Shown: in pieces, positions 1-64,000 of the stretch | Layout: every line of letters starts with the position of its first letter | Position numbering within the stretch: position 1 is the stretch's first letter | Virus record (IMG/VR): IMGVR_UViG_3300007639_000002 | Location: 15,144-79,143 of that record | Reading direction: 5' to 3' (one strand) | DNA length: 64,000 nt | Source of the DNA: a virus | The notes under the pieces: model-generated | The model's database searches: none | What the model was told of the DNA's origin: nothing | Seen by the model: only the letters and a program-made list of their open reading frames with translations | Made by a program: the position numbers and the translations under genes

Positions 1-544
1 TATTAAGAGCCTTTATACACAGGGTTTTGGCAGAGGCTGGGGTTAACTTGCTCTTACCCGTGAGCGCTTTTAATGCTCCTAGAGCATAAGATGCCCCAGT
101 TCCCAATGCATATACACCGCTTTGGTCTGATGCCCATGCGTAACTACTGTCAATGACATAGATGGTGGCGTTAACAACCGCTATGATTTCTGAACTTTGT
201 TCCGCCTTATGGTCAGACGATTCCTTTTCAGGAGAGGCATATCCAGTCTTGTCAAAGCATTCCCTGAGTTCAGGAATGAACTTGTTGGTAAAGAACTTGT
301 CCAGTTGCAATCCAGACAGATTGGCTGTGGGAGTAGGCGGGATAAAGACATGGTGCAGAATATTGATAGCCCGCATGTCTCCTGCTGCACCTAGTAGGTA
401 CTTACCGTTCTTTGCAATCTTGTTAGCGTTTGACCTGATGGTCATTATCTGAGATACAAAGCCACCGGAATCCATTTCGGACAAACGAGAATCATTACCA
501 ATTACGGCAAACCCGTCACCTTGAATTCCTACAATTGTGGTCAC
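1..544 (-). CDS. Ntn-hydrolase, HslV/proteasome beta-like threonine peptidase (runs off the window edge)
   Basis: Hand-translated from GTG at 544: (M)TTIVGIQGDGFAVIGNDSRLS...KIAKNGKYLLGAAGD...YALGTGASYALGAL. N-terminal Thr nucleophile and GxG motif of T1 peptidases. Absent from the ORF track. Confidence 0.75.
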   Translation of the reverse strand, partial: MTTIVGIQGDGFAVIGNDSRLSEMDSGGFVSQIMTIRSNANKIAKNGKYLLGAAGDMRAINILHHVFIPPTPTANLSGLQLDKFFTNKFIPELRECFDKTGYASPEKESSDHKAEQSSEIIAVVNATIYVIDSSYAWASDQSGVYALGTGASYALGALKALTGKSKLTPASAKTLCIKALN

Positions 545-1689
545 TCCCCGCCCAGCAACTTTCCTTTATAGAACATTGTTCCGTCATGGATCGGCAACAT
601 CTCAGGATGGAAAGGTCCGTCACCTTCTTGGTAATGAATAATACCAAGACCTTGTTGCCAATCTTCTACGCAGGTAATTGGGCGACCATCTAAGTCCATA
701 CCACCCTTAGTTGATGGCACCATTCCATCTACACGTGCTAGACACCCAAAGGAAATAGCGGCAATGGTTTTTGGACCATCCCAATCACCACGGGTACGCT
801 CAGCCCACTCACGGCGATGGATGTGCCCGTAGACTACAGATGATTTCTCTGTACCTAAGTACTTGTGTGCAGTAGAACCACCCGAAGCCACTTTGGTTCC
901 ATGAATAATCTTGATGCGGTTATTCAACCAAAACTGACTGGCTGGGTATCCAGCAAAGTACTCCACTCCAAAGTCTTCAAAGCGACACAGGAAGGGAATA
1001 GAAAGTACTGGAAAAGAGTCAGGTGTATTACCCTGCTTCAAACCAAATGCTGCTTTTGCGTTGTCAATAATGTAGTTGGTAAGACGAATTTCGTGGTTAC
1101 CCTCCATCCAAACAATACGAGCATGTGGAGCAGCATCTCTAAGTTGTGCACAAAGAGTTGTCAAATAGTTAATGGTTGCCTGTGTAGTTAATGAGAACGC
1201 AGGACTCAAACGATACTTTGACATTTCAGGAAGGTCTGCGTTGTCACCGTTAAGTGCAATGATGTCAGGCTTCTCTTCTTTAATGACTGTAAGAGCGTAA
1301 TCCATAGCAACTGGATCATGGGTACTAATTAATTCTCCATTAGCATCTCTAAAAAAACCAGCCTGAATATCAGGAAGAACAACACACTTCTTCCAATTAG
1401 ATATTGATTGCTTAACAGTAACCTTAGGCAACTTAATAGAAGGTCCTTGATATACAGGGTCCCATTCAGGTCCTTCAGCCCACTTAGGTGAAAACTGAAT
1501 AGCAGCAAGGTCATGTACTTGTGCTTCACCATCTTGGTCTTTAGTTAAAGACTGGTAAAGAGATACACGTTTTACAGAACCAATTTCATTGATGTCAATG
1601 TTTTGACGATCAAGAATTTCAACAAGACGACCAAGCGCTTGTGCTTTTGATTCAGGTGGGTTACTCAGTTTATTTGCCAAATCGCTCAC
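541..1689 (-). CDS. Calcineurin-like metallophosphoesterase
   Basis: Motifs LPDIQ, LNGDNAD, MEGNHE, IIHG, YGHIHR. Confidence 0.8.
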   Translation of the reverse strand: MSDLANKLSNPPESKAQALGRLVEILDRQNIDINEIGSVKRVSLYQSLTKDQDGEAQVHDLAAIQFSPKWAEGPEWDPVYQGPSIKLPKVTVKQSISNWKKCVVLPDIQAGFFRDANGELISTHDPVAMDYALTVIKEEKPDIIALNGDNADLPEMSKYRLSPAFSLTTQATINYLTTLCAQLRDAAPHARIVWMEGNHEIRLTNYIIDNAKAAFGLKQGNTPDSFPVLSIPFLCRFEDFGVEYFAGYPASQFWLNNRIKIIHGTKVASGGSTAHKYLGTEKSSVVYGHIHRREWAERTRGDWDGPKTIAAISFGCLARVDGMVPSTKGGMDLDGRPITCVEDWQQGLGIIHYQEGDGPFHPEMLPIHDGTMFYKGKLLGGE

Positions 1690-1954
1690 AAGAACACTCC
1701 TTGTTTACGTGGCGTTGAGTGGTGCTTACACTAAGTGAATAACCAAAGTTTTTAAGAACTTTAGTAAGCCAAGCAGTACTGTACGTTTTTGCTTTACCTA
1801 CTCCGGCTTCATCACGAATACCGTTTACGGCTTTATCAAGTGCTGCTTTTTCAGCATCGTTAAGGTTCTCACGTATCTGTGAAAACTTACAAGTAGCAGG
1901 GTAGTTGCCGTTGTCTGGCTTGTTTAAAGCCTCTAGCAAAGAATCGGGTGTCAT
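1670..1954 (-). CDS. Hypothetical protein
   Basis: 94 aa ORF overlapping the start of the phosphoesterase. Confidence 0.6.
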   Translation of the reverse strand: MTPDSLLEALNKPDNGNYPATCKFSQIRENLNDAEKAALDKAVNGIRDEAGVGKAKTYSTAWLTKVLKNFGYSLSVSTTQRHVNKECSCERFGK

Positions 1955-2035
1955 GCGTAATCCTTTTGGTAGCCAAAGTGCCCCTCACGAACACTTTCAC
2001 TATCATACTAGCACTCCACGCATGGACGCAACTAA

Positions 2036-2287
2036 TTATTTCTTCAGATGCCAATCAATATGACCGTCTAAGCGGTCACCAACGTGGGTAACACTATCTT
2101 GTACCTTGGTCAACCTACGAATAATTATATTATTCTCATCTTGCACTTGATCTAGTTTATGCATAACTATGCCGTGATCTAGGCTATTTGATTTCTGCAT
2201 GTGGCGAAACTCTTTAATTGCAAGCCCAACTAAACCCCCAAGTACGGGAATGGTAGCGGCAATGATAGTTGCCCATGCAGCGTTCAT
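2036..2287 (-). CDS. Small membrane protein, holin-like
   Basis: N-terminal TM helix followed by a coiled-coil-like tail. Confidence 0.5.
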   Translation of the reverse strand: MNAAWATIIAATIPVLGGLVGLAIKEFRHMQKSNSLDHGIVMHKLDQVQDENNIIIRRLTKVQDSVTHVGDRLDGHIDWHLKK

Positions 2288-2290
2288 AAA

Positions 2291-3334
2291 TTACATCCCA
2301 TGCCCAAGATCAAAATGAGCACGACGAATGGCAACAGGGACATCAGCCGCTGCACCTGCTCTATGTTCACGGACAAATCCAAACCTATTGGAATGGGGAT
2401 TTAATGCATAAGCGCCAGTCCCAAAATTGCCTTGTAGTTTTTCAGTAAGGGCACCAATGTGCCCTCTTTCAGGATCTGCCCAACGAGCATCGTCACGATC
2501 CATATTAAATGTAGGGGCAGTTATTGTTCTACCTGCTTTATCCTCAATAACCATAAATGGATGAGGTTCTTCTTTTCTTGTTTTTATTACTGGAACTGCA
2601 ACGTTTCTGCCACTTTCCAAAACTTGTTGAATACGTGGAGCAGTAGTAAGTTCACTTACGCTTCCTGTAATATGAACACCTTTATAAGGAATTGTTTCTT
2701 CTTTATCTACAGCATCCCGCATAGTTTCTTTAGAATATTCAGAAGTTGTAGCCCCCGTAAGATGCTTCAACTCCTTTGGAATCATAATTCCACTTGGGTG
2801 CTTTTCAAAATCACCAATAATAGTTGGGGCAGTAGGTAATTTATGCCAAGGAATATCACTTAGAGTGTTGCGGCGAAATACTGGGTGTAAACCATTCTGC
2901 CAAGCATCTTCAGCATGTGCTCGTTGGGAATCTCGTAAGTGCGCCAAAAACAAGTCTGGATGCAAATGGGCAAACTTGGTGCGAATTACCTGTGCTCTTT
3001 GTGCTGCATCTTGAGAAAAATGACCAGAATCACTGAGGCAATTTTCTCTACATCCCGGAGTAGAGCAAGACCCACAAGTGTCTGTAACTCCTGATGTAGC
3101 CGCTGGCGCTAAAGCCAGTGTTGCTTGTAGTGATAAACGTGCCATTGGGTTAGTAGATGTTTCATTTTTCTTTGTTTTAGTATTAGATTTTTGACCAGTT
3201 AGCAACTGTAAATTTGGACTAGCACCCTCTGATTGGGCAAACTTCTTAAAAGCAGCACCACCTCGTGCTGGTGGGATGGCTCCTAAGTCAGTATCAGATA
3301 CTTCCTGAAGCGTTTTAAAAAGTGGTTTTACCAT
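2291..3334 (-). CDS. GP88-like Cys-motif protein
   Basis: CGSCSTPGCRENCL Cys cluster, RRNTLSD, and DRDDARWAD resemble the phage gp88 family. Confidence 0.5.
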   Translation of the reverse strand: MVKPLFKTLQEVSDTDLGAIPPARGGAAFKKFAQSEGASPNLQLLTGQKSNTKTKKNETSTNPMARLSLQATLALAPAATSGVTDTCGSCSTPGCRENCLSDSGHFSQDAAQRAQVIRTKFAHLHPDLFLAHLRDSQRAHAEDAWQNGLHPVFRRNTLSDIPWHKLPTAPTIIGDFEKHPSGIMIPKELKHLTGATTSEYSKETMRDAVDKEETIPYKGVHITGSVSELTTAPRIQQVLESGRNVAVPVIKTRKEEPHPFMVIEDKAGRTITAPTFNMDRDDARWADPERGHIGALTEKLQGNFGTGAYALNPHSNRFGFVREHRAGAAADVPVAIRRAHFDLGHGM

Positions 3335-3336
3335 AT

Positions 3337-3831
3337 TTAGTCTACCTTTATCGGGTTGTTACGGCGAGTTTCTGTGTTTCCCCTGTTTTCCGATTTGTAG
3401 GCACGGCGACCAGCGTTCTTGTATTCCTTTTTAGTGGCGTTCTCTTCTTGTGGAGTAACGACTTCATCGGCAGAGGATTCTTTAAACTGTTGCGGAGCAA
3501 AGTTTTGCATAGGGTCAACCGGTGCAGGCCCTACCGCTTCCATGTTCTTTTCAACCCTTACAACGCCAGTAGAACCCCTGTGCTGGGCGCTGTAATCAGA
3601 ACCATAGGCTATAGGGCGTGGCAAGGCAGGCTTTGATGCGTGTATACCATTACGGAAATGGATGCTTCTAGAAGCGTTGTATTTATTAAATACAAATCCA
3701 GAACCGGCGTACACAGGGGATATGGGCATGCCAGATCCTGTAAAGGTGAGTTGGGGGGTATACCCCTGCCCAACTACTACCTCGTTTTGCCCTGCGTCAG
3801 CGGTCTGGGATATTTCCCCAGCCGCTTCCAC
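3337..3831 (-). CDS. Hypothetical protein
   Basis: 164 aa ORF, tightly packed with its neighbours. Confidence 0.55.
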   Translation of the reverse strand: MEAAGEISQTADAGQNEVVVGQGYTPQLTFTGSGMPISPVYAGSGFVFNKYNASRSIHFRNGIHASKPALPRPIAYGSDYSAQHRGSTGVVRVEKNMEAVGPAPVDPMQNFAPQQFKESSADEVVTPQEENATKKEYKNAGRRAYKSENRGNTETRRNNPIKVD

Positions 3832-3833
3832 GA

Positions 3834-4247
3834 CTAATCGCTTACGACAGTTGGGTTTGGACGGTTCATTTTACCGCCCGTGTTGTATTCATACTCAAAA
3901 GATGGCATTCCATCGCCAGCCATTGCGCCCTGAACAAAGTCAGACAACACTGTAGGTGCTTCAATCCAAGATGCAGAACCTACGTGAGCACGCTCACGCA
4001 TTGTGTCCATTGCATGCTTGTAGAACATCTCAGGGTTATTATGGTTGTCACGTCCGGGTGCAGACGTTGTGTCCATATATGCGCCTTGAGCAAAGTCATT
4101 AGGTACATCGGTGTCTGTGGCTACGCCTTCTTCAAAACGAAGTGGTCCCTTGTTACCGGGAATGCTAGGTGCAAAACTACGTTCAAATACGGGTGTGCCT
4201 TTTTCAGGGAACATCGGTGCTGGTGCTACGTTCACTAAATCCTCCAA
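3834..4247 (-). CDS. Hypothetical (possibly virion) protein
   Basis: ORF directly downstream of the terminase; the real start may be the GTG after GGAGGA. Confidence 0.55.
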   Translation of the reverse strand: MEDLVNVAPAPMFPEKGTPVFERSFAPSIPGNKGPLRFEEGVATDTDVPNDFAQGAYMDTTSAPGRDNHNNPEMFYKHAMDTMRERAHVGSASWIEAPTVLSDFVQGAMAGDGMPSFEYEYNTGGKMNRPNPTVVSD

Positions 4248-4294
4248 ATAGGGGTGTGGTTACTTACTATTACTTTACACTATTTTGATAGTGC

Positions 4295-5857
4295 TTACCT
4301 AAAAAACGGGTTATCAGCCACCATGATCTGGGGCATCGTGTCCTGAACCGTCATATGGCAGGCAATAGCAAGACTGTCGGGGTAGTCGTCAAAGGCTCCC
4401 TTTTCGTCAGGAGCAGCGGCGAGCATGTACGGGCCACGGTAAACCTTTTCAAGATCAGACATTTGTTGGTTAAAACGCTTCCACATACGGTTACGTCGTG
4501 CCTTAGAGTGTCCCGGAATAATCAACTGATCACGCTGAATCAGTTCAGTTAAGTGAACCCACCGCTCATGCTGTGCCTTGGAGTCAGAGGATACCGAAAG
4601 TACTTCAATGTCTGGTAGCAATACCTGTAGACGTTCGGCTACCGCACCACCAACACCCTGTGCGTCTACACCCATGCGTAGAACGTCATAGTTTCTGATG
4701 AAGTCAATAATCTGAAAGTATTGGCTTTCCCAGTCCTCGTTGTTAATTTCCATCCAGTTAAGAATACGGTGCTCGTAGAAGCCAAATGGGTCTGGGTGGT
4801 CCCAGTCAACCCATACGGCGGTTACTACCGTGGAGTCATTGGCACGGGCTACGTCCACTCCGATAACAACAGGGGTACGCCACCACTGCTTGACCAGCCC
4901 CATAGACGGGTCATACATACGCTCCATGCGTTCTTCGGTGACAAACATACCCTTTTCCAGTACCCACTTGTTGCAGTAGGACATTTGGAATTCGTCAGAG
5001 TCTTCCCCAATGCGTAGTTTTTCTTTAGAAATAAACTTGGCATAGTTGTTGTTGTACTTAGCGGCAGTGCGCCAGTCATATTCAAAGTGGGCTTGGCGTA
5101 CCCTACGGCTGTTGATGGTACGTCGTTTGTTGTACTGAATCATTTTGTAGAAGTAGCATTTGTTTCTACTAGCCGTACCAGTCAAACAAATAGAACCGTT
5201 GTTAAACGCCAACATTGGTTTGATTGACTTGGTAATCATAAACTCGTCGGCTTCTTGAGCCTCGTCAATAAGAACAAAGTGATAGGTCTTAGATTCAATC
5301 TTTGCTTTAGGGTTACAAGTCTGCATACGACAGATAGAGCCTGAGTGCTTGAGGGTAATGATGCGACCACGACCACGTGTACCACCGGATGTGGCTTTGT
5401 CGTCAATCTCTGGGTCAAGCAGGAAGTCCATTGCATGATCGCTAGTTAACTTACTTACAATACGCCCAAACACCGTTTCAGCCTGCTCTTCAACAGGTGC
5501 AAACACCCCTACCCAAAAGCCTTTGTCAAACTTACTAAGCCACGTTGGGTATATAGGTGCCAACTTTGGAAGGATGACCATCATTGAAGCGCATACATTA
5601 GAGAGCACTTCAGACTTACCCGACTGACGGGTAGCCACTACAGTTATTTCTTCACCGTCACCCAAGATGATTGATTCAATAAGACGGTACGCAATAGGTA
5701 CTTGGTATGGAAAGAGTGTGATATTACAAAACTCTTCCATAAAGATAATCAATCGTTTTACGAGATTATCAATAAACTCAGCAGAGGTTTCGTCTAACTC
5801 TTCTGCTAAATCCGCTTCCGCCTCAGCGTTTTCTATTTGTTCTTCTTCTGTGAGCAC
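4295..5857 (-). CDS. terL: Terminase large subunit
   Basis: Walker A ATRQSGKS, Walker B VLIDEAQ, RNase H-like nuclease motifs IGVDVA and DDYPDS. Confidence 0.9.
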   Translation of the reverse strand: MLTEEEQIENAEAEADLAEELDETSAEFIDNLVKRLIIFMEEFCNITLFPYQVPIAYRLIESIILGDGEEITVVATRQSGKSEVLSNVCASMMVILPKLAPIYPTWLSKFDKGFWVGVFAPVEEQAETVFGRIVSKLTSDHAMDFLLDPEIDDKATSGGTRGRGRIITLKHSGSICRMQTCNPKAKIESKTYHFVLIDEAQEADEFMITKSIKPMLAFNNGSICLTGTASRNKCYFYKMIQYNKRRTINSRRVRQAHFEYDWRTAAKYNNNYAKFISKEKLRIGEDSDEFQMSYCNKWVLEKGMFVTEERMERMYDPSMGLVKQWWRTPVVIGVDVARANDSTVVTAVWVDWDHPDPFGFYEHRILNWMEINNEDWESQYFQIIDFIRNYDVLRMGVDAQGVGGAVAERLQVLLPDIEVLSVSSDSKAQHERWVHLTELIQRDQLIIPGHSKARRNRMWKRFNQQMSDLEKVYRGPYMLAAAPDEKGAFDDYPDSLAIACHMTVQDTMPQIMVADNPFFR

Positions 5858-5883
5858 GTACTAAGCATACTCCAATAGTAAGT

Positions 5884-5970
5884 GTGAGCACCCGGGAAGG
5901 AAAGGGGGACAACCCGGGTGCTCACGGGGCTGCTGGAAAAGAAGGGAAAACCAGCAGACGACTAAGTATA
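5884..5970 (-). ncRNA. Candidate two-hairpin sRNA with C/U-rich loops
   Basis: TATACT (5965-5970), then a 7 bp stem (5930-5957) and a perfect 13 bp stem GTGAGCACCCGGG (5884-5925). Intergenic. Confidence 0.45.
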
Positions 5971-5971
5971 T

Positions 5972-6190
5972 CTAGTGGATGTCTCGCTGTGCAAGTTCAT
6001 CCCAAACTGAATTAAGAACAGTCAGCGCTTCTGACACTTCTTCTTTAGGACCATCTTTAAACCGCCACTTATCAAATGACGCTGCAAAGTTCATGATGGT
6101 GGAATCCATCCAAGGGGTAAGCGCTGACGTTTCCATTTTTGCAATACGGTTATCCGCTTTTGCTTTTAACTCTTTGTTAAAAAACCTCAT
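5972..6190 (-). CDS. Hypothetical protein
   Basis: 72 aa ORF with stop/start coupling to the upstream gene. Confidence 0.55.
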   Translation of the reverse strand: MRFFNKELKAKADNRIAKMETSALTPWMDSTIMNFAASFDKWRFKDGPKEEVSEALTVLNSVWDELAQRDIH

Positions 6191-6774
6191 TACCAGTTTC
6201 CAATTTCACTAGGGGTGTCATCAGTAAACCTACCCTGAATAGCGGCGAGTACGCCAGTCTCATCAGTCAACTGTTGCCTCTTACAAAAGCCAATTTGAAG
6301 GGTGTATTTGAAAGCCCGCACTTGGATACCTTTACCGTGCCTCCAAGGTGGGTTTATTTCTTTCATAAACCCTGTAGCAATTAAAGGGGTATTAGCAGGA
6401 ACGTAGTCTCGTACTATTAAATAAACTCTGCCTACAGCCTGCACGGTGTTTAATGTGTTTTTAAAAAGAAAATAAGAAAAAAACAAAACAAAATACGTAA
6501 AGTACAAACCTTTAAAGCCGTGTACAACGGTCAAGATTAAGGTGGTTAATACAGTTAAAACAAAACCAACTAAAGGTGTGTACGCTTTACTCAGGGAAAG
6601 CGTCTGCTCCACCCAGTTTCGTGTAGTTATACCTATCCAATGACTTATGAACATACGCTCCCTTTGAATTGCTTCTTGAGAAGTCGTGGTATATAGCGAG
6701 TGGGACGTTTTCATATTTGTAGACATCTGGTCCTTTTGGTCTTCCATTTTTTCTAGTTCCCTCAAATAGTACAT
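6190..6774 (-). CDS. Hypothetical membrane protein (true start probably downstream of 6587)
   Basis: Two hydrophobic helices; the 5' part overlaps the 6587-7069 gene. Confidence 0.45.
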   Translation of the reverse strand: MYYLRELEKMEDQKDQMSTNMKTSHSLYTTTSQEAIQRERMFISHWIGITTRNWVEQTLSLSKAYTPLVGFVLTVLTTLILTVVHGFKGLYFTYFVLFFSYFLFKNTLNTVQAVGRVYLIVRDYVPANTPLIATGFMKEINPPWRHGKGIQVRAFKYTLQIGFCKRQQLTDETGVLAAIQGRFTDDTPSEIGNW

Positions 6775-7069
6775 AAACAGTACCCAAGTTATTTGAGGTA
6801 GGGATTAAAGTATTAATTCCACCTTTAGGAATAAATTTATGTTTAGTAAGGCGGGTGCTGAACTGAGGTCCTTTTCCATAGTTCTCAGGTACTTCTACTA
6901 AAGAATTTACGTCTTCTGTGTTTGTTTGGTAGAGGTCGGCAATTGTCTTAGTACGGCTGATAACTTTTTGAGTTACCTCATCCGGAATAGCCCAAGGGAA
7001 AGCAGCACCTTCATTGTAGTCTACGTTACCTTTACCCCTGTTGGGACCAAGCCCACCTTTTCTAGCCAT
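6587..7069 (-). CDS. KTSC-domain-like protein
   Basis: C-terminal VYVLF...YKYENVP...F..SNSKGAYV pattern of KTSC domains. Confidence 0.55.
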   Translation of the reverse strand: MARKGGLGPNRGKGNVDYNEGAAFPWAIPDEVTQKVISRTKTIADLYQTNTEDVNSLVEVPENYGKGPQFSTRLTKHKFIPKGGINTLIPTSNNLGTVYVLFEGTRKNGRPKGPDVYKYENVPLAIYHDFSRSNSKGAYVHKSLDRYNYTKLGGADAFPE

Positions 7070-7203
7070 TACCTACCTGTTGGGATTGCTGTGAGTTAAG
7101 TGCTTTTAAAACTGCCAACTCTACATTGAGTCGTGCAATTTCATTAGTAAGGTGCTGAATGACCTGTTGTAGGTCTACTTGCTGGTCTTCCATTTGATGT
7201 CCT

Positions 7204-7761
7204 TTAGGCTGGTTTTAATGCTGGTGGCACTTTATCAGCAATGGCGTACTGCCAGTGCCATGCTTCAAACTCTGCTGACGTAGGGTCAGAGCCTTGAAGG
7301 TAGAAGCCGTATTTAGGACCATTGGTGCACATCCACTTAAGCATCTTAGGGTGTGCCGAAAGGCTTTCAATCTTGCCCTTGATCTCTACACCAAGGTCAA
7401 TAGCAAGACCCCATCCGTGATTTGACTTGCCGGGAGTTGAGCAGGGGGCCATGCCGGGCTTGAGGTACCAAGTAGCACCTTCATAGGTACGGGTTACTTG
7501 TGGCTTGCGACCTTTGTCTTCTTTGGAGTAACGCTCAAGAAACAATTTTAATGCTGGCTCAAGTGGGCGGTAGTCACCAATGTTCTTAAGTTCAATACCA
7601 GCGGCTAAAGCAGCGTCGTACATGGCATTGAAAGACTTAGCGGCGGTAATCCACATTTGACCACCACATTTTACTTTTGCAAGTAAAGCGGCATCCATTT
7701 TACCGTTAGGCACTTTTGCAAGTGAGGGGGGCATGACCAGTTTGATGTAAGGATATTCCAT
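7204..7761 (-). CDS. M15 (VanY-like) peptidase, probable endolysin
   Basis: YR, SNHGWGLAID (SxHxxGxAxD) and EAWHW motifs. Confidence 0.8.
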   Translation of the reverse strand: MEYPYIKLVMPPSLAKVPNGKMDAALLAKVKCGGQMWITAAKSFNAMYDAALAAGIELKNIGDYRPLEPALKLFLERYSKEDKGRKPQVTRTYEGATWYLKPGMAPCSTPGKSNHGWGLAIDLGVEIKGKIESLSAHPKMLKWMCTNGPKYGFYLQGSDPTSAEFEAWHWQYAIADKVPPALKPA

Positions 7762-7770
7762 GCACCCAGT

Positions 7771-8829
7771 TTAGCGCAGTTCGTACCAGCCAGCGCCCCA
7801 CAAAGACAACAACCGATTGAAGTATTTGTCATACATCATGGCAACCGTATCTAAACCGTATCGTTCCTTGGCGTACTTACTAATGGCTTTACGGTCAAGG
7901 GTTTTGACGTTCTCAGCGGCATCCACAAACTCTTGCAGAGAATGGCACCTAAAACCCGTTACGCCGTCAATGACCGTTTCCGTGAATGCACCCCAGTCGG
8001 TAGATATAACTGGGGAGCCACATGCCATAGCCTCAATAGCAACAGTGCCAAAAGGCTCAACATAAAGAGTTGGGGTAAATGTGGCGATAGCACCACCCAT
8101 TAACTTGGCCCGCTCCTCTGTACCCACCACACCGACGTATTCACCGTATTCTGGGGGAATGCCCTGCCCAGCGATGATTAGGCGCTTACCGAGCAATTTA
8201 CATACGTCTACGGCAATCTGGTACCCCTTACGGTCAATCAGACGACCAATGTACAAATAGTAGTCATCAGATGTTTCCTGTAGCGGGAAGTCTTTAACGT
8301 CAATGTAACTTGGGATTACGGTGTCAAAGAACTTGCCGTCAAGGGCGTGGGGGTCAGTTACCTTAGATCCATAGCAGGAGTGCATCCACGCATAAGACTC
8401 AAACACTTTGTAGTCTGCAAATGAACCACCATACCCAATACCAAACTCTACGCTGAGCGCTTGAGGGAATGCGTCTGCAATAGGTTTAGAAGCATAACCT
8501 GTAATTAGGCAAATAAAGTCTTGTTGTTCAAGGCGTTTGCCAATCTCCCTAATCGCATTACCATTAAATGTCTGCCAGTGAGGAAGATTCCAGTCAAAAG
8601 AAGCCGCTGAGTAATGGTTACTACCAACTGCCTCTAAACGCTGTTCTTCAGTAATGCACGTAATCCATTCGTCACATGGCGCTTCATTGGATGAGCCTGC
8701 GTACAAGTACACAGTGTGCCCAAGGCTCTTCATCATGATGCAGAACTTACGGACTTTCTCTGTGTAGGCACAGGCCGTGAATTCTTCTGTTGTATTTGTG
8801 TGGGGAAGGCTAACTACGTGAAAACGCAC
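7771..8829 (-). CDS. GT4 family glycosyltransferase
   Basis: YIGRL..RKG and EPFGTVAIEAMACGSPVI. Confidence 0.85.
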   Translation of the reverse strand: MRFHVVSLPHTNTTEEFTACAYTEKVRKFCIMMKSLGHTVYLYAGSSNEAPCDEWITCITEEQRLEAVGSNHYSAASFDWNLPHWQTFNGNAIREIGKRLEQQDFICLITGYASKPIADAFPQALSVEFGIGYGGSFADYKVFESYAWMHSCYGSKVTDPHALDGKFFDTVIPSYIDVKDFPLQETSDDYYLYIGRLIDRKGYQIAVDVCKLLGKRLIIAGQGIPPEYGEYVGVVGTEERAKLMGGAIATFTPTLYVEPFGTVAIEAMACGSPVISTDWGAFTETVIDGVTGFRCHSLQEFVDAAENVKTLDRKAISKYAKERYGLDTVAMMYDKYFNRLLSLWGAGWYELR

Positions 8830-9174
8830 TTAGAACCACCAGAAGTGTTTAAGGATTGAAAGTGATGCAAGTACAACCCAAGCGCAGTTAAACAAAATGA
8901 TTGTTGGAAGTGTTTTACGGGTTGAAGTCCAAATAAGAGCAACGCTTGAGATAATGGCAAAGATGTAGAGCCACCAGAATTGTTTGCCAAGAAGTAGACC
9001 GGGAAAGATAATTGCAATCTTGGTAGCAAATCCCCACGCCTCTACTGTGTTTACCTTGTTCCAGTACTTCTTGGAACTCATGGTCTTGACAGCGTTAAAT
9101 ACCTTGTTGTCCATTTTTGGTTTCTTAATAAACGGTTTGTAAGTTTCCCCAAGTAAGGGGGATAAGTCTTCCAT
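8830..9174 (-). CDS. Small membrane protein
   Basis: Three hydrophobic segments. Confidence 0.55.
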   Translation of the reverse strand: MEDLSPLLGETYKPFIKKPKMDNKVFNAVKTMSSKKYWNKVNTVEAWGFATKIAIIFPGLLLGKQFWWLYIFAIISSVALIWTSTRKTLPTIILFNCAWVVLASLSILKHFWWF

Positions 9175-9848
9175 TAAAAGCGTTCCTCAAGTTTTTTAAG
9201 TGGGTACTGGTCCATCTTTGCAGAGAACCATTCCTTCATAGCATTTGAAATGTTTGGAAACTCGGTAGGGCGTGTTCTAGCATTTAGGTCACCCTTGAGA
9301 TATCTAAACACATGCATGTCTGGCATGTTCTCTATTTCTTGATACAACTCTGACGGCATCTCCATGACTTCAAAGAAGCGTTTGGAGTGGGTTGCAATTG
9401 CTTGGGTATTGTTCCAAGGCTCTTCGGTAACTTTTGACCATTCATATGTCAAGCGGAGCCACTCTCCAAGGCTCTTTGCCAACCATGTCTGTGTCTCCAT
9501 AGGTGGATTATGCGTTTCCATCTCTGGTGCAGGTGTACCTAAGTTGCCAAACACCCCGTCCTCTTTGTACAACTCAAAGTACATTACAAAGAAATCAGGA
9601 GCAGCGTCTATTAATTCTTTGTTATTGCCTACGTTTGGTAGGGCAAACCATGTTGCACCAAAGTGTGTCTTTGTTTCTGGGTTCCATGCAAACCCTACTG
9701 GCGCATAGTTCAAGTTGTCACAACGACCAGCCTGAGCAGCAAACTTGCTTTCGTCTACAAAAACAGCCCGTGCAAGAGCAAACAATCCATGATTGTTGAC
9801 ATCAAAAGGTTTAAAAACTTTAGTCTCTTTAAAAGAATCGCTTACCAT
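9174..9848 (-). CDS. Hypothetical protein
   Basis: 224 aa ORF within an operon. Confidence 0.6.
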   Translation of the reverse strand: MVSDSFKETKVFKPFDVNNHGLFALARAVFVDESKFAAQAGRCDNLNYAPVGFAWNPETKTHFGATWFALPNVGNNKELIDAAPDFFVMYFELYKEDGVFGNLGTPAPEMETHNPPMETQTWLAKSLGEWLRLTYEWSKVTEEPWNNTQAIATHSKRFFEVMEMPSELYQEIENMPDMHVFRYLKGDLNARTRPTEFPNISNAMKEWFSAKMDQYPLKKLEERF

Positions 9849-10647
9849 TTTTTAATTTACTCCAAAAACTAGACTGTTCTTCCTCTTCAATTCTATCGTC
9901 AACAACTTTTACGTATCGCCTGTATGGGGCGGCAGTACCAATCGCAGGGATTGGTTGCAGCGGAGAATCCCCAAAACCTCTTCCAGATGAGAGTAAGTAA
10001 TCATCCGTTGTACCCGTCACTATCTTTTCAAAATCTTTATTCCTTTTTATAGGAATAAGGTGAGCAATTGGCGTGCCGTACTTAATGTTAAAAGAGTTAC
10101 CAGTAGTAATATTCAACACTACATTCATTGTGTGGTACACATCAGTATGCACAATGCTTGGGACTATCGTGTAGTTGGGATTTGGGTCAAATAGTGGAGG
10201 AAGTATCAAAGTAGACCATCCCGGAGCGGTACGCACCATGAACGGGTTTACTAATTTTGGGTAACCTGCGTCTTCTATTTCCCGAACGCTGGTCATAGGG
10301 CATTTACCAGTGGACTCAAAAGTAAATGGTTCATTTGAAAAGAAATTGCCAAAGGGCAGGTTTTCCATTTCAACACTCCACTTCAACTCTATATTTGGGT
10401 TGGGTGTGAAGTAAGCGTTTGACCAGAAGGGAAGCGTTGCCCCAAGAGACAAGTAGTCTAATGTCCCAGCACATCTGCGAATAGACCCTTGTTGTTTTGA
10501 TGAGTTTTTAAACCAGTCCGGCAACGTCTTATGGGTATTTATGTAAGGGGATGCCTCTAGTAAACGCTCATCCCTTGGCATGATGAGTAGTTCACCTTCT
10601 TTTGGTTGATAAACATTTTTGTATAATCTGTGTTTTTTCTTAGTCAT
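9829..10647 (-). CDS. Hypothetical protein (phage beta-rich family)
   Basis: 272 aa; PDWFK, RRC.G..D and GTPIAHLIPIKR motifs. Confidence 0.55.
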   Translation of the reverse strand: MTKKKHRLYKNVYQPKEGELLIMPRDERLLEASPYINTHKTLPDWFKNSSKQQGSIRRCAGTLDYLSLGATLPFWSNAYFTPNPNIELKWSVEMENLPFGNFFSNEPFTFESTGKCPMTSVREIEDAGYPKLVNPFMVRTAPGWSTLILPPLFDPNPNYTIVPSIVHTDVYHTMNVVLNITTGNSFNIKYGTPIAHLIPIKRNKDFEKIVTGTTDDYLLSSGRGFGDSPLQPIPAIGTAAPYRRYVKVVDDRIEEEEQSSFWSKLKNGKRFF

Positions 10648-12127
10648 ACCTAGTTAAGTTTCTAAGAGATTCCGCATGATCTACCAATTCGTGGTTATTG
10701 CGTCCTGAGGATTTATCATACATATCTTTTTTAACAATATTACGAATACCTAGACGATCTATTGCTCTAGTTGTAGATTGTATGTTAAGCACATTTTGTC
10801 CTTGTGCAACATGTATAAAATGACCAGACGAGAACAACCCGTAAAAACTACCAAAGTCGTCGTAACGCATAGGTGGTCTTTCAGACCACAAATCAAGCAT
10901 TTCTTGTAGTGTGTCGTTTATTGGCATTTCCGATACTGCTTGCCAAAATGGTGTGTCTCGCCTATCACTGATGTAATGAAGACGAATCATTGTCAGCAAG
11001 TTATCCATAACACTGGACATCGCTTTGTTGTATTGCTTTTGTGAGTGCTTATAAGTAGGAGTATAACTTGCTAAATAAGGAATTAAAGCCTTTATTTGTT
11101 GGATAGTACTGCCAATGGATGTGGCCTCTAAAGGTTCCACAAATGACGAGGCAAGCCCCACAGCACAGCAGTTGTTAACCCAAGGTTTCTTTAAGTATCC
11201 GGGGTCAAACTTAAAGTGACGGTGTTTATCAAAAGAATAACCTGTTAGGTTAGATAACTCTTCTGCTGCCTTATCCTCATCCATAAATTGTGAAGAGAAT
11301 ACATAGCCATTGCCACGTCGTTCCTGTGTAGGAATCTCCCACGCCCAACCTGAAGACATTGCCCGTGCTCTAGTGTATGGGCGTATTTGGTTAGAGGGGT
11401 CTGACTCTGTTGGGCCAGCAATAGCCGAGTCACAGAGTAAGTATTTACTAAACGACTCCCAATCGGTGTTTCCTATATGGGTCATTAGTACTTTGGAAAA
11501 ACCGCTTGCATCAATCCAGAAGTCGCCAGATAAAGAGCCGTGAGTCTCCAGTACAACAGATTCAATGTTTCCGGTCTCAGGGTTCTGCACCACGGACAGA
11601 ACATCGTCGTCCATTAATTTTATGCCTCTCTCAAAGCATAAAGATTCAAAATAATTATTTAATTTAAAAGTATCAAAATGAAATTGATTTGTATTTTCAT
11701 GCAGGTTTACACGACGAATCTTATTTTCTGTCAAACCAGCAGACGTGGTTTGTATGGTTAATAGTTTTTCACGTTCTATAAACCCCATATAAGTTGGGTA
11801 AAGACCATAAGCAAAAATGGTCTCATCACCAGAAACGCTATGGAAGTAATCAGGGGTTTGACGTGTCCAATTTTCAAAACGAATCCCGTATTTGTGAGTA
11901 GCGTCTGTGCGTACTAATAATTCTTCAGTTGGTATCTCACAAATACGCATGAATTCACGCCAGTGCTCAGTAGAGCCTTCGCCCACCCCTATTATCCCTA
12001 CTTTTTTAGAAGAGACAACAGTAATGGATGAGTTTGAAAAGGCTTTTTGCAGAGATAACGCAGAGATTAGACCAGCAGTTCCAGAACCAATTATGACAAT
12101 ATTTAAGTTGCTATTCATCTGTACCAC
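10640..12127 (-). CDS. prnA: Flavin-dependent tryptophan halogenase-like protein
   Basis: GSGTAG FAD motif, GVGEGS, catalytic Lys in THKYGI, WAWEIP, FVEPLEATSI. Confidence 0.85.
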   Translation of the reverse strand: MVQMNSNLNIVIIGSGTAGLISALSLQKAFSNSSITVVSSKKVGIIGVGEGSTEHWREFMRICEIPTEELLVRTDATHKYGIRFENWTRQTPDYFHSVSGDETIFAYGLYPTYMGFIEREKLLTIQTTSAGLTENKIRRVNLHENTNQFHFDTFKLNNYFESLCFERGIKLMDDDVLSVVQNPETGNIESVVLETHGSLSGDFWIDASGFSKVLMTHIGNTDWESFSKYLLCDSAIAGPTESDPSNQIRPYTRARAMSSGWAWEIPTQERRGNGYVFSSQFMDEDKAAEELSNLTGYSFDKHRHFKFDPGYLKKPWVNNCCAVGLASSFVEPLEATSIGSTIQQIKALIPYLASYTPTYKHSQKQYNKAMSSVMDNLLTMIRLHYISDRRDTPFWQAVSEMPINDTLQEMLDLWSERPPMRYDDFGSFYGLFSSGHFIHVAQGQNVLNIQSTTRAIDRLGIRNIVKKDMYDKSSGRNNHELVDHAESLRNLTRYD

Positions 12128-12711
12128 GTTACTAAAGAGTATTTAACCCCGTCAACCACGGGATTGGCGTAGTGGGTGTAGGGGTAAGAGGACGGAAATA
12201 TAAGAACAGAGTTTTCTTCTGCCTTTATAGTTGTATTAAAGTACGGCAATTCTAAATCTCCCCCAGTTGATGTGTTTTTAAGATACGCAACAATGCTAAA
12301 CACCCTGTGCATGTCAGGACCATAATCGTAATGGCTTCTGTAGTGTGCACCTGCCGAATACTTTAACAAATTAAAAGGTTCATGTAGCCCATGATGTACT
12401 GTGTACTGCTCGCAGTAATCATTGACACACTCATATATTTTATTTCTAATTTCCTGCGTAAATAAACTTTTTACAGGAGAGTCTTGTCTAGGGTCCATGA
12501 ATAGATCAAGATGGCAGGCAAGAGATGACCTATAGTCGGAAAGACTGCCATTTCCAGTAAAAGAGTCATCCCAGTACAGACCCCCAGTGCTGTCGGAGCA
12601 CTCTTGCTCTATGGCATCAATAAAAGTTGAAACGGCTTTTAGATTAAAAACGTCAGTATATATATTTACAGCAGGAACTGGGGTACTAACTGTATTTGGT
12701 GCTGATGGCAT
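12115..12711 (-). CDS. 2OG-Fe(II) oxygenase (prolyl-hydroxylase-like)
   Basis: HYD, YL...GGDL, IFPS..PYTH..NPV..GVKYSLVTW. Confidence 0.85.
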   Translation of the reverse strand: MPSAPNTVSTPVPAVNIYTDVFNLKAVSTFIDAIEQECSDSTGGLYWDDSFTGNGSLSDYRSSLACHLDLFMDPRQDSPVKSLFTQEIRNKIYECVNDYCEQYTVHHGLHEPFNLLKYSAGAHYRSHYDYGPDMHRVFSIVAYLKNTSTGGDLELPYFNTTIKAEENSVLIFPSSYPYTHYANPVVDGVKYSLVTWYR

Positions 12712-13117
12712 TTATGTCTTCTTCTCCTACTACATTTTGTTTATTTTTTAAAACAACATGCCATCTTCCCAACAGCGGGAGCCTAGCAATATACTTTACA
12801 TAGCGTTTTTCAACCAAAACAGGGGTACCCTCAACTACGGTACCATCTTCAGACGTATATATACAAGACAAATTCTTTATATCAAAATCTTCAAAAAAGG
12901 TGCATGACACTGAGTGTGCTTTGTGGACAACTGCTTTTGTGTAAGTTTCAAATGCAATAAGTAGGTTTGTATTGATAATTTGAACTTTTGTTCTATCAAA
13001 GTTTAAATTAACAGTTTGAGAAGAGTCCCCAACGAGAATGGGAAGTTTTAATTCCTTTGCTAGTTTTTCAGCCTCTTCTAAACAGTTTTCAGAAGGACAA
13101 TAGACTAGGCGACTCAT
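12686..13117 (-). CDS. Hypothetical protein
   Basis: 143 aa ORF within an operon. Confidence 0.55.
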   Translation of the reverse strand: MSRLVYCPSENCLEEAEKLAKELKLPILVGDSSQTVNLNFDRTKVQIINTNLLIAFETYTKAVVHKAHSVSCTFFEDFDIKNLSCIYTSEDGTVVEGTPVLVEKRYVKYIARLPLLGRWHVVLKNKQNVVGEEDINAISTKYS

Positions 13118-13118
13118 T

Positions 13119-13388
13119 TTAACTATTTAATGTTTGTATCTGCTCAGTCAATGCTTTGTGTCTTTGGCACATATCATATAGGTTTTGCTTGTCACCATAA
13201 TTAGAATGTATTGCAATTACTGTAGGATCAAAGGTTAATGACGGGTCTGGATACGTGTTGGGGTCAAAAGTCTCGGGGTCTATAGCAAGAATACTGCACA
13301 GTCTATAAAGTTCACGAGTTACGGAGTCCTTCATAGAAGTTGCAATAGTCAGTTTTTCTGCATTTGAAAGGTTTGCAAAAATGGTCAT
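13119..13388 (-). CDS. Hypothetical protein
   Basis: SD GGAG upstream; 89 aa. Confidence 0.6.
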   Translation of the reverse strand: MTIFANLSNAEKLTIATSMKDSVTRELYRLCSILAIDPETFDPNTYPDPSLTFDPTVIAIHSNYGDKQNLYDMCQRHKALTEQIQTLNS

Positions 13389-13396
13389 TAAGTCTC

Positions 13397-14953
13397 CTAG
13401 GCGTTTAAAACGATATAAGTATATCCAGATGATCCTGAGTAATTATCTGAATCTGCTGTCTGTCCAGCAAGCGTATCATAGGAAATTCCAGATGGAGTTG
13501 TATCAGTTATAACAATTATACCTCCACCGCCTCCTGCTCCGCCTCGTTTACCAGCAGAACCGGTTACAGCAGGTGCACCTGCTCCACCAGCGCCACCGAC
13601 ACCACTTGCCCCTCCCGCACCACCTGCACCGCCTGCGTAATGAGTGTGATTTGGAGTATGACTTAACGTATGGTGATTTGGGGTATGGTGCCAGCGTGCA
13701 GTGTTGTCCGAACCCGTGTTGTGCACGTATGGTTCATATTTTCTATACGACGGGTTTTGGTGGTGTATGTTTGCGGTTGAGTAAGTGTAATGGTTGTGTG
13801 CATATCCAGCACTATCATGATGTGTAGTGTCTATATAAGCAATATGCGGGTAACCATGATGAAAGTTTCCAGCGTGCCACTGGTGGCTATTGTGTCCTTG
13901 GTGCGATCCATGATAATGCCCTGTATGGTCTCCACTTTTTCCGCTACCACCCGTAGAATGGGAATGAAAGTTTCTGCCGACGTGGGCAGTGTTTGTGTGG
14001 TTTGGTGTATGAGGTCCGTTGTTATGTGCATGGTAGGTGTGCACTGGGCTGTGGCTCGTAATTACTGCAATTGATGGTGCCGTTGCGCCCGGAGTTCCAG
14101 TTGCACCGTTAGCCCCAGCACCACCGGGGGTTCCCGATGCGCCAGCAGAACCAGCAGAACCAGCGGCTCCACTTATACCTCTAGAGATAACTTTGCCAGT
14201 TCCTGTAATCGTTTTTGCTGCAAGTAAAACTATTCCACCTCCTACACCTCCTGAACCACCAGCACCACCGGGTCCAGACGTATGGTTAGTTACAGTTCCC
14301 GGTGAACCACTTGCCCCAGCGGTGCCAGAAGCACCAGTTCCACCTTTACCTCCACCCGCACCTACCGTTGAGGCATTTGGTGGATAACCACCATTTGCTC
14401 CAGCAGCACCTGCGCCACCCGGAGAACCCGTTGCTCCTGCTTTACCGGGCCAACTATCAGGAGCAGTGTAAGCCGTACCTGTTGCACCAGTAGAACCGCT
14501 TGATCCAGCAGATCCACCAGAAATAGTTGTTATGGTTCCATCATTTTGAATTACTTTTCCACTTATCAAAGAGTTAATATGTTGTCTATAACTCACTGGA
14601 AGTTGCGTAGCAGTAGTTGCCGTGCCACCTCCACCAGTGTTACCCACTGAGTAAGTAAGCGAAGTAGATGTAGAAGTACCGGCAACTGTTCCTGTAGAAA
14701 CAGAAGATGTTGGTTCAGCGCCTGCCCCGGTGCCATGCCCGATGTAACCGTTTAAAGTTAATGTTCCCTGCACAAACACACGGAATCCGTTAGTTTTAAG
14801 GATAACCCCAGAGTTAATCGTGAGGTTTTTGTAGTTCATGTCTGTTGTCAGAGTGGTATCCGCAGAGATAATAACTGTTCCGTCTGCTCCAGTGCCATAA
14901 ACTGTGTCATTACCAAGACTTGAAACACTTTGTTCGTATCTAGATATAGCCAT
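13397..14953 (-). CDS. Gly-rich fibre-like protein with a His-rich insert
   Basis: GxxGxxG runs flanking a segment of about 140 aa very rich in His. Confidence 0.7.
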   Translation of the reverse strand: MAISRYEQSVSSLGNDTVYGTGADGTVIISADTTLTTDMNYKNLTINSGVILKTNGFRVFVQGTLTLNGYIGHGTGAGAEPTSSVSTGTVAGTSTSTSLTYSVGNTGGGGTATTATQLPVSYRQHINSLISGKVIQNDGTITTISGGSAGSSGSTGATGTAYTAPDSWPGKAGATGSPGGAGAAGANGGYPPNASTVGAGGGKGGTGASGTAGASGSPGTVTNHTSGPGGAGGSGGVGGGIVLLAAKTITGTGKVISRGISGAAGSAGSAGASGTPGGAGANGATGTPGATAPSIAVITSHSPVHTYHAHNNGPHTPNHTNTAHVGRNFHSHSTGGSGKSGDHTGHYHGSHQGHNSHQWHAGNFHHGYPHIAYIDTTHHDSAGYAHNHYTYSTANIHHQNPSYRKYEPYVHNTGSDNTARWHHTPNHHTLSHTPNHTHYAGGAGGAGGASGVGGAGGAGAPAVTGSAGKRGGAGGGGGIIVITDTTPSGISYDTLAGQTADSDNYSGSSGYTYIVLNA

Positions 14954-14956
14954 TTT

Positions 14957-15747
14957 TTACACCTGTTGAATATAAATTGAGGTTCCTGCGTTTGCGCCCG
15001 TTACATCAGTAGAGATGGATGCAGGAAGTGCACTAGCAGAGGATACAACAATGATGACACCACCGCCGCCGGGAGATGTTGCAGGGGCTTTGATATAACC
15101 AGTTCCAGAAGATGGTCCAGAAATGTAACGAGCAGCAACGATTACTACTCCTCCACCAGCCTGAGTAGTTCCTCCAGCACCCCCACGCAGGGGCGTAGGA
15201 CCGCCAGAAGCGGTTATTGAATAACCAGTAACTGCTTGCTGTGCAACTCTAAAATAACTTGTTCCACCCTGAGCGGCGGTTGGGGCAGTTGCCGTGTACG
15301 TGGCTGCTGCGTTTCCACCAAGACTGCATGTAACAGATGTTCCTACGCTTCCCGTAGTAGAACCGCCTTGGGCAATAGACCCAGCAGTAGAAAACCCAGC
15401 AGTAAACCCAATAATTGAGTTGTTGTTTAACTTTAATATATTTTTTACAAAAACACGGTAACCGTTGGGCGCTATTCGCACGCTTGCGTTAATGGTTAAG
15501 TCATTGAAGTAAACATCTCGTGTTAGGGAGTAAACGCTTGATGAGGGAACAATAGTTGTGGAGTCACCCAATGTAAGAGTGGTGGTTCCGTCTAGTGTCC
15601 TATCACCGTCGTAACCGTTTCCATAAACAATGTCTGGGCTTTCGTTGTAGTAGGAAACCCAGTAGGAGCCATCCCACTGCCAACTTTTAGAGCCAACAGT
15701 GTAAACCTGATACTGGTAAGGAGAAGCAGGAAAAGTAATTGCTGGCA

Positions 15748-15748
<1 letters not shown>
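14957..15748 (-). CDS. Gly/Thr-rich structural protein
   Basis: Shares VYG.G.DG...LTIN..V....NG.RVFV with the 13397-14953 product. Confidence 0.6.
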
Positions 15749-17112
<1,364 letters not shown>

Positions 17113-17145
17113 CTATGTTGTGACCCCTCAAGGTCTATTTAAGTA

Positions 17146-18480
17146 TTAGCCTACTACAACGATTGTGTAATCGTTAGCGGAAATAGTACCGTAGAGAACA
17201 ACGGAGAGAGCATCTGCGTTAGAACGGGTTACATCCCCAATAACGGTTGCACCGGTTGATACTTCGTAAATCTGTACGTTTACATCAGTAGTATTAAAGT
17301 TGTGAGTAACTACGGTAGTAGAAACACCTGTGCTAGAAGCAGCACATCCCTGTTTAGCAACACGGGCAAGAGCGGGCGTGCTAGTTGTACGACCTGTGGC
17401 TTCAGCGGCTGCCGATCCCAAGTTAGTACGAGCAGTTGCTGCCGTTGAAGCACCAGTACCACCGCTTGCAACAGCAATATTTGTTGCGCCAGAACCCCAA
17501 ACACCAGTGGTAATTGTGCCAAGTGTTGTGATTGAGGACTGACCAACATAGTTGGCTGAAATATCAATAGCATCAGACGTAATTGCTGTTCTGTTAGCGG
17601 TTACGTTGACATTGACTTGTGTGCCGGTCTTTGAGAGTCCGTCACCAGCCTCAAACGAGCCAGCACCAGAGAACTGCGTCCAAGTAATTCCTGTTGAGCC
17701 AACAGTTATTGTTCCGTCTGTGGAAATAACAAAACCCGAATCAAAGTTAACGGTTCCTTCTTCAACAAAAGCAAAAGTTCCTGATTTGAGTTCACCGGTA
17801 TCGGCTGTTCCGTTAGCGTCAGAAGAACGAGAAGCGGCACCAGAAGCGACAGCAACGTAGATACCGTTTTCTGATGTAGTAGTTTGGTTTTTGAGAAGTA
17901 CACGGTCACCAGCGACAAGTGTTACCCCGTCAATTATGTCTCCGGCTTCAAGTCCAGTTGAAATGGCTACGTTTGCAGTTGATGCCACTCTTACTGATTG
18001 TTTTACATCAAGCCCTTGGCGGGCCGAGTCAACATAGCCCTTGGTGGCAATATGTGCGGAATCTGTTGGGGTAGCGACTTTGGCCCGACCGCTTGCGTCA
18101 CGAATTACTAGTTTACTAGCAGTAGCATCAGCAGTCGCATCAGCAAGTTTTGTGAAATCGGCAGCGCTGAGGAGACCAGCGTTTGTTCCGTCGGCAAGAT
18201 TTGGTGTGACGGTTATCTGACCATTATCTTCAGTGATTGTTAAAGCAACAGAATGTGTTCCACCAGAGATAACGCCTGCGGTTACACCATCGTAGCCAGC
18301 AACGATTTTTCGCCAACGAGATGCCGTGGAGTCGTAAACCTTGATAACGCCTTCTTCGCTATCAAAATACATCCGACCATCAAAAAGGTTCGTACTAGGG
18401 TTGGTTGCCAAAACCTCAAACTTAGCGTTAACCAGTTGGTTCTGGTTGAGGTCAATGTTAGTTAGAAATTTCTGAGCCAT
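17146..18480 (-). CDS. Tail fibre / virion structural protein
   Basis: ATKGYVD, QGLDVKQSVRVAST, GDRVLLKNQT..ENGIYV fibre-type motifs. Confidence 0.7.
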   Translation of the reverse strand: MAQKFLTNIDLNQNQLVNAKFEVLATNPSTNLFDGRMYFDSEEGVIKVYDSTASRWRKIVAGYDGVTAGVISGGTHSVALTITEDNGQITVTPNLADGTNAGLLSAADFTKLADATADATASKLVIRDASGRAKVATPTDSAHIATKGYVDSARQGLDVKQSVRVASTANVAISTGLEAGDIIDGVTLVAGDRVLLKNQTTTSENGIYVAVASGAASRSSDANGTADTGELKSGTFAFVEEGTVNFDSGFVISTDGTITVGSTGITWTQFSGAGSFEAGDGLSKTGTQVNVNVTANRTAITSDAIDISANYVGQSSITTLGTITTGVWGSGATNIAVASGGTGASTAATARTNLGSAAAEATGRTTSTPALARVAKQGCAASSTGVSTTVVTHNFNTTDVNVQIYEVSTGATVIGDVTRSNADALSVVLYGTISANDYTIVVVG

Positions 18481-18489
18481 TAAGGTTCC

Positions 18490-18915
18490 TTACGTGAGAT
18501 AGGCAAATCCGGAGAACGCTGATGTAAAGTTTACTACAACTTGTGTAGTACTTATGTAGTTAATTTCCCCAACAACCACTGTTTTAGCGCTATCTACAAT
18601 GGTTACCGAAGGGTAGCCCCCTAAGGCGTGGTTAATCGTCCATGCCGTTGAAACAGTCCCTTGGGTATGGATATGGCGGGTAGAAGTAGGGTAAACAAGA
18701 TTTAATACTTGGTTTGGAGCAACGCCAGTAATAGTGGCACTTGCGTCAGTTGCAGTTGTAACTGTTCCAATAGTAAGAACATTTGGAGGTCCGGCAACAC
18801 CGGGATCGCTTACTTCCAACACCTGTTCCGCTGGTTCAATTACAGTGGATACGTTTTTTTGTTGAGTGACCGTTACATACCTGTTAGGGGTTCTTGTAAC
18901 TTCTATAGTGCTCAT
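18490..18915 (-). CDS. Virion structural protein
   Basis: WTINHALGGYPSVTIVDS motif typical of fibre-associated proteins. Confidence 0.6.
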   Translation of the reverse strand: MSTIEVTRTPNRYVTVTQQKNVSTVIEPAEQVLEVSDPGVAGPPNVLTIGTVTTATDASATITGVAPNQVLNLVYPTSTRHIHTQGTVSTAWTINHALGGYPSVTIVDSAKTVVVGEINYISTTQVVVNFTSAFSGFAYLT

Positions 18916-19622
18916 GTGGGCGGTGCTGAAACCGCTGCCTCAACTACAAGGGTTCCTGATGATAGGCAGTCCCAGTCACCTGCTGAGTCTTGTACAAAGA
19001 GGTCAAAGGAGTAAGAACCTGCGGCTACGTTGTTTGTGTTAGAAACGTGCAATTCTAGGGTGGCACCAGTTGCCGGAGCCAAATAACCACGCTTGTTGGC
19101 GGGTGTTAGGGCAATTACAGTGGCTTCAGATGGCGTGGCGGAATACCATCGCAAGTCTAGAACGGTAGTACCCGTGGATGTCTTAGCCTGCATAAAGGCA
19201 CTTTGGACAGAGATAACAACCCCATCTGCGTCTTTCCAAGTGAAGGTACGGCGGTAATCCGTGTATTGCTTGAATCGGATTTCCATAGCCTGTGCGTCCT
19301 CCAGTGGGGTGATGTTATCTAATGCAGTTACAGTAATTGTACCCTGAGTGATAGGGCGCTGAATCCCATTAACAGTAGCCAACACGTCGTACTGTAGGTC
19401 GCCCAAAGGCAAGTCTTGCGTTTCCTCAGCAGTCAACGACAAAAGAACACCGTTTTCAGTAGTAATGCTTGTAGTTATTTCAAATTTTGAGGTAGTTCCT
19501 GTTTTAATGTAAGAACGGGAATCTGTTGGCTTTAGCAATTTGTGGTTGTACTTATTTTTGATGATTACTAACCGACTCCACGGCAAGCCACGGGTAAGTG
19601 CGTAATTGATAGTACGAGTCAT
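18912..19622 (-). CDS. Structural protein with two BppU-like Ig-type repeats
   Basis: Internal duplication ...YDVL...GTITV / ...FDLFV...GTLVV. Confidence 0.5.
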   Translation of the reverse strand: MTRTINYALTRGLPWSRLVIIKNKYNHKLLKPTDSRSYIKTGTTSKFEITTSITTENGVLLSLTAEETQDLPLGDLQYDVLATVNGIQRPITQGTITVTALDNITPLEDAQAMEIRFKQYTDYRRTFTWKDADGVVISVQSAFMQAKTSTGTTVLDLRWYSATPSEATVIALTPANKRGYLAPATGATLELHVSNTNNVAAGSYSFDLFVQDSAGDWDCLSSGTLVVEAAVSAPPT

Positions 19623-19642
19623 GTATCTATTCTACTTCAGAG

Positions 19643-19810
19643 TTAGCCGTCTTTTTTTACGAGCACTCCACCAATGTGGACAATAAGAGCAGAAACACTG
19701 ATAGCGAGGGCATAAGACTGTACTTGACCAGATAAAGTGATTAAAACTAGACCTGTACCAGCCAAAGTCCACGCTAAAGAATGTAGTTCTTTAATTAGTT
19801 TTTTAAACAT
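19643..19810 (-). CDS. Small two-TM membrane protein
   Basis: Hand-translated, 55 aa: MFKKLIKELHSLAWTLAGTGLVLITLSGQVQSYALAISVSALIVHIGGVLVKKDG. Confidence 0.55.
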   Translation of the reverse strand: MFKKLIKELHSLAWTLAGTGLVLITLSGQVQSYALAISVSALIVHIGGVLVKKDG

Positions 19811-21153
19811 TAATTCCTCATACCAAAACGGCGTTTACGAGACTCGGATGAACCGCTGGTATCACTTCCTCCCCCACCGCCACTTCCACCAGACGGGCTA
19901 GGAGCCGGTGCTGGGGGACTGGAAGAAGGTAAGGAAACAGTTGGTGCTACAAATAATACACCCGTTGCGGCTATCAGCGTTTTACGGGTTCTTACGTTGA
20001 CTTTAGAGTCAACAGGAACGTATGTACCAAACTTCTCACCAAATACGTTAATCTCTGATTCAAAGGCGTTACGGACCGATTCAGGGGCATCCTGTACCGC
20101 TGTGATGAGTTGGTCGGCTTGCGCTGTAGACAATTCACCCGTGTCAATGGCATCAAAGATTTCAGTTGCTTGACTCGTAGTTAGAACTGCAAGTACCTCG
20201 GAATTAGTAGCAAGAGCCACAGCCTCTTTATCATTCACTCCGCTAGAGATAATGTCCTCAACAGCAGATTGAATTTCATCTTGACTCTTGTCCATTAACG
20301 TAGTTATCAGGGCTGCTACGGCAGGATCTACTTGTTCAGGGGTTGGTGCAATTGTTGTAGTTGGAGTTGCTATAGTAGTGGGAGTTTCAACAACGCTGGA
20401 GGTAGTAGATGCGACACTTGTGGAAGGCTCTGGGAGCGTTGTTCTTGGTATTGTGCTGGTGGTTGTGGCGACAACAGTCGTTGTTGTGGCAACGGTTGTC
20501 AAAGGAACATAGGCTTGAGTAGTAGTTGTAGGGGGGACAGTTGACGACGTTGTTGTGGTCGTTGGTAATTCCGTTGTTGTTGTTTGCAACATGGTGGTTG
20601 GGACCACGAGAATAGTTGTTGTAGTTGGTTCCTGAGTTGTAGTCGTAGGTGGCACTGTTGTTGTAGTGGTCGTAGTTGTAGAAGTAGTTGTGGTTGTACT
20701 AGTTGTAGTTGTGGTCGTAACTTCTGGCTGAGTAGTGCTCGTAGTCGTCGTTGGCACGTTTGTTGGGGCAGAGTCGGATTCCACCATGTAGAACTGGTTG
20801 TACCACCTATTAGGGTCGCCACAGCAAACACTTGTGCGTAGACGATAAATACCTGATTCCTGAACATTATATGAAATGTACGAATCTAGACCAAACCAGT
20901 CGTCATTTACGGCTACAACGGTGTCGGCGCTGTTGTAAAGCCATAACTGACTGTCAATGCCATATTGCTGGGCGTAAGTCCTTAGGGTAAAGGTTGTGCC
21001 GGACTCTAACTCAAAGTAGTAGTCATTGGCACCTTCAGTACGAAATGACTCTGCTTTGGCTGGAGATACGGGGTAAATAGCAATAATGCTAAGTAATACG
21101 GGAAGTAATGATATGGGGCGACTAATTATCCTACGAAAATTAAATCGTAACAA
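19810..21153 (-). CDS. Secreted Thr-rich (mucin-like) protein with PPC-like N-terminal domain
   Basis: Signal peptide ending AKA, DSQLWLY...NDD...DS motif, long poly-Thr stalk. Confidence 0.65.
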   Translation of the reverse strand: MLRFNFRRIISRPISLLPVLLSIIAIYPVSPAKAESFRTEGANDYYFELESGTTFTLRTYAQQYGIDSQLWLYNSADTVVAVNDDWFGLDSYISYNVQESGIYRLRTSVCCGDPNRWYNQFYMVESDSAPTNVPTTTTSTTQPEVTTTTTTSTTTTTSTTTTTTTTVPPTTTTQEPTTTTILVVPTTMLQTTTTELPTTTTTSSTVPPTTTTQAYVPLTTVATTTTVVATTTSTIPRTTLPEPSTSVASTTSSVVETPTTIATPTTTIAPTPEQVDPAVAALITTLMDKSQDEIQSAVEDIISSGVNDKEAVALATNSEVLAVLTTSQATEIFDAIDTGELSTAQADQLITAVQDAPESVRNAFESEINVFGEKFGTYVPVDSKVNVRTRKTLIAATGVLFVAPTVSLPSSSPPAPAPSPSGGSGGGGGSDTSGSSESRKRRFGMRN

Positions 21154-21398
21154 TCATTCTCCTCTAGAGTATTTAAGGTTATTTAATTCTACCACTAGAC
21201 ACGAAGAGGGACCGCTCGCAAGCAGCCCCCCTCGGTGGGTTAGACCTCACTAATAATTATACACGATTAGGTATAATTAGTACACGCCCTCACAGCAGGC
21301 ATCTCTTTGCCCGCATTGGTTACAACGATAATGGGCATGTTCCTGCCTCATGTCCCCACCACACCATACACACTGCTCTGACGTGTCATCAGAGCAAA

Positions 21399-21686
21399 CT
21401 ACTTTGGGAATTTCCATTCAGGGTTAATAGATTGACGGATATTGCGCTGAATATCACCTTGAATGTTTTTAATGGCACGGGAGTCGCTGGGGGTCTTAGA
21501 CAAATGCACTAAACCATCTCCAACTATTTTAAGTTTAATGTGTTCACTACCAGCAGACGCAACAAACTTAACGTCATTATCTACAAGTTTGCCAAGAGTT
21601 TCACGAACGCCTTTGTGTGACGTTAGGCTCTTAATATGAGCGTGATTCATGTGCTGGTCTGAGTTTAGAGCGTCAGAAGCAGACAT
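21399..21686 (-). CDS. HicA-like toxin-fold protein
   Basis: GSEHIKL followed by SKTPSDSRAIKNI. Confidence 0.5.
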   Translation of the reverse strand: MSASDALNSDQHMNHAHIKSLTSHKGVRETLGKLVDNDVKFVASAGSEHIKLKIVGDGLVHLSKTPSDSRAIKNIQGDIQRNIRQSINPEWKFPK

Positions 21687-21833
21687 TACTTACTCACGTC
21701 TAAGGTAATGAGCCATTCCGTTTCAGCAAGCCGTTGAACGCCCAAAGTAATAAAGTTTGTAAAGCCGTGCGACTTAGCCGTGTTTTTGGCAATGTCAATA
21801 GCAGAAGACTGGGAAACTACGTTAACTGGGTAT

Positions 21834-22076
21834 TTAACAATCATAGATATCCTTACGGCATTCCCATGTTTTTAGAGAGTCACGAGTGTTTTCTTCTGAT
21901 GTAGTGTCATCCAGCAAACAAGGGCTGTCAAACAAAAAGGATAAGTCATAGGAGTGTGGAGACTTCTCCATAGCATTCATTGTCTGGTTAGCAACTGCCG
22001 ACAAAAGTAAGTTTAAAATAAACTTAGTTGCGTCTATTGCCTTGATTAAAGCAATAAAACGAATACGTTTTATCAT
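21834..22076 (-). CDS. Hypothetical protein
   Basis: 80 aa ORF. Confidence 0.4.
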   Translation of the reverse strand: MIKRIRFIALIKAIDATKFILNLLLSAVANQTMNAMEKSPHSYDLSFLFDSPCLLDDTTSEENTRDSLKTWECRKDIYDC

Positions 22077-22088
22077 TTTAAATAGTCT

Positions 22089-22907
22089 TTACATATCCCA
22101 AGGAAGAGGGTACTTTTCAAAGTCCATGTCACCTGCTGGGTGATGGTGCTCTAAAAGATCCTGAGGCTGGAAGAAGGATTCTCCTCCGGCTTTATCTTGA
22201 GCAAGCAACGCTTTCCATTCAGGATGTTTTGGGTCAGCAACTTTGTACTCACGCACCATTTGGCCTTTACGAGATTGTTTTCCATCTATCATAGGATATA
22301 CACGGGTGTCTGTAGGAATACTAGGAATTGGTGGTTGGCCCGATGTCCAAGAAGAGCCTGTACCGGTTTGGTAACGAGTATCGGCACCCATTAGTTCCAT
22401 ACCTTTAGCACGGATGGCTTGGCAACGAGGGTGTTCACAACGACCAGCAGTACGTAACATAAATACACCAGTTTGGTATCCGGGGTTTTGTTTGTGAGTT
22501 TCGTAGTACCTAGATGGGGCACCACCAAATGCTCCTGCACCTGAACCAGCCATAGAAGGACGTAAAGACGCAGGGTCATCACCACTGGAGCCTTCGTCAA
22601 GTGACGGGTTCTTAACGTAGTCACCAGAACTTCCTGCTGCTTCTTCTGAAACTCTAGCGGCATCTATTTTATTAACAGAACCACCCAAGTTTACTGAGGT
22701 GCTCAGTCCAGCGCCACCACGTTGTGCAGAACGTGTACGTGCGTAAGCAGGATCAACCCGTTCATTCATCCTACGAAGACCTTCTACTTGGTCAGCGGTA
22801 AAAGAACCATATGATTCTGCTTCAGGAGCGCCGGACTCAATACCGGCAAGTTCTGCGTCAGAAGGTCCACTTAGACCAGAAAACTGTGATGAGGAAAGAT
22901 CAGGCAT
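22089..22907 (-). CDS. Hypothetical low-complexity protein
   Basis: Leaderless-type start; N-terminus MPDLSSSQF. Confidence 0.6.
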   Translation of the reverse strand: MPDLSSSQFSGLSGPSDAELAGIESGAPEAESYGSFTADQVEGLRRMNERVDPAYARTRSAQRGGAGLSTSVNLGGSVNKIDAARVSEEAAGSSGDYVKNPSLDEGSSGDDPASLRPSMAGSGAGAFGGAPSRYYETHKQNPGYQTGVFMLRTAGRCEHPRCQAIRAKGMELMGADTRYQTGTGSSWTSGQPPIPSIPTDTRVYPMIDGKQSRKGQMVREYKVADPKHPEWKALLAQDKAGGESFFQPQDLLEHHHPAGDMDFEKYPLPWDM

Positions 22908-22927
22908 GTATGTATTCTACCTTATAT

Positions 22928-23182
22928 TTAGAAGTTAGGATTACCAAGATTGTCAAATAGTGTTGTAGGCATTTGGTCTTCTTTGCCGTGTGCTTCATGG
23001 AACTCTTGCGACCTATTGCCGTATTTGTTGGGTTCGGCACGCCCGTGCAGAATGTCCATTTTGCGTTGCAAAGAGTCTGCATCTTGTTGTTTTCTTTTAG
23101 CACGCCACTCAGCCATTCTACGGTTTTTGTTTGGCGTAAAATCCCCTGAATAGCGGTCATAATCTTCGCCGGACATCCCCAT
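22928..23182 (-). CDS. Hypothetical protein
   Basis: 84 aa; GAGGA upstream. Confidence 0.5.
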   Translation of the reverse strand: MGMSGEDYDRYSGDFTPNKNRRMAEWRAKRKQQDADSLQRKMDILHGRAEPNKYGNRSQEFHEAHGKEDQMPTTLFDNLGNPNF

Positions 23183-23354
23183 TAGTGGTCGTCCTCAGAG
23201 TAGTGGTACATCTGCTGGTATTCACGATCATTGTGATTAAACTTGCGAAGTCGCCCACGCTTGTCGTAATATAGGATGTTACCCTCGTCATCAGCATAGG
23301 AATCGTCGTCTGGTTGGCTCCAGTTTTGGGAGGAAGGCATATCTACAGTATAAA

Positions 23355-23942
23355 CTAACTCTTAGGTATATTATTGAAGCGGTAGGCTAACTGCCAGTAG
23401 AACTTACCCACGACGGGCCAAGTAACATTCGTACTTCCTTCAAACCATGATGTACCACTTGCGTCATTGGGAATTACATCAAATACGTTGGTAACATCGT
23501 TAAAATTCAAGGAATTCAACAACTTCTCAACCCTTGTCTCGTGGCAGTTCCAGTGATGATGAGCGCCGTCCCACCATTCCAAGCCGGGAACGTGGGTATC
23601 AGGAACATCTAAATGCTCCATAACTGACTCTACTAACCACCAAGGCTGAGTGCCATCTTTCCATAATTTAATAGTTTTATGAACGTCTGGACCAACAACA
23701 AGCATCGGTGCATTGGGTTTAGCAATGCGTTGCATATCTTTAAGAAATGTGGATACTTCTAACCATGGAATGTGCTCCAATACGTGACCCATATACACGG
23801 CATCAAACGTATTGTCTTCAAAAGGGTATGGTTCACCGGGAGTTACTTTGACATCTGGTTTGGTGTCTTCTGTTTCCCACGTATCCGAATTTACCCAACC
23901 CTGTGCATAATGGGTTCCACAACCTACATTTAATAGTTTCAT
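23355..23942 (-). CDS. Class I SAM-dependent methyltransferase
   Basis: LNVGCG, PFEDNTFDAV, HVLEH. Confidence 0.8.
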   Translation of the reverse strand: MKLLNVGCGTHYAQGWVNSDTWETEDTKPDVKVTPGEPYPFEDNTFDAVYMGHVLEHIPWLEVSTFLKDMQRIAKPNAPMLVVGPDVHKTIKLWKDGTQPWWLVESVMEHLDVPDTHVPGLEWWDGAHHHWNCHETRVEKLLNSLNFNDVTNVFDVIPNDASGTSWFEGSTNVTWPVVGKFYWQLAYRFNNIPKS

Positions 23943-24724
23943 TTGAGGGAACTACTTTCATCATCTACTGGAAAACAATAACCGTCACCGTGTGTGTATG
24001 CTTCAGGCATATCTTGTCGGTGGTTAATACCCGAATAATGGGCAATTAAAGATTTACGTTCCATATCGGGAATGTTTGGTAAAGAACCACGGTGCAATAG
24101 TCGCCCATGCCATAAAAGCACATCTCCACGCTTTGGTAGGTGAGAAGTTATTTCTGCGTTTCTAGATTCAATCTCTTCAGTGAACAAAGGGGTAAGTAGG
24201 CGCTCTGAGTGTGTAGGCCACCTGTGGTCACGCTCTGAAGGGTCAAGAGCCTCAAGTATCTTTTCACGAGTAACTAAAGGCCACTTATGGGACCCTTTAA
24301 CGTATTGAAAAGGTCCTGAATCAGGATGAATAGTGTCTAAGGCAATCCAAGCAGCAACATAATAGTCACCAACGTGTGGAGGGTTTAAATAGGAATCTTG
24401 GTGCCAATTACGGGTGGTTGACTTCCAACCCGTTAAGTTAAGGTGCACACCTGCCGGTTCCCCAATTAACTTCTGCATTTCCTCTTGTAATGGTCCATAA
24501 CAAAGGATGTCACGTATTTCTTCATGCTGGCGATAAGGGGTGCAGTAATCCCATCCACCTAATCTTGGGTTTACACCCTCTGGTCCATTTTGACGCAACC
24601 AGCATTCTTCGTAGGCAACCATTAACTCTTCAGGAATAAAGTTCTCTAGAACTACTACTCCGTCTTCATTCCAGTCAATGGCACCATTTGGGCTGTACGG
24701 GATTGTTATATCGTCTAGTTTCAC
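23939..24724 (-). CDS. PhyH-family 2OG dioxygenase
   Basis: WHQD, WIALD....SGP...KGSH, GDVLLWHGRLLHRG. Confidence 0.8.
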   Translation of the reverse strand: MKLDDITIPYSPNGAIDWNEDGVVVLENFIPEELMVAYEECWLRQNGPEGVNPRLGGWDYCTPYRQHEEIRDILCYGPLQEEMQKLIGEPAGVHLNLTGWKSTTRNWHQDSYLNPPHVGDYYVAAWIALDTIHPDSGPFQYVKGSHKWPLVTREKILEALDPSERDHRWPTHSERLLTPLFTEEIESRNAEITSHLPKRGDVLLWHGRLLHRGSLPNIPDMERKSLIAHYSGINHRQDMPEAYTHGDGYCFPVDDESSSLK

Positions 24725-24739
24725 AATTTAAATCCTAGT

Positions 24740-24964
24740 CTATTTTTTGTCTACCTTGTTAAACACATCATTAACTTCGTCGGCATCAAGTTTGCCGTCG
24801 TCCATGAAGGCTCTTGCAAGACCTTCAACTACAAATGCTACACCACCAATACCCGCCATAAAACAGGCTTTAAGTGGGGAAACGCCTGCTAAGGCTCCGG
24901 CACCAATTACACCAAGGCCAGAAGCGGCAAATGCAGCCATAATTCTAAATAAAATGTTCTTCAT
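24740..24964 (-). CDS. Holin-like membrane protein
   Basis: Two TM helices and a charged C-terminus. Confidence 0.5.
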   Translation of the reverse strand: MKNILFRIMAAFAASGLGVIGAGALAGVSPLKACFMAGIGGVAFVVEGLARAFMDDGKLDADEVNDVFNKVDKK

Positions 24965-25106
24965 TACATGCTTTCTCTATAAGGATATAAACATGTTATT
25001 CATCGTCTTTAGAAGTGGTTTCACGGATAAACGCCAAGGCTTGGCTAACTATTAAACATGAGACCACGAATATAGCAACAACTGTAAAACGCATTAACCT
25101 ATTGTA

Positions 25107-25280
25107 CTACCCGCCGTTGCGATAGAATCCCCTACCAACAAGATTTACTGTTGGAGCGCTAAATACACGTTTTAGTTGTTCAGCGCATTCTGGGCAAAGC
25201 ATAAGGGGTTCATCGTCATGGATTCCCCGTTCCTGCTCCCACTGGTGTTCATTTGGGCACTTATATTGGTACGTTGGCAT
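25107..25280 (-). CDS. FmdB-family zinc-ribbon protein
   Basis: Hand-translated, 57 aa: MPTYQYKCPNEHQWE...CPECAEQLKRVFSAPTVNLVGRGFY. Confidence 0.75.
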   Translation of the reverse strand: MPTYQYKCPNEHQWEQERGIHDDEPLMLCPECAEQLKRVFSAPTVNLVGRGFYRNGG

Positions 25281-25295
25281 GGCAAAGAGTATAGG

Positions 25296-25901
25296 CTAAA
25301 AAGTCTCCATGCCGGGCAAGGGAGTGTTTTCCGCTGGTGCAGGTGTTGCTTTTTGACTTGTTTTTCCACGTAATTCTCTTAGATGCTTTTTTGCACGACG
25401 CATTGTGCCCGCTGGAATCTCATGCATTGTGGAATCTTGCCTAAAATCGTCAAGTTCACCAGCGTTCATAGTGTTTTCCATTAAACTCATGCTGTTATGG
25501 TTTGAAATTGGCTCAGTAGTCACAGGCAATCCTAGTTTTTTAGCGTGTTCTACCAGTTGACTACTGTATTTAGACAAATCGTTACTAGGAACAATTGGTG
25601 CATTGTACTTTTGATGTAAATTTGCAACCATTGTTGGGGCATGAATACGCAAACTAGGGTCAAATACCATGTAATTTACGTGAATCCCAGCCGGGTTATG
25701 ACTAAAAAGGGTACGATTGCCATTATCGTCCGTACTATGGTAGTAACTGTAGTAATCTGGCCTGTATTCACCAGTGATGTTACCGTAAGGTCTTTCAAGG
25801 TTGCCAGAAAAGGCTTTTACAGATTGAGAACCAAGCACAAAATGGTCAAAACGCTTTGTGCCGTCACCCCTAGCGAATTCGCTTTCGTGGAAAGTACTCA
25901 T
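25296..25901 (-). CDS. Hypothetical protein
   Basis: 201 aa ORF. Confidence 0.6.
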   Translation of the reverse strand: MSTFHESEFARGDGTKRFDHFVLGSQSVKAFSGNLERPYGNITGEYRPDYYSYYHSTDDNGNRTLFSHNPAGIHVNYMVFDPSLRIHAPTMVANLHQKYNAPIVPSNDLSKYSSQLVEHAKKLGLPVTTEPISNHNSMSLMENTMNAGELDDFRQDSTMHEIPAGTMRRAKKHLRELRGKTSQKATPAPAENTPLPGMETF

Positions 25902-25906
25902 AACTA

Positions 25907-26596
25907 CTAGTATTCTTCTCTTTCGCCTACATGCTTAAGAAGTTGCTCTGTCTCTGGGTTATAAGTGTACCTTTGAAAACCATGCTCTTCGGTTGGGTGG
26001 CCCAAATTAGTGTAATGCTCAACATTAATAAGGTTAGAAAAAGGAGGTAATGGAGCAGTCAATATTTTCATGCTTTCACCAAGGTTTTTAAGTCTTCCCT
26101 CTGCATGCCAGTTACTGGTGTCAATTTTATTATGTGTTGCTAAATGTTCATGAATATCTTTAACTGTTTTATTAGTCATGTCGGGGTGTGGTGCCCATAC
26201 ACCGTTTGTATTAAAAGCGCCACCGCCGTTTTTATAGTTTATTTCAAAAAACCTGTCATGACCAGTGCCCTCTTCGTCATGTCTTTCATACCCAAGTTCT
26301 AGTGGAATCATTGCGTCAACCGCACGAGAGTGGTATCCAGTTTTAATATTACGACCAGTAGTAATACTGGAAACAAGTGGGCTTTCTGATTGCAATACGT
26401 TTGAGTCTAAATGTTCAGTACCCCAACCACCACCACCACCATGATAGTCTTTAAGGCTCAATGTATGTCCCAGCGCCATGCCATACTTTTTTCCATCAAT
26501 GTGTGCTGTTTTAGGGTCTGTTAAAACATCATGACCCATATTGGAAGCATGGCGTAGTGCTTTTTGAACTCGGGTAATGTCAAGGTAATTGTCCAT
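25907..26596 (-). CDS. Hypothetical protein
   Basis: 229 aa; TAAACT-N7-ATG start. Confidence 0.6.
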   Translation of the reverse strand: MDNYLDITRVQKALRHASNMGHDVLTDPKTAHIDGKKYGMALGHTLSLKDYHGGGGGWGTEHLDSNVLQSESPLVSSITTGRNIKTGYHSRAVDAMIPLELGYERHDEEGTGHDRFFEINYKNGGGAFNTNGVWAPHPDMTNKTVKDIHEHLATHNKIDTSNWHAEGRLKNLGESMKILTAPLPPFSNLINVEHYTNLGHPTEEHGFQRYTYNPETEQLLKHVGEREEY

Positions 26597-26601
26597 GTCT
26601 A

Positions 26602-26889
26602 CTAGTTTACGTTAAACCCACGTTGAATGCCCTGAGACTTTTGAAACTTTCCTAGGGCAAGGGACTGGCGCATTTTCTGTGTAGCAGGTGGGCAACCATG
26701 GCGACCAGAGCAGGTGCTGGACGCAGTATAAGGATTCCCTCTATCGTCAAAGTGCAGGTGCCCCGGCTTTAACTCAGGAGTTCCGTCTTTACGAGTGTAC
26801 TCTTGGTCTAACTCAGGCTGTAGAGATACTTCCCAAGCCCAGTCATGGTGCTCTTGTGGAATGAACTGTGGACCATCAGGTGCGGGCAT
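26602..26889 (-). CDS. Hypothetical protein
   Basis: 95 aa; TAAACT-N7-ATG start. Confidence 0.55.
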   Translation of the reverse strand: MPAPDGPQFIPQEHHDWAWEVSLQPELDQEYTRKDGTPELKPGHLHFDDRGNPYTASSTCSGRHGCPPATQKMRQSLALGKFQKSQGIQRGFNVN

Positions 26890-26899
26890 ATCTACTAGT

Positions 26900-27538
26900 T
26901 TACTTTACATTTACAATCTTGTAGTCGTAAGCGTTGTCGTCAGAGGTAAGCCACTTGCTACCGTCCTCAACACCCCATACCTTATCGCTTACTAGTCGCT
27001 CAATGAGCGTTTCACCCTTTTTGGTTGTATGAGAGGGGTCCCATAGTTTTATTCTATTGTTTGGCTGGATTGCAAAGTTGCCGTCTTCTCGCTCAATAAC
27101 GTGCCCACACTTGTGGTTAGCGGAGTCTTCTGAGTAGTTTGTGTTCGGGATGTTGTTGTCGGGGTGGTGCCAGTCAAGAGTAAACAGGTAAGAGCCGTTT
27201 ACGTCCTTCTTATGCCTGTCAATGTACGTGACAGACCTGCCACGCATGTGCTCAAATGTCGTTACTGCTATATAAGGGGAGAAGCAGTTCCACATGACTA
27301 AATCATGGATATCCACTTCAGGGCTGTCTTCTCGCATGCAGAACGCATTTATTGGTGCTCTCCACCAAACTCCCCCGTCTTCCATCAAGAAGTGGAACAC
27401 AGGCGCTCTATCCGTTACTGAGGCGACTCCAAAGATAACAACTGGGAACTTTAAGTCATGACTGTCCTCTTGGTTCCGAAGGAAGTTGCCTCTAACAAAA
27501 CAGTGAACTGGAGGAACATTGGCGTTAAGTTCAGGCAT
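26900..27538 (-). CDS. Phage hypothetical protein
   Basis: 212 aa; LNANVPP, YLFTLDW, FAIQPNNR. Confidence 0.65.
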   Translation of the reverse strand: MPELNANVPPVHCFVRGNFLRNQEDSHDLKFPVVIFGVASVTDRAPVFHFLMEDGGVWWRAPINAFCMREDSPEVDIHDLVMWNCFSPYIAVTTFEHMRGRSVTYIDRHKKDVNGSYLFTLDWHHPDNNIPNTNYSEDSANHKCGHVIEREDGNFAIQPNNRIKLWDPSHTTKKGETLIERLVSDKVWGVEDGSKWLTSDDNAYDYKIVNVK

Positions 27539-27547
27539 GCATGAAGT

Positions 27548-27862
27548 TTACTCTATATGCTTTAGCATGTACGGGTGAATGTCGTGCGTGAGCACATTAC
27601 CATGAGATTCTGTCCATCCCCAAGGCGCAGAGTCAGGAAGTTCTACGGAGAACACTTCGTCGCCGTATTCTTTAGCGGTATTAAGGTCTTCAGTAAGGTA
27701 CACGCCTGTAGGATGCCCCGAGTCTTCATACCCCTCTGGAAACTGGTCACTATCAGCAGCAGGGTTATTTGCTTTTAAGCCGTGCTCTTTAATTGACTCC
27801 ACGTTATGCGCCCCTGTACCGTGGTAATAAGTACGAAACTGATGTGGATTAAGGGAAGCCAT
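27548..27862 (-). CDS. ADP-ribosyltransferase-fold protein (H-Y type)
   Basis: YYHGT...SIKEHGL...GVYLT...AKEYG. Confidence 0.6.
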   Translation of the reverse strand: MASLNPHQFRTYYHGTGAHNVESIKEHGLKANNPAADSDQFPEGYEDSGHPTGVYLTEDLNTAKEYGDEVFSVELPDSAPWGWTESHGNVLTHDIHPYMLKHIE

Positions 27863-27905
27863 CTATTTAGTTTACTCTACTACCGAAGATTTTTTAGCCG
27901 TCTAC

Positions 27906-28478
27906 TCAATCCCTGCCCCAAGGACCAGTTTCAACGTCCTTGTTCCTAAGCCCTAAGTAGTCCACTTGGTCGGGGTTAACCAGATGTTTAGGCAACATAT
28001 AAGAAACAGAGCCTTTATCCTCAAACTGGTTAAGGTATGGCACTACTTTATTACCACGCCCCACATCTTCAACGGGCTTTACGGTTGTCTCCCACAAACT
28101 TCTTTGCTGTGGTCCATGTATGTTTTCGTTGTCTTGGGGATTAAAGGAATAGGCAGAATCTGAATCCATGTGTACTTCGTCAAGCATTGTTTTTGGAACC
28201 TTGTAGACATGGTGCCACGAACTTCTTCCAGCCCTAGTACGGGCTGCGCCCAGTGTGCCAAGGTGGATTACGTCGTTGGACTGGTTAGACGAGAAGGGAC
28301 TAGAACCTAATTCTAGTAAATGCAAATCAGGATGGTCTTGAGTATGCGGGGGGACTGGGCTGCTACTTGCGTGGTACGCCAAGACATGTGTGCGTGGTCT
28401 TACCTGAACAGGTGTTTCTTGAGGTGTGGGGCGGGCAACGTTCCCAAATAAATCTAAATTGAGATGGTCTGCTGACAT
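27906..28478 (-). CDS. Possible divergent ART-fold protein
   Basis: AYHASS...IHLGTLGAA...YLNQFED.GSVSY. Confidence 0.35.
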   Translation of the reverse strand: MSADHLNLDLFGNVARPTPQETPVQVRPRTHVLAYHASSSPVPPHTQDHPDLHLLELGSSPFSSNQSNDVIHLGTLGAARTRAGRSSWHHVYKVPKTMLDEVHMDSDSAYSFNPQDNENIHGPQQRSLWETTVKPVEDVGRGNKVVPYLNQFEDKGSVSYMLPKHLVNPDQVDYLGLRNKDVETGPWGRD

Positions 28479-28496
28479 CTAACTAGTTTACTATGC

Positions 28497-29480
28497 CTAA
28501 TCAAAGAGATTGAGTTGTTCTGGTTGTTTTTTAGCAGGAGCAGGCTCATTTTCCATATTTTCAAAATGGTGCCCCGTGGCTTTTTTAAAAGTATAATTGC
28601 GGGTTTGAACAAAAGTATCCCGTGCTTCAGGATCATTAAATAATTCTGGTTTATACCCATAACCGGGGCGAGTGCCTGCATCACTGCCTAAATTTCTTAT
28701 AAGTCTTCCAAATTCCCCACCAGCAGCGTCTTGGTCACGCCTTTTCTGACCACGTGTAACACGGGCATGCGCCAAACGATAACCTTCTGCAACTCCTTCG
28801 GCACGTGGTAATACCAGTGAACCCATTGGATTAGTTGTAGTTGCGTTGTAGGTATGCCCTGCGGGGTCTTTTTGTGCTTTGATACGCTCACTATGGAATT
28901 TAAGTGGGTTTTGGTTAGCATCTAAAGCATGCCCAACTTCGTGCAATAAAGTAGTTTGGATGTTTGTAGACGTTGGACCCGTTTGAGACATGCCAATATG
29001 ATAAGGCTCTTCGTCTGGAATAGTTAACTTAACTTCATGATTGATAGGAACATACGATGGATTGTCGTCACCTTTAGATACAGAAACTTGTAATTGACCT
29101 TCTGGGCGGTGTAATTTCTTTAAATCTGAAATTGGTGCCGTAGAACGTGCAAGACCTTCTGTGACAAGAGATTTTGCTATTTTGTCACTTGCTGGGATTA
29201 TTTTATCATGCAGCAGCATGGAATTACGAATGCCAGACGCAGGGTTTGACATGTCACGCACATACTCTGGATGAAGGTTAGGAGAACCATTAACATCAAA
29301 ATGCATGTTGTTAATGGCTTCAATACGCTTAGGATTGTAACCTTTAGGCCATACGTGCTCATGGAACAGTTTTAACTGCCCGCCCCTGCCTACAGGGTGT
29401 TGTTGACCCTCTTTAACCTCTGTGAACTTCTCTGCATGGGCAACTGGTACAGGGGGAGGTATTTTTCTAGAGGATGCCAT
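28497..29480 (-). CDS. HExxH zinc metallopeptidase-like protein
   Basis: TLLHEVGHALD, downstream EGVAE, QLKLF and C-terminal QLNLF. Confidence 0.55.
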   Translation of the reverse strand: MASSRKIPPPVPVAHAEKFTEVKEGQQHPVGRGGQLKLFHEHVWPKGYNPKRIEAINNMHFDVNGSPNLHPEYVRDMSNPASGIRNSMLLHDKIIPASDKIAKSLVTEGLARSTAPISDLKKLHRPEGQLQVSVSKGDDNPSYVPINHEVKLTIPDEEPYHIGMSQTGPTSTNIQTTLLHEVGHALDANQNPLKFHSERIKAQKDPAGHTYNATTTNPMGSLVLPRAEGVAEGYRLAHARVTRGQKRRDQDAAGGEFGRLIRNLGSDAGTRPGYGYKPELFNDPEARDTFVQTRNYTFKKATGHHFENMENEPAPAKKQPEQLNLFD

Positions 29481-29524
29481 ACGTCTAGTTTACATGTATA
29501 CAACAGGTATACAAGTTCAATACA

Positions 29525-29540
29525 TGTTCCACGTGGAACA
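29525..29540. promoter_or_regulatory. parS-like site 1
   Basis: Perfect palindrome TGTTCCACGTGGAACA. Confidence 0.75.
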
Positions 29541-29542
29541 AT

Positions 29543-29842
29543 TTAGTCTTCTTCATGAACCATAATTGGTATTTTTTCAATACCTAAATCACGAGCCACA
29601 ATTGCTCTATGGTGACCATCTATTAATAGGTTTTTTTTAAGAGACACACTAAGTGGAACTTTAATACCTTCATTTTTAATGGAATCATGGAGTGAGTTAT
29701 ATCGTTCACTATCGTGTTGAAAGATATTTTCAACGTCTAATTCCCCAATTGTGTAATCTTTGCCAGAAGGGTCATCAATTTGCATATCCCTAGAAATGAG
29801 ACCACGCAGTTGCTCTTGATTAATGTGTTCGTGTGCTGCCAT
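29543..29842 (-). CDS. ParB N-terminal (ParB/Srx) domain protein
   Basis: L.DSIKNEGIKVPL...LIDGHHR..A..LG..KIP; no HTH seen. Confidence 0.75.
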   Translation of the reverse strand: MAAHEHINQEQLRGLISRDMQIDDPSGKDYTIGELDVENIFQHDSERYNSLHDSIKNEGIKVPLSVSLKKNLLIDGHHRAIVARDLGIEKIPIMVHEED

Positions 29843-30020
29843 ATACCTAGTATAGGGCTATCTAGGCGTTGTTTTTTGGTTAGCGGATTTTTGGAATAGG
29901 GCTATTGGGCCACTGGGCTGCTAGAGGGGGGTGGGTCCTGCCGGGCCACCCAGTAGTAGCGGCGACTTAACCATGGGGGGTATCCACAGTATAGCACCGC
30001 TACCTTACTGGTCACGAATC

Positions 30021-30215
30021 CTAGGCGAGTAACAACTCCCTGTGCTTCCGAGCCACTTCCATGTCTAACAGGTTCACCAGTGCATGAGCCAGTACGTCGT
30101 ACTCGGCTTCACGCCCTGCTAAGACTGCGCCAATATCATCCACCATTGTCTGCATCACATCTACCAATGCGACTGCTGTAACCATTTGCTTGCTGAGTTG
30201 TTTTGTTGTTGTCAT
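30021..30215 (-). CDS. Cassette ORF, hypothetical (MTTTKQ)
   Basis: Leaderless ATG 6 nt after TAAGGT; TAG lies inside the repeat. Confidence 0.7.
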   Translation of the reverse strand: MTTTKQLSKQMVTAVALVDVMQTMVDDIGAVLAGREAEYDVLAHALVNLLDMEVARKHRELLLA

Positions 30216-30254
30216 ACTGCCACCTTACCATGTCCCTGCTGGGAGTCACGATTC

Positions 30255-30446
30255 CTAGATTTCCTCTTCCCAGTCTGAGTTCAGGCGCTCCAATGCCCGC
30301 AGTTCCTCCGCCACATCAAATGCAGTAGCGCATGGTGTGCAGAAGTATAACTCAGTGAGCCACCTGTCCGAGTACATAGGCTCGTGCGTTGGGCTAGGTA
30401 TTGGAGCGTTGCATTCAACGCAGGTGTTTTGTGTTGTCGTTGTCAT
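30255..30446 (-). CDS. Cassette ORF, CxxC...CxxC zinc-finger protein
   Basis: CVEC and CTPC; leaderless start. Confidence 0.7.
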   Translation of the reverse strand: MTTTTQNTCVECNAPIPSPTHEPMYSDRWLTELYFCTPCATAFDVAEELRALERLNSDWEEEI

Positions 30447-30490
30447 GCTTCCAACCTATCACATGACCCTCTCAGGTCACGATTCCTACA

Positions 30491-30511
30491 TAATGAGAAT
30501 GATTCTCAACT
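30491..30511. promoter_or_regulatory. Fur/Zur-family-like box
   Basis: 7-1-7 palindrome TGAGAAT-G-ATTCTCA (30494-30508). Confidence 0.4.
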
Positions 30512-30513
30512 AA

Positions 30514-30529
30514 TGTTCCACGTGGAACA
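30514..30529. promoter_or_regulatory. parS-like site 2
   Basis: TGTTCCACGTGGAACA. Confidence 0.75.
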
Positions 30530-30549
30530 TTCCTAGAGTTGGGGCTATA

Positions 30550-30565
30550 TGTTCCACGTGGAACA
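30550..30565. promoter_or_regulatory. parS-like site 3
   Basis: TGTTCCACGTGGAACA. Confidence 0.75.
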
Positions 30566-30623
30566 TTGGTGCGGAGCGTAGGCAGGTATCCACCTACCCA
30601 CACCCACCCAGCCATTGCTGGCA

Positions 30624-30785
30624 CTACTTGGGAGCACATGATGCCCAGTGCTCCAATGCCCACTCTGCCCATGCGTTATGATCCAATGCCCACATATCCA
30701 GCGTGACAGTCTCGTCACAATAAACGCAGTGAGCGTTCAAGTACTGTGGGCATTCCATGTCGTTGATGTTCTGTGTTGTTGTCAT
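30624..30785 (-). CDS. Cassette ORF, 53 aa Cys/Trp-rich
   Basis: Hand-translated MTTTQNINDMECPQYLNAHCVYC...WASCAPK; below the ORF-track cutoff. Confidence 0.6.
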   Translation of the reverse strand: MTTTQNINDMECPQYLNAHCVYCDETVTLDMWALDHNAWAEWALEHWASCAPK

Positions 30786-30824
30786 GTAACCAACCTATCA
30801 TCTAGTGGCTCTGAGTCACGATTC

Positions 30825-30992
30825 CTAGTCCCTGTATTCTTGGGCGTTGTTGTAGTGATATAGAGCCATGGCGTACTGTTGCTTTTTCAGGTCTGCGTAT
30901 TTGCAAACCTCTGCCCTGTCTGCGTATTTCTTGGACAATCCCATGTAGTAGTCGTATTGCTCTTTATTGGTAAATTGTTTTGTTGTTGTCAT
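30825..30992 (-). CDS. Cassette ORF, 55 aa
   Basis: MTTTKQFTNKEQYDYY...; TAG inside the repeat. Confidence 0.65.
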   Translation of the reverse strand: MTTTKQFTNKEQYDYYMGLSKKYADRAEVCKYADLKKQQYAMALYHYNNAQEYRD

Positions 30993-31031
30993 GTCTCCAA
31001 CCTATCACGCCACCCACGTGAGTGACGAATC

Positions 31032-31226
31032 CTAGATAAATATATTCTGATACTCATTTTGCGCATAGTACTCAGTGCGTAACCTTTCAGCACTGTTCAT
31101 GAACCTACCCTCAGCCCGTGTTAGACCATAGGTGTACTCATGTGCCTTTAATGCATTCATCAGGTCTTCCAAAGCCTGCATTATTTTGATCTCAGTATCT
31201 GATAGTTGCTGTTGCGTTGTTGTCAT
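31032..31226 (-). CDS. Cassette ORF, hypothetical
   Basis: MTTTQQ; leaderless start; TAG inside the repeat. Confidence 0.7.
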   Translation of the reverse strand: MTTTQQQLSDTEIKIMQALEDLMNALKAHEYTYGLTRAEGRFMNSAERLRTEYYAQNEYQNIFI

Positions 31227-31265
31227 GCTTCCACCTTACCCTAGGGTCACCTTTGGTGACGATTC

Positions 31266-31433
31266 CTAGAACCTTGTATCTGTCACTGGGCGAACCTGCA
31301 TATCCCTATGGCTGAGCCAATAGACGTTGCAGGCTTGGCGACTGCCGACCATGACTACACACTTACGTGAAGAGTCATAGACTTCATGTGCTTTAGTGCT
31401 GGGCTTTACCTTTTTCATTTGCGTTGTTGTCAT
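31266..31433 (-). CDS. Cassette ORF, 55 aa basic protein
   Basis: MTTTQMKKVKPSTK...; TAG inside the repeat. Confidence 0.6.
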   Translation of the reverse strand: MTTTQMKKVKPSTKAHEVYDSSRKCVVMVGSRQACNVYWLSHRDMQVRPVTDTRF

Positions 31434-31472
31434 ATCCACACCTTATCAGGTCACCCTGCTGGGTCACGAATC

Positions 31473-31721
31473 CTACTTCAGCATTGCTTTCAGTTCAGCC
31501 TTCACCACACGTGCCGTGTCTCCACGCCATGCAGATGCATTGCTGAGGAAATAGGCGACGATATCCCTAGCGGAGTCGTACCCATATGAGCCACTGATAG
31601 AGTCCAGCGAACGCATAGCGTCTAGGTACGGCACAGCACCAAAGTATGGCTTTTTCCAGTCTGCACTAATGTCACGTGCAATGGTTGATATTGGGCGATG
31701 TTGTTGTTTTGTTGTTGTCAT
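31473..31721 (-). CDS. Cassette ORF, phage hypothetical protein
   Basis: RPISTIA..I..DW...YFGAVPYLDAM...WRG..AR.VKAELK. Confidence 0.7.
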   Translation of the reverse strand: MTTTKQQHRPISTIARDISADWKKPYFGAVPYLDAMRSLDSISGSYGYDSARDIVAYFLSNASAWRGDTARVVKAELKAMLK

Positions 31722-31760
31722 GTAATTACCTTATCAGTTAGTCGGGTTAGGTCACGAATC

Positions 31761-31970
31761 CTAGATGTTATGTCCATCTAGTTCAGTTATTTTGGCGATT
31801 GCCAAAGATAGTACAGGCTTCAGCCCTAAGAGGAACATCCACACGCCGATCATCTCAGTGCGTAGTTCATCATCCTTTAGGGCATCTTCCACGGCAGTGT
31901 TCCATTCACCGAGCCTGCCCAGTACTTCTAATGTTGATGGTAGTGGTTTGGTTGTTGTTGTCGTTGTCAT
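31761..31970 (-). CDS. Cassette ORF, hypothetical
   Basis: Leaderless ATG at 31970 (TAAGGT-N6). Confidence 0.65.
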   Translation of the reverse strand: MTTTTTTKPLPSTLEVLGRLGEWNTAVEDALKDDELRTEMIGVWMFLLGLKPVLSLAIAKITELDGHNI

Positions 31971-31979
31971 GTTCACACC

Positions 31980-32171
31980 TTACCAGCCTGCTGGCTCTAG
32001 TGACGATTCCTGATGCTCTTCTACTAGGTTGTCGTAGCACCATGTGCATACGTCAGTTCCCCAGTCTTCAGGGTCAAATCCATTATGCCCATCCACGATA
32101 GGGATCAGCATAGAAGATGCTCCACACCGTTCGCAGGCTCCGATATAAATGTTGTTGTTGTTGTCGTTCAT
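31980..32171 (-). CDS. Cassette ORF, zinc-finger-like
   Basis: CERC and CTWC; reads through the repeat and stops in the next -10 box. Confidence 0.6.
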   Translation of the reverse strand: MNDNNNNIYIGACERCGASSMLIPIVDGHNGFDPEDWGTDVCTWCYDNLVEEHQESSLEPAGW

Positions 32172-32210
32172 GTAATCACCTTACCACCTAGGAGCGTTAG
32201 GTCACGAATC

Positions 32211-32444
32211 CTAGATACCTTTCATATCGCAGATGTAATTGTGGCGAGCGTCAAAGTACCAGTCAGACTCTTGAAAGGCTTGCTCGTCGCTGGGCGTTCC
32301 ATCCTGTGCATATGCCATGAACTCTGCCCAGTTATCTAGGTAGTCGTCAGAGCCAATGTAGGACTCTTCCCATTCTTCTATATCTTCAGGTGTTACGACT
32401 AATTTAGCCGATTCCATGTCTTCCACAGATGTGTATGTGAACAC
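32211..32444 (-). CDS. Cassette ORF, very acidic protein
   Basis: Leader AACAACGACAACAACGGAGG and GTG start; D/E-rich. Confidence 0.65.
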   Translation of the reverse strand: MFTYTSVEDMESAKLVVTPEDIEEWEESYIGSDDYLDNWAEFMAYAQDGTPSDEQAFQESDWYFDARHNYICDMKGI

Positions 32445-32503
32445 TATGTGCCTCCGTTGTTGTCGTTGTTGATAGTTCTAACTTAGCACGTCACCCTGCT
32501 GGG

Positions 32504-32683
32504 TCACGAATCCTGCCGTGTGTCCATGTTCCACAGAATGCACTTAGCATCTTTTAAGATGTTGTATAGATTCATCTCTTCCCATGTCATGCCATAGTAC
32601 CCATCACGCTGGGTCAAATCAGCCATGAACATAGTAAGCGTTTCATACATTTCAGTGTTGGTTATTTTCTTTGCTGTTTTCAT
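32504..32683 (-). CDS. Cassette ORF, 59 aa
   Basis: MKTAKKITNTEMYET...; stops at the TGA within TCGTGAC. Confidence 0.6.
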   Translation of the reverse strand: MKTAKKITNTEMYETLTMFMADLTQRDGYYGMTWEEMNLYNILKDAKCILWNMDTRQDS

Positions 32684-32722
32684 ATCTTCACCTTACCATG
32701 TAGTCGGGTTGAGTCACGATTC

Positions 32723-32799
32723 CTAGTGGGTATATTTGGTTAGATTAGCCTCAATATACCAGTGAGGTGCTTTCCCCGCTAACCATGCGGGTTTTCGTT
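32723..32799 (-). ncRNA. Candidate double-pseudoknot RNA cassette
   Basis: Own cassette promoter, no credible ORF; both hairpin loops are complementary to consecutive segments of the 3' tail. Confidence 0.6.
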
Positions 32800-32838
32800 A
32801 ATCCCAACTTACCATGATGGAGTGTTGGGTTACGATTC

Positions 32839-32907
32839 CTAATAAAGGATGGCATTCAATGCCTTAGGAGGTGTCATGAATGCCACCCTCTATTAGTTGT
32901 CGTCGTT
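32839..32907 (-). ncRNA. Candidate hairpin sRNA with anti-SD loop
   Basis: Own cassette promoter; 20 bp stem with two G-U pairs; loop contains CACCUCCU. Confidence 0.6.
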
Positions 32908-32946
32908 AATCCCAACCTACCACGTGGGTAGGCTGGGTCACGATTC

Positions 32947-33372
32947 CTAGAGGCTGATATGCGCTCCTGAGAGCAAGTCTTCAACCTCATTGCGGATGGT
33001 GTCGCTGATGCTGTCACTGAAAGATGAGTTATCAGTGAAATCGTATTCATGGAGGATGTCGTTAATGCGATCCTCCAAAGCATCTACTACTTGGTTCATT
33101 ACCTTGTCACTGATTGCATTGACAAGTTGATTAAGCAATTCTTCCATGGTCATGTTGTTAGTGCCTTTCGTTGTTGTTGATGAGTTCACTTTATCAGGTG
33201 GTTGTACTGAGTCACGATTCCTAGACTCCATGGCGATTTGCTCTTCATGATACTCACGTAATAACTCTACGGTATAGTTCATGTAGATACCCTTTGCCAT
33301 GGCATCTTCTACTTCAGTCTTTGCCATTAGTAAATGGAACACTTTAAGTTGTTGTTGCGTTTCGTTGTTCAT
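32947..33372 (-). CDS. Two cassette ORFs fused in frame (second start at 33153)
   Basis: Repeat and promoter at 33211 lie inside the ORF; internal AAAGG-N-ATG. Confidence 0.6.
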   Translation of the reverse strand: MNNETQQQLKVFHLLMAKTEVEDAMAKGIYMNYTVELLREYHEEQIAMESRNRDSVQPPDKVNSSTTTKGTNNMTMEELLNQLVNAISDKVMNQVVDALEDRINDILHEYDFTDNSSFSDSISDTIRNEVEDLLSGAHISL

Positions 33373-33411
33373 GTAAGCACCTTATCAGGTGACATTGTTA
33401 GGTCACGATTC

Positions 33412-33639
33412 CTAGCGAATCTCTACAACCCTGCCTAAGCAAGTGAGTAAGTTGCCTACGCTCGTAGTGGTTTCCCCTGCCGTGGTGGTGATAACTGCAT
33501 CATCACCCACTACTTCTACAGAGATAACCCTTGTAATGATTGGGCGTGAGACAGGTGTCCATGATGGAATGACGATAAACTCGCCTTCTATAATTTGGTC
33601 AGCCCGTACTGTGAATGCTGGTTGTTGTTTCGTTGTCAT
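33412..33639 (-). CDS. Cassette ORF, hypothetical beta-rich protein
   Basis: MTTKQQ; leaderless start. Confidence 0.65.
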   Translation of the reverse strand: MTTKQQPAFTVRADQIIEGEFIVIPSWTPVSRPIITRVISVEVVGDDAVITTTAGETTTSVGNLLTCLGRVVEIR

Positions 33640-33678
33640 GGTTTCACCTTATCATGTTGAGTTGGTAGGTCACGAATC

Positions 33679-33990
33679 CTAGTATGACCTGAACACGTAA
33701 CCATCAAGTTCCCACACGTCACCACCTAGTTCTAGGTCACGTGCGAATGACTCATAGTCAAAGTATCCAGTTTTGACTGCTTCAGAAAAGATATCGTCTG
33801 CCAACTCTTCAGCGTACTCACGTACTGATGTGACTGCTACGTAGGCATCCTCAAATGCTGATACTTCGCTGTCGTAGTCTTTGGTTATGCCAAGGTTCCA
33901 GCAGTAGATGGCAAAGGCTTGCTCGTCTATGTTGTTGTCTTCTGCTACCTGTGCAATTTCTGCGTTGCTGTATTTATGTGTTGTTTCCAT
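33679..33990 (-). CDS. ardA: ArdA-like antirestriction protein (C-terminal domains)
   Basis: FEDAY...EYAEEL...YFDYESFARDLELGGDVWELDGYVFRSY; acidic. Confidence 0.75.
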   Translation of the reverse strand: METTHKYSNAEIAQVAEDNNIDEQAFAIYCWNLGITKDYDSEVSAFEDAYVAVTSVREYAEELADDIFSEAVKTGYFDYESFARDLELGGDVWELDGYVFRSY

Positions 33991-34029
33991 ACCTGTACCT
34001 TACCCTCTAGTAGTTGTTAGTCACGAATC

Positions 34030-34215
34030 CTAGAACGATGTTCCTACCAGCGCATTATCAAATGTGCGATAGATTACAATGCTCCTAGTTTGGTCTATAG
34101 ATTCCCACATGGATGCCAACCACGTTGGCAGGTGTGCATCATGCAGTGTGCGTATGTACGTTTGGGGGTCACCCTCTAGTTGATATTGTACTTCTACTTT
34201 TTTCGTTGTTGTCAT
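34030..34215 (-). CDS. Cassette ORF, hypothetical
   Basis: MTTTKK; leaderless start. Confidence 0.65.
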   Translation of the reverse strand: MTTTKKVEVQYQLEGDPQTYIRTLHDAHLPTWLASMWESIDQTRSIVIYRTFDNALVGTSF

Positions 34216-34254
34216 GGTTTCACCTTAGCATTCTGAGTTAGTGGGTCACGAATC

Positions 34255-34509
34255 CTACAACTCAAAAGAATGCAGTATCTTAGACGTTTCGTCTTGTGAA
34301 TGTTTATTGGATGTCCAAAAGTGAACCTCTGTACGTGTGTAGATACCACCATGGCACACCATGCCTAGGCGATTACGTGCTTCTTTTTCTGCACGTTCTT
34401 CATTGTCGTAGTCTGCACCACCTACGTAGTCTTCGTTGTTGTCCCAAAAGTGTACTGTGTACCCTGAAGCAATATCTTGATTCATGTTGTTGCCTTTCGT
34501 TGTTGTCAT
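34255..34509 (-). CDS. Cassette ORF, hypothetical
   Basis: MTTTKGNNM: leaderless ATG plus an internal SD-led ATG. Confidence 0.65.
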   Translation of the reverse strand: MTTTKGNNMNQDIASGYTVHFWDNNEDYVGGADYDNEERAEKEARNRLGMVCHGGIYTRTEVHFWTSNKHSQDETSKILHSFEL

Positions 34510-34539
34510 GTAATCAACTTACCACGTGGTGGTGTTAGG

Positions 34540-34905
34540 TCACGAATGCAGTTCCCGCATTTTGACCAACCCAACCTGATAATTGGCGGTATTGGTCAAG
34601 TTAAGCCACCAGCCAGTGACGAATCCATTTTCGTATTCGTCACAGATATGCTCGTTGTATTCGCCATGCTCGGTGAGAAGATCACCCAGTAGTTCGTTGA
34701 TGGATTCCCCTGCCCATTCACCTGATAGTGGTGATGGTGGCATGAAATCGTCGGGGAGATCACACTCGTCATATAGGCGAAGGAACTCTACATATGTTTC
34801 CTGCGTAGTGTTACCGTCAAAGATCCATGATGATGCATTCTTGCCAGCAACTAATCCACGAATGTATGCATCATATGCATCAGTTGTTTTGGTTGTTGTG
34901 TCCAT
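34540..34905 (-). CDS. Cassette ORF, acidic hypothetical
   Basis: PSPLSGEWAGES motif; D/E-rich. Confidence 0.65.
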   Translation of the reverse strand: MDTTTKTTDAYDAYIRGLVAGKNASSWIFDGNTTQETYVEFLRLYDECDLPDDFMPPSPLSGEWAGESINELLGDLLTEHGEYNEHICDEYENGFVTGWWLNLTNTANYQVGLVKMRELHS

Positions 34906-34914
34906 GTGAGTACC

Positions 34915-35139
34915 TTACCCTGCCTTGATGTCCAGTGACGAATCCTGCCATACTTCTTTGTCTTCTTTAAGTTTGTATGCCCATTTGTATGCTGTGTTCA
35001 TTGCTGTCCACATTTGGCTGTATGGGGAATTGAATGAGTCTTCTTGATGAGCGTGTAAGTTGTAGCACACTGATTCCAGTGCATCTATCGCATTAAATAG
35101 TTCTTCAAGTGTCATGTCTTCGTTGATGTCGTGTTTCAT
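34915..35139 (-). CDS. Cassette ORF, hypothetical
   Basis: Leaderless; stops in the next -10 box. Confidence 0.6.
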   Translation of the reverse strand: MKHDINEDMTLEELFNAIDALESVCYNLHAHQEDSFNSPYSQMWTAMNTAYKWAYKLKEDKEVWQDSSLDIKAG

Positions 35140-35178
35140 GTTGTCACCTTATCATTTTGTTGTTGGTAGTCACGAATC

Positions 35179-35688
35179 CTATCCATACACCACCTCACCA
35201 AAGAGAATGAATTGCAGAATGGAGTCTGCTGTGAGAGCGTCGTACCAACCATCAAAGGCATCATCATCGTTGAAATAGATGGCACGTAAGCATTGCAACG
35301 CAGTCTTACCCAGTTGTCCATGGTCAGGTACGTTCTCCTGTGAGAACTCACCTGTGCCTACCTTGACGATAAAATCTATAACCATTTGCTCGTTGATAGG
35401 GTAAGCCTTGCCATAGGTGAACCATTCATCCCAGTCGTTTATTCCTTCTTGAAAACCATGTTCTTTGTTGGCATACAGTGGGTGGGTTTTGTCCACCTCT
35501 GTTACTTCTTCTTCTACGTAGATGGTTGCGCTACAGTACTGATCAGTGTTACCCAATTCGTACTCTCCGTTTGCACTTCCCCATTTGTAGTTCTTGCGAA
35601 TCGCCCAGTACCCACATCCTAGTTCCAAAGCATCTGTAAGAATTGTGCAGGCTCCGTATGTCATTTGTTGTTTATTTGCTGTTGTCAT
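35179..35688 (-). CDS. Cassette ORF, acidic phage protein
   Basis: G.GYWA and C-terminal DA.TAD.ILQ..LFGEVVYG. Confidence 0.7.
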   Translation of the reverse strand: MTTANKQQMTYGACTILTDALELGCGYWAIRKNYKWGSANGEYELGNTDQYCSATIYVEEEVTEVDKTHPLYANKEHGFQEGINDWDEWFTYGKAYPINEQMVIDFIVKVGTGEFSQENVPDHGQLGKTALQCLRAIYFNDDDAFDGWYDALTADSILQFILFGEVVYG

Positions 35689-35727
35689 GTCATCAACTTA
35701 TCAGGTGAGTGTGCTGAGTCACGAATC

Positions 35728-36186
35728 CTACCAACTACTTTGATAGGAGAACTGGTACTCTTCGTCAAGAGACAGCGCATTTTTAATGATGGAAATTGAG
35801 TACTCTAGGCTCTCAAAGTACCACTCGTCGTACTCAATGTTGCCAAAGAAGAAACCACTAGCGGTGGGTAACAGGTCATCGGCAAGGCTATGGTCACCTA
35901 GAACCTGTTCGCAGACGTTCATTAACTCCGCAAGTTTCTCACGTGACACGTATGCATCTTGGCATTCATCTACGCCATCCTGTACGTTGTCCACGAACCA
36001 CTGGTGGATGGCGTTGGCTTTACGCCAGTAGCCCACCATGCACCGTACTGTGATAGATGGATAGTCAGTGTCTAGTTCAATGTCTAATACTTTCCTGACT
36101 GCATGGTACGCTTCATTAACGTCGTCACCGTAGTGTGATGCTGGTGAGAGGTAGCGTTCTGCTTTGAGGTACTGATCTAATCCCAT
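35728..36186 (-). CDS. Phage hypothetical protein (MGLD...YWRKANAIHQWF type)
   Basis: Recognisable motifs including LLPT.SGFFFG and YQSSW; SD AAGGA. Confidence 0.7.
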   Translation of the reverse strand: MGLDQYLKAERYLSPASHYGDDVNEAYHAVRKVLDIELDTDYPSITVRCMVGYWRKANAIHQWFVDNVQDGVDECQDAYVSREKLAELMNVCEQVLGDHSLADDLLPTASGFFFGNIEYDEWYFESLEYSISIIKNALSLDEEYQFSYQSSW

Positions 36187-36259
36187 GTTGTTATCCTTTT
36201 GTTGTTGGTTGTTGTTACTGAAGTTACTTTATCATGTTGTTGTTATGAGTGGCGAATCC

Positions 36260-36332
36260 TGTGGAATACACCGATTTCTACGACTAGGGGAAACAACAAC
36301 GAAACCCTAGGAGCAAACCGATGTACTCCACA
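36260..36332 (-). ncRNA. Candidate long hairpin RNA with a loop antisense to cassette 5' ends
   Basis: Stem GUGGAGUACAUCGGUUU/AAAUCGGUGUAUUCCAC with G-U pairs on the minus strand; inner stem CUAGGG/CCCUAG; loop UUUCGUUGUUGUUUC. Confidence 0.55.
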
Positions 36333-36336
36333 TGAC

Positions 36337-36531
36337 TCACCACTCATGTTCTTGTATAGATAATATCAGCACTAATGCGTTAAACATCAACAATATGCTA
36401 AGAAAACCTAAGAGCAAATTACCTGTATTTTCCATACCACCCATGAACCCAATGCTCAGGATGATAAGAGGCAGAATACAGCGTTTCTTTGTACGTGTCC
36501 AGCGATACCAGTTGGTCACCCTGATCCTCAT
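36337..36531 (-). CDS. Small two-TM membrane protein
   Basis: ATGA-coupled to the upstream ORF. Confidence 0.55.
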   Translation of the reverse strand: MRIRVTNWYRWTRTKKRCILPLIILSIGFMGGMENTGNLLLGFLSILLMFNALVLILSIQEHEW

Positions 36532-36776
36532 AACTCTTCCCCGTTTTCGTCAGTGAAGATCAGGTCAGAGATATCTGTCTGATGACCCCAGCCACATGAA
36601 AAATCATCAGTCTTGGCAAGATGTTCAATGTGCTGAACAACATCGTCTAACGTGATGTCCATGTCTTCATCTATGTCACTATTGAGAGTCCTGATGTCTT
36701 TGATTACGTCGTACACGTCATAAGTTATTACTTTTGTAACGTTGATGTACTTGGGTAGTTCTGTTGTTTCGTTCAT
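36528..36776 (-). CDS. Cassette ORF, acidic hypothetical
   Basis: Leaderless ATG at 36776. Confidence 0.65.
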   Translation of the reverse strand: MNETTELPKYINVTKVITYDVYDVIKDIRTLNSDIDEDMDITLDDVVQHIEHLAKTDDFSCGWGHQTDISDLIFTDENGEEL

Positions 36777-36815
36777 ATCCATACCTTATCTTGTTGTTAG
36801 TGTTAGTCACGAATC

Positions 36816-37217
36816 CTAGATATTGGCTTCCCAGTCAATATCAGAGTCATAAATGTCAATGCCAAAACGTGAGTCCCAACGCCATACTTCCTCAAAGGCA
36901 ACGGTATCTGCACGAACCATTACCCTGCCACGAATGAAACCCTCTTCAGGATTAGTCTCGTCTGCGTTCCATTGTTTCACGTACTCACCTACACACTCGT
37001 ACACGTAGCCCTGTAGGGCATCTACGTGCTGTGGGTTATCTAAACACCATGTGTTTTCTATCACGTCTACGAGCATCCCCATGACCATTAGTTTTGGGTT
37101 GCTTTCGCACATATTTATGATGCGATTGAGCATACGCTCTATTTCGCTTGCTGGTAATACACCATCCCAGTACGCCATGGTTTCTTGCTCGTAGTACAAG
37201 CCTTCACAGCCATCCAT
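36816..37217 (-). CDS. Acidic hypothetical protein
   Basis: TAG inside the repeat. Confidence 0.6.
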   Translation of the reverse strand: MDGCEGLYYEQETMAYWDGVLPASEIERMLNRIINMCESNPKLMVMGMLVDVIENTWCLDNPQHVDALQGYVYECVGEYVKQWNADETNPEEGFIRGRVMVRADTVAFEEVWRWDSRFGIDIYDSDIDWEANI

Positions 37218-37666
37218 TATGCTTCCAAATCTTCTAGTGGGTACAACACCTTACGTGCGTACACTTCTTCAATAGCGTCAAGAAGAACCTCATGGTAGTT
37301 GCTCCATGCTTTTTCATTGGAAATAGCAAACGCTGAAATAATCTCTAGTGTTTCTTTATCAACATCAAAAGCCCATACAACAGAGTCTTTGATATCGGGA
37401 TCGGGAGTACCCCAATGAACTTCTAATTCTTCACGAATAGAGGCAGGTGAGTAACAAACGCTGTTGCTGTAGTTCACGTCACCCCATCCTGTATGGTCAC
37501 CCATAAACTTCAATGAGATGCCATGCTTACGTGCAATGTTAGATATTTCTTCGTCAGAAAATGCTTCTAAGGCTGACTCTTCTGATGTAAGGTCATCAGT
37601 ATCAACGATATAGCAGTTGTCTGCATTAACAATAGTTCCTGATTGTGCGTCAATAAGTAATTTCAT
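37217..37666 (-). CDS. Cassette ORF, acidic hypothetical
   Basis: TAAGGT-N6-ATG. Confidence 0.65.
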   Translation of the reverse strand: MKLLIDAQSGTIVNADNCYIVDTDDLTSEESALEAFSDEEISNIARKHGISLKFMGDHTGWGDVNYSNSVCYSPASIREELEVHWGTPDPDIKDSVVWAFDVDKETLEIISAFAISNEKAWSNYHEVLLDAIEEVYARKVLYPLEDLEA

Positions 37667-37682
37667 AGTTGTACCTTAGCCT

Positions 37683-37925
37683 TCAGAGGCTGTTACTCAC
37701 GAATCCTAGTTTGTCAAGGATAGCGTCACGTACCCATTCAATATCAGGACAAATCTCACATACATCGTACTGATTGCATATTTCTGCCCATGCATCTTTG
37801 GTAAGTACTTCATAATCATCATCGTCATAAAGGCTTGATGCCCATTCGTATGAGTAGATGTCACAACAGATGTCGTCGTCATCTTTTAAGTTTGCGATAA
37901 TCTCTTTTAAGGTTGATACCTTCAT
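37683..37925 (-). CDS. Acidic hypothetical protein
   Basis: SD GAGGA; D-rich. Confidence 0.6.
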   Translation of the reverse strand: MKVSTLKEIIANLKDDDDICCDIYSYEWASSLYDDDDYEVLTKDAWAEICNQYDVCEICPDIEWVRDAILDKLGFVSNSL

Positions 37926-38062
37926 GTTGTTTCCTCTATTAGTTTTTCTAGTTTGTTAATGAGTTCTAGCATTTCATCTGTCAATGGACTGCACCACGTT
38001 GTCTTAACGTTACGTAGTTCTGTCAATAGCAGGTGTAAGCCAAAATCTAATTGCTGTGTCAT
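37922..38062 (-). CDS. 46 aa hypothetical protein
   Basis: Hand-translated MTQQLDFGLHLLL...; ATGA-coupled at both ends. Confidence 0.5.
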   Translation of the reverse strand: MTQQLDFGLHLLLTELRNVKTTWCSPLTDEMLELINKLEKLIEETT

Positions 38063-38340
38063 TGTGTTACCTCTACATTCACTATATTATGAACAGAGCC
38101 TGAGTCACGAATCCTAGAGAACGTGCTACCTTTTGTCGGGTCTGTGCGGATGAAATAGAATGAGTCTGCCCACTGATGGATATCGTCGGCAATGTCTTCA
38201 TTCATGGCGACTACCTGCCCATGCTCATGGTCAATATAGACTGCCAGTTCACCGTCTTCTGTTATATACAATCCGATATACCAATCGCCCATCATTATCT
38301 GTGCGGAGTTATCGGTTTGCTCAATGTAGTTGTTACTCAT
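38059..38340 (-). CDS. Hypothetical protein
   Basis: Reads through the repeat at 38104. Confidence 0.55.
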   Translation of the reverse strand: MSNNYIEQTDNSAQIMMGDWYIGLYITEDGELAVYIDHEHGQVVAMNEDIADDIHQWADSFYFIRTDPTKGSTFSRIRDSGSVHNIVNVEVTQ

Positions 38341-38582
38341 AAACAGAACCCATTACAACGTGGGAATCCGCAGGCTGGGCAGTAAGACTCTTCTTCTTCT
38401 TCTTCTTCGTCTTTTGTGATGCCAAAGATGGTATAACCAGCCTCAACCAAAAGGTCAGCAACTAGGTCTAATGACTCACCATCGGTGTACTCGTACTCTA
38501 GGTCTTTGGGATTAGAACCTTCAACACGCTTTTCTAAGATGTTGATGATTTCTTGAATGAGTTCGTCGTTTGCTGTTGTCAT
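38337..38582 (-). CDS. Cassette ORF, acidic protein with C-terminal Cys cluster
   Basis: MTTAND; poly-E; CPACGFPRCNGFC. Confidence 0.65.
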   Translation of the reverse strand: MTTANDELIQEIINILEKRVEGSNPKDLEYEYTDGESLDLVADLLVEAGYTIFGITKDEEEEEEESYCPACGFPRCNGFCL

Positions 38583-38591
38583 ATCATCAAC

Positions 38592-38873
38592 TTACCATAC
38601 TGGTGGTGCTAGGTCAGGATTCCTGAGAGAAGAGGTATTTGGGATTACGTCACAGTTCATTAAATAAATGGCGTTGCTGAGTAGTGATGAAAGTTCATCT
38701 TCATTGTCAATGTACTCCCCGTCACCAAGATAAGCAACAGACCATTCATGTGTGTCGTTGTGCTGTACTGTGCCGTCAGAGAAATGCTCTTCCTCAGCGT
38801 TAGTATCCCATTCCCACTTGTTGGTGGATGAATCGTATGAGACTATGAAATAGTGTGTATGGTTTCCGTTCAT
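38592..38873 (-). CDS. Acidic hypothetical protein
   Basis: Start at MNGNH (ATGA coupling, GAGG SD). Confidence 0.55.
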   Translation of the reverse strand: MNGNHTHYFIVSYDSSTNKWEWDTNAEEEHFSDGTVQHNDTHEWSVAYLGDGEYIDNEDELSSLLSNAIYLMNCDVIPNTSSLRNPDLAPPVW

Positions 38874-39031
38874 TGTGTTACTTCCTCTATGTCTGTTGTG
38901 TTCCATGTTTCTTGCTCGTCTACACACCATGACTCGTTGCTGTCAAAGAGTTGTTTAGCCTGTTCAATGCTGTCGGCATCTACTTCGTGGCGGTAGTGAG
39001 TTACTTTTTCGTATGTGAGTGTGTACTTCAT
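38870..39031 (-). CDS. DpnD/PcfM-like small protein
   Basis: MKYTLTYEKV...EVDADSIEQA. Confidence 0.45.
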   Translation of the reverse strand: MKYTLTYEKVTHYRHEVDADSIEQAKQLFDSNESWCVDEQETWNTTDIEEVTQ

Positions 39032-39222
39032 GCTGGTTCTTCCTCTTCTACATCTTCTACATCCCATGGAGTGTTCCACTCACGAAAGCCCCACATATCT
39101 TTTGACTCTAAATCGTCATCTGTGAACTTATCGTAAGCCTCTAGCGCACCCTCTTCTGAGTCTGCTTTAATTTCGTAGCAGTGGCTAATTACTTCATCTA
39201 CACGTACTAAATAAGTTTTCAT
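39028..39222 (-). CDS. DpnD/PcfM-like small protein
   Basis: MKTYLVRVDEV...EIKADSEEGA. Confidence 0.5.
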   Translation of the reverse strand: MKTYLVRVDEVISHCYEIKADSEEGALEAYDKFTDDDLESKDMWGFREWNTPWDVEDVEEEEPA

Positions 39223-39282
39223 GTTGTTCCTTTCGTTGTCGTTATTTACAACTTACCATTAGAAGTGTGTTGGTCACGAATC

Positions 39283-39702
39283 CTACGTAGCGTCACTCAT
39301 GACGAATGCCGATACACAAGCCTGCTCGTACTCTTCTGCATTGCGTACCCCATAGAAGAAATGGTCACCAGCACCTGTAGTAATCTCTGCCCACGTCATC
39401 AGTGAGTCTGTTGTGATGTCTCCATTGTCTAGGATCACTGTTCCCCACATAGCGTCGGCAACAGACATGACGTACTCTTTAATGTTTTCAGCCATATCAA
39501 AATGATCTACGTAGTCAATACGCCACCTGCCTTCACAGGGGAACCCACTCTCTAGGTCTACTGGCTCATTCTCATTGGCAGGTATAAACCCCACAAGTGT
39601 AATGTCATCTACATTCTCCACCAGCATTGCTAGGCGGTCATACTTTTGGTTAGAGTCCGATGGCACTACGCACCTCTTCTTCGCAGGCTTCACGTGCTTC
39701 AA
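39283..39702 (-). CDS. Acidic hypothetical protein (start uncertain)
   Basis: TAG inside the repeat; 5' end overlaps the neighbouring gene. Confidence 0.55.
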   Translation of the reverse strand: MKHVKPAKKRCVVPSDSNQKYDRLAMLVENVDDITLVGFIPANENEPVDLESGFPCEGRWRIDYVDHFDMAENIKEYVMSVADAMWGTVILDNGDITTDSLMTWAEITTGAGDHFFYGVRNAEEYEQACVSAFVMSDAT

Positions 39703-40249
39703 TGTATGCGTTGTCTACACGCTCCCACATGGTGTCCATGTCAGTATCCTCAAAACTACCCTCTACCGTGATGTTCTCTGTGAACGAAGAATGCCATTGA
39801 CCGTCATGGTATGAACTAGCACCTGCAAAGCCCATGCCCTGCTCGTCATAAGACAAAACAAACTTAAAGTTTGGATACAACGTAGAGATATGCTCAAAAG
39901 CCTTTTCGGGTGGTGCCCATGCTGAGTTGAAGTAAAACGAACGGTAGCCGATGTCTTCGCCACCCATCTCAGTATCGTAATCACCCCACTTGGTTCCCCA
40001 GTTGTCACAACACCAGTCGTACCAATCCTTGTGACCGTACTTGGCGATGTTCGCCTCTTGTTGTATGCGATGCTCTTCTGCTTTATCTGCACCCATGAAG
40101 CCTGCCACTGTCTCGTATAGTTCTGTAGGGCAAGGGTAAAGAGAACGTATGATCTTTATACGCCCGTCTACTGTGATGTCTTCTACAAACTTCTGTAGTG
40201 CTAATTCGTTACCCCATACGTAGAGGTTATTACTGCAATCGTTAGGCAT
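39650..40249 (-). CDS. DUF1281/YubB ferredoxin-like protein
   Basis: MPN.C.N, WYDWCCDNWGTKW, F.SAWAPP, Y.E.GMGFAG. Confidence 0.75.
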   Translation of the reverse strand: MPNDCSNNLYVWGNELALQKFVEDITVDGRIKIIRSLYPCPTELYETVAGFMGADKAEEHRIQQEANIAKYGHKDWYDWCCDNWGTKWGDYDTEMGGEDIGYRSFYFNSAWAPPEKAFEHISTLYPNFKFVLSYDEQGMGFAGASSYHDGQWHSSFTENITVEGSFEDTDMDTMWERVDNAYIEAREACEEEVRSAIGL

Positions 40250-40583
40250 TTACTTTCCAATCTTCTATGATGCGGTTATTTTTCATGTCTTTTACAAGTA
40301 GGCGTACCCACTCAGACGTATTTGCAAATCCAACTTCTTCGCCGTCGTCGTACTCAACTGGGTACACGGTGACCATGATGTTTTCATCACCGAACTCATC
40401 GTTATAGTCCCATGCAAAAGTGTTGAAATCAAAAGCCAAATCCCCGATGATGATAGATTCCCATGCATCTTCGTCGCCAGTGAACTTACGGCGAGAACGG
40501 TGATTCTTCTTAAGTATCTTGTAAGCGTGTTTCATTAACGCTTTTTTATTTTGTTTAATGTCTTGAAGAGTTGATGTTTTCAT
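40242..40583 (-). CDS. Cassette ORF, hypothetical
   Basis: TAAGGT-N-ATG leaderless start. Confidence 0.6.
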   Translation of the reverse strand: MKTSTLQDIKQNKKALMKHAYKILKKNHRSRRKFTGDEDAWESIIIGDLAFDFNTFAWDYNDEFGDENIMVTVYPVEYDDGEEVGFANTSEWVRLLVKDMKNNRIIEDWKVNA

Positions 40584-40622
40584 ATATGCACCTTATCATT
40601 GAGAGTGGTTGAGTCACGAATC

Positions 40623-40829
40623 CTATTGCTGTTCAATAAGAAAAGATGGGCGTTCAATAGTTGAGTGAGTACCCTCTACGACTGTGATGCCGTAGTGAAC
40701 TTCACCCCAACCTAAAATGTCTGTAGGGTCATTGCCTAACAATGCTTCGTACACAAGGTCTTGTGCCTGCATTTCGTTCTTGGCTTTGACAAAGTATGTT
40801 CCTGTTGCTGTTACTGTGTAGTAGTTCAT
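40623..40829 (-). CDS. Cassette ORF, DpnD/PcfM-like
   Basis: MNYYTVT...VKAKNEMQA. Confidence 0.5.
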   Translation of the reverse strand: MNYYTVTATGTYFVKAKNEMQAQDLVYEALLGNDPTDILGWGEVHYGITVVEGTHSTIERPSFLIEQQ

Positions 40830-40858
40830 ACCGCCACTTTAACTCACGTGATGGCTGA

Positions 40859-40882
40859 GTCACGAATCCTAGGAATCGTGAC
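40859..40882. promoter_or_regulatory. Back-to-back divergent cassette promoters sharing CCTAGG
   Basis: gtcacgaatcCTAGgaatcgtgac, with a -10 box on each side. Confidence 0.85.
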
Positions 40883-40928
40883 TGAAGCAGGTAGAGTGCT
40901 AAGTTGTGTTTATGGAAAGGGACAACAC

Positions 40929-42818
40929 ATGAATGGTCTTACACCACGACAACAACGTGAAATACGTGAAGAACTAGACAAACGTCTTACGCCATTAGAA
41001 ATGGTGAACTGCGTTGATGACTGGATTACGTTGAACGAACTTGACAGGCTTACCTTTAGGGGAGCCTCTGAGTTACTTGACTATATCGCACGGTTGCCTG
41101 TAGAGAGGACTCCTGCGTTAGCGCACGTTCCATCTACCGCCACCAAGATCATCGTCAATAGCGCACGAGGGGTTTGTGCGTTATGTGACGAAATGGTAAC
41201 GGCTGGGCAGGGGCATAAAGCCTTTGTCAATGGGGCATGGAGTGTTTATCATGCCGTAGACGTTTGCCCTGCCGTTACCGTGACTCCTGTCGTTACATAT
41301 TCGTCGGGCTTGCGTAAGCAACTTGATGATTTTGTACAAACGTTAGACAAGACAGAGCCACCGATTCTCCCTGATGAATCATTATTTAATCTTTCTAATG
41401 CACACCAATTTGACATAGATTTTGATCTTGAATTACCGCTATTGGGGTACCAAAAGGCGGCGATTGAATATGCACGTCGTACTCACCGTACCCTTGTATG
41501 TCAAGACATGGGGTTGGGTAAAACGCCTATCGGCATTGCCCTGACTCATATTGCTCTTAATGAGGGTCACAAGGTGTTAGTGGTTGTACCGCCAAACCTT
41601 GTCTACCAATGGACATCGGAGTTCAAGAAGTTTGCTCCATGGATTAAGGTGGGCAGTGTACGTGGGCGTAAGGTCGGCAAGTTGCCCAAGACGGATGTAC
41701 TCATTATCGGGGACTCCATCGTTGAGGCATGGCAGAATGTCCTTGCGGAAAAGTACACCAGCATCATTGTTGATGAGGCACACCGCTTTAAGACTGAATC
41801 CAGCGGGCGTTCTAAGGCTCTGACTCGTATTGCATCGTTTGTTCCCAAGGATGGATACTGCGTTCTGCTATCGGGAACCATCATTCCTAACCGCCCATCG
41901 GAGTTCATATCGCCACTGCGTATCATTGGCAGGCTTGAGCCTGTATTCGGTACTAAGAAGCAGTTTCAGATTAGGTACTGCGATTATCAGATGGTCAATG
42001 GGTTTCCTGTGACGGGTGGAGCCAGCAACGTGACAGAGTTAAATACTTTGTTGCGTAGCACGTGCTACACACGTACCAAGAAAGTAGATGTACTAGATGA
42101 CCTGCCACCTAAGCGCAGGGCACAACTAGACGTAGAACTAACTGAGACATCCATGCGTAAGTACCGTAAGGCTGAGGAGGATTTCCTTGCCTTTGTGTAC
42201 GAGAACTATGGGAACGATGCTTTTCTCGCTGCATCCAAAGCACCTGTGATTACACAGATAAATAAACTCAGGCAACTACTGGGTGAGGCAAAGATAGATT
42301 CTGCAAAGGAGCACATACAGTCCTTACTGGACTCAGGTGAGCAGGTCATTGCCTTTGCGTACCACACCAATGTCCTGAAGACTCTCAAAGAGCATTTTGA
42401 GGATCAGGGCGTAGTGATGGTTGCCGGTGGTATGACCGCTGAGGCTAAAGACAAGGCTGTGCAGAAGTTCACTAGCGGTGAGGCACGACTGTTCTTAGGT
42501 CAGTACGAAGCAGCCTCAGTAGGTCTTAACCTACAGGTCGCCAGTCACGTGGTCATGGTTGAGATGCCATGGTCACCTGCTACTGGTTCACAGGCAGAAG
42601 ACAGGGCATGGCGTTACGGCAACAAGAATGCTGTAGTGGCATGGTGGCTCACTGCCATTGACCCCAATGCCCCCACCATTGACTCACGTATGTGGAGTCT
42701 CCTGAACGCAAAGGCAGAGACCATCTCAGCCTGTTTAGACGGGTGGGGAGAAGACATGAAGGCTGAAGCAGGTAGCATTACCGCCCTGCTACTTCAAGAC
42801 ATGATGAGTGCTTCGTAG
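40929..42818 (+). CDS. SNF2/HARP-like helicase
   Basis: DMGLGKT, DEAH, LLSGT, GLNLQ, QAEDRAWRYG; start MNGLT after SD GGAAAGGG. Confidence 0.85.
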   Translation: MNGLTPRQQREIREELDKRLTPLEMVNCVDDWITLNELDRLTFRGASELLDYIARLPVERTPALAHVPSTATKIIVNSARGVCALCDEMVTAGQGHKAFVNGAWSVYHAVDVCPAVTVTPVVTYSSGLRKQLDDFVQTLDKTEPPILPDESLFNLSNAHQFDIDFDLELPLLGYQKAAIEYARRTHRTLVCQDMGLGKTPIGIALTHIALNEGHKVLVVVPPNLVYQWTSEFKKFAPWIKVGSVRGRKVGKLPKTDVLIIGDSIVEAWQNVLAEKYTSIIVDEAHRFKTESSGRSKALTRIASFVPKDGYCVLLSGTIIPNRPSEFISPLRIIGRLEPVFGTKKQFQIRYCDYQMVNGFPVTGGASNVTELNTLLRSTCYTRTKKVDVLDDLPPKRRAQLDVELTETSMRKYRKAEEDFLAFVYENYGNDAFLAASKAPVITQINKLRQLLGEAKIDSAKEHIQSLLDSGEQVIAFAYHTNVLKTLKEHFEDQGVVMVAGGMTAEAKDKAVQKFTSGEARLFLGQYEAASVGLNLQVASHVVMVEMPWSPATGSQAEDRAWRYGNKNAVVAWWLTAIDPNAPTIDSRMWSLLNAKAETISACLDGWGEDMKAEAGSITALLLQDMMSAS

Positions 42819-42893
42819 GATTCGTGACTACGTACACCCCTGAGATAAAGTAACAATAAGAAAGAGGCAAAGCCTCTCAACCAAAGGAAACAC

Positions 42894-43925
42894 ATGAGCA
42901 AAGAAACGTTCAAGACATTAAACACAATGACGTTGATCGGCAACACCGACAAGCGCAACTCAAAGGCATGGCACTATCGTGCAGACCTACAAGGTGATGA
43001 GCCAAACCACTATGCAGGAGCAATCCCCGTAGAGGAAGTACGCCGTCGCTTGTTCAACTGGCAGGCTATTGAAGCACCAGTGTTCGTGGGCATCACAGAT
43101 GGAGACAATAAAGTAGTGCGCTACGTACAACAAAATGATCGCAAGGCAATTATGCGTAACGACAACAACCATGTAATGGGTGTGTTCAAGGACTCATACG
43201 CCATCCACCAATACGACGAATGGCTCATTGAGAACGTCAGCACCATCATTGACGATCACCAACTGGTCATTGACTCAGCCGGTGCTTTACGTGAGGGTGC
43301 TATTGCATGGGTAACCATTTCTATGCCCGACAACGTAGAAACGTCTGCTGGGTTCCCTGTTCGCCCATATCTCCTTGCCACCACCTCACATAACGGCACT
43401 ATTGCCACCACCTACAAGCAGGTGTACAACGCTCCAGTATGTGACAACACGCTGTTCGCAGGGTTGGCTGAAGACGGGGCACAGCACAAGACACGCCACA
43501 GTAAGCACAGCGTCAATCGCATCCAGTCAATCCGTGATGCTTTAGACATTGTGTTCACCATGACAGAAGACATCGTTGCTGAGATTGAGCGCCTGTCAAG
43601 TATTACGGTCAGTGACCGTGAGTGGGATGCCATTGTGAATCGCATTGTGCCAGTGGGTATCAGTGGTGAAGTAGCACAGTCTGCTATCTCTAAGATGGAG
43701 AATAAGCAAGAGGTAATTCGTAACATGTACCGCAACGACGCAATGGTGTCACCTTGGGCAGGCACTGCGCTGGGTGTGCTTCAGGCATTCAACACCTTCA
43801 ACCACCACGTGTCGGGTAACGACAAGACACGCTCTGAGCGCAACGCACTGAACGCCATCAACGGCAAGATTCAGCAGTCAGACATCAAAGTAATCCAAGC
43901 CATCAACGAATTGGTGTTGGTGTGA
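42894..43925 (+). CDS. DUF932 family phage/plasmid protein
   Basis: AWH, SAGAL..G...W, YLL.TTSHNG, VCDNTL, GTALG.LQA. Confidence 0.8.
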   Translation: MSKETFKTLNTMTLIGNTDKRNSKAWHYRADLQGDEPNHYAGAIPVEEVRRRLFNWQAIEAPVFVGITDGDNKVVRYVQQNDRKAIMRNDNNHVMGVFKDSYAIHQYDEWLIENVSTIIDDHQLVIDSAGALREGAIAWVTISMPDNVETSAGFPVRPYLLATTSHNGTIATTYKQVYNAPVCDNTLFAGLAEDGAQHKTRHSKHSVNRIQSIRDALDIVFTMTEDIVAEIERLSSITVSDREWDAIVNRIVPVGISGEVAQSAISKMENKQEVIRNMYRNDAMVSPWAGTALGVLQAFNTFNHHVSGNDKTRSERNALNAINGKIQQSDIKVIQAINELVLV

Positions 43926-43936
43926 CAGGTGCTGTA

Positions 43937-43979
43937 AAGGATGGGGGGTTCAGTCCTATGATTGAACTCCCCAGCCTTA
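43937..43979 (+). terminator. Hairpin after the DUF932 gene
   Basis: GGGGGGTTCAGTC-CTAT-GATTGAACTCCCC; no clear U tail. Confidence 0.35.
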
Positions 43980-43987
43980 AGCACGTA

Positions 43988-44269
43988 ATGGATTTGGACT
44001 GGCGTGAGCATTCTGCCTGTTCCACGGTATCTAAGAATGTGTTCTTTGACTACAACTCAGTGAGTCTCCTTAAGGTACAGAAGAAGGCATACGAGCGGGA
44101 GGCATTAGATACTTGTGCCAGTTGCCCTGTACACACCCAGTGTTACGAGTTCGCTGTTAAGAACAACGAGAAGTACGGAATATGGGCAGGCACATTCCCT
44201 GACCAACGCAAGGCACTGTACAAGATTTATAAAACTACAGGTGTTCTAGAAACTCTACAAGTTGTTTAG
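43988..44269 (+). CDS. whiB: WhiB family transcriptional regulator
   Basis: W...SAC, C..CPV...C, YGIWAG. Confidence 0.85.
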   Translation: MDLDWREHSACSTVSKNVFFDYNSVSLLKVQKKAYEREALDTCASCPVHTQCYEFAVKNNEKYGIWAGTFPDQRKALYKIYKTTGVLETLQVV

Positions 44270-45311
44270 TACCAACCCCGATATCCCTTTGCCATACTGC
44301 TTCTCTTAATGCAGAACCTTCAGCAGAACGGGTGTCGGGGTTTTTTAATGCCTTTAAATGCTTAATCCACTGGGTAGGTTTCTTTGCAATACGCCCCATG
44401 CCCCAGTCACTAGCCAGTTTTGAGTACGCAGAGAGATTTGAAGCAATCCATGGGATGCCCGCTGCGGAGTATTCAAGTAATTTAATATCACTCTTGGCGT
44501 GGTTAAAAGGAGCATCACGTAAAGGTGCAATGCCCACATCCATTGTCAATAATGCTGGATACAACTCAGGGTCTGAAGCAGGAATACGTAATACAGCGTC
44601 TTCAGGTAACAGCCATGCATCAGATACCAATGCATTGCCGTCATGGTAACCGCTGTGTTGTAGGCGAATGTCCCCGTTGTCATACAACGGTTTTATAATA
44701 CCCCTAAGTTGCTCTAGGTCATTAGAACGGTGACTGGTAGACCCAACCCAACCGACTATTGGAGTAGTGGTGTCTGAATGCTCTAACGGTGTGAACCTGC
44801 CAACGTCCACCGTGTTGGGGATGACCTCAATAGGGCAACGAACAAAGTTCTTGATGCGGTCTGCTAAATACTGTGTTGATACTGTGACTACATCACTAGC
44901 GTTTAATACCGACTTGTAGTGGTTGATATTTTCAGTCGGGTTGCTTTTAGGGTGTGACGACATGAAGGCGTGGTTGCTGGGGTCTAACCCCCAATACCAA
45001 TCGTCTAGGTCATTGACAACAATTTGCCCTGTTGCACGTGCTTTGTAGATATGGTCGGCAAGACCTTGGTGCATAAGACGTTGAATATAAACAACATCTA
45101 CGTCTACGTAGTACTGTTTATCATCCGTGATGTCAATAGAAAAATGATCCCTGTTCCACACCAGTGCGCCTGTGTAGGTCTCAAAGCCATGTTCAGACAG
45201 GCGATTTTGATATTGTCCTAGACGAACCCATCCTGCACCACCCCAATGGTTTTTACCATCGGTTGCTTTGCTAGGTGAGATCCTATCTCCGCTTGCTATC
45301 CCTACTATCAC
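44235..45311 (-). CDS. Glycosyltransferase (GT-B fold)
   Basis: DLDD, IVGWVGS, GIAPL...FN.AKS.IKLLEYSAAGIP. Confidence 0.8.
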   Translation of the reverse strand: MIVGIASGDRISPSKATDGKNHWGGAGWVRLGQYQNRLSEHGFETYTGALVWNRDHFSIDITDDKQYYVDVDVVYIQRLMHQGLADHIYKARATGQIVVNDLDDWYWGLDPSNHAFMSSHPKSNPTENINHYKSVLNASDVVTVSTQYLADRIKNFVRCPIEVIPNTVDVGRFTPLEHSDTTTPIVGWVGSTSHRSNDLEQLRGIIKPLYDNGDIRLQHSGYHDGNALVSDAWLLPEDAVLRIPASDPELYPALLTMDVGIAPLRDAPFNHAKSDIKLLEYSAAGIPWIASNLSAYSKLASDWGMGRIAKKPTQWIKHLKALKNPDTRSAEGSALREAVWQRDIGVGTKQLVEFLEHL

Positions 45312-45450
45312 GTTTCTCCAGTTCGTAAACCTTGTTGAGTCTCTTCTTACATTCGTGTGTTGGTGGCTCAGGAATCGTAACACCGATACCTACAGATACC
45401 CCACATACTGAACATTCATATTGTGTTATCTGTGTCATTGTTTTATCCTA

Positions 45451-46236
45451 CTAAAATCCCCAGTTACGCATAGGGTGAGAGTTACTGTCTATCATAAACT
45501 TACTAACCTTTAGGTTACAGTCTAGTGTCCGTAGTATGCCCGACTGTGGAGTTGCTCCACATAGTTCCTTTGTAACGCTGTACCAACTGCTATTGACCTG
45601 AAGTAACCCACTATCAAAGGTGTCCCACGCTTTGCAGGATACTAAGTACTTTTTAAACTCTTGTCGTTTGCAGTCCCATGCTGATTTACCATGCTTGTAG
45701 TTCCAGCCCACTGCTTTTACATCGCAACGGCTTTCACGCCAACTGACATATGACATGATGTCCACGGGTAATCCATACTTGCGGAAAGCGCTTTCATACT
45801 TAATGCACCTTTTGCTCTTGTCTAATGGCAGGCTAATCTTCTGTTTTTTATAGTGGACTGTGTACCACTTGTTGATGTATTTGGTGGGCACATCAGGCAA
45901 TATGGCGGTGCTAAGGCTGTTGGCAATAAGGTAGGCACGATGTGCTGACCACGTGCTTGTCCCATAGATACCATCAGTGGTTGTCTTAATGACCTGCTGC
46001 AAACGTCGTACTGAAGACCCACGATCATCAAAGTCATAAGACCGTTGAGCAATTTCAGTGGGGGTTGGGATGGTCTGAGGAGCCACTACAACGAGTGGTG
46101 CTCTACTCACACTCCTTACGGGCTGGGGTTCCCTTGTAGGTGTTACTCCTAAGAATGTTGTAACTGTCAAAACTCCGGCTGTAAGAGTGCGTAATATCAT
46201 CAGTCTCCAATGTCCGTACAATAAAAAAGCCTTCAT
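45451..46236 (-). CDS. Secreted PG-binding / lytic transglycosylase-like protein
   Basis: G.SVRRLQ...DGIYG PG-binding motif, RESRC, DSGLLQVNS. Confidence 0.6.
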   Translation of the reverse strand: MKAFLLYGHWRLMILRTLTAGVLTVTTFLGVTPTREPQPVRSVSRAPLVVVAPQTIPTPTEIAQRSYDFDDRGSSVRRLQQVIKTTTDGIYGTSTWSAHRAYLIANSLSTAILPDVPTKYINKWYTVHYKKQKISLPLDKSKRCIKYESAFRKYGLPVDIMSYVSWRESRCDVKAVGWNYKHGKSAWDCKRQEFKKYLVSCKAWDTFDSGLLQVNSSWYSVTKELCGATPQSGILRTLDCNLKVSKFMIDSNSHPMRNWGF

Positions 46237-46259
46237 AGGCTCATGGTGAGGTATGAAGG
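46222..46259 (-). terminator. Intrinsic terminator-like hairpin
   Basis: CCUUCAUA...UAUGAAGG followed by CUUUUUU on the minus strand. Confidence 0.45.
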
Positions 46260-46274
46260 AGTTACCCTAGTGTA

Positions 46275-46691
46275 CTAGTCTTTGCTTGACAAGAGACTGA
46301 AATGGATCATTTCCAAATCTTTAACTGGTTCTTCCCAAGATGGAATTGCATTCATGTTGATGTTTTCGTGTTGTTTCTCATGTGCCTCAAGGCACGAACG
46401 ACATTGGCACCCTTGTCGGTACCTTATCCATGAACCATGTGGCTTATGGGCTGATGCCGATGGCTTAAGCGCACTAAACACGGTACGTTCAAGTGGCGTA
46501 AGACCACCCCACATACCCCAGCGTTCGTCAATACCCGCATCTAAACAGTCTTGCCACACAGGGCATCGGTGACAAAGTTCACGACCCACGGAATAGTATT
46601 GTTCGGGTACTTTTGCTTCTAGTGGGGGGTACCAAAAGATGTTGTTACGTTTCTTACATAGGGCATCAGACATCCATTCATGTAACTGCAT
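46275..46691 (-). CDS. whiB: WhiB family regulator with C-terminal HG...GCxC motif
   Basis: ALC, CHRCPVWQDC, WGMWGG. Confidence 0.85.
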   Translation of the reverse strand: MQLHEWMSDALCKKRNNIFWYPPLEAKVPEQYYSVGRELCHRCPVWQDCLDAGIDERWGMWGGLTPLERTVFSALKPSASAHKPHGSWIRYRQGCQCRSCLEAHEKQHENINMNAIPSWEEPVKDLEMIHFSLLSSKD

Positions 46692-46924
46692 TAGTTGTCT
46701 GCTTTTCCTTCTCTTGCTACACGTAAAACAGTTTCAATGCTGTCTTGTAGTGTGCTTAGCATGCGGTCATAACGTTCGTTTAAAGCATTTAATTCTTTTT
46801 TAAGTTGAAAGTTCTCTTCTGTAAGAACCTCAACAAGGTCTAGTGAGGTGGCGTTGATGTACGCCTTGCTCATCTCCTCAAAATCCATTAAAGATATGTA
46901 CTCTCTATGCATTCCCAGCCACAA
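46691..46924 (-). CDS. Hypothetical coiled-coil protein
   Basis: 77 aa. Confidence 0.45.
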   Translation of the reverse strand: MWLGMHREYISLMDFEEMSKAYINATSLDLVEVLTEENFQLKKELNALNERYDRMLSTLQDSIETVLRVAREGKADN

Positions 46925-47247
46925 CCTGCGTAACCAACAATGTCAAGCCAGTGGTCACGTTTAGCAGGAGTCCATGACAGACGTGAAATCTTAAGGAGCA
47001 TCATCATTACCGCAACGTCATGTGGGTCAAGATAGATCTCTTCCAATGAACGTGCTTCCATTGCTCGTCGTAGGTACACCTGCCACAACTGAGCAGTCAT
47101 AGCAAAGTCGTCTACTGGGTCACCGTAATCATTGTTACGGTCACCGTTGATTAGTCGGGCTGCCTCATGAAGAAGTTTGGTTCTTGGGGGTAATTCTGAT
47201 TCCTGAATATCAGGTCTTTGTTCTTCTTCTTGTCGGGGTAAATCCAC
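46888..47247 (-). CDS. DUF6378-like protein
   Basis: GDR..DYG.P...F, DVA.MM.LLK..R, D...D..GY. Confidence 0.7.
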   Translation of the reverse strand: MDLPRQEEEQRPDIQESELPPRTKLLHEAARLINGDRNNDYGDPVDDFAMTAQLWQVYLRRAMEARSLEEIYLDPHDVAVMMMLLKISRLSWTPAKRDHWLDIVGYAGCGWECIESTYL

Positions 47248-47867
47248 GGTGGTGTCTCCTGTTTTACGGGGGTTACTGCTGACGGCTTAATAACTACTGA
47301 AGAGTTATATCCTTTAATGAATCCAATAAACTCAGTAAGTGTATTTACCCTGTTGAGACTATCTTCCGTTTGGTTCCACGGGCGGTTTAAAAGACAAGGG
47401 ATGATACTGGATGACTTGGCTTCTTTGTAGTATTGCACGTGGTCATCAATCATTACTGCTTTGCCCTTGGCAATGTTAAATAAGAATTTCTTAGAAGGGT
47501 GAAAGTGCAGGCTGTCAGCATACAATTTATGAGCGAATAACCATTCAGCGGTTTGTGCCCATGCCGACTGAGGGCGAGCGGTCATTACGTGGATACCTAA
47601 ACCCATGTCCTTCATCTGTTGCCAAGCCTCTATTACCTCTTTGTCAGGGGCATAGGTAGAAAACACTTTGTGGGTAGTAGCAGCCTCGGAAATCCACTCT
47701 TGAAAGGTGTCGTGGTTAATGCCCCAGTCCTCATAGAAGTTCCACTTTGTGGCATCAGGAAGGTAACTGACGTTGAGGCGTTCTTTGCAATAGATTTTAA
47801 AGGCATCAATGAAGGGGTAAATAACACCATCTAGGTCAATACCTACGTCTGTAATTAAATCGTTCAT
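47151..47867 (-). CDS. HAD 5'(3')-deoxyribonucleotidase-like protein
   Basis: IDLDGV, MTAR, IDD, RPWN. Confidence 0.75.
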   Translation of the reverse strand: MNDLITDVGIDLDGVIYPFIDAFKIYCKERLNVSYLPDATKWNFYEDWGINHDTFQEWISEAATTHKVFSTYAPDKEVIEAWQQMKDMGLGIHVMTARPQSAWAQTAEWLFAHKLYADSLHFHPSKKFLFNIAKGKAVMIDDHVQYYKEAKSSSIIPCLLNRPWNQTEDSLNRVNTLTEFIGFIKGYNSSVVIKPSAVTPVKQETPPWIYPDKKKNKDLIFRNQNYPQEPNFFMRQPD

Positions 47868-47880
47868 TTAAGGAACCCTA

Positions 47881-49317
47881 TCATGTTTCTTCTGAGAGGT
47901 CAATGATCTCCGCATACATAGCGTTGGTAGCATCAGGACCCATTCCACCGCCGGGAAGCATTCGTGCCTGTTCTCCTGCCTTGTTGCCAAAGAGTCGGGA
48001 GAGTACTCCCGAACTACCACGTGCCTCTACCTCAAAACGAACGGTGTCACGGGTATCGGAAATGTTCTTGAACTTGTCTACAAGGTTAAACAGTCTGTCC
48101 ATCTCTTGTGACAGGGCGGGGTCAAGACCTTGCCCCTCTAGTTCTTCAGCGAACCTAGCGAACATCACACGACCTACTTGCATCTCCATAATGGCTCGCA
48201 TCGCAGCCTGAAGTTGGTCTTTTGTGCGGATCTCAATGGGCAAAGAAAACGCACACTCAGAATGTTCCTTAAAACTGGGGCAACGTGAGGAGAGATAGCA
48301 ACTATCACACTGCCTTAAAGGGTTCGCATTGTACTTAATTACAGGGGTAGATTCAGGGGCAATTTCAATAGATTCCCCTTCATTATCATAGGTTTGGCTA
48401 CCTATAGACACCACGTTTTCAATGCCCATAACTGGTAGCAATAGACGTTCACTCTCGTGCCGCTTCTCAGGGGCATTGATAGCAATAGATGACCCCCTCT
48501 GTGCCACGTTTGGCAAAGTAGGGTTAGGGGGGGAGATAGCAACTATGTCCCCTGTTTTAGGGTCAATAAACTCATGCTCATCATCATCACTTACAGGGTC
48601 ATAGCCCCCAAAAGTTCGGGTCTCCCACTGCTTCCAAGACTCAACTGCTAACGCACCAACTACGGCAACTTCATCCTCAATCACGGCATCGTAGTCAATA
48701 CCCAAGCGCATGATGTCGGCACGGTGCTTACGACGAGCAGAGTCTTTTTGCTGTGCAGGATATCTTCTTAGTCCGTGCCCATCCCACACCTGTGTCTCGC
48801 CATAACGCAATACACTCGTCCACGAGACCACGACTACAGACTCCCAAGGGATGCCCTCAATGAGGTCAGGCTTGGATGTAATACCGATGAGTTTGGTTCC
48901 CCAACGCTCAGACAACTGGCGAATACGAGACTGGTTCTTGTTGTTAATTGCCTTGTCACTAATGGCTACTCTGCCATTCTTTTGGCACAGCCAAGCAAGG
49001 CGCTCTACGTCATTCTCATCATTCCAAATGGGTACATATTTCTCACCCAACCAAGCGCCGTCATAAGTGGGGTGCCCAATAATGATGTCTAACTGGTCGG
49101 CGTTGTCACGAATAAAACTATCGTAACGTGCCAAGTCCTCGTCACCCTCTGAGATGTATACAAGGATTTCCCCACCATTGAACATGGTTGGAAGGTCTAG
49201 TTCTTTCTTCTTTGGTATGGGCAAATGGGTGAGGTTCATAGCAAACCTCTTGACATCCAAGTCCTTTAGGATATTACGGTATGTCCCCTTTTCAGCCCCA
49301 CCAAAGTAAACCTTCAC
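47881..49317 (-). CDS. Hypothetical protein with a C-terminal Cys cluster
   Basis: 478 aa; CDSCYL..RCP...EC. Confidence 0.65.
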   Translation of the reverse strand: MKVYFGGAEKGTYRNILKDLDVKRFAMNLTHLPIPKKKELDLPTMFNGGEILVYISEGDEDLARYDSFIRDNADQLDIIIGHPTYDGAWLGEKYVPIWNDENDVERLAWLCQKNGRVAISDKAINNKNQSRIRQLSERWGTKLIGITSKPDLIEGIPWESVVVVSWTSVLRYGETQVWDGHGLRRYPAQQKDSARRKHRADIMRLGIDYDAVIEDEVAVVGALAVESWKQWETRTFGGYDPVSDDDEHEFIDPKTGDIVAISPPNPTLPNVAQRGSSIAINAPEKRHESERLLLPVMGIENVVSIGSQTYDNEGESIEIAPESTPVIKYNANPLRQCDSCYLSSRCPSFKEHSECAFSLPIEIRTKDQLQAAMRAIMEMQVGRVMFARFAEELEGQGLDPALSQEMDRLFNLVDKFKNISDTRDTVRFEVEARGSSGVLSRLFGNKAGEQARMLPGGGMGPDATNAMYAEIIDLSEET

Positions 49318-49556
49318 TCCCAGCCACTCCTACGCCACGACGACGGGCTGTGGTTCTGTTCTACAAGCAGGCGTTCAAGGTCATCGGCGTACAGGCGCAC
49401 CATGCTAAAGCAGGGCATCTCGCCGTTCTCTTCTGTCCACTCGTCTTCTTCTTCAGTGGTAGGAAATCCGTCATGCTCCACACATAGTGGTGGTCCACAG
49501 AACGACTTCTCCAAACCTAACTTGTACCATTCCACAAATGTCATTTCTTCAGACAT
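49314..49556 (-). CDS. Hypothetical protein
   Basis: 80 aa, coupled to neighbours. Confidence 0.55.
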   Translation of the reverse strand: MSEEMTFVEWYKLGLEKSFCGPPLCVEHDGFPTTEEEDEWTEENGEMPCFSMVRLYADDLERLLVEQNHSPSSWRRSGWE

Positions 49557-50037
49557 CTCCCCAGTCCCTTTCGTTTCTTGCTAATTGCTGAGTTTCTATT
49601 TCTTCTACCAGCATGTCCCATGCCTTCATGGGTTTGCCTTCTACCCACTCGGGTCTTACTACGTGCGGCACCGTCGCCAACAACGTTGGGATGCCGTACC
49701 GTGCCACTCTAGCAATAGTCTCGGGGTCCGTGTCAATGAACCAGTGAGGGTTTCCATACACAGAACTAAGAGATATGACTCTATCCATCTTAACTTCTGC
49801 GCCCTTAGCCTCAACCATGTCTACTGAACTGGCTTTGAATCCTTCTTTCTTTAGCCATTCAAGAAGTATCTGTTGCCCCTGTAACCCTTCCTTTTTAATG
49901 CCGTCGGCAATAACAATAAACCTGCCGTGGTAAAAAGGAAACAGAGCGTTCCATAGTCGCCGTGTCTCAGGACGTGGTTGCCGTGCCCCTAAGTTCTCTG
50001 ACGGCAGTGAAAGCGCATCATGGGTTATGAAGATCAC
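49549..50037 (-). CDS. Hypothetical protein (degenerate HAD-like)
   Basis: 162 aa. Confidence 0.5.
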   Translation of the reverse strand: MIFITHDALSLPSENLGARQPRPETRRLWNALFPFYHGRFIVIADGIKKEGLQGQQILLEWLKKEGFKASSVDMVEAKGAEVKMDRVISLSSVYGNPHWFIDTDPETIARVARYGIPTLLATVPHVVRPEWVEGKPMKAWDMLVEEIETQQLARNERDWGDV

Positions 50038-50498
50038 TTGCCGTACATACCCATTTGTTTACGTTCAACGTGGGCTACGTGCGCTCCCACTGGGCAGTAC
50101 ATGCAAAGATACTGACGGTGCTCTGTTGGAACACCCGTCTTTCTACCAATAGTTTTACTTTCATCACACCAGTCGGGGCATCCATCGGATGGACGGTTGT
50201 GGCGGTTAAAGCAACGTAGAGCGTCTACCTTGAGGTCATCACGGAAGTCTTTGATGTACACGTCGTGGTCTGCCATCTTGTTCTTGAGGGCAGTCTCTAC
50301 GTCAAGTTTTGAGGCAGTATCAGGATCGGTGCGAAAGATCATTGCCCGACAGTTGTCAGGGTCACCTATTTGGGCATTGTGGCGGTCACAGAGTTCACGT
50401 AACTCCATGTCGTACTCAGGTGGTCCATCGTATGGACGCATTTTCCACATGACGTTGTGGGTTTTACAGACAAGCAGGCGGTCATAACCTTCAGGCAT
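50034..50498 (-). CDS. Cys-rich hypothetical protein
   Basis: SD AGGAG; several Cys/His motifs. Confidence 0.6.
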   Translation of the reverse strand: MPEGYDRLLVCKTHNVMWKMRPYDGPPEYDMELRELCDRHNAQIGDPDNCRAMIFRTDPDTASKLDVETALKNKMADHDVYIKDFRDDLKVDALRCFNRHNRPSDGCPDWCDESKTIGRKTGVPTEHRQYLCMYCPVGAHVAHVERKQMGMYGK

Positions 50499-50559
50499 AT
50501 TGTGCTCCTATTAGTGGCTTAGGCGTACAGCCTAGCAAATAACTAAGAGGGTTGTCTAA

Positions 50560-50907
50560 TCACGAATCAAGATGTTGGTAAAAACCATTGGGGCGACCAG
50601 ATGTGTAGGGCCTATCAGGTGCATACGGTGATCCTGATTTTTCCATCTTAATTGCTTCACCAATGTATTTTGCTGTTTTTGCCACTGTGTCGGGTGTTGA
50701 ACCATGATCACGGTTATAACGGTAGTTATCCAAACCGGCTTGAACCTCATCAACACTTGGTCCTTGTGTTGTTCTGTACAAGTGAGGGGCTGTATCCCAC
50801 GTAGAAACTTGAGTGTCATAACCTAAACGCTTTGCTACAGCCTGTGCAACACGTGGAGTTGGACGGTGGTTGCTACCAACTGGGTTCATACGGTGGTCGT
50901 GAGCCAT
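50560..50907 (-). CDS. Hypothetical protein, MAHDHRMNPVG family
   Basis: N-terminus shared with 52739-53089. Confidence 0.65.
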   Translation of the reverse strand: MAHDHRMNPVGSNHRPTPRVAQAVAKRLGYDTQVSTWDTAPHLYRTTQGPSVDEVQAGLDNYRYNRDHGSTPDTVAKTAKYIGEAIKMEKSGSPYAPDRPYTSGRPNGFYQHLDS

Positions 50908-50916
50908 GATTATTCC

Positions 50917-51111
50917 TTACAGGTGTGATTCGGGCATTTCAGGCAACGGTGTTGTCTGAATGTTGTACTGGATATTAAGTTCGGACTGACGAATTGCAGC
51001 GGAAGTTGGGTCAACCACGCCACCACGGTCAGGGGTAAGAGACTTAAACTTGCCGTCTACTGCACCCTTGCGAAGGTCTGAATTCATTGAGCGGGAGTCA
51101 TTAACTGCCAT
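50917..51111 (-). CDS. Hypothetical protein
   Basis: 64 aa. Confidence 0.5.
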   Translation of the reverse strand: MAVNDSRSMNSDLRKGAVDGKFKSLTPDRGGVVDPTSAAIRQSELNIQYNIQTTPLPEMPESHL

Positions 51112-51263
51112 AATATAATCCTATCATTATTTCTTGAGTGGTACCCATTTGCCGTCTACTTCTCTATGGAGTTTTGCGTTGCCGTCGGCATCTTTCATCA
51201 TCTTTACGTTTGGAATAACGGCATCAGATTGGGTCGGAGCAGGTGTTGAATTAGCCTGCCCCG

Positions 51264-52427
51264 TTACGCTTTTGGGTCTTTTTTAGGTGCAGCCTTTGCT
51301 TTAGGTGCAGCCGCTTTTTTAGCAGCAGGTTCTTTTTTAGCAGCAGGTTTACGATTTGAAGCCTCTTCAGCAAGGTCCCGATTAGTATTTTTAGATGTTT
51401 CTGACTCTTTAGAAGGGTCGGCACCGGCAGGTGTTGGGGCTGAAGCCTCAGTAGCAAGATCACGCTTGGTATTTTTAGCAGTGTCTGACTCTTGTGCTGG
51501 TGCGTCTTTCTTTTGAGCAGGTGTCCTAGGTGCAGCCGCTTTCTTCGTAGGTGCTGTTGCAGGTGCAGAGGCTGGAGTACTTGCAGCAGGTGCAGCGGCT
51601 GGTGCAGCCTTGCCACTAGAACGTTGCCCCGCTGCTTTCTTAGCAGGTGCAGCCGCTTTCTTAGCGGGCGCTTTAGTTGCAGGTGTGTTACCAGCAGGTG
51701 GTGGGGGTACTGCATTTGGAGCCGACCCCGGTGCTGGAGGTGCAAACTGTTGAGGAGCACTAGGGTTGTTTGTAGTGTTTGTAGTGTTGTTAGTGGTATT
51801 GGTATCACCGCTAGTGGTATTGGTGTTGCCACTAGAGGTAAGGGTATTGCCCTGACCCTTTTGAACGTTGTAGTTGTTACCTGAGTTTACGTTGGTGGCA
51901 CCGGCACTAGGCGGAGTAGCCCTACCCTTGCCCGCAGGAGCACCTTGGCTAACGGCGGTTGTTCCTGAACCTGAAACCCTGACTTGTGATGAGTTTCCAC
52001 CGGATACTGAACCGGTATTGCTCATGTTGCCAAAGGAGTCGTTACCAAAATCAATATTAACGGAACTCTGATTAACACCACTATCACTGCGCTTCATGTT
52101 ACGTGAAGATGACGGAGCGGTAGCCGACTGACCTCCGCTGTTTCCTCGCATGGTACGCCATGCCTGAGAGAATGAACCGCCACCGTTTGCGGGCTGTTGC
52201 TGTTGAGCAGGCGCTTGGTAATGCGTCTGCTGTGGAATGCCATAGTTGCGTTTAGCACCCGACAATGGGGAGTTGGGCTGTTGCTGGCGTGGTGCCTGTG
52301 GAGGTGGGAATGCACCAGTAGGTGCTTGAGTACCTAGTCCTTGTTGGAACCCAAACTGACGCTGTTGCGCTTTTTTCTGCTGTGCACTGTTGTCATTGAA
52401 CGATTGACGATAGTCATCTACTGCCAT
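51264..52427 (-). CDS. Disordered low-complexity protein with PAKKAA repeats
   Basis: Q/P-rich, N/T-rich and histone H1-like K/A/P segments. Confidence 0.7.
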   Translation of the reverse strand: MAVDDYRQSFNDNSAQQKKAQQRQFGFQQGLGTQAPTGAFPPPQAPRQQQPNSPLSGAKRNYGIPQQTHYQAPAQQQQPANGGGSFSQAWRTMRGNSGGQSATAPSSSRNMKRSDSGVNQSSVNIDFGNDSFGNMSNTGSVSGGNSSQVRVSGSGTTAVSQGAPAGKGRATPPSAGATNVNSGNNYNVQKGQGNTLTSSGNTNTTSGDTNTTNNTTNTTNNPSAPQQFAPPAPGSAPNAVPPPPAGNTPATKAPAKKAAAPAKKAAGQRSSGKAAPAAAPAASTPASAPATAPTKKAAAPRTPAQKKDAPAQESDTAKNTKRDLATEASAPTPAGADPSKESETSKNTNRDLAEEASNRKPAAKKEPAAKKAAAPKAKAAPKKDPKA

Positions 52428-52735
52428 TATTGACCTAATCCTTGCATTGAGTAGCGGCTGGTTCCGGAGAAGTTGTCTGCCATAAATCCGTTACGGAACA
52501 TGACAGGCGCTCCTGAAATCCATGAGCGACGGTTAACTGAAAAACGATCTGTGTTAAGAATATCCATAATACTTGGTTCTTGTTTAAGGAACCCCCGTGC
52601 CTCGGGCTGTAACTCCTGTGGGACTACAGGACGAATTTGCCTAATAGTCTCAGGGTCAGAGATAGCCGCCATTAACGCTTGGTCAACAAGTACCTCTTGA
52701 CGAGACTGATTGGGCTTATAGGGAACTTGAGGCAT
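52427..52735 (-). CDS. Hypothetical protein
   Basis: 102 aa. Confidence 0.55.
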   Translation of the reverse strand: MPQVPYKPNQSRQEVLVDQALMAAISDPETIRQIRPVVPQELQPEARGFLKQEPSIMDILNTDRFSVNRRSWISGAPVMFRNGFMADNFSGTSRYSMQGLGQ

Positions 52736-52738
52736 TAA

Positions 52739-53089
52739 TTACTTTACTTTTACTGTGGGTGGGTATTCGTAAGGAGAACTTTTGCCTGAACGAGCGTCTA
52801 CGGCTTGTCTAATAGCCTGAGGAATATAATCAATACGGCTTCCAATATTATCGTCATCTGGATGACCGTGTACATTTGGGTCATAATTTGAACCTGCTAC
52901 TGATGCTGCATGAGGGTAATCAAGGCCGTAATATGCGTCGTCTAAATAATCGTTCCCAGCACGGTGTTCATCAATAACATCATGTGCGGTGTCTGAATCA
53001 ATTTTATAAAAACGTTGGAGTGCCTGTGCAATACGAGGTGTTGGGCGGTGGTTACTGCCAACTGGGTTCATACGGTGGTCGTGAGCCAT
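52739..53089 (-). CDS. Hypothetical protein, MAHDHRMNPVG family
   Basis: N-terminus shared with 50560-50907. Confidence 0.65.
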   Translation of the reverse strand: MAHDHRMNPVGSNHRPTPRIAQALQRFYKIDSDTAHDVIDEHRAGNDYLDDAYYGLDYPHAASVAGSNYDPNVHGHPDDDNIGSRIDYIPQAIRQAVDARSGKSSPYEYPPTVKVK

Positions 53090-53091
53090 GA

Positions 53092-53379
53092 TTAATTTCC
53101 TCCAAACATATCGGTTACGGCATCAAGTTGTGCATCTCGCATCGCACGACTCTGAAGTTGTTCGTATTCAGTAGGTTCCCATTCAGGGGTACGGCTGAGT
53201 GTCATACTACGTGGACCTACAGCCTCATCGTATGGCTCGTCTTCGCCCGCACCATAAGTAACAGGATATTCCTGTTCATAGTTTGTTGGGTTAGTTAGTG
53301 CGTCCAACAAAGACGGGCGACGGTTAACGTGATGTTCACGGCGCTCTCCTCGTTGTGATGGGTTAACGTTGTATGCCAT
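53092..53379 (-). CDS. Hypothetical protein
   Basis: SD GGAGG. Confidence 0.6.
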   Translation of the reverse strand: MAYNVNPSQRGERREHHVNRRPSLLDALTNPTNYEQEYPVTYGAGEDEPYDEAVGPRSMTLSRTPEWEPTEYEQLQSRAMRDAQLDAVTDMFGGN

Positions 53380-53382
53380 TAT

Positions 53383-53877
53383 TTACCTCCAAGAAGGTTT
53401 CAGCGTTTGAAAATAAGAACGACGAGCAGGGTCTATTGATTTTGCCTGCCTGTCGTCAAGTGTGGGAAACCCACGTGGTCCAACTTTTCCATCATTTGTA
53501 AGACGTACAGGTTCAGCCCCCGGAGGAGCAAACTTCTTTCCTTGTGATTCTAAAACAAGTCCAGTCATGGGATTGAACTCATCAGGCCAAAGATAATCAC
53601 TGGAGTTGATGCGCTCGCCCTTATGGACACCACGGCTATACTGCCGTGCATTCATTCTACTTAAAGATCCAAGTATTTTATCGTTACGTCGGTTAGCCGA
53701 CATAGTGCCAAGGTATCCGTCTGGATACTGTGTATCAGGTTGTGAACGGGAGCCTGAAAGTAATTCATCTTTAGATGAACGCCATACAGGAGAAGGACCG
53801 TAGGGAAGTGACGTGCCAGCGCCGGGAGGCTCTGACGGGTTATTCCATGAGGTAAACGACTGCTGTGCCATTACCAA
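53383..53877 (-). CDS. Hypothetical protein
   Basis: 164 aa; YPDGYLG. Confidence 0.6.
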   Translation of the reverse strand: MVMAQQSFTSWNNPSEPPGAGTSLPYGPSPVWRSSKDELLSGSRSQPDTQYPDGYLGTMSANRRNDKILGSLSRMNARQYSRGVHKGERINSSDYLWPDEFNPMTGLVLESQGKKFAPPGAEPVRLTNDGKVGPRGFPTLDDRQAKSIDPARRSYFQTLKPSWR

Positions 53878-54003
53878 AGACCTACCGATGAGCCTTGACC
53901 CATGATGCCACCTTGACCGCCACCTACAGTCCCTATAGGACGAGGAGCGCCGTACCTAGTAGCACGTGAACGATACCTACTCGCCGTTGGACGGCGGGAA
54001 GGC

Positions 54004-54246
54004 TTACGATTCGGGGTCATTAAGTTCTTTTCCTTGGAACCTAGGGTGCTTAGTCATGTCATAAACATTGTCGTACTGAGACCCATCGCCTGTAGTGACC
54101 TTAGGGGTAGATGGAGGTTTGGCTCCAGCACCCCCTGTAGCCGTCTGAGGAGCACCCATAGTTGGATGCCATTGAGTAGGCACGTGCCCACCATGAGCAG
54201 TCTTAGGGTTCCCTACAGGGCGGTTACGGTGGTCAGTAGGTGACAT
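54004..54246 (-). CDS. Hypothetical protein
   Basis: N-terminal DHR.RPVG. Confidence 0.5.
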   Translation of the reverse strand: MSPTDHRNRPVGNPKTAHGGHVPTQWHPTMGAPQTATGGAGAKPPSTPKVTTGDGSQYDNVYDMTKHPRFQGKELNDPES

Positions 54247-54251
54247 TTAAA

Positions 54252-54878
54252 TTAACGAGTGCCGGGATACTTTGCAGATTTGTAACTATCTGAAGCACGT
54301 ACCTTTTCGGTAACGTCTGTGTAGTTATCAGTGTCAGCAGCAATCTGTGACCCACTTGGCCTGTCACCGTAAACGCCTGAAATATTACGGTCATTTTTGG
54401 TGTTGTTCATTTGACCAGTGGCAGTGGTGCCGTACTCATTAGTATGCTCTCCAGCGGTTTCAACAAAGTTACCGCTTCCCTTGTGCTGGTATACCTTTGA
54501 CTTGGCAGTGCCGTGGGCGTAGTCAGTAAGAGCCTGACGTGCTCCAACGCCAGTTCCTTGTTTGTCGCTCTGACCATTATTTTGATCCATTTGCAGTGAT
54601 GGGTTCATTTGCTGATTTTGGCTACCATCGGCTTGCCAGTTACCACCTTTTGCTTGACCTTTGCCACCCAAGGGCACTTGACCTTTTGGTTTCCCGCTCA
54701 TCCCATCAGATGTTGAACCATAAATTTCACCTACACGAGGACCTTCAAAGTTATCTGCGTGGGCAAGAGAGTGTGTTTCCTGCTCTTTAGCAGTTGCCTG
54801 ACGACCAGCGCCACGCTGTACGCCCGTGTGTGGGCTGTCACCCTCTGGGTAACCTTTGTGAAAAGATTTAATTGCCAT
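54252..54878 (-). CDS. Gly-rich hypothetical protein
   Basis: Start MAIKSF after SD GAGG. Confidence 0.6.
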   Translation of the reverse strand: MAIKSFHKGYPEGDSPHTGVQRGAGRQATAKEQETHSLAHADNFEGPRVGEIYGSTSDGMSGKPKGQVPLGGKGQAKGGNWQADGSQNQQMNPSLQMDQNNGQSDKQGTGVGARQALTDYAHGTAKSKVYQHKGSGNFVETAGEHTNEYGTTATGQMNNTKNDRNISGVYGDRPSGSQIAADTDNYTDVTEKVRASDSYKSAKYPGTR

Positions 54879-54885
54879 AATTACC

Positions 54886-55176
54886 TCACTTAATGATGGG
54901 CTTGAATGACATAGCGGAAATGGTTTCCCCATTTTCACCGGCAACATCATCAAAGCCAATGATGAACGATAGATCAATGCCACGTGGGGCTACAAAGCCT
55001 CGTGAGATTGCACATGCTTTAGCGGCTTGGTTTACTGCTGAAGCGCCAATAGCACGCATTTTAGGCAACTGACCTGAGTTAATTGCACGAGCCATGATAG
55101 AACCAACAGATTGAGGGTTACTAGAACCTGAGACTTTTAGAACGTCGTCAATGGTAGTAGTTAATTCTTGAGACAT
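54886..55176 (-). CDS. spoVS: Stage V sporulation protein S family
   Basis: LKVS.SSNP.SV, RAIGA.AVNQA.KA.AI.RGFVAP.GIDL. Confidence 0.9.
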   Translation of the reverse strand: MSQELTTTIDDVLKVSGSSNPQSVGSIMARAINSGQLPKMRAIGASAVNQAAKACAISRGFVAPRGIDLSFIIGFDDVAGENGETISAMSFKPIIK

Positions 55177-55213
55177 AAGGTACTCCTGTTTATATTTTGT
55201 GTACCCTAGTATT

Positions 55214-55576
55214 TTAAGTGTAGTCAGCCTCTATAAGCAGGTCTGACAGGTCACGCAACCGCATCACGACATATGTATCATCCAATGCTTTTTCTCCCTT
55301 ACCAGCCCGTTTGACAACCAACACAGGTAGCGCCCCATCAAGGCGTTCAGCCTGCTCCACGGTGTCATTCAACCACTGGCTTAATTGAAACTGCTTTTGG
55401 TTCTTGCACTGTACTGCTACCTTGCGAAGGGTAGAGCGACGAGCAATGCCGTTGACATCTCCCGTGTCCTTGCCACCTGACAAAGCAGGGCGATGAGCAT
55501 GGATGAACCCTTTAGAGATTAAATAGTCTCTAATAAGTACTTCAAAAGACGTACCCTTTTGTTTAGCCTTACTCAA
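55214..55576 (-). CDS. Holliday junction resolvase (Hjc-like PD-(D/E)XK)
   Basis: K.KG..FE, D.GDV, VQCKN. Confidence 0.75.
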   Translation of the reverse strand: MSKAKQKGTSFEVLIRDYLISKGFIHAHRPALSGGKDTGDVNGIARRSTLRKVAVQCKNQKQFQLSQWLNDTVEQAERLDGALPVLVVKRAGKGEKALDDTYVVMRLRDLSDLLIEADYT

Positions 55577-55778
55577 CTGTTGCCTCTTCGTAAGCGTCTT
55601 CTATCTCAATCCATACCTTATGGTCGCTGTACTCCTGATCTATGCTGAACATCTCCTTGTAAGCACGAACGGCTAAGTTACGCCACATGTCACGGTCATC
55701 AGTCATTTCCTTTAGAGACATGGCACGGTTTGAGGCACGCCCCTTCCAGAAGTCAGCAAGTTCAAGTTCTTCCGACAT
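55569..55778 (-). CDS. Hypothetical protein
   Basis: 69 aa, coupled to neighbours. Confidence 0.5.
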   Translation of the reverse strand: MSEELELADFWKGRASNRAMSLKEMTDDRDMWRNLAVRAYKEMFSIDQEYSDHKVWIEIEDAYEEATVE

Positions 55779-55904
55779 TAGTAACCTCTGTACTTTCTAA
55801 GTTCTTCCTTGAGTTGCTCAATTTCGGTTTCTAGTTTACGGCAATGCTTGGTCCAGAGTGCCACTAGTTCCTTTTGTGCCTTGGGTATTTCTTTGAGGGC
55901 AGGT

Positions 55905-56189
55905 TCATCCATTAATCTTAGATGCCCTTTCCTTGTTACTGCCTTGGTATTTCTTTGCAACACTGTGCAGGTAATGGCTTCCCCAATTCGTAATGGCATA
56001 ACCATCAGGGGTTTCAACAATAAACCCATGACCTTTTAAGGATATTACTATCCTGTTAATGACTTGAGCGTCACGAAAGACATGGCTATAAAACTTAGAG
56101 ATGTCCTGTTTTTTAACAGGCTTACGCTTCATTTGTAGGTACAAGAGGGTCAGGTGAGAAGGTCCGTGGTATTTAAGCCTTACGTTCAT
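55905..56189 (-). CDS. Winged-helix-like hypothetical protein
   Basis: L..HGFI....GY.IT..G. Confidence 0.45.
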   Translation of the reverse strand: MNVRLKYHGPSHLTLLYLQMKRKPVKKQDISKFYSHVFRDAQVINRIVISLKGHGFIVETPDGYAITNWGSHYLHSVAKKYQGSNKERASKING

Positions 56190-56692
56190 GCGCTGTACCG
56201 TGCTGCACGGCGCTCATTTGGTGCCATAGATATGCGACGGCTAAGTTCACGGCTCAACACTTGGGCATTACGCTCACAGCGTTCAAATACGGACTCCACC
56301 AACTTACGGTATGCCCGTGCCTCTAGGTGAGTCTCTTGTTGACCTACCACCTCAGGATCAATGTCACGGCGAGCCTTAGCCAAGGTAACGGTGTCTCCTT
56401 TTACTGAGTCACCCCACTGGCTGATGAGAACCTTTGCCTCTGTTAGACGACACGTGTTAGCGGCACGCTCTTCAATAATCTCTGCCTGCACAAGTTCTGA
56501 CTTGGCGTATGAACCCCATGACATGAACTGACCATACAACTCCATTAACTCAGGGTCGGGCAGTTCATCTAAGAACGATGGCAATTCAGGTAACTCATGA
56601 CCCGGCTTTTCAGGCAACGAGAACTTACTAAGGAAGTCCCCCATTATCGGACCAGACGGAGCCAGCGGATGGCGTACTACTGTTTTCATCAT
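56186..56692 (-). CDS. Helical protein, possibly a recombination mediator
   Basis: Coiled-coil ending LSRELSRR; sits in the recombination block. Confidence 0.45.
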   Translation of the reverse strand: MMKTVVRHPLAPSGPIMGDFLSKFSLPEKPGHELPELPSFLDELPDPELMELYGQFMSWGSYAKSELVQAEIIEERAANTCRLTEAKVLISQWGDSVKGDTVTLAKARRDIDPEVVGQQETHLEARAYRKLVESVFERCERNAQVLSRELSRRISMAPNERRAARYSA

Positions 56693-57476
56693 CTACTTCT
56701 TTCCAACACACCTTTTGATATGCACATGCCTTGCATGTTTTGCTTGTAGGACTTTCTACCCACACGGGACGCATGGGAGGGATGCCTGAGTCTAAACCAC
56801 GAACTACAGTTTGACAACCAGACAAAATGGATTCAATTTGCTCAGGTTGAAACTTAACAGAAAACTCTTTTACGTCTTGTGTTGCTTTCCATTCATACAA
56901 GAAAACACCTTCATGGATACCTGTGCAGTACATGTACAGCATGATTTGACGTAAGTGAGTTTGAAATGGCTGACGAATCTGTTTCCATACTTCGTCCATT
57001 GTTATTTCCTTGTGGCTATACCGAAGCCACAAATCGTAGTGTTCCATACGGACTGTGCCAATGCCAACACTTTTAATCTCTAAGATTGCTTTACCCTTAG
57101 CGTCGTTAATGATGCCGTCGGCGTGACCCATGAGGTGATGCTCTTCGTTAATGATGGGTACTTCAACTTGTTCAAGTACTCCTGCCTTAGTTAACCACGT
57201 CTGCCACTTGTCGTGAATAGCGTGACCTTCAGCAAAGATGTTAAGGGTCTGGAAACTTAAAGGCTTATCATCACGTTCGTAACCCTTGATGGTGTACCAA
57301 GAAGAACGGGGACACCAATCCTTCTTACAGATCTCTGAAGGATGCAGATGCTCTGTGTCACGTGTGCTCTCTAGTTGCTCACGCATAAGCATCTCTTCTG
57401 CAACAGGTATAAGCCTGCTGTGTGACAGCAAGGACTTCTTATAGTTCTTGAGGTGCCATGGGGTATCGTCAGTCAT
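56628..57476 (-). CDS. Cas4-like PD-(D/E)XK exonuclease
   Basis: HPSE...CPR, G.AIH, GHADG, LEIKS, Q..LY, CKAC.Y..VC. Confidence 0.8.
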   Translation of the reverse strand: MTDDTPWHLKNYKKSLLSHSRLIPVAEEMLMREQLESTRDTEHLHPSEICKKDWCPRSSWYTIKGYERDDKPLSFQTLNIFAEGHAIHDKWQTWLTKAGVLEQVEVPIINEEHHLMGHADGIINDAKGKAILEIKSVGIGTVRMEHYDLWLRYSHKEITMDEVWKQIRQPFQTHLRQIMLYMYCTGIHEGVFLYEWKATQDVKEFSVKFQPEQIESILSGCQTVVRGLDSGIPPMRPVWVESPTSKTCKACAYQKVCWKEVDDENSSTPSAGSVWSDNGGLP

Positions 57477-57798
57477 TAGTTGTTAACTCCAAAAAATCGT
57501 CTTCAGTAAGTATGACGTAGCGACGATTAGCGAGATCAAACTGCAAAATCGGTACACGGTCTTCAATAATTGCACGTTCTCTCAATTCTCTTAAATCTAC
57601 ATCTTTGATGGTAATGCTTTTTGTGGCTATCGTGAGTTTATTTTCAATAAGAAACTCTTTAGACCGGACATCATTTTTACGCATCCAGCCGCTACCAGAA
57701 CCTGCGTTACGGCTACCACGATAAGTATCCGCTGAACGCTTCTCCTGCTTGCGAGACTTCTTGATAATGTCTTTGCGTTCTTCTCCACCGAATATCAT
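57469..57798 (-). CDS. PD-(D/E)XK nuclease / resolvase-like protein
   Basis: QEKR, GSGSG..KNDV, IENK. Confidence 0.65.
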   Translation of the reverse strand: MIFGGEERKDIIKKSRKQEKRSADTYRGSRNAGSGSGWMRKNDVRSKEFLIENKLTIATKSITIKDVDLRELRERAIIEDRVPILQFDLANRRYVILTEDDFLELTTND

Positions 57799-58823
57799 AC
57801 AACCGGAACATTGAAGTGCGTAAGTACTTCAGTACGTAGTTTCTCTTGCATGCCAATGTCCTCACGGAATCCGAGGATCATTGCATCTTTACCCTGCCAA
57901 CGTTGCCCATCATATGAATAGTAGGCACCGGCACGTGTAATGATGTCACATGATGCTGCAATGTTTATCATGTCCTTGATGGTGTCAAATTGACCTAAAT
58001 CAAACCCTTTAGTACCAGCAAAGTAAAAGTCAACAACGGCTACCTGCTGTGGGCGATAGGTCTTGTTCTTGATAGTGCGACCCTTAATAGATTGCCCGAC
58101 GGTTTCGTCTTTGTCTTTAATCCATTCGTCACGTTTTACTTCTACACGACAGAAGTAATGGAAGTTCTTAGCCTTACCACCGGGAGTAGTGCGTGGGTCA
58201 CCCCACATCACGCCAATCTTGTCACGCCACTGGTTGATAACAAGACCGGTGCACCCACGGTCTTCATGCACCAACGAGCGCTTTTGTGCCTTAGACGACT
58301 TACGGAAGAACTTACCCGTTAAGCGAGCACCAAGACCCATAGTGAACTCGTCCATGTTTTTCTCAAATTCATCTCCGGGAACCAGTGAAGGGAGTGAGTC
58401 AATGACAATAAGGTCTACGGCACGGTTATCTAGTGTGCGAATGATGAGGTCATAAACCTGCTCCATGATGTTGGATTCAACTACCCACAGACGATCAAGG
58501 TCTACGCCGATAGCCTTTGCGTATTCTGGTACATAGTCTTCAGCGGCAATCCATAGCGCACAGAAGTTTGGGTCAAGCGCTTGGTTAGCGGCAATAGTCT
58601 TGTAAGCCATAGCGGTCTTACCTGATGACTCTTCACCAATGATTTCACTCCATTGGTTCATAGGCCACCCACCCCCAAGCATGAGGTCAAAAGCAAGTAC
58701 TCCCGTAGTAATACGGGGCATCTCTTCTTTTACGTCGCTACCCTTGACAATGATGTCGTCGCCATACTTCTTTTGAATAGAAGAAATAATGGACTGTAAT
58801 GATTCTCTTGTATCTGCTGGCAT
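57795..58823 (-). CDS. recA: RecA recombinase
   Basis: GEESSGKT, VIDS, INQWR.KIGVMWGDP.TTPGG.A. Confidence 0.92.
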   Translation of the reverse strand: MPADTRESLQSIISSIQKKYGDDIIVKGSDVKEEMPRITTGVLAFDLMLGGGWPMNQWSEIIGEESSGKTAMAYKTIAANQALDPNFCALWIAAEDYVPEYAKAIGVDLDRLWVVESNIMEQVYDLIIRTLDNRAVDLIVIDSLPSLVPGDEFEKNMDEFTMGLGARLTGKFFRKSSKAQKRSLVHEDRGCTGLVINQWRDKIGVMWGDPRTTPGGKAKNFHYFCRVEVKRDEWIKDKDETVGQSIKGRTIKNKTYRPQQVAVVDFYFAGTKGFDLGQFDTIKDMINIAASCDIITRAGAYYSYDGQRWQGKDAMILGFREDIGMQEKLRTEVLTHFNVPVV

Positions 58824-58832
58824 CTTGTCTCC

Positions 58833-59204
58833 TTAGTTTGACCATGCTGATTGGCTGGCTTGGTCATACATACCATTCCAACCGCATTCGTAGCAGCGTG
58901 GTGCAGGTGCTGCACCATTTTGCATATTTCCTTTTGCCCTAGTAAACACGTAACCACTTCCACAATCAGGGCATGTCTGTTCTTGACGTGCTGCTTCTCC
59001 ACCTTTGGTGTACCCCATACGTAGTGCTTCTGAAAATGATTCAGGCTTTACGTTTGGATCAGGCTGTTGAGAAGTTACACGGTTAGGTGGGTTCTGTGCC
59101 TGTGGAAACCTAACAGGTGATTCCACTGGAGGCAAGTTTGGGCGTGGTGCAGTAGGTTTTTCCCCTGCAAGTTTCTTTGACCACCAGTCAGTCATAGTAT
59201 TCAT
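58833..59204 (-). CDS. Zinc-ribbon hypothetical protein
   Basis: CPDCG...CYECG. Confidence 0.6.
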   Translation of the reverse strand: MNTMTDWWSKKLAGEKPTAPRPNLPPVESPVRFPQAQNPPNRVTSQQPDPNVKPESFSEALRMGYTKGGEAARQEQTCPDCGSGYVFTRAKGNMQNGAAPAPRCYECGWNGMYDQASQSAWSN

Positions 59205-59541
59205 CCTTTAATGCATCGTTTACAACTAAAATAACTAAACCACGTTCTACCATTTTATTTAACATGGAAACCGCAAAGACTGTCAAGGCACTTTGAAATT
59301 CATCAGCGGGGGATGATATCTTATCCAAAGAATGCAGGAAGTGGGCAAACCATTCAGCCGACTCAGTAATGTCTTCGTACACTCCAGACTTCGCAAACAA
59401 AACCCATCTAGACAATATGTCCATTATTTCAAGTTTTTGCACATCCTCAGACGGAATTTGAAACCCCATCTGATGAGCGTAGGCTTGCCCTTCTGTGGCA
59501 GACAGCATCAAGTAAAACATTCTTTCATCGGTAACAGACAT
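59188..59541 (-). CDS. Hypothetical protein
   Basis: 117 aa, coupled to neighbours. Confidence 0.55.
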   Translation of the reverse strand: MSVTDERMFYLMLSATEGQAYAHQMGFQIPSEDVQKLEIMDILSRWVLFAKSGVYEDITESAEWFAHFLHSLDKISSPADEFQSALTVFAVSMLNKMVERGLVILVVNDALKDEYYD

Positions 59542-61613
59542 TAACCCTTCGCTTCTGCCCAGTTGAGCGCATGGTGATAAGAGACTTTTAGGGGAACCCC
59601 GTTAATTACCTTATCATCTCCCATTGCGGTCAAAAATGGATGGATAATGTCATCTAGTACACCGTCAGGAACAGCAACCACAAGTTCGTCGTGTACCTGT
59701 ACCAGCATCTTTGCGCCGGTTCCAATAAGAGTCTTGTGAATGTCAATCATGGCTTGCTTACAAAGGTCAGCAGCACTTCCTTGTACCACAGCGTTCACAG
59801 CCTGACGTTCGGCACGTGAGCGTGCTTCTTGGTAACCAGACCGTAGGTCGGGGAGGCGACGATACCTGCCCGCCAATGTAGACACGTAGCCATACTTCTT
59901 ACCCTGAGCAACTACCTGTTGCTTCCACTCAGTCAGTCCTGAGAACTGACGATAATACTCTTGAATCATATGCTGAGCGTTATCAAAAGAGATACCAGTA
60001 GTACGTGCCAACTTGCCAGCACCACCACCGTAAGCGGTAAGGAAGTTAACGCCTTTACCTATTTGACGTTCTTCACTAGTAACATCCTCTATCTTCTTTT
60101 TAAATAGAAGAGCAGCAGCGCCGGTGTGAATGTCAATGTTGTTATTAAATACATTCATAAGTTCTTTGTCTTGAGAGAACATCGCCATAACACGTAGTTC
60201 AATTTGGTCATAGTCTGCTACAAGCAGGGTGTGCCCTTCGGGGGCAACAAACAAACTACGCACGTTAGAACCACGTGGGACGTTCTGAAGGTTGGGGTCA
60301 CTAGAGGACAGGCGACCTGTTGCGGTGCGGTGCAAGTGAAATGATGGATGCAGCCTGCTCTGATATAACTTTGGAAGAAGACCATCAACATACGTTGACT
60401 TTAACTTCTGTGTTTCAGACCACTCCAGCATCAAAGTTAGTGCAGGGTGTTCTTTCTCTAAGAACCGTAAGGACTCTTCATCAACAGATGGTGCGCCACC
60501 CTTAGTCAACTTGTGAGGCTTAAGACCTAAACCACCTTCACGCTTTTTATTAAACAAAAACTCCTGTTTATTTTTAGTGGAGTCAGGATTAAAGCCAACG
60601 GGTGTGTGCTCAGATAGCGCAAGCAAAGTGTCACGCATCTTGTTGTCCAATTCTTTACCCAGCACCACCATGTTGCGGTGGTCTACTGGGATGCCCTCGT
60701 TCTCCATCTCCATAAGAATGCGAAGAACCTGAGAGTCTTGATAAAAACACTTGACTAGAGAGTCATTTATTTTAATCTTTCCCCACAGGCGCTGATACAG
60801 CATCCATGTCCAGCGAACGTCAAGGTGCACATAGTTAATAGCCTTGTCGTAAGGGACAATACTAATAATCTTTCCCAACTTGCCATCACGTGCGTAGGCT
60901 TCATGCTTGTCGTAATTATGGATGATGAGGTTCTCAAGAGAATATGACATCAAGTTCTCATTGACAATGTGCTGCATAACCATCGTGTCGGCGTATGGAC
61001 CCGGTGGTAGTTCACCGTAGTACTTAGAAATACTGCGAGCGTCAAACTTGACGTTGTGACCTATCTTAACAATGTCACTAAAGAACAAGGGCTTTAGAAC
61101 TTCTAAAACCTCAGACCTAGACAACTGTTGTGGAGGAGCACTGTATGTTGCAGGAATATGGTAACGGTCTTTAGCCGTAGACTCTTGACCATTCTTAAGA
61201 ATCTTGCGGTAACCCTCAGGTGGAACGGTAGTCCCGTCACCTACTTCTTCGGGTGTCAGCATAAGACCAAGGGGATGCCCCATAGGTACAGCCCACGACT
61301 CACCTTGCGTTGCAAGACCAATCCAAAACACTTCATTGCGTAGAGGATCTAACGCCAGCATAGAACTATATTTATCTACATAGTTATCATGAGCACGGCG
61401 TTGTATTTCAGGACTTGGGTTTTTAAGCGTAGCAATGTGCTTTTTCCATGCAACTTCCATGGTCTGCACAAGGTCAGGGTGGCGTTCAAGAATGCCACGT
61501 GTTTCTACGTCAAATACAAAAGCCCCGACCTCTTTAATACGTTGAACTGCTTGTTCTAACTCTTGGATAGTTGTAACAACGTTGTAAGTCGTAGGGGCTG
61601 CACCCCTAGGCAT
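59541..61613 (-). CDS. polA: DNA polymerase, family A, with 3'-5' exonuclease
   Basis: FDVET, HNVKFD, TATGRLSS.DPNLQN, ADYDQIELR, R..GK.VNF..AYG, QVHDE. Confidence 0.92.
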   Translation of the reverse strand: MPRGAAPTTYNVVTTIQELEQAVQRIKEVGAFVFDVETRGILERHPDLVQTMEVAWKKHIATLKNPSPEIQRRAHDNYVDKYSSMLALDPLRNEVFWIGLATQGESWAVPMGHPLGLMLTPEEVGDGTTVPPEGYRKILKNGQESTAKDRYHIPATYSAPPQQLSRSEVLEVLKPLFFSDIVKIGHNVKFDARSISKYYGELPPGPYADTMVMQHIVNENLMSYSLENLIIHNYDKHEAYARDGKLGKIISIVPYDKAINYVHLDVRWTWMLYQRLWGKIKINDSLVKCFYQDSQVLRILMEMENEGIPVDHRNMVVLGKELDNKMRDTLLALSEHTPVGFNPDSTKNKQEFLFNKKREGGLGLKPHKLTKGGAPSVDEESLRFLEKEHPALTLMLEWSETQKLKSTYVDGLLPKLYQSRLHPSFHLHRTATGRLSSSDPNLQNVPRGSNVRSLFVAPEGHTLLVADYDQIELRVMAMFSQDKELMNVFNNNIDIHTGAAALLFKKKIEDVTSEERQIGKGVNFLTAYGGGAGKLARTTGISFDNAQHMIQEYYRQFSGLTEWKQQVVAQGKKYGYVSTLAGRYRRLPDLRSGYQEARSRAERQAVNAVVQGSAADLCKQAMIDIHKTLIGTGAKMLVQVHDELVVAVPDGVLDDIIHPFLTAMGDDKVINGVPLKVSYHHALNWAEAKG

Positions 61614-62284
61614 TAATCTAAATCTTCGTTAGCGACTACTAACAAGTCTTTACGTGCTGGAATAGAAATGATGTCGGCAGTGTATGCACGTGCAATCAAA
61701 TCGTTAAGCCCGTTGTCTGTAAGCGAAGCAATGCCCCACTCTTCAAGGTCACTTGCCTTAACCATTTGGTGGTTAGTTGCGGTAGTTGAACCCTTACCGG
61801 TTTTTGATACTGCCCAAAAATGCTTTGAGAGAGGTCCTGTACGTGGATCAGTGTGAAAGTTCTTCAACTGGTCAATAATACGAGGTCCAACTTCATAGGA
61901 CTTGAGTACAGGCTCTTCGCCGGGAATAAGCAATGCTACGTTAAAAGCAATGCGGATTGATGGACGGCTACCCGCATCACAAAGTGGGCAACCCTTTTCG
62001 TCAAAGTCTCCAATGCATACAAAGGACTTCTGACCTTGGCGTTCAATCCAATGCTGCCTCCATGAGGCATAAGGTTCGTCGCTAAGGAACTTCACAATCT
62101 GTGGCTCCTCAACAACTTTGAGGCGTTGTGCAAATGGAGAGTCGGCATTCTTAACTGCCTCTACACCACCCCAGCCACCACGCACAAGTGTGCGAGCAGG
62201 TGCTGTTGCAACGCTACTTACTTCATCTGTCTTTACGTCGTTATCGTCGTCGTACTTTCCCATATATCTTCCTAACGTTTCCAA
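61613..62284 (-). CDS. Single-stranded DNA-binding protein (gp32-like)
   Basis: QHW...C.......CPLC Zn motif; adjacent to polA. Confidence 0.55.
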   Translation of the reverse strand: METLGRYMGKYDDDNDVKTDEVSSVATAPARTLVRGGWGGVEAVKNADSPFAQRLKVVEEPQIVKFLSDEPYASWRQHWIERQGQKSFVCIGDFDEKGCPLCDAGSRPSIRIAFNVALLIPGEEPVLKSYEVGPRIIDQLKNFHTDPRTGPLSKHFWAVSKTGKGSTTATNHQMVKASDLEEWGIASLTDNGLNDLIARAYTADIISIPARKDLLVVANEDLD

Positions 62285-62706
62285 TTGTCTTTGATGTATT
62301 TTCTGAAACCATCCCAGTCACCTGAGTAGTGTTCCGATATTCCGAATCTTTCCACACCGTCTAGCAGTGTGTCAAGTTGATCTTGGCTGTAGAGCCTACG
62401 ACCTTTCGGTACCTTACCGGGAATTTGTTCAGATTGTGGAGTGGGAGTACGAAAACTGGGTTTTGGAATCCAGCCCTTACTTTCCCACATCCTGATTGTT
62501 ACTGGGCTTTTACCCAGTGCTTTGCATACTTCACCAATGCTGTAAAACGTTTGCCTTACTCCATTGATGATGTAATCCTTACCCTTAGCGCCGTTGTAAC
62601 GGTCATTAAGGATAGAAGACTGTAACTGTGCTTCAGGGCGATTCTTTGGTTGTTTCTTGCCGGGAAAATCCGGTAAGTCCCCAAACAAATCAAGGACATC
62701 TTTCAT
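62272..62706 (-). CDS. MerR-like HTH DNA-binding protein
   Basis: YSIGEV..ALGKS.VTIR.WE.KG.IP...RRLYS. Confidence 0.75.
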   Translation of the reverse strand: MKDVLDLFGDLPDFPGKKQPKNRPEAQLQSSILNDRYNGAKGKDYIINGVRQTFYSIGEVCKALGKSPVTIRMWESKGWIPKPSFRTPTPQSEQIPGKVPKGRRLYSQDQLDTLLDGVERFGISEHYSGDWDGFRKYIKDNWKR

Positions 62707-63089
62707 GCCTTAAAAGCCCATGACTCTTTCTCTACATAGAAAGATTGAATAACTTCTTCAGATTCTTTGTGGTTCCATGCGTACCCAAGAAGTTTGTCCT
62801 CACTAAGGGCTTCCACAACTTCTTTTACGTCATCCCATAAACCCTTCTCACGTGCCCATGCTTCTGCTGCACTTGTGTTTAGTGAACGAGATACACGGCG
62901 TTCGTACTTGAGGTCAGAACCAGCAATAGACCACCACAGGTGTCCTTTGTCATCAACAATGCCTTTTTCCTTTAGAGCCTCAACAAGTTCCTTTTTTAGA
63001 ACATCTTGACGTTTAGTCAAAGAGTCTATGGCTTCTTTGCTTTTCTTAAAGTCTTCTATCAACTTTGCGTAATATGTGTCGTCTTGCAT
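62703..63089 (-). CDS. Hypothetical protein
   Basis: 128 aa with an N-terminal coiled coil. Confidence 0.55.
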   Translation of the reverse strand: MQDDTYYAKLIEDFKKSKEAIDSLTKRQDVLKKELVEALKEKGIVDDKGHLWWSIAGSDLKYERRVSRSLNTSAAEAWAREKGLWDDVKEVVEALSEDKLLGYAWNHKESEEVIQSFYVEKESWAFKA

Positions 63090-63090
63090 C

Positions 63091-64000
63091 TTATACCTCT
63101 GAGTGTGAAAGGAACTCGGAAAGAGTTCCTAGATTGAGTTCAAACTTACCTTGCGTATCATAACCTTTGTCAATAAACGCCTTATTAATTTCTCGTTTTT
63201 GTTGGAGCATCTCGTACTGACGTTCTTCAATGCTGCCTTTCATGACGAAGGCTGTAATTGTAACATGGGGATGTACGGATGACAAACGGATTATTCGGGC
63301 ATCTCGTTGGTCCAACTTACCGGCAGACCATGGGAGGTCAAAAGAAATGAGATAGTTTGCGTTCGGCAAGTCAACTCCGTACCCTCCCGCATCTGAGGAT
63401 AAAAAGATACGACAATTGGGGTCGGTTGCAAACTTGGTCTTGGCTCGGTCTCGTTCTTCTGCTCCCATTCCTCCCATGAAGAGGACACTATCCGTAATAG
63501 ACGCAGTTGCTTCCTTGATAACCCGTAGGTTCTTTTTAAAAAACGAAAATAGAACCACCTTGTTATTTGGGTCCTCATTTAGTACATCCTCAATGTAGTT
63601 AACAACGGCATCTAGTTTGGGTGCCTTATAGACCGTGGGAACACGCCCTTGGGCAACCAGTTTGGATGCATAGGCGCTACCTTCATCGTGCTTATTAGGG
63701 TCATTAAACGCTGCCGCTGACTCCAACACCAACTTAGGGTTGTCGCACAGCATACGAAGAACAGTAAGCCTAGACATAATTTGACCCTGTGCTTCATTTC
63801 CACCACCTCCGTTGTAGTGAGACCACAGGTCAAAACTACGACCATGTTGAGATATTGCCTTCTGAATCTCATTCAATAAATCTTTAGCAATGCTTTCGTA
63901 TAACGCTGCACCGGCTTTATCAAATTGAACTGGTATTACTTGATGTATAACTTCAGGTAACTGGTCTGCAATATCTTCACGTGTCTTGCGAACCATTACC
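63091..64000 (-). CDS. SNF2-family helicase, C-terminal part (5' end outside the window)
   Basis: KVVLFS, SSDAGGYGVDL, DLPW....QR.ARI.R. Confidence 0.85.
   Translation of the reverse strand, partial: VMVRKTREDIADQLPEVIHQVIPVQFDKAGAALYESIAKDLLNEIQKAISQHGRSFDLWSHYNGGGGNEAQGQIMSRLTVLRMLCDNPKLVLESAAAFNDPNKHDEGSAYASKLVAQGRVPTVYKAPKLDAVVNYIEDVLNEDPNNKVVLFSFFKKNLRVIKEATASITDSVLFMGGMGAEERDRAKTKFATDPNCRIFLSSDAGGYGVDLPNANYLISFDLPWSAGKLDQRDARIIRLSSVHPHVTITAFVMKGSIEERQYEMLQQKREINKAFIDKGYDTQGKFELNLGTLSEFLSHSEV

Follow-up and report, generated by a model that had tools for sequence, protein, structure and literature searches.

A stretch of 64,000 nucleotides from an uncultured phage (here called the window) contains an array of 33 promoter-like units, all located within 29988-42851 (Table 1). 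Of these, 31 are on the minus strand and two (40870 and 42816) are on the plus strand. Each unit consists of TAGGAWTCGTSACY, 16 variable nucleotides and a hexamer resembling TAAGGT, making 36 bases, and some two dozen small, unrelated genes have the same promoter-like element abutting their start codons. The 31 tandem minus-strand units (29988-40871) hold about 44 small ORFs. The units are quite probably early-type promoters of the sigma-70 family that direct leaderless mRNAs, with turnover of the genes between them occurring at the repeats. By analogy with known phages, the array would be an accessory-gene region of early type and early timing.

The exact sequence TAGGAWTCGTSACY occurs 25 times in the window, compared to no occurrences in 100 shuffled sequences, and a search of the whole 79,143-bp virus record found no exact copy outside the array. 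With up to two mismatches there are 34 matches, 33 of them within 30010-42829 (shuffled controls: mean 1.9, maximum 7). The original prediction of 33 copies in a single region is therefore confirmed, and it holds on the scale of the whole record. The pattern match at 34628 has no -10 box and is inside an ORF, and was left out, while a degenerate but real unit at 34551, CTGCATTCGTGACC, escaped the pattern search and is included among the 33.

Table 1. Promoter-like units of the array, with associated reading frames, and two further phage genes discussed in the text
Feature	Coordinates	Strand	-10 box or variant	Remarks
Unit 1	40836-40871	-	TAAAGT	Leaderless ORF 40623-40829; near-palindrome with back-to-back plus unit 40870
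Unit 2	40590-40625	-	TAAGGT	Leaderless ORF 40242-40583; coupled 39650-40249 (DUF1281_C), 39283-39627
Unit 3	39250-39285	-	TAAGTT	21-nt leader, GAAAGG Shine-Dalgarno; ORFs 39028-39222, 38870-39067, 38592-38930
Unit 4	38589-38625	-	CAGG variant	Sole 17-nt spacer; leaderless ORF 38337-38582; coupled 38059-38340
Unit 5	38081-38116	-	TATAGT	Within ORF 38059-38340; 12-nt leader; ORFs 37922-38062, 37683-37925
Unit 6	37673-37708	-	TAAGGT	Leaderless ORF 37217-37666; coupled 36816-37217
Unit 7	36783-36818	-	TAAGGT	Leaderless ORF 36528-36776; coupled 36337-36531
Unit 8	36226-36261	-	TAAAGT, CAGG variant	33-nt leader; ORF 35728-36186
Unit 9	35695-35730	-	TAAGTT	Leaderless ORF 35179-35688
Unit 10	35146-35181	-	TAAGGT	Leaderless ORF 34915-35139
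Unit 11	34912-34947	-	CAGG variant	Upstream ORF stops on -10 TAA; leaderless ORF 34540-34905
Unit 12	34516-34551	-	Degenerate motif	Leaderless ORF 34255-34509; site of 119-bp indel relative to L134
Unit 13	34222-34257	-	TAAGGT	Leaderless ORF 34030-34215
Unit 14	33997-34032	-	TAAGGT	Leaderless ORF 33679-33990, ArdA-like
Unit 15	33646-33681	-	TAAGGT	Leaderless ORF 33412-33639
Unit 16	33379-33414	-	TAAGGT	Leaderless ORF 32947-33372; site of extra cassette in L134
Unit 17	33188-33223	-	TAAAGT	Within ORF 32947-33372; 28-nt leader to in-frame ATG 33153
Unit 18	32914-32949	-	TAGGTT	No credible ORF; predicted transcript with hairpin
Unit 19	32806-32841	-	TAAGTT, GTAACC variant	No ORF
Unit 20	32690-32725	-	TAAGGT	Leaderless ORF 32504-32683
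Unit 21	32480-32515	-	CAGG variant	Upstream ORF stops on motif TGA; 29-nt leader; ORF 32211-32444
Unit 22	32178-32213	-	TAAGGT	Leaderless ORF 31980-32171
Unit 23	31977-32012	-	CAGG variant	Leaderless ORF 31761-31970
Unit 24	31728-31763	-	TAAGGT	Leaderless ORF 31473-31721
Unit 25	31440-31475	-	TAAGGT	Leaderless ORF 31266-31433
Unit 26	31233-31268	-	TAAGGT	Leaderless ORF 31032-31226
Unit 27	30999-31034	-	TAGGTT	Leaderless ORF 30825-30992
Unit 28	30792-30827	-	TAGGTT	Leaderless ORF 30624-30785
Unit 29	30453-30488	-	TAGGTT	Leaderless ORF 30255-30446
Unit 30	30222-30257	-	TAAGGT	Leaderless ORF 30021-30215; whole 234-bp cassette missing from L090
Unit 31 (final)	29988-30023	-	TATACT	About 140 nt non-coding downstream (29843-29981), kept in L090 and L178
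Plus unit	40870-40905	+	TAAGTT	17-nt leader; SNF2-type helicase, likely start 40929, end 42818
Plus unit	42816-42851	+	TAAAGT	Helicase stops on unit's TAG; 42-nt leader; DUF932 gene 42894-43925
WhiB-like gene	46275-46691	-		Host clue; candidate reader of promoter's upstream half
RecA	57795-58823	-		Adjoins Cas4/RecB-like exonuclease 56628-57476

The geometry of the units is very regular, and is as originally described: a 16-nt spacer usually ending in TGn, a -10 hexamer, 6 nt, and then the start. A spacer of 16 nt is shared by 32 of the 33 units (that at 38625 has 17 nt) and by every one of the 40 units in three relatives. The hexamers are TAAGGT (16 units), TAAGTT (7), TAGGTT (4), TAAAGT (4), TATAGT (1) and TATACT (1), such that T1, A2 and T6 are invariant and the middle positions vary, and TG is found at the extended -10 position in 25/33. 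An ATG lies exactly 6 nt past the hexamer in 23 minus-strand units, opening ORFs of 53-169 aa. Six units have a leader of 12-52 nt with a GAAAGG-type Shine-Dalgarno sequence, and two have no ORF. Both plus-strand units point towards genes on that strand, and their back-to-back arrangement with unit 1 is that of divergent promoters.

We propose that GTSACY serves as a -35-like element, extended upstream by the 8 nt TAGGAWTC (about -42 to -35), and that the spacer and a TAnnnT -10 box would complete the promoter. Because the box is 6 nt ahead of the ATG in the 23 units, transcription should begin on the A of AUG, giving a leaderless mRNA. The predicted +1 is A in 33/33 units, and experiments have validated a TANNNT box set at a constant distance from the ORF as a signature of leaderless genes (PMC12340547). 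The 15 nt following the start triplet are 84% A+C (background 52%), and the A+C-rich predicted 5' end is found in non-coding and leadered units too. The A/C-rich start ATGACAACAAC would belong to the module and is probably an unstructured translation enhancer of the CA type; CA repeats past the start codon are reported to enhance leaderless translation (PMC9031893). A leaderless message needs a 5'-terminal AUG, so each independently translated gene would need a promoter of its own, and a periodic array would result. Elsewhere, leaderless geometry recurs at 11 further starts, ahead of structural and other genes, but there the -10 boxes differ and the 14-mer is absent.

All three stop codons in the module (TAG, TGA and the TAA of the -10 box) share the frame of the next ATG, and upstream ORFs can therefore close on the promoter with zero intergenic DNA. 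As predicted, most upstream ORFs end on the TAG of the motif (19/27, with one third expected, p = 9e-5), two end on its TGA, and three, in CAGG variants, run through to the -10 TAA. Judged from the sequence, the array ORFs are real genes; in an alignment with L134, a relative, the window differs mainly at third codon positions (307, compared to 154 and 125). No BLASTP matches were found among the cargo ORFs at E < 1e-4, in agreement with the suggestion that they are mostly unrelated to each other.

The suggestion that every unit carries its own promoter stands in that each has a self-contained predicted promoter, with its start at the ATG. A one-to-one relationship of promoters to ORFs fails in the helicase-proximal part (36261-40625), where six units have two or three translationally coupled ORFs, and 'one promoter per ORF' is therefore valid only for the remaining array. 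An early, anti-defence role had also been suggested. One cassette is ArdA-like and the DUF932 gene has the same type of promoter as the array, which points weakly in this direction; early expression and an anti-defence function may be expected by analogy.

The part of the unit that is most strongly conserved is the upstream 8 nt, which outrank both the -10 and the -35-like boxes in the information profile; the -35-like hexamer is weak, with 4/6 matches to TTGACA. Since the most conserved part is upstream of this hexamer, the units may depend on a specific factor and not on plain sigma-A. We consider it possible, though only tentatively, that the 14-mer, and chiefly TAGGAWTC, is the site of a specific regulator over each promoter, which would add to the promoter function. 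This could be a complex of a phage or host Wbl protein with region 4 of sigma-A, another activator, or a repressor silencing the whole array (compare stoperators and the phiC31 CIR operators). The phage encodes a MerR-type HTH protein and a WhiB-like protein carrying the Cys4 and WGMWGG signatures. The 14-mer variants are uniform within each genome (TCGTGACY in the window, TCGYCACT in the relative G004, TTGGACAA in the relatives G005 and G006) while AGGATT is constant, which would fit co-evolution with a trans-acting reader, but gene conversion (concerted evolution) between repeats would give the same uniformity. Where two units adjoin back to back, at 40858-40883, there is a near-palindrome of 26 bp; in 31 units the motif is asymmetric, with no dyad. 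The reader is putative, and a regulator alone leaves the fixed N16 + N6 geometry unexplained.

Reports of Wbl proteins are confined to Actinobacteria and the phages that infect them (PMC13013590). The WhiB-like gene thus points to a host that is probably actinobacterial. Many mRNAs of mycobacteria are leaderless (10.1101/834739; PMC9031893).

The unusually strong conservation, the phage-specific motif and the non-consensus -35 hexamer would also fit promoters read not by host sigma-A but by a sigma factor or RNA polymerase that the phage encodes. We regard this as unlikely. Pfam and PHROGs scans of most ORFs of at least 100 aa in the 79-kb record (86% complete) found neither protein, the bipartite -35/-10 arrangement with an extended -10 TG is of the housekeeping type, and accessory genes that presumably act first would have to rely on a factor not yet made.

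TAAGGT is found in 16/23 leaderless units and 0/10 others (p = 3e-4), and when pooled with relatives in 35/52 ATG-following units and 3/21 others. Given its restriction to leaderless units in the window, the -10 box may have a second role as a Shine-Dalgarno sequence on read-through RNA. TAAGG resembles the 5' part of the Shine-Dalgarno sequence, and its distance from the ATG, close to that of GAAAGG in leadered units, would suit this role; some of the signal could therefore act on RNA. In its full form, this would imply one long transcript, on which TAAGGT is a Shine-Dalgarno sequence 6-7 nt ahead of the ATG and the 14-mer is a signal for translational coupling or RNA processing. No terminators were found between units, and a related phage (G002) has a small-gene array punctuated at the RNA level by hammerhead ribozymes, both of which are consistent with such a transcript. 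It is nevertheless very unlikely. The invariant positions are T1, A2 and T6 and not the GG, and some leaderless units have TAAAGT or TAAGTT instead. The hexamer tracks the motif and not the ATG: N16 is held in units with no ORF and in leadered units, where a separate GAAAGG Shine-Dalgarno sequence precedes the ATG. An exact 16-nt gap between unstructured elements is a property of DNA and RNA polymerase; the units have no conserved RNA fold (mean z = -0.8), no Rfam match was found, and the divergent region would be left without promoters.

Comparison with relatives supports the original suggestion that cassettes are gained, lost and reordered at the motifs. The case is made up of three cassette-scale indels and one distant comparison. 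All three indels relative to contigs of 90-98% identity end inside the promoter/start module. At unit 16, L134 (90% nucleotide identity) has an extra 299-bp cassette between two promoter copies with the same spacer. L090 (95-98%) lacks the cassette of unit 30, with its junction inside a chimeric 14-mer that combines parts of both flanking copies. At unit 12, the junction with L134 is in ACAACAAC start/leader repeats, and a 44-aa CxxC ORF of L134 is absent from the window. The ORF of unit 8 is a strongly diverged block relative to L134 whose edge is exactly at the next motif, while other mosaic boundaries fall within genes. The more distant G004 has at least 35 units and only 12 ORFs in common with the window, and these are permuted (BCDFAEGIJHLK, compared to ABCDEFGHIJKL in the window). 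Gene order is thus not fixed among relatives, nor do the cassette-scale indels end away from the module.

The junctions have the appearance of products of slippage or homologous exchange involving direct repeats. Taken by itself, the 14-mer offers little length for RecA-type exchange; the conserved modules of about 50 bp would provide longer direct repeats for homologous exchange or replication slippage. RecA and the adjoining Cas4/RecB-like exonuclease are a candidate recombination apparatus. As had been noted, RecA is present, and the ORFs scanned (most of those of at least 100 aa, in the 86%-complete record) yielded no integrase or other recombinase of the tyrosine or serine type. The description of the array as integron-like, with the motif as a recombinase site that captures and excises cassettes, can be dismissed almost entirely: single-gene, repeat-bounded cassettes of unrelated cargo, with whole-cassette gain and loss at the repeat, do resemble an integron, but in addition to the missing integrase there is no attI and no attC-like imperfect palindrome or fold, every cassette brings its own promoter in place of a single Pc serving promoterless cassettes, and the form of two junctions, one a simple in-repeat chimera and the other within the ACAACAAC tract, is what homology-driven events would give.

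The promoter array has likenesses to several known systems. The SPO1 host-takeover module and the early clusters of T4 and T5 also have dense, strong early promoters before small host-takeover genes, but these have much looser promoter identity and produce Shine-Dalgarno-led mRNAs, and to our knowledge they have not been documented as recombination joints. The SAS/ESAS elements of Cluster K mycobacteriophages (PMC3203893) are asymmetric 13-mers in one orientation before non-structural actinophage genes, sometimes include the upstream stop, and have a phage-specific consensus. They differ in being 3-7 bp before the start, with a Shine-Dalgarno core, whereas in the array 28 nt separate the 14-mer from the ATG, and its distance to the -10 box is a fixed promoter spacing. 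Cluster A stoperators, as cited in that paper, are repressor sites and not promoters. Leaderless TANNNT genes of Deinococcus-Thermus (PMC12340547) and mycobacteria (10.1101/834739; PMC9031893) share the fixed short distance from box to start, the added -35 element and the CA-rich sequence after the AUG. The known cases are scattered cellular promoters, unlike the 23 tandem phage copies here, which are fused to the upstream stop and apparently act as recombination joints.

The closest known kind is the PeSL (promoter-early stem-loop), a mobile regulatory cassette of T4-type phages (Arbiol et al. 2010, PMC2839356; Comeau et al. 2014, PMC4122927). Both have near-identical sigma-70-type early promoters before small ORFan genes in a plastic region, with the stop codon of the upstream gene at the 5' edge of the element, and in both, indels and replacements between close relatives end in the repeats. 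The phage described here is also contractile-tailed, with T4-like baseplate and tube domains. In contrast to PeSLs, the array has no stem-loop terminator or attenuator; most units lack a Shine-Dalgarno sequence and the -10 box abuts the ATG; the stop codon is built into the conserved motif; the upstream extension is a specific 8-mer and not an AT-rich tract; and the host is probably actinobacterial, not Gram-negative. The array is thus best described as a variant of the PeSL shuffling cassettes that has no terminators and probably gives leaderless mRNAs, and in which exchange or slippage between modules would delete, insert and relocate whole cassettes, as has been proposed for PeSLs.

The window covers bases 15144–79143 of an IMG/VR virus record. 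This source record is 79,143 bp long, with an estimated completeness of 86%, and by its genes it belongs to a contractile-tailed phage: there is a sheath, T4-type tube and baseplate domains, and a portal and capsid of the SPP1 type. Other genes encode a terminase, a family A DNA polymerase, a DpdA-like transglycosylase, an SNF2-type helicase, and a Cas4/RecB-like exonuclease that adjoins RecA. The structural half also carries a flavin-dependent tryptophan-halogenase-like gene (PF04820, E = 3e-105) and a PhyH-type dioxygenase, and there are glycosyltransferases at two positions (see the table of features). A WhiB-like protein is encoded (PF02467, E = 9.6e-11; several WhiB PHROGs also match), with C-X27-C-X2-C-X5-C cysteines and a WGMWGG turn. 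Given that Wbl proteins are described as exclusive to Actinobacteria and their phages (PMC13013590), and that the G+C content of the window is about 45%, the host is probably an actinobacterium of moderate G+C. No nucleotide relatives were found among 50,697 deposited phages using blastn with the helicase region as query, and protein searches of deposited phages gave only distant relatives, at about 30–37% identity. A search of bacterial genomes with RecA for a clue to the host matched one mis-binned MAG contig, and was uninformative.

The original prediction was of an array of promoter-ORF cassettes joined by a repeated motif, and the motif is real. Exact TAGGAWTCGTSACY has 25 matches in the window and none in shuffled sequences; allowing up to two mismatches raises the count to 34, of which 33 lie within 30010–42829. 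The motif is confined to the array, with no exact copies elsewhere in the 79,143-bp record. One pattern match (34628) lies inside an ORF and has no -10 box, while the unit at 34551, which is degenerate but complete, was missed by the pattern and was recovered through comparison with a relative. The strand of the units, which had not been stated, is minus for 31 of them and plus for two (40870 and 42816).

Each unit starts with a 14-mer that includes a -35-like GTSACY, followed by a spacer of 16 nt (17 nt in one unit), as originally described. The -10 hexamer comes next, and is preceded by an extended -10 TG in 25 of the 33 units. Its T1, A2 and T6 are invariant, the observed forms being TAAGGT (16), TAAGTT (7), TAGGTT (4), TAAAGT (4), TATAGT (1) and TATACT (1). 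There are then 6 nt and an A, which in 23 of the 31 minus-strand units opens the ATG of an ORF of 53–169 aa that has no Shine-Dalgarno sequence. Six further units have leaders of 12–52 nt with a GAAAGG-type Shine-Dalgarno, and two are ORF-less.

The motif also ends the preceding gene. The stop codon of the upstream ORF is the TAG of the motif in 19 of 27 cases, where one third would be expected (p = 9e-5), and the TGA of the motif in two; in three CAGG variants the upstream ORF continues to the TAA of the -10 box. The TAG, TGA, TAA and next ATG (at +42) are all in one reading frame, and therefore 22 of 30 unit lengths are divisible by three (p = 9e-6). The cargo ORFs are unrelated to each other, with no BLASTP similarity among them. 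Differences from a 90% identical contig number 154, 125 and 307 at codon positions 1, 2 and 3 respectively, and this concentration at the third position argues that the cargo ORFs are real genes. In the helicase-proximal part of the array, six units carry two or three ORFs with ATGA-type overlaps, as in translational coupling.

Coordinates of features in the window and in related contigs
Feature	Position	Strand	Detail
Glycosyltransferases	7771–8829 and 44235–45383		
Tryptophan-halogenase-like gene and PhyH-type dioxygenase	10640–12127 and 23939–24724	-	
Starts with leaderless geometry, lacking the 14-mer	5857, 7761, 19622, 22907, 27538, 27862, 28478, 29480, 29842	-	-10 box 6 nt upstream
Segment compared with G002	17971–21281		3.4 kb
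Segment compared with G001	26887–27538		652 bp
Perfect palindrome TGTTCCACGTGGAACA	29525–29540		16 bp, parS-like
ParB-N-like gene	29543–29842		
ParB-N-like gene replaced in L090	29546–29846; L090:1673–2747		99 aa
ORF-less stretch of last unit	29843–29981	-	~140 nt, begins ACCCCCCATGGTTA
Its counterparts in relatives	L090:2748–2926; L178:11882–12057		
Cassette absent from L090	30024–30257		exactly 234 bp
Single long ORF-free gap of array	30489–30623		
ORF-less neighbours (units 32949 and 32841)	32751–32949	-	
ArdA-like ORF	33679–33990		
ORF of most diverged block	35728–36186		
Units with two or three ORFs	36261–40625		
Three-ORF block	38592–39222		
Extra cassette of L134	L134:7221–7520		299 bp
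G001 palindromes GTGACGTTCGTCAC	L163:4633–5411		
G002 small genes with ribozymes	L164:280–4321	-	

Some sequences of the array and its edge are non-coding. The two ORF-less neighbours have a common start, GGGATT-AACGA, and their transcripts would carry hairpins. The ORF-less sequence of the last unit is 96% conserved in the close relative L090 and about 70% conserved in a G004-type phage; the fold of its transcript, from the single sequence, is not significant (z = -1.5). Only one long ORF-free gap occurs in the array, and a parS-like palindrome lies just past the ParB-N-like gene. No Rfam matches were obtained in the window at the gathering threshold.

We consider that the units quite probably form an array of early-type promoters giving leaderless mRNAs, in which the modules double as joints for cassette shuffling. 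Between GTSACY and TAnnnT the distance is exactly 16 nt in all but one of the 33 units, and the 40 units of three relatives keep it without exception; sigma-70-family holoenzymes follow this spacing rule. A is the predicted +1 throughout the 33 units, and coding, leadered and non-coding units would all begin their transcripts alike (A-T/A-G/C, then ACAACAAC-like), with 84% A+C at positions +4 to +18, against 52% for the whole strand. The two plus-strand copies point at the plus-strand helicase and DUF932 genes, and one of them is back to back with unit 1, in the manner of a divergent promoter. The hexamer tracks the 14-mer and not the ATG, in that N16 is kept in ORF-less units and in leadered units with a separate Shine-Dalgarno; folding of the 56-nt modules found no shared structure (mean z -0.8), and a purely RNA-level reading of the units is unlikely. 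Reading by a phage polymerase is also unlikely, given that the ORFs scanned in the 79-kb record yielded neither a phage sigma factor nor a phage RNA polymerase.

In leaderless genes, a TANNNT box lying a fixed short way ahead of the ORF has been validated by experiment as a signature, one that an added -35 reinforces (PMC12340547). The array shows this placement, with the box exactly 6 nt before the start in 23 units here and 29 in relatives. In mycobacteria, roughly one message in four is leaderless (10.1101/834739); translation of such mRNAs is enhanced by CA repeats after the AUG and inhibited by a 5′ UTR (PMC9031893). Since the AUG must sit at the 5′ end of a leaderless message, each independently translated gene would need its own promoter. 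No minus-strand intrinsic terminators were found between units, and because neither terminators nor shared hairpins separate the units, read-through between them is expected.

A second class of starts has the leaderless geometry without the 14-mer. In these, TAAACT, TAGAAT, TATGCT or TATACT lies exactly 6 nt before an ATG or GTG, and the genes concerned include the terminase, several genes of the structural region and the ParB-like gene. These promoters are probably middle or late. Because the 6-nt geometry recurs outside the array with other -10 boxes, leaderless expression appears to be general in this phage, with the 14-mer marking one promoter class.

The commonest hexamer may have a second function. 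Of the 23 leaderless units, 16 carry TAAGGT; the ten units of other types never do (Fisher p = 3e-4). Pooling with three relatives gives 35 of 52 compared to 3 of 21 (p = 6e-5). The full Shine-Dalgarno complement begins with TAAGG, which here is about as far from the ATG as GAAAGG is in the leadered units; leaderless promoters outside the array stand at the head of their own operons and lack the GG. It is possible, if on balance doubtful, that the hexamer both sets the leaderless start and, on RNA reading through from upstream, recruits ribosomes to the same ATG, in which case each gene would be translated by two routes, from leaderless and from read-through RNA. The association of TAAGGT with leaderless units could also come from common descent of those units.

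A specific factor that recognises the motif's upstream half is compatible with the promoter reading, if rather doubtful. Such a reader might be a Wbl–sigma-A region 4 complex on AGGATT, possibly with the phage's own WhiB, and would give the phage a private promoter class. All of this together would make the module a portable expression-and-exchange unit, in which the stops close the upstream gene, TAAGGT is used twice and AGGATT is read by the Wbl–sigma-A complex; this combination is rather unlikely. If the motif were instead a stoperator or CIR-type operator, the WhiB and a MerR-HTH protein would be candidates, and candidates only, for the repressor that binds it. The resemblance of the motif's reverse complement (CGAATCC) to a tRNA T-loop was taken as coincidence, since a tRNA scan predicted no tRNA genes in the window.

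Relatives of the array were found at several distances. The closest are near-identical contigs (L015 and L037 at 98%, L012 at 92%) and two contigs from metagenomes: L134, of 7.6 kb with 15 units (90%), and L090, of 3 kb (95–98%). In a more distant group of phages, G004–G006, the helicases are 75–81% identical in protein sequence, and the geometry is kept exactly, each phage having its own uniform motif. This is TAGGATTCGYCACT in G004, which has at least 35 units in 13.8 kb with the array end on a second contig, L178, and YAGGATTTGGACAA in G005 and G006. All the phages keep AGGATT, the N16 spacer, TAAGGT and the N6 spacing; the -35-like part varies between phages and is homogeneous within each. 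Such uniformity within a phage would reflect either a trans-acting reader that co-evolves with its sites or gene conversion that homogenises the repeats. Within the window, 19 pairs of spacers match at 11 or more of 16 positions, compared to 0.3 in shuffles, which points to copying between units.

The related complete genomes G001 and G002, with helicases 44% and 55% identical respectively, have no array, so the array is confined to a sub-lineage. An exact-motif scan of IMG/VR found several copies only in one near-identical contig, the other matches being single and due to chance. Metagenome scanning likewise gave mostly single chance matches, but yielded L134 and L090, and a strict scan with the L041-type pattern found only L041 itself.

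Both complete genomes have features of their own. G001 carries four copies of a palindrome, 200–300 bp apart, in a divergent regulatory region; the palindrome has TTCGTCAC in common with the array motif. The window is a mosaic relative to these genomes: one segment has 94% nucleotide identity to G001 and another has 87% to G002, and the rest of both genomes is far more diverged from the window. In G002 (IMGVR_UViG_3300032233_001072), about 9–10 small genes are each preceded by a type II hammerhead ribozyme, followed by CCTGAGGAGG at 6–9 nt before the ATG. Rfam RF02276 matches five of the ribozymes, scoring 28–36 bits against a gathering score of 37 (E = 8e-5 to 0.011), and nine copies show CGAAAC/GUC/CUGAUGAG cores. 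G002 looks like a ribozyme-punctuated counterpart of the promoter-punctuated array, in which hammerheads would give one 5′ end per gene.

Cassette order and breakpoints were compared with the relatives, and all three cassette-scale indels relative to L134 and L090 end in the module. L134 has an extra cassette, absent from the window, with a leadered 79-aa ORF; it is flanked by two promoter copies with the same variable spacer, where the window has a single copy at 33414. In L090, one cassette of the window is missing, and the 14-mer at the junction is chimeric, joining the 5′ part of copy 30257 to the 3′ part of copy 30023. The third indel, of 119 bp, leaves the window without a 44-aa CxxC ORF, and its junction is in ACAACAAC tracts of the start/leader region. 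Identity between the window and L134 varies sharply by cassette. The next motif marks the exact end of the most diverged block, and other divergence boundaries fall inside genes. Only 12 ORFs are in common with G004, where the window order A–L becomes B C D F A E G I J H L K, and homologues of a three-ORF block of the array are relocated downstream of the helicase in G001. Next to the array, the ParB-N-like gene is replaced in L090 by about 1.1 kb that carries three ORFs of 129, 96 and 115 aa, the third being a diverged ParB-N paralogue with a DGHHR motif.

On these comparisons, whole units running from one promoter to the next are acquired, deleted and relocated. Exchange could take place between direct repeats on replicating concatemers, for which RecA and the exonuclease are available. 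Between neighbouring repeats 200–300 bp apart, RecA-independent slippage could act instead, and excised circles might be reinserted, an idea put forward for the promoter early stem-loop (PeSL) cassettes of T4-type phages.

PeSLs consist of repeated strong sigma-70-like early promoters with a stem-loop terminator, edged by an upstream stop codon at the 5′ side and a Shine-Dalgarno and start codon at the 3′ side. They are concentrated before ORFans in hyperplastic regions, where they bring about indels and replacements and give rise to mini-circles (PMC2839356, PMC4122927). The array resembles them in its 33 repeats of a predicted sigma-70-like promoter before small ORFans in a plastic region, in the stop codon at the edge of the element, and in breakpoints within repeats (three of three cassette-scale indels, and one diverged block ending at the motif). 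However, it has no stem-loop component, and mostly no Shine-Dalgarno at the 3′ edge, only six minus-strand units having a GAAAGG leader. By analogy the array would work like a PeSL system, yet with two defining features lacking it is better seen as a variant than as a member.

The observation behind the original prediction is upheld, and its interpretation is supported in part, including cassette turnover at repeats; the description as integron-like is not supported. No IntI-type tyrosine recombinase or integrase appeared in Pfam and PHROGs scans of the ORFs of the 79-kb record (86% complete). There is no attC, the 14-mer being asymmetric and without a conserved fold, and instead of a single Pc with promoterless cassettes, every unit has its own -35/-10 pair. 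The start-associated sequences (SAS) of Cluster K phages are 3–7 bp from the start, with the Shine-Dalgarno core inside (PMC3203893); the array 14-mer ends 28 nt before the ATG and AGGAG is absent. No published description of such leaderless arrays was found in the literature.

Most of the cargo ORFs could not be assigned to a family. One is ArdA-like (PF07275, 38.5 bits against a cut-off of 27; phrog_2059, ‘anti-restriction’), for which a related-locus search found no related loci, and another has a DUF1281_C domain. The helicase and DUF932 protein have the same promoter class as the cargo. By analogy, and from the one cassette, a cargo role in early host takeover or anti-defence is plausible.

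The requirement for a 5′ AUG would explain why one promoter is kept for each tiny gene, and the promoter-per-gene layout is tied to a concrete route for gene turnover in accessory regions. A stop, promoter, start and translation enhancer within about 50 bp would be useful for synthetic biology in Actinobacteria, and the single hexamer as both -10 box and Shine-Dalgarno is a testable hypothesis. The approximately 44 small ORFs, including the ArdA-like one, are candidate early host-takeover or anti-defence proteins from a lake phage lineage with no cultured member. The array would carry PeSL-type modular shuffling beyond the T4-type phages of Gram-negative hosts, to a probable actinophage.

Follow-up and report, generated by a model that had tools for sequence, protein, structure and literature searches.

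A compact double-pseudoknot RNA of a new family in two groups of aquatic phages

The locus and its cassette array

Here we describe a double-pseudoknot RNA (hereafter the knot) whose 63-nt core lies on the minus strand at positions 32791-32729 of the window, the 64-kb stretch of DNA analysed as a whole, which is part of the 79-kb record of an uncultured virus. The surrounding region is an array of about 30 short minus-strand units (cassettes; 30011-40882), with a few plus-strand units at 40871-45381. The units follow a common plan: AGGAWTCGTGAC, a 14-15-nt spacer often ending in TG, a TAAGGT-type hexamer and 6 nt, after which, in most units, the A of an ATG at the predicted +1 opens a small ORF. 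Motifs like AGGAWTCGTGAC occur 34 times in the window, against 3.65 expected. Judged by this layout, the array looks like a series of extended -10 promoters that would give leaderless mRNAs. The TAG of the cassette motif is often the stop codon of the preceding gene, and many cassette proteins start with MTTT, coded ATG-ACA-ACA-AC.

Among the cassette proteins, only one could be assigned to a Pfam family: an ArdA antirestriction protein of 103 amino acids (PF07275, 38.5 bits, E = 2e-9), encoded at 33682-33990 (-), 900 nt upstream of the knot in the same array. The others are ORFans. Because of ArdA and the ORFans that make up the remainder, the array looks like an early host-takeover or anti-defence region.

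The knot fills a cassette that carries a promoter-like unit and lacks a protein gene: the unit starting at 32840 contains no ORF of at least 25 codons. Its features, in minus-strand order, are as follows, where H1 and H2 denote the two hairpins, PK1 and PK2 the two loop-tail helices, and J1/2 and J2/3 the linkers.

32829..32840 (-): cassette motif AGGAATCGTAAC, supplying the -35 region of the promoter-like unit that recurs in the array
32708..32823 (-): presence/absence polymorphism, 116 nt, cassette-sized, with 15 nt shared at the joint
32806..32811 (-): TAAGTT hexamer, -10-like, aligned with the TAAGGT/TAAGTT box of the other cassettes
32799 (-): A, the predicted +1 of the knot cassette, 6 nt after TAAGTT, placed from the shared cassette architecture
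32775..32791 (-): hairpin H1, with a 5-bp stem CCCGC/GCGGG (32791-32787 with 32779-32775)
32786-32780 (-): H1 loop AUGGUUA, 7 nt, of which nucleotides 2-7 are the 5' strand of PK1
32768..32774 (-): linker J1/2, GAAAGCA, A-rich
32749..32767 (-): hairpin H2, with a 5-bp stem CCUCA/UGAGG (32767-32763 with 32753-32749)
32762-32754 (-): H2 loop CUGGUAUAU, 9 nt, of which nucleotides 3-9 are the 5' strand of PK2
32743..32748 (-): linker J2/3, 6 nt
32737..32742 (-): tail segment 1, UAACCA, the 3' strand of PK1 and exact complement of UGGUUA in loop 1
32736 (-): single A between the tail strands
32729..32735 (-): tail segment 2, AUAUACC, the 3' strand of PK2 and exact complement of GGUAUAU in loop 2
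32713..32724 (-): motif of the next cassette, 4 nt past the RNA core, preceding a 59-aa ORF at 32683-32507

The promoter and +1 of the knot cassette are predictions from the repeated cassette architecture; they would place the start of H1 8 nt past A32799. No terminator is found 3' of the knot in the window, so transcripts must run on into the next cassette, and the RNA may perhaps exist only inside longer read-through transcripts. RNA run X20 contains one 259-nt contig, which covers 32407-32665 in the neighbouring gene and says nothing either way about the knot.

Two further segments lie in the same part of the window. The adjacent cassette (32840-32948 (-)), also non-coding, holds a hairpin of ~20 bp (stem about 32896-32844, with two G-U pairs) whose 18-nt loop includes CACCUCCU, similar to the 3' end of 16S rRNA; this hairpin may act as an RNase III site or as an anti-Shine-Dalgarno-like RNA. 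Past the last cassette motif, a GC-rich leader of ~150 nt (29843-30000 (-)) contains UGGUUA and, 95 nt on, UAACCA, that is, the two 6-mers of PK1. Its fold z-score is only -0.9, and the match may be coincidence.

Fold and covariation of the RNA

The original prediction had drawn two hairpins and two loop-tail helices at this locus, and both the sequence and this four-helix layout hold letter for letter on the minus strand. The helices comprise 23 base pairs (H1 5 bp, PK1 6 bp, H2 5 bp and PK2 7 bp), engage about 73% of the nucleotides and follow the strand order A-B-A'-C-D-C'-B'-D'. A script for this topology, which requires two perfect 5-bp hairpins whose loops each form at least 6 perfect pairs with consecutive tail segments, returned one site on both strands of the window, the knot itself, and no match in 60 block-shuffled windows (about 7.7 Mb). 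Nested-only folding scores the element as unremarkable (z = -1.5 to -2.3), because such folding cannot model pseudoknots.

No nucleotide separates the stems of either hairpin-tail pair, as in classical H-type pseudoknots, and coaxial stacking is therefore expected: H1 and PK1 should form one stack of 11 bp, and H2 and PK2 another of 12 bp. Loops of 1 and 2 nt would span the deep grooves of the 6-7-bp stems, whereas the A-rich J1/2 and the 6-nt J2/3 would cross the minor grooves of the 5-bp stems, all of these lengths being within known limits; the gene 32 pseudoknot of T2 and T4 has a one-nucleotide loop. By analogy with loop 3 of H-type pseudoknots, J1/2 should lie in the minor groove of H1. 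With such stacking and loop lengths, all four helices can coexist, and the fold would consist of two short stacks hinged by one A (32736).

To retrieve homologues, IMG/VR and JGI metagenomes were scanned with exact patterns, and covariance-model searches followed. This gave 12 further distinct copies, or 13 sequences with that of the window. Most copies were fetched by patterns that fix the letters of PK1, and the sample is small (13), related and biased towards conserved PK1 and H2. One copy, L135, was retrieved solely by a linker-based pattern that fixes only linker and H2 letters. Scanning with the exact 17-mer of H1 returned 25 loci, among which only L020, L031 and L040 are true copies and the others are unrelated hairpins. 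Pattern-scan hits in coding DNA were chance matches (L042, L044-L048, L050-L057, L087, L091, L094, L097, L099, L100, L102, L113, L115-L117, L132-L134 and L136-L140); chance hits were dropped after inspection or by model scores. No true copy with the canonical loop-tail pattern was found in 185,579 bacterial and archaeal species genomes, nor was there a blastn match to the knot among GenBank phages. Relatives of the window phage found through its helicase (L009-L016) added no further copy from that search (L135, reached by the linker pattern, excepted), and relatives found through the cassette motif (L141-L146) added none either.

In the alignment of the 13 sequences (A8; 23 pairs), 97.3% of cells form standard pairs, compared with 32-39% in controls in which the 3' partners were slid by 1-3 columns; none of 500 shuffles matched the observed pairing and covariation. 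Paired cells amount to 98.5% in H1 and 100% in both H2 and PK1. Compensatory changes affect 15 of the 23 pairs, including three of five in H1 and three of five in H2. In the loop-tail helices, whose covariation had been proposed as a check on the original prediction, three of the six pairs of PK1 (informed only by L135, L114 and both L063 copies) and six of the seven pairs of PK2 are compensated. PK2 is wholly rewritten in L031 (GUAGAC/GUCUAC) and in L135 (GUGGGG/CCCCAC, an all-GC helix), and PK1 shows U-A to C-G, G-C to A-U and A-U to G-C swaps in L063 (copies 1 and 2), L114 and L135. G-U pairs in L063 copy 1, L101 and L135 would read A-C on the opposite strand and thus fix the minus-strand orientation.

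The core measures 62-66 nt in every copy, and each helix is individually stable in all of them. J1/2 is 7-8 nt long (11 in one copy) and starts R-A-A, its second-position A being invariant; J2/3 is always 6 nt and ends in an invariant C; and the A between the tail strands (32736) is invariant in 13 of 13 sequences. In total, five unpaired bases are invariant. That the knot is a real, conserved, structured RNA is, in our judgement, virtually certain, and we regard as established its four helices and strand, its narrow length range, its lack of coding capacity and its independence of neighbouring genes.

Comparison with catalogued RNAs supports the original prediction of a novel structured RNA outside the known ribozyme and riboswitch families. 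No Rfam 15 family matches the 64-kb window at its gathering score, and nothing credible appears at E ≤ 10 in window 32600-33000, L020 4500-5000, L135 or L063. Full-text literature searches, and a preprint on phage non-coding RNA arrays, yielded no description of a comparable fold. We class the knot, which has no match in Rfam, as a new RNA family with a new fold; the claim of novelty covers family and fold, not function.

Several specific identities were considered and rejected. A tRNA or tmRNA would conflict with the absence of any ARAGORN tRNA/tmRNA gene and of any T-arm motif in the window, and of an Rfam match at the element. The 11-codon ORF named in the original prediction, whose ATG lies inside loop 1, does exist in the window, but it is not conserved: the ATG is ACG in L063 copy 1 and L135, and a stop at codon 5 leaves 4 codons in L031, L096, L089, L085, L088 and L114. 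A plus-strand terminator is rejected because the A-run before H1 belongs to the window alone and is missing in most homologues, and a riboswitch or cis-regulatory leader because what lies downstream varies between unrelated ORFans, tRNA-like RNAs and other RNA modules. An anticodon-loop mimic (loop 1 with U at position 2, reading GGU) does not fit a loop that covaries with the tail, with the variants ACGGUUA, AUGAUUA and AUGGUUG. An anti-Shine-Dalgarno role of CACCUC in H2 fails because that sequence is not conserved, and an aminoacylatable 3' end because no conserved CCA follows PK2.

Genomic contexts and gene exchange

Eleven of the 12 further copies reside in large lake phages of ~50-200 kb (contigs of 48-203 kb), where the knot is part of a non-coding island right after a conserved 340-aa gene without known family; GenBank phages gave no tblastn match to this gene. 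In most of these copies, a tRNA-like structure starts 4-6 nt after the knot, with a T-arm, an ACCA end in some copies and 18 bits against the Rfam tRNA model. In L020, L031 and L114, the knot follows by 10-12 nt a conserved 21-nt motif, which elsewhere in the lake phages stands 8 nt before tRNA-Asn genes. L063 carries two diverged tandem copies, 2 nt apart, each with its own compensatory changes. Whole-record searches found one knot locus per genome, with a single copy in four of five records and two copies in L063.

The lake-phage islands contain other structured segments. The tRNA-like RNAs past the 340-aa gene (L020 4670-4752; L090 2090-2170 (-); L114 8003-8120; and L059, L066 and L068 around 2600-2720) have an acceptor stem, a T-arm (GGUUCGAAUCC) and often ACCA, lack normal D and anticodon arms, and are missed by ARAGORN. 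Those of L059, L066 and L068 start with GGGGAUG and have a G3-U70 pair like that of the tmRNA/tRNA-Ala acceptor. A conserved motif of ~48 nt (L020 4540-4588; L119 10480-10530; L031 10598-10648) is built from an outer helix (GGGG/CCC), a covarying hairpin, UUAAACGAC and a further hairpin, ACAC-UGUG-GUGU. It precedes tRNA-Asn genes (by 8 nt), ORFs and the knot, has no Rfam match, and may serve as a promoter of a phage polymerase or be one more RNA module.

A second pseudoknot module, 'motif B', lies just downstream of the knot in L088 and L090 and around 2560-2650 in L059, L065 and L068. It comprises a 5-bp hairpin with an 11-nt loop that pairs with downstream sequence (CCGU/ACGG versus CUGU/ACAG covariation), then GUAAAA and a hairpin with a CUCU-containing loop, a topology unlike that of the knot. 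L020 5073-5130 and L031 10880-10940 match the Pistol ribozyme model weakly (15.8 bits versus a gathering score of 34.5); the P1 of this motif covaries between L020 and L031 and a pseudoknot between loop and downstream sequence is possible, but no G-U site is evident. Finally, a conserved segment with GGGAAAGUCUGCGGGC and later AUAGAAGAC..GCUUAU (L020 4860-5020, and downstream of the tRNA-like RNA in L085, L095 and L114) recalls the P4 strands in RNase P RNA, without an Rfam RNase P match at E ≤ 10.

The 12th copy, in L135, belongs to the window lineage: its contig encodes a helicase (L010) that is 81% identical and marks it as a relative of the window phage. Here too the knot ends a non-coding cassette bearing a promoter-like unit, and the next cassette motif follows directly; the genes on both sides differ from those of the window. 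A different long hairpin lies 5' of the knot in the same cassette. The knot moves as a unit of its own, delimited precisely by H1 and PK2.

Population variation points to an optional element. DNA run X9 contains a 2089-nt contig, ~97% identical to the window, that joins 32707 to 32824 and retains the neighbouring hairpin cassette and both flanking genes. A strain that lacks exactly the 116-nt cassette indicates that the knot cassette is dispensable, and the cassette comes and goes as the repeated promoter motifs recombine. The run also records a second cassette-scale polymorphism, at window 30621-31025, where the X9 contig has 3 nt in place of 403 nt.

The window phage shares more with the lake phages than the knot. 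A block of ~7 kb (window 8833-15766) corresponds to 12.7-19.8 kb of G003, the 203-kb knot carrier, at 30-87% amino-acid identity. Among its genes are those for a tryptophan halogenase (63% over 494 aa) and a 2OG-Fe(II) oxygenase, as well as fibre- or collagen-like ones. The block is evidence of gene exchange or of a shared host: it implies that the two phage groups exchange genes or draw on a common gene pool. A search for proteins common to the window phage and the 203-kb carrier returned this halogenase, oxygenase and fibre block together with RecA, and gave no RNA-binding candidate. The window encodes its RecA-family recombinase and a family A DNA polymerase at 57798-58832 and 59541-61613 (-), respectively; the nearest cultured relatives of the polymerase are in Streptomyces phages (30-34% identity). 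The similarity of the polymerase, together with the leaderless-type promoters, points weakly to freshwater Actinobacteria as candidate hosts.

Possible roles and relation to known systems

We tentatively favour, at somewhat less than even confidence, a stand-alone early small RNA whose shape would let it act in trans, as a decoy or mimic that binds a protein. The gene would encode a non-coding RNA of 62-66 nt, from an uncatalogued family, that folds as two interleaved H-type pseudoknots. In the window phage, its own cassette promoter would express it early, with a start ~8 nt upstream of H1 and amid host-takeover and anti-defence genes, and in the lake phages an RNase P cut of the following tRNA-like RNA would set its 3' end. 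A host or phage protein would then bind the RNA as a decoy or mimic of tRNA-like size. Because nearly all bases are paired, the RNA is expected to act through its shape, and antisense pairing is unlikely; because the flanking genes differ between contexts, it is not cis-regulatory. The promoter-like unit of its own in the window lineage and the slot among tRNA-like genes in the lake phages suggest that the RNA is made in its own right, and the cassette-sized indel, the nearby ArdA gene and the gene exchange between phage groups support an accessory role.

Two other roles deserve attention, each of which we consider unlikely. The knot could be a new small self-cleaving ribozyme that punctuates RNA arrays, with a first half resembling pistol and a different core; it would separate cassette transcripts here and tRNA-like or other small RNAs in the lake phages. 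The compactness of the double pseudoknot, its constant linker lengths and its five invariant unpaired bases suit such a catalyst, and its first half, with a P1-like hairpin, a 6-bp loop pseudoknot and an A-rich linker, is like pistol. The RNA islands also hold the weak pistol-like motif (15.8 bits) and tRNA-like RNAs, and the tandem copies of L063 abut with 2 nt between them. However, no Rfam ribozyme model matches at E ≤ 10, there is neither a P3 helix nor a conserved G-U where pistol is cleaved, and the order of helices, set against known secondary structures, is unlike that of HDV-like, twister and pistol ribozymes. As the sequences are only moderately diverged, the invariant bases are weak evidence.

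The knot could instead serve in cis, as a stability or processing module that blocks exonucleases or offers a site to a processing enzyme. In favour of such a module, the knot has no terminator after it, so that transcripts must read into the next cassette; the neighbouring cassette is a hairpin of ~20 bp of the type cut by RNase III; and most lake-phage copies are followed after 4-6 nt by a tRNA-like structure that RNase P would be likely to cut. We nevertheless hold this improbable: the upstream and downstream partners change from one context to the next (one or another ORFan gene, a tRNA-like RNA or a different pseudoknot module), the lake-phage knots sit amid stable RNAs rather than mRNAs, and both relatives of the window lineage give the knot a promoter-like unit of its own.

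The remaining readings fare worse. A small-molecule aptamer without an expression platform, for example a sponge for a metabolite or an immune nucleotide, would suit an accessory element in an early region of anti-defence type, and small riboswitch aptamers are of comparable size and pseudoknotted compactness. The knot, however, matches no Rfam riboswitch and is associated with no gene class that hints at a ligand, and we know of no precedent for such a sponge; this role is very unlikely. Of the functions that the original prediction offered as examples, a mimic of the pseudoknotted type III antitoxin ToxI, directed against a host abortive-infection endoribonuclease, now appears the least likely and is hardly credible. 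Phage pseudo-ToxI is a known precedent, and the knot is indeed a pseudoknotted phage RNA in an early region, but it occurs as a single copy per genome with a unit of 63 nt rather than as an array of identical 34-45-nt repeats, the tandem copies of L063 have diverged, each with its own compensatory changes, and no toxin gene is seen. That there is no functional RNA at all, but a chance structure, a plus-strand terminator (H1 followed on that strand by TTTTCGTT, which was called terminator-like) or an 11-codon peptide gene (the ORF being present), is refuted by covariation in all four helices, by the lack of matches in shuffled sequence, and by homologues most of which lack the A-run before H1 and have an ORF that is cut to 4 codons or has no ATG.

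Whatever its role, new natural RNA folds this small with clean covariation are rare, and earlier ones have in many cases proved to be ribozymes, aptamers or mimics of proteins. At 63 nt and 23 bp, the interleaved double knot lends itself readily to crystallography, cryo-EM scaffolding, chemical probing and cleavage assays. Two distinct groups of aquatic phages share it horizontally as an optional module, and its early takeover and antirestriction setting in the window phage raises the idea that phages deploy compact RNAs, beside proteins, as accessory weapons or processing devices. Were the knot a ribozyme, phages would be using it to cut RNA arrays into units.

Known systems resemble the knot in part. 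HDV-like and twister ribozymes are also small and contain two pseudoknots, but the order of their helix strands in published secondary structures (a nested arrangement of P1, P2, P3, P1.1 and P4, or of P1, P2 and P4 with T1 and T2) differs from that of the knot, which has no Rfam match to them. ToxI and pseudo-ToxI share with it a pseudoknotted RNA usable by phages against host defence; ToxI, however, consists of tandem identical 36-nt units cut by the toxin, as opposed to one 63-nt unit per genome. The pseudoknot domains that precede the tRNA-like structures of the plant RNA viruses TMV and TYMV recall the lake-phage arrangement, in which the knot is directly 5' of a tRNA-like structure. By contrast, the knot belongs to DNA phages, has no tRNA-like partner in the window, and matches those domains in neither sequence nor topology. 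The T4 RNAs rnaC and rnaD (species 1 and 2) are likewise small stable RNAs amid phage tRNA or tRNA-like genes. They are set apart, by description, in being twice as long and not known as double pseudoknots, and the knot of the window stands in an early gene-cassette array rather than a tRNA cluster.

The Pistol ribozyme (RF02679) is closer. In both RNAs, the loop of a 5' hairpin forms a pseudoknot of ~6 bp downstream, an A-rich linker directly follows the hairpin, and the segment past the 3' strand of the pseudoknot pairs back between linker and pseudoknot; Pistol is also common in phage DNA and similar in size. The knot differs in having no P3, with a single A where P3 and the G-U cleavage site would be, and in having an additional hairpin, H2, whose loop holds the would-be P2 strand. 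At E ≤ 10, the element is not matched by the Pistol model, which needs 34.5 bits. In its local geometry, each half of the knot resembles the H-type pseudoknot of the T4/T2 gene 32 leader, also of phage origin: no nucleotide lies between the stems, a loop of 1-2 nt spans a stem of 6-7 bp, and a longer loop spans a stem of 5 bp. Unlike that leader, the knot does not precede a conserved gene and no autoregulated protein is evident; and, unlike single H-type pseudoknots, it consists of two that are interleaved, so that the third loop of each carries part of the other.

Follow-up and report, generated by a model that had tools for sequence, protein, structure and literature searches.

Within the early promoter array of an uncultured lake phage, one cassette consists of a single long hairpin, which we call H1. 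The structure of H1 is certain. A 20-bp stem closes a large loop that contains an anti-Shine-Dalgarno-like (anti-SD-like) motif, and the hairpin stands directly behind a promoter of the array. From its sequence, we tentatively propose that H1 is a small early hairpin RNA that pairs with ribosome-binding sites, a reading to which we assign a probability of roughly one in three (about 0.35). As such an RNA, it would more likely be a targeted damper than a global shut-off.

The window, i.e., the whole stretch of 64,000 nucleotides that was analysed, comprises bases 15144-79143 of a 79-kb IMG/VR virus contig that is about 86% complete and has a G+C content of 45%. Its minus strand encodes structural and replication genes, including a terminase, a family A DNA polymerase and an SNF2 helicase, and between 1 and 40.8 kb genes are found on the minus strand only. 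Searches with megablast and blastn against GenBank phages yielded no DNA match in the phage collection, and the helicase was less than 32% identical to that of any phage among the matches listed. ARAGORN called no tRNA or tmRNA in the window.

From 30.0 to 40.9 kb, TAGGAWTCGTGAC-N17-(TGn)TAAGGT-N6-A is repeated in tandem about 29 times on the minus strand of the window. This array spans approximately 11 kb and about 30 tiny early-gene cassettes. This motif has 32 matches in the window, while 1.1 would be expected by chance. In 21 of the 29 copies, the A after the -10 box is the start of an ATG, which indicates leaderless messages. The TAG of the repeat is the stop codon of the preceding small gene in most copies. 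At 40859-40882, two repeats form a back-to-back palindrome, and two to three opposite-facing copies lie beyond it. One of the cassette proteins resembles ArdA-type anti-restriction proteins, so the array is likely an early host-takeover and anti-defence region.

In every cassette (window 30000-41000, minus strand), the -10 box and the base after it read UAAGGUG and lie 5-6 nt in front of the ATG. In read-through transcripts this would serve as a Shine-Dalgarno (SD) site, so that one gene could give a leaderless message from its own promoter and SD-led messages from promoters further upstream. TAGGATT, the spacing, TAAGGT and the leaderless ATG are kept in related phages, namely L036/L029 (G001), L032, L034, L030, L031 and L033. 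The 3' half of the repeat varies by lineage in these phages (CGTGAC, CGYCAC, TGGACA and TGGATG), which suggests that a lineage-specific factor reads the repeat.

Table 1. Features in and around the hairpin cassette (window coordinates).
Feature	Position	Strand	Remarks
Array repeat TAGGAATCGTGAC	32937..32949	-	Perfect copy; -35-side element of the cassette promoter
-10 box TAGGTT with upstream TGn	32914..32919	-	17-nt spacer from the repeat; spacer ends TGg
Stem-loop H0 (CCCAGCCUACC / GGUAGGUUGGG)	32911..32937	-	11 bp, one G-U; spans spacer and -10 box
5' tail AACGACGACAA	32897..32907	-	11 nt, AAC-rich
Hairpin H1	32839..32896	-	20-bp stem and 18-nt loop
H1 5' arm CUAAUAGAGGGUGGCAUUCA	32896-32877	-	
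H1 loop UGACACCUCCUAAGGCAU	32876-32859	-	18 nt
H1 3' arm UGAAUGCCAUCCUUUAUUAG	32858-32839	-	
Anti-SD-like CACCUCCU in H1 loop	32866..32873	-	Plus strand reads AGGAGGTG, then TC, ATG
SD-like GAGGGUGG in H1 5' arm	32883..32890	-	5 nt before minus-strand AUG; stem-paired
Micro-ORF MTPPKALNAILY	32839..32877	-	Candidate; 12 codons, stop is the TAG of the next repeat
Micro-ORF MNATLY	32876..32896	+	6 codons; AGGAGGTG-TC-ATG start
Next array promoter TAGGAATCGTAAC	32799..32841	-	-10 TAAGTT, +1 at 32799; abuts H1 3' arm
Double-pseudoknot RNA	32726..32792	-	Next cassette after H1, non-coding; not part of H1
Long hairpin	36250-36345	-	-57 kcal/mol over 106 nt; 3' arm covers degenerate repeat CAGGATTCGCCAC

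A first-pass annotation of the window, made from the sequence alone, had placed a promoter here with its motif at 32937, a TAGGTT hexamer and a predicted +1 near 32907, and both the sequence and the array-wide geometry agree with this. The promoter has the geometry of 29 array copies (Table 1), and its predicted +1 is the A at 32907, 6 nt past the -10 box, a position derived from the fixed geometry of the array. The hexamer TAGGTT also drives the leaderless genes at 31034, 30827 and 30488, and the TAG of the repeat is the stop codon of the upstream 68-aa gene. Three SD-led cassettes (39285, 33223 and 32515) have leaders with the same AAC-rich start as this 5' tail. We rejected a tmRNA-like reading of AAC GAC GAC AAC UAA UAG, as such an AAC-rich run is found at every cassette 5' end.

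Overlooked in the annotation was a second stem-loop, H0, just upstream of H1, which exists only in read-through RNA. At -23.3 kcal/mol it is the strongest of the 29 promoter regions (others -2 to -14 kcal/mol). The second strongest promoter-embedded stem-loop is that of the next cassette (-14.0 kcal/mol), and the remainder range from -2 to -11 kcal/mol. The two strongest thus belong to exactly the two non-coding cassettes, and these predicted folds fit a role in which promoter stem-loops would insulate RNAs that need a defined 5' end from read-through.

Folded as a minus-strand RNA, H1 reaches -36.6 kcal/mol (z of -6.73, none of 200 shuffles as stable), and its plus-strand fold reaches -32.7 kcal/mol. 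It ranks in the top six for stability among the 70-nt minus-strand windows across all 64 kb (mean -13.3, sd 4.8 kcal/mol), and its sequence is unique in its own genome. Sequence and folds agree with the annotated stem of 20 bp, in which both imperfect pairs (arm positions 7 and 11) are G-U on the minus strand and A-C on the plus strand. That both G-U pairs favour a minus-strand RNA also stands, but the argument that they fix the orientation is weak, as we estimate a probability of about 0.06-0.1 for this pattern under neutrality. With 20 bp, the helix has the approximately two uninterrupted turns expected of an RNase III site. An intrinsic terminator, with a short loop and a U tract, is absent from the H1 3' end: UUUAUU lies inside the stem and GAAUCGUAAC follows after it. 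No Rfam family matched H1 at the gathering threshold or at E-values up to 10, where just meaningless matches to miRNA hairpins were seen; the RF01066 (6C) covariance model likewise had no match at either level.

An anti-SD match of at least 8 nt in a random 18-nt loop with the composition of the H1 loop has a probability of about 2e-4, and CCUCC one of about 0.7%. On the minus strand of the 11-kb array, CCTCC occurs just twice. The loop had been described as displaying an anti-SD sequence. While CACCUCCU is indeed located in the 18-nt loop, its first CCU is predicted to pair with AGG within that loop (unpaired probability of 0.06-0.19), so three of eight anti-SD bases would be engaged in pairing and the word "displaying" is only partly right. 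The further statement that the loop is the exact antisense of an SD plus AUG is correct, but it is the same fact as the plus-strand AGGAGGTG-TC-ATG. Since CATG is its own reverse complement, the loop site also yields a minus-strand ATG. It opens a 12-codon candidate micro-ORF that was missed when the cassette (32949-32839) was called non-coding; the cassette does lack an ordinary gene and has the hairpin as its sole content.

The predicted pairing of the H1 loop with a full SD is -14 to -15 kcal/mol. With typical 5-nt SDs it is -6 to -9 kcal/mol, with half of the core sequestered, and only 5-6 nt can pair with the SDs on which the phage itself relies. The phage has SD-led late genes and, in the array, several SD-led cassette genes, with AGGAG, GGAGG, GAGGT or AAAGG sites. 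Throughout the whole phage genome, no start site had extended complementarity to the H1 loop, and the best sense-strand matches fell off ribosome sites. The 5' ends of leaderless cassettes had a mean predicted pairing of -2.2 kcal/mol with the loop, compared to a background of -5.9 kcal/mol. At the sequence level, this supports the earlier expectation that the loop would spare leaderless early mRNAs.

Other large hairpins are found in and near the array. The loop of the 36250-36345 hairpin, UUUCGUUGUUGUUUC, is antisense to the 5' ends of cassette mRNAs, 25 of 29 of which pair at -10 kcal/mol or lower, compared to 23% in the background. Its G001 counterpart combines an unrelated stem with a similar loop, GUUCGUUGCC...CGUUGUUGU (L036 ~7775-7845, minus strand), and the counterpart locus in L012, a close relative, is at ~4236-4300 (plus strand). 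The SD-led gene behind the 36250-36345 hairpin does not have its own promoter, so this hairpin is no full terminator. A further large hairpin is located at a cassette border at 30480-30640. The hairpin at ~43935-43980, which lies just past the end of the plus-strand operon and faces minus-strand genes, has a long stem without a U tract.

The cassette after H1 contains a double-pseudoknot RNA that is kept in three phages: in the window, at L036:2571-2636 (minus strand) and at L037:4598-4668 (plus strand), the latter an otherwise unrelated phage contig. Its 23 pairs are all formed in the three sequences, and eight of them are compensatory, with both sides changed. No Rfam model matched this RNA. 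Its core had 56 matches in genome contigs, which is about the chance number, and none of these had the full structure. We rejected the pseudoknot RNA as the leader of a conserved gene, since the downstream genes are unrelated, and H1 as its conserved 5' domain, since that domain differs in all three phages. Because the pseudoknot cassette is non-coding, H1 forms part of a two-cassette, 225-nt non-coding RNA island, and because it holds a conserved structured RNA, the array does use cassettes to make RNAs. The promoters at 32841 and 32949 are paralogues with 76% identity over the variable part (mean 49%), tied second among 406 promoter pairs with one pair higher. In L037, the pseudoknot RNA is followed by a tRNA-like piece (L037:4669-4790, plus strand) with a T arm AUAGGUUCGAAUCCUAU and then CACACCCACC. 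This piece weakly matches the tmRNA model (E-value of 0.33) and was not called by ARAGORN.

Promoter scans identified three close relatives, L010, L012 and L023 (98%, 90% and 99.8% identity), with the remaining matches being chance. All three contigs end outside 32839-32949, and L012 stops 420 nt short. A scan of the IMG/VR and JGI metagenomes for the cassette-leader pattern yielded no match, and no relative covering H1 was found in GenBank phages with megablast or blastn. Scans with the two flanking small proteins identified no true relative, and two promoter-variant scans returned further contig ends only. A helicase scan identified G001 and four further lineages, none of which had an H1 counterpart. 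G001, with a helicase that is 81% identical and a G+C content of 52%, has a like array of about 36 cassettes. H1 would be expected there after the homologue of the upstream gene, and the G001 contig ends 22 nt past the stop of that gene. Upstream of the pseudoknot RNA, neither G001 nor L037 has a recognisable H1 counterpart or a CCUCC loop. In G001, two other hairpins with loops GGGACAAAGUAGG and GUAGCCUUACAG precede the pseudoknot RNA in the same transcript, and in L037 only tiny hairpins do. There is also no CCUCC loop among the six most stable hairpins of the 14 kb of G001.

L012 carries an extra leadered 79-aa gene between two near-identical promoter copies (L012:7221-7562 versus window 33414-33364). 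This is direct evidence of cassette gain or loss through recombination at the repeats. Contig L098, which belongs to the G001 lineage, ends exactly at a promoter repeat. Near this end (L098:12490-12557, minus strand), a 23-bp perfect inverted repeat encloses the promoter repeat, with the spacer and -10 box as its 3' arm.

If H1 is a small RNA, host RNA polymerase would start at ~32907 on this non-coding cassette of the early array (32949-32839) and produce a short RNA with an 11-nt AAC-rich tail and the 20-bp hairpin, about 65-70 nt long provided that the stem marks where transcription or processing ends. RNA stability would come from this stem, and the large C/U-rich loop would be the working part. 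By pairing with purine-rich ribosome-binding sites, in the best case an SD plus AUG, the loop would lower SD-led translation, and leaderless early messages of the phage would offer it nothing to pair with. The loop might act on certain host mRNAs, on SD-led genes of the phage itself, or on read-through messages that use the -10 box UAAGGUG as an SD. A host start site reading AGGAGGUGUCAUG, if present, would be of special interest as a target of the loop.

Several observations speak for this small RNA. The cassette has a consensus promoter, the fixed +1 spacing and no other payload, and the stability of H1 is far beyond chance, with both imperfect pairs G-U on the transcribed strand. Its 18-nt loop is too large for a typical terminator and carries the improbable 8-nt anti-SD match. 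A structured-RNA cassette adjoins it, and the two non-coding cassettes have strong promoter stem-loops. The antisense loop of the 36250-36345 hairpin, with its G001 counterpart, would be a parallel, and the H1 loop is predicted to pair with a full SD and to avoid leaderless 5' ends. Against it, H1 has no canonical terminator, the CCU is paired in the loop, no extended phage target was found, only 5-6 nt pair with the SDs of the phage, no Rfam family matches, and upstream of the pseudoknot RNA G001 and L037 have neither a counterpart nor a CCUCC loop. The loop motif could also have arisen secondarily, from the Thr-Pro-Pro codons of the micro-ORF or from a ribosome site copied in inverted orientation. 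The weakest form of the small-RNA proposal is global takeover, which the first-pass annotation had proposed alongside action on one target. Here, the RNA would mimic the 16S rRNA 3' end, occupy SDs or a factor that reads them, and lower SD-led host translation while sparing about 20 leaderless phage messages. The 36250-36345 hairpin would later silence those, resulting in an RNA-only programme that sorts messages by initiation mode. We consider this programme highly improbable. The predicted pairing with 5-nt SDs, at just -6 to -9 kcal/mol, argues against general occlusion, and the phage's own SD-led genes would be affected too.

H1 could nearly as well be a purely cis-acting stem-loop, either a terminator or attenuator or an RNase III-type processing or 3'-protection site, with its own short RNA a by-product and its loop without a role. 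Such an element would stop or cut read-through from about 20 upstream promoters and so insulate the following RNA gene. This and the small RNA are close as readings. An uninterrupted 20-bp helix has a standard length for an RNase III substrate. H1 abuts the next promoter repeat, with its 3' arm ending in the TAG of that repeat, and the strongest embedded stem-loop, H0, is in the promoter just upstream. Hairpins also mark cassette borders at 36250-36345, at 30480-30640 and, as the 23-bp inverted repeat, at the end of L098, and the hairpin past the plus-strand operon likewise has a long stem without a U tract. In the T4-type phages RB49 and phi1, promoter-early stem-loops (PeSLs) of this layout combine repeated early promoters with stem-loops that stop transcription arriving from upstream, and genes are shuffled through the repeats (Arbiol et al. 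2010, PMC2839356). Shuffling at repeats is seen here in L012, with its extra gene between two copies of one promoter. However, an 18-nt loop and an absent U tract are poor for intrinsic termination, and the 36250-36345 hairpin can be ruled out as a full terminator. It would be unexplained why a promoter stands 12 nt in front of what is only a terminator, as would the improbable loop motif.

The micro-ORF on the minus strand could instead be the product, in a leadered cassette consisting of GAGGGUGG, an AUG and the 12 codons of MTPPKALNAILY. As the hairpin hides both the SD and the AUG, translation would only be co-transcriptional. Perhaps slowed at Pro-Pro-Lys, it would open the stem and adjust read-through, in the manner of leader-peptide attenuation. 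The AAC-rich leader of 30 nt (ATG at +30) matches the SD-led cassettes at 39285, 33223 and 32515 in length and composition. As also seen in 19 other cassettes, the frame ends at the TAG of the repeat that follows, but an in-frame TAG has a 1-in-3 chance. In prefix folds of the nascent RNA, GAGGGUGG pairs first with CACCUCC of the loop (-8.3 kcal/mol) and later with the 3' arm, when the 20-bp stem replaces this SD:loop hairpin. A small alternative hairpin, GGCAU-UGA-AUGCC followed by AUCCUUUAUU, scored as weakly terminator-like. Conversely, a stem of -32 kcal/mol over the SD and AUG should nearly abolish initiation, and attenuation would control little because the downstream RNA and gene have their own promoters. 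We regard an expressed micro-ORF as improbable. Equally improbable, in our judgement, is a functionless relic: a ribosome-site segment (CTAATARAGGRTGGCATTCA, read on either strand) would have been duplicated in inverted orientation, and an emptied cassette would tolerate the result. The duplication could stem from template switching or from recombination of two cassette starts in opposite orientation. For a relic speak the SD-like arm and ATG that can be read on either strand, the lack of a second copy of H1 in the genome and of any copy in the two further phages that have the pseudoknot RNA, the gain and loss of cassettes at repeats, and the palindrome at 40859-40882 with its back-to-back repeats. 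Both mismatches, however, keep pairing on the transcribed strand, and the stem is intact while the flanking promoter copies have diverged to 76% identity, which suggests maintenance. Finally, a plus-strand product is scarcely credible. The perfect 8-nt SD AGGAGGTG stands 2 nt before the ATG of MNATLY, but this ORF has six codons only, the stem has A-C mismatches on the plus strand, and the plus strand carries no genes between 1 and 40.8 kb. No plus-strand promoter is placed for it: the only promoter-like site nearby (32709-32736) meets a terminator-like site (32775-32791) before H1. This strand usage and the terminator-like site make the plus-strand micro-ORF very unlikely. As an intrinsic terminator in its own right, the 32775-32791 site was rejected, as it is not kept in G001.

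In how it would work, H1 most resembles either small RNAs with C-rich loops (6C, RsaE/RoxS) or PeSL stem-loops, and by sequence it is a member of neither. Like 6C/B11 of Actinobacteria (RF01066) and RsaE/RoxS of Firmicutes, it is a short stable stem-loop with a C-rich loop complementary to the SD. It differs in being phage-borne, in having one loop only, which is partly self-paired, and in lacking an Rfam model match. P22 sar and lambda OOP are short phage antisense RNAs against ribosome sites that act on the opposite-strand transcript of their own locus. They share with the proposed H1 RNA a length of about 70 nt, an own promoter, a terminal hairpin and complementarity to an SD/AUG region, whereas the strand opposite H1 has no credible gene. 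The RNase III sites of the T7 early region have internal loops and no promoter directly in front, and their cleavage leaves protective 3' stems. These sites are also long intercistronic hairpins in a tandem early transcription unit, whereas H1 has no internal loops and a promoter directly in front, and cleavage at H1 is putative. We found no description of a phage anti-SD RNA in the literature.

By analogy, we view the H1 cassette as a PeSL analogue rather than a member. The array has a repeated early promoter with adjacent or embedded stem-loops in a plastic region of small genes, and shuffling at the repeats is seen in L012. As with PeSLs, many copies of one strong early promoter lie among small genes of unknown function, the stop of the upstream gene is within the cassette, stem-loops occur within, before or after the promoter, and genes are gained or lost at the repeats. 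In contrast to PeSLs, the phage and its promoter sequence are unrelated, with no DNA match to T4-type PeSL sequences or phages in the phage collection. Most array genes are leaderless and most array repeats have no strong stem-loop. H1 itself stands apart as a 58-nt unit, located past the +1 and with a large loop, and its function as a terminator is putative.

Should the H1 loop indeed target ribosome-binding sites, the phage would separate SD-led from leaderless translation with a tiny RNA instead of a protein. The heavy dependence of some bacteria and phages on leaderless messages could then be approached directly. Under the ordinary, cis-acting reading, the array would represent a second, unrelated phage lineage that organises and shuffles its early genes by promoter-plus-stem-loop cassettes. 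Even then, a small non-coding RNA island would be marked inside an anti-defence and host-takeover region.

Further features were observed in and around the array. At 32947-33372 (minus strand), the leaderless ATG at 33372 opens a frame of 141 aa that does not stop at the promoter repeat at 33223, which it reads as ESRNRDS, and continues into the next gene; this represents either two fused genes or a lost stop. Six consecutive larger genes at 25900-29500 (minus strand) have no SD and share GTAAACT, or a sequence close to it, 6-7 nt upstream of the ATG, which may be another set of leaderless promoters. The last array promoter (29900-30023, minus strand; -10 TATACT) starts an RNA, ACCCCCCAUGGUUA..., that is G+C-rich and structured and contains no ORF. 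This 5' end is kept in L098 (L098:12053, minus strand). Linked to the same RNA is CAUGGUUAG, which recurs in loop 1 of the pseudoknot RNA. Three perfect TGTTCCACGTGGAACA palindromes, which are parS-like, are located at 30506-30575 and 29525-29540. Two of them are paired in a long hairpin, and the arrangement is also found in G001 (L036:290-500). Behind the helicase, the leadered mRNA of a DUF932 gene begins with a small 5' hairpin (window 42858-42880, plus strand; L032:6140; L030:2272; L031:2439). Its stem differs by lineage (AGAGGC/GCCUCU, GGGG/CCCC and GGGGU/ACCCC), and the hairpin is probably a 5'-end stabiliser.
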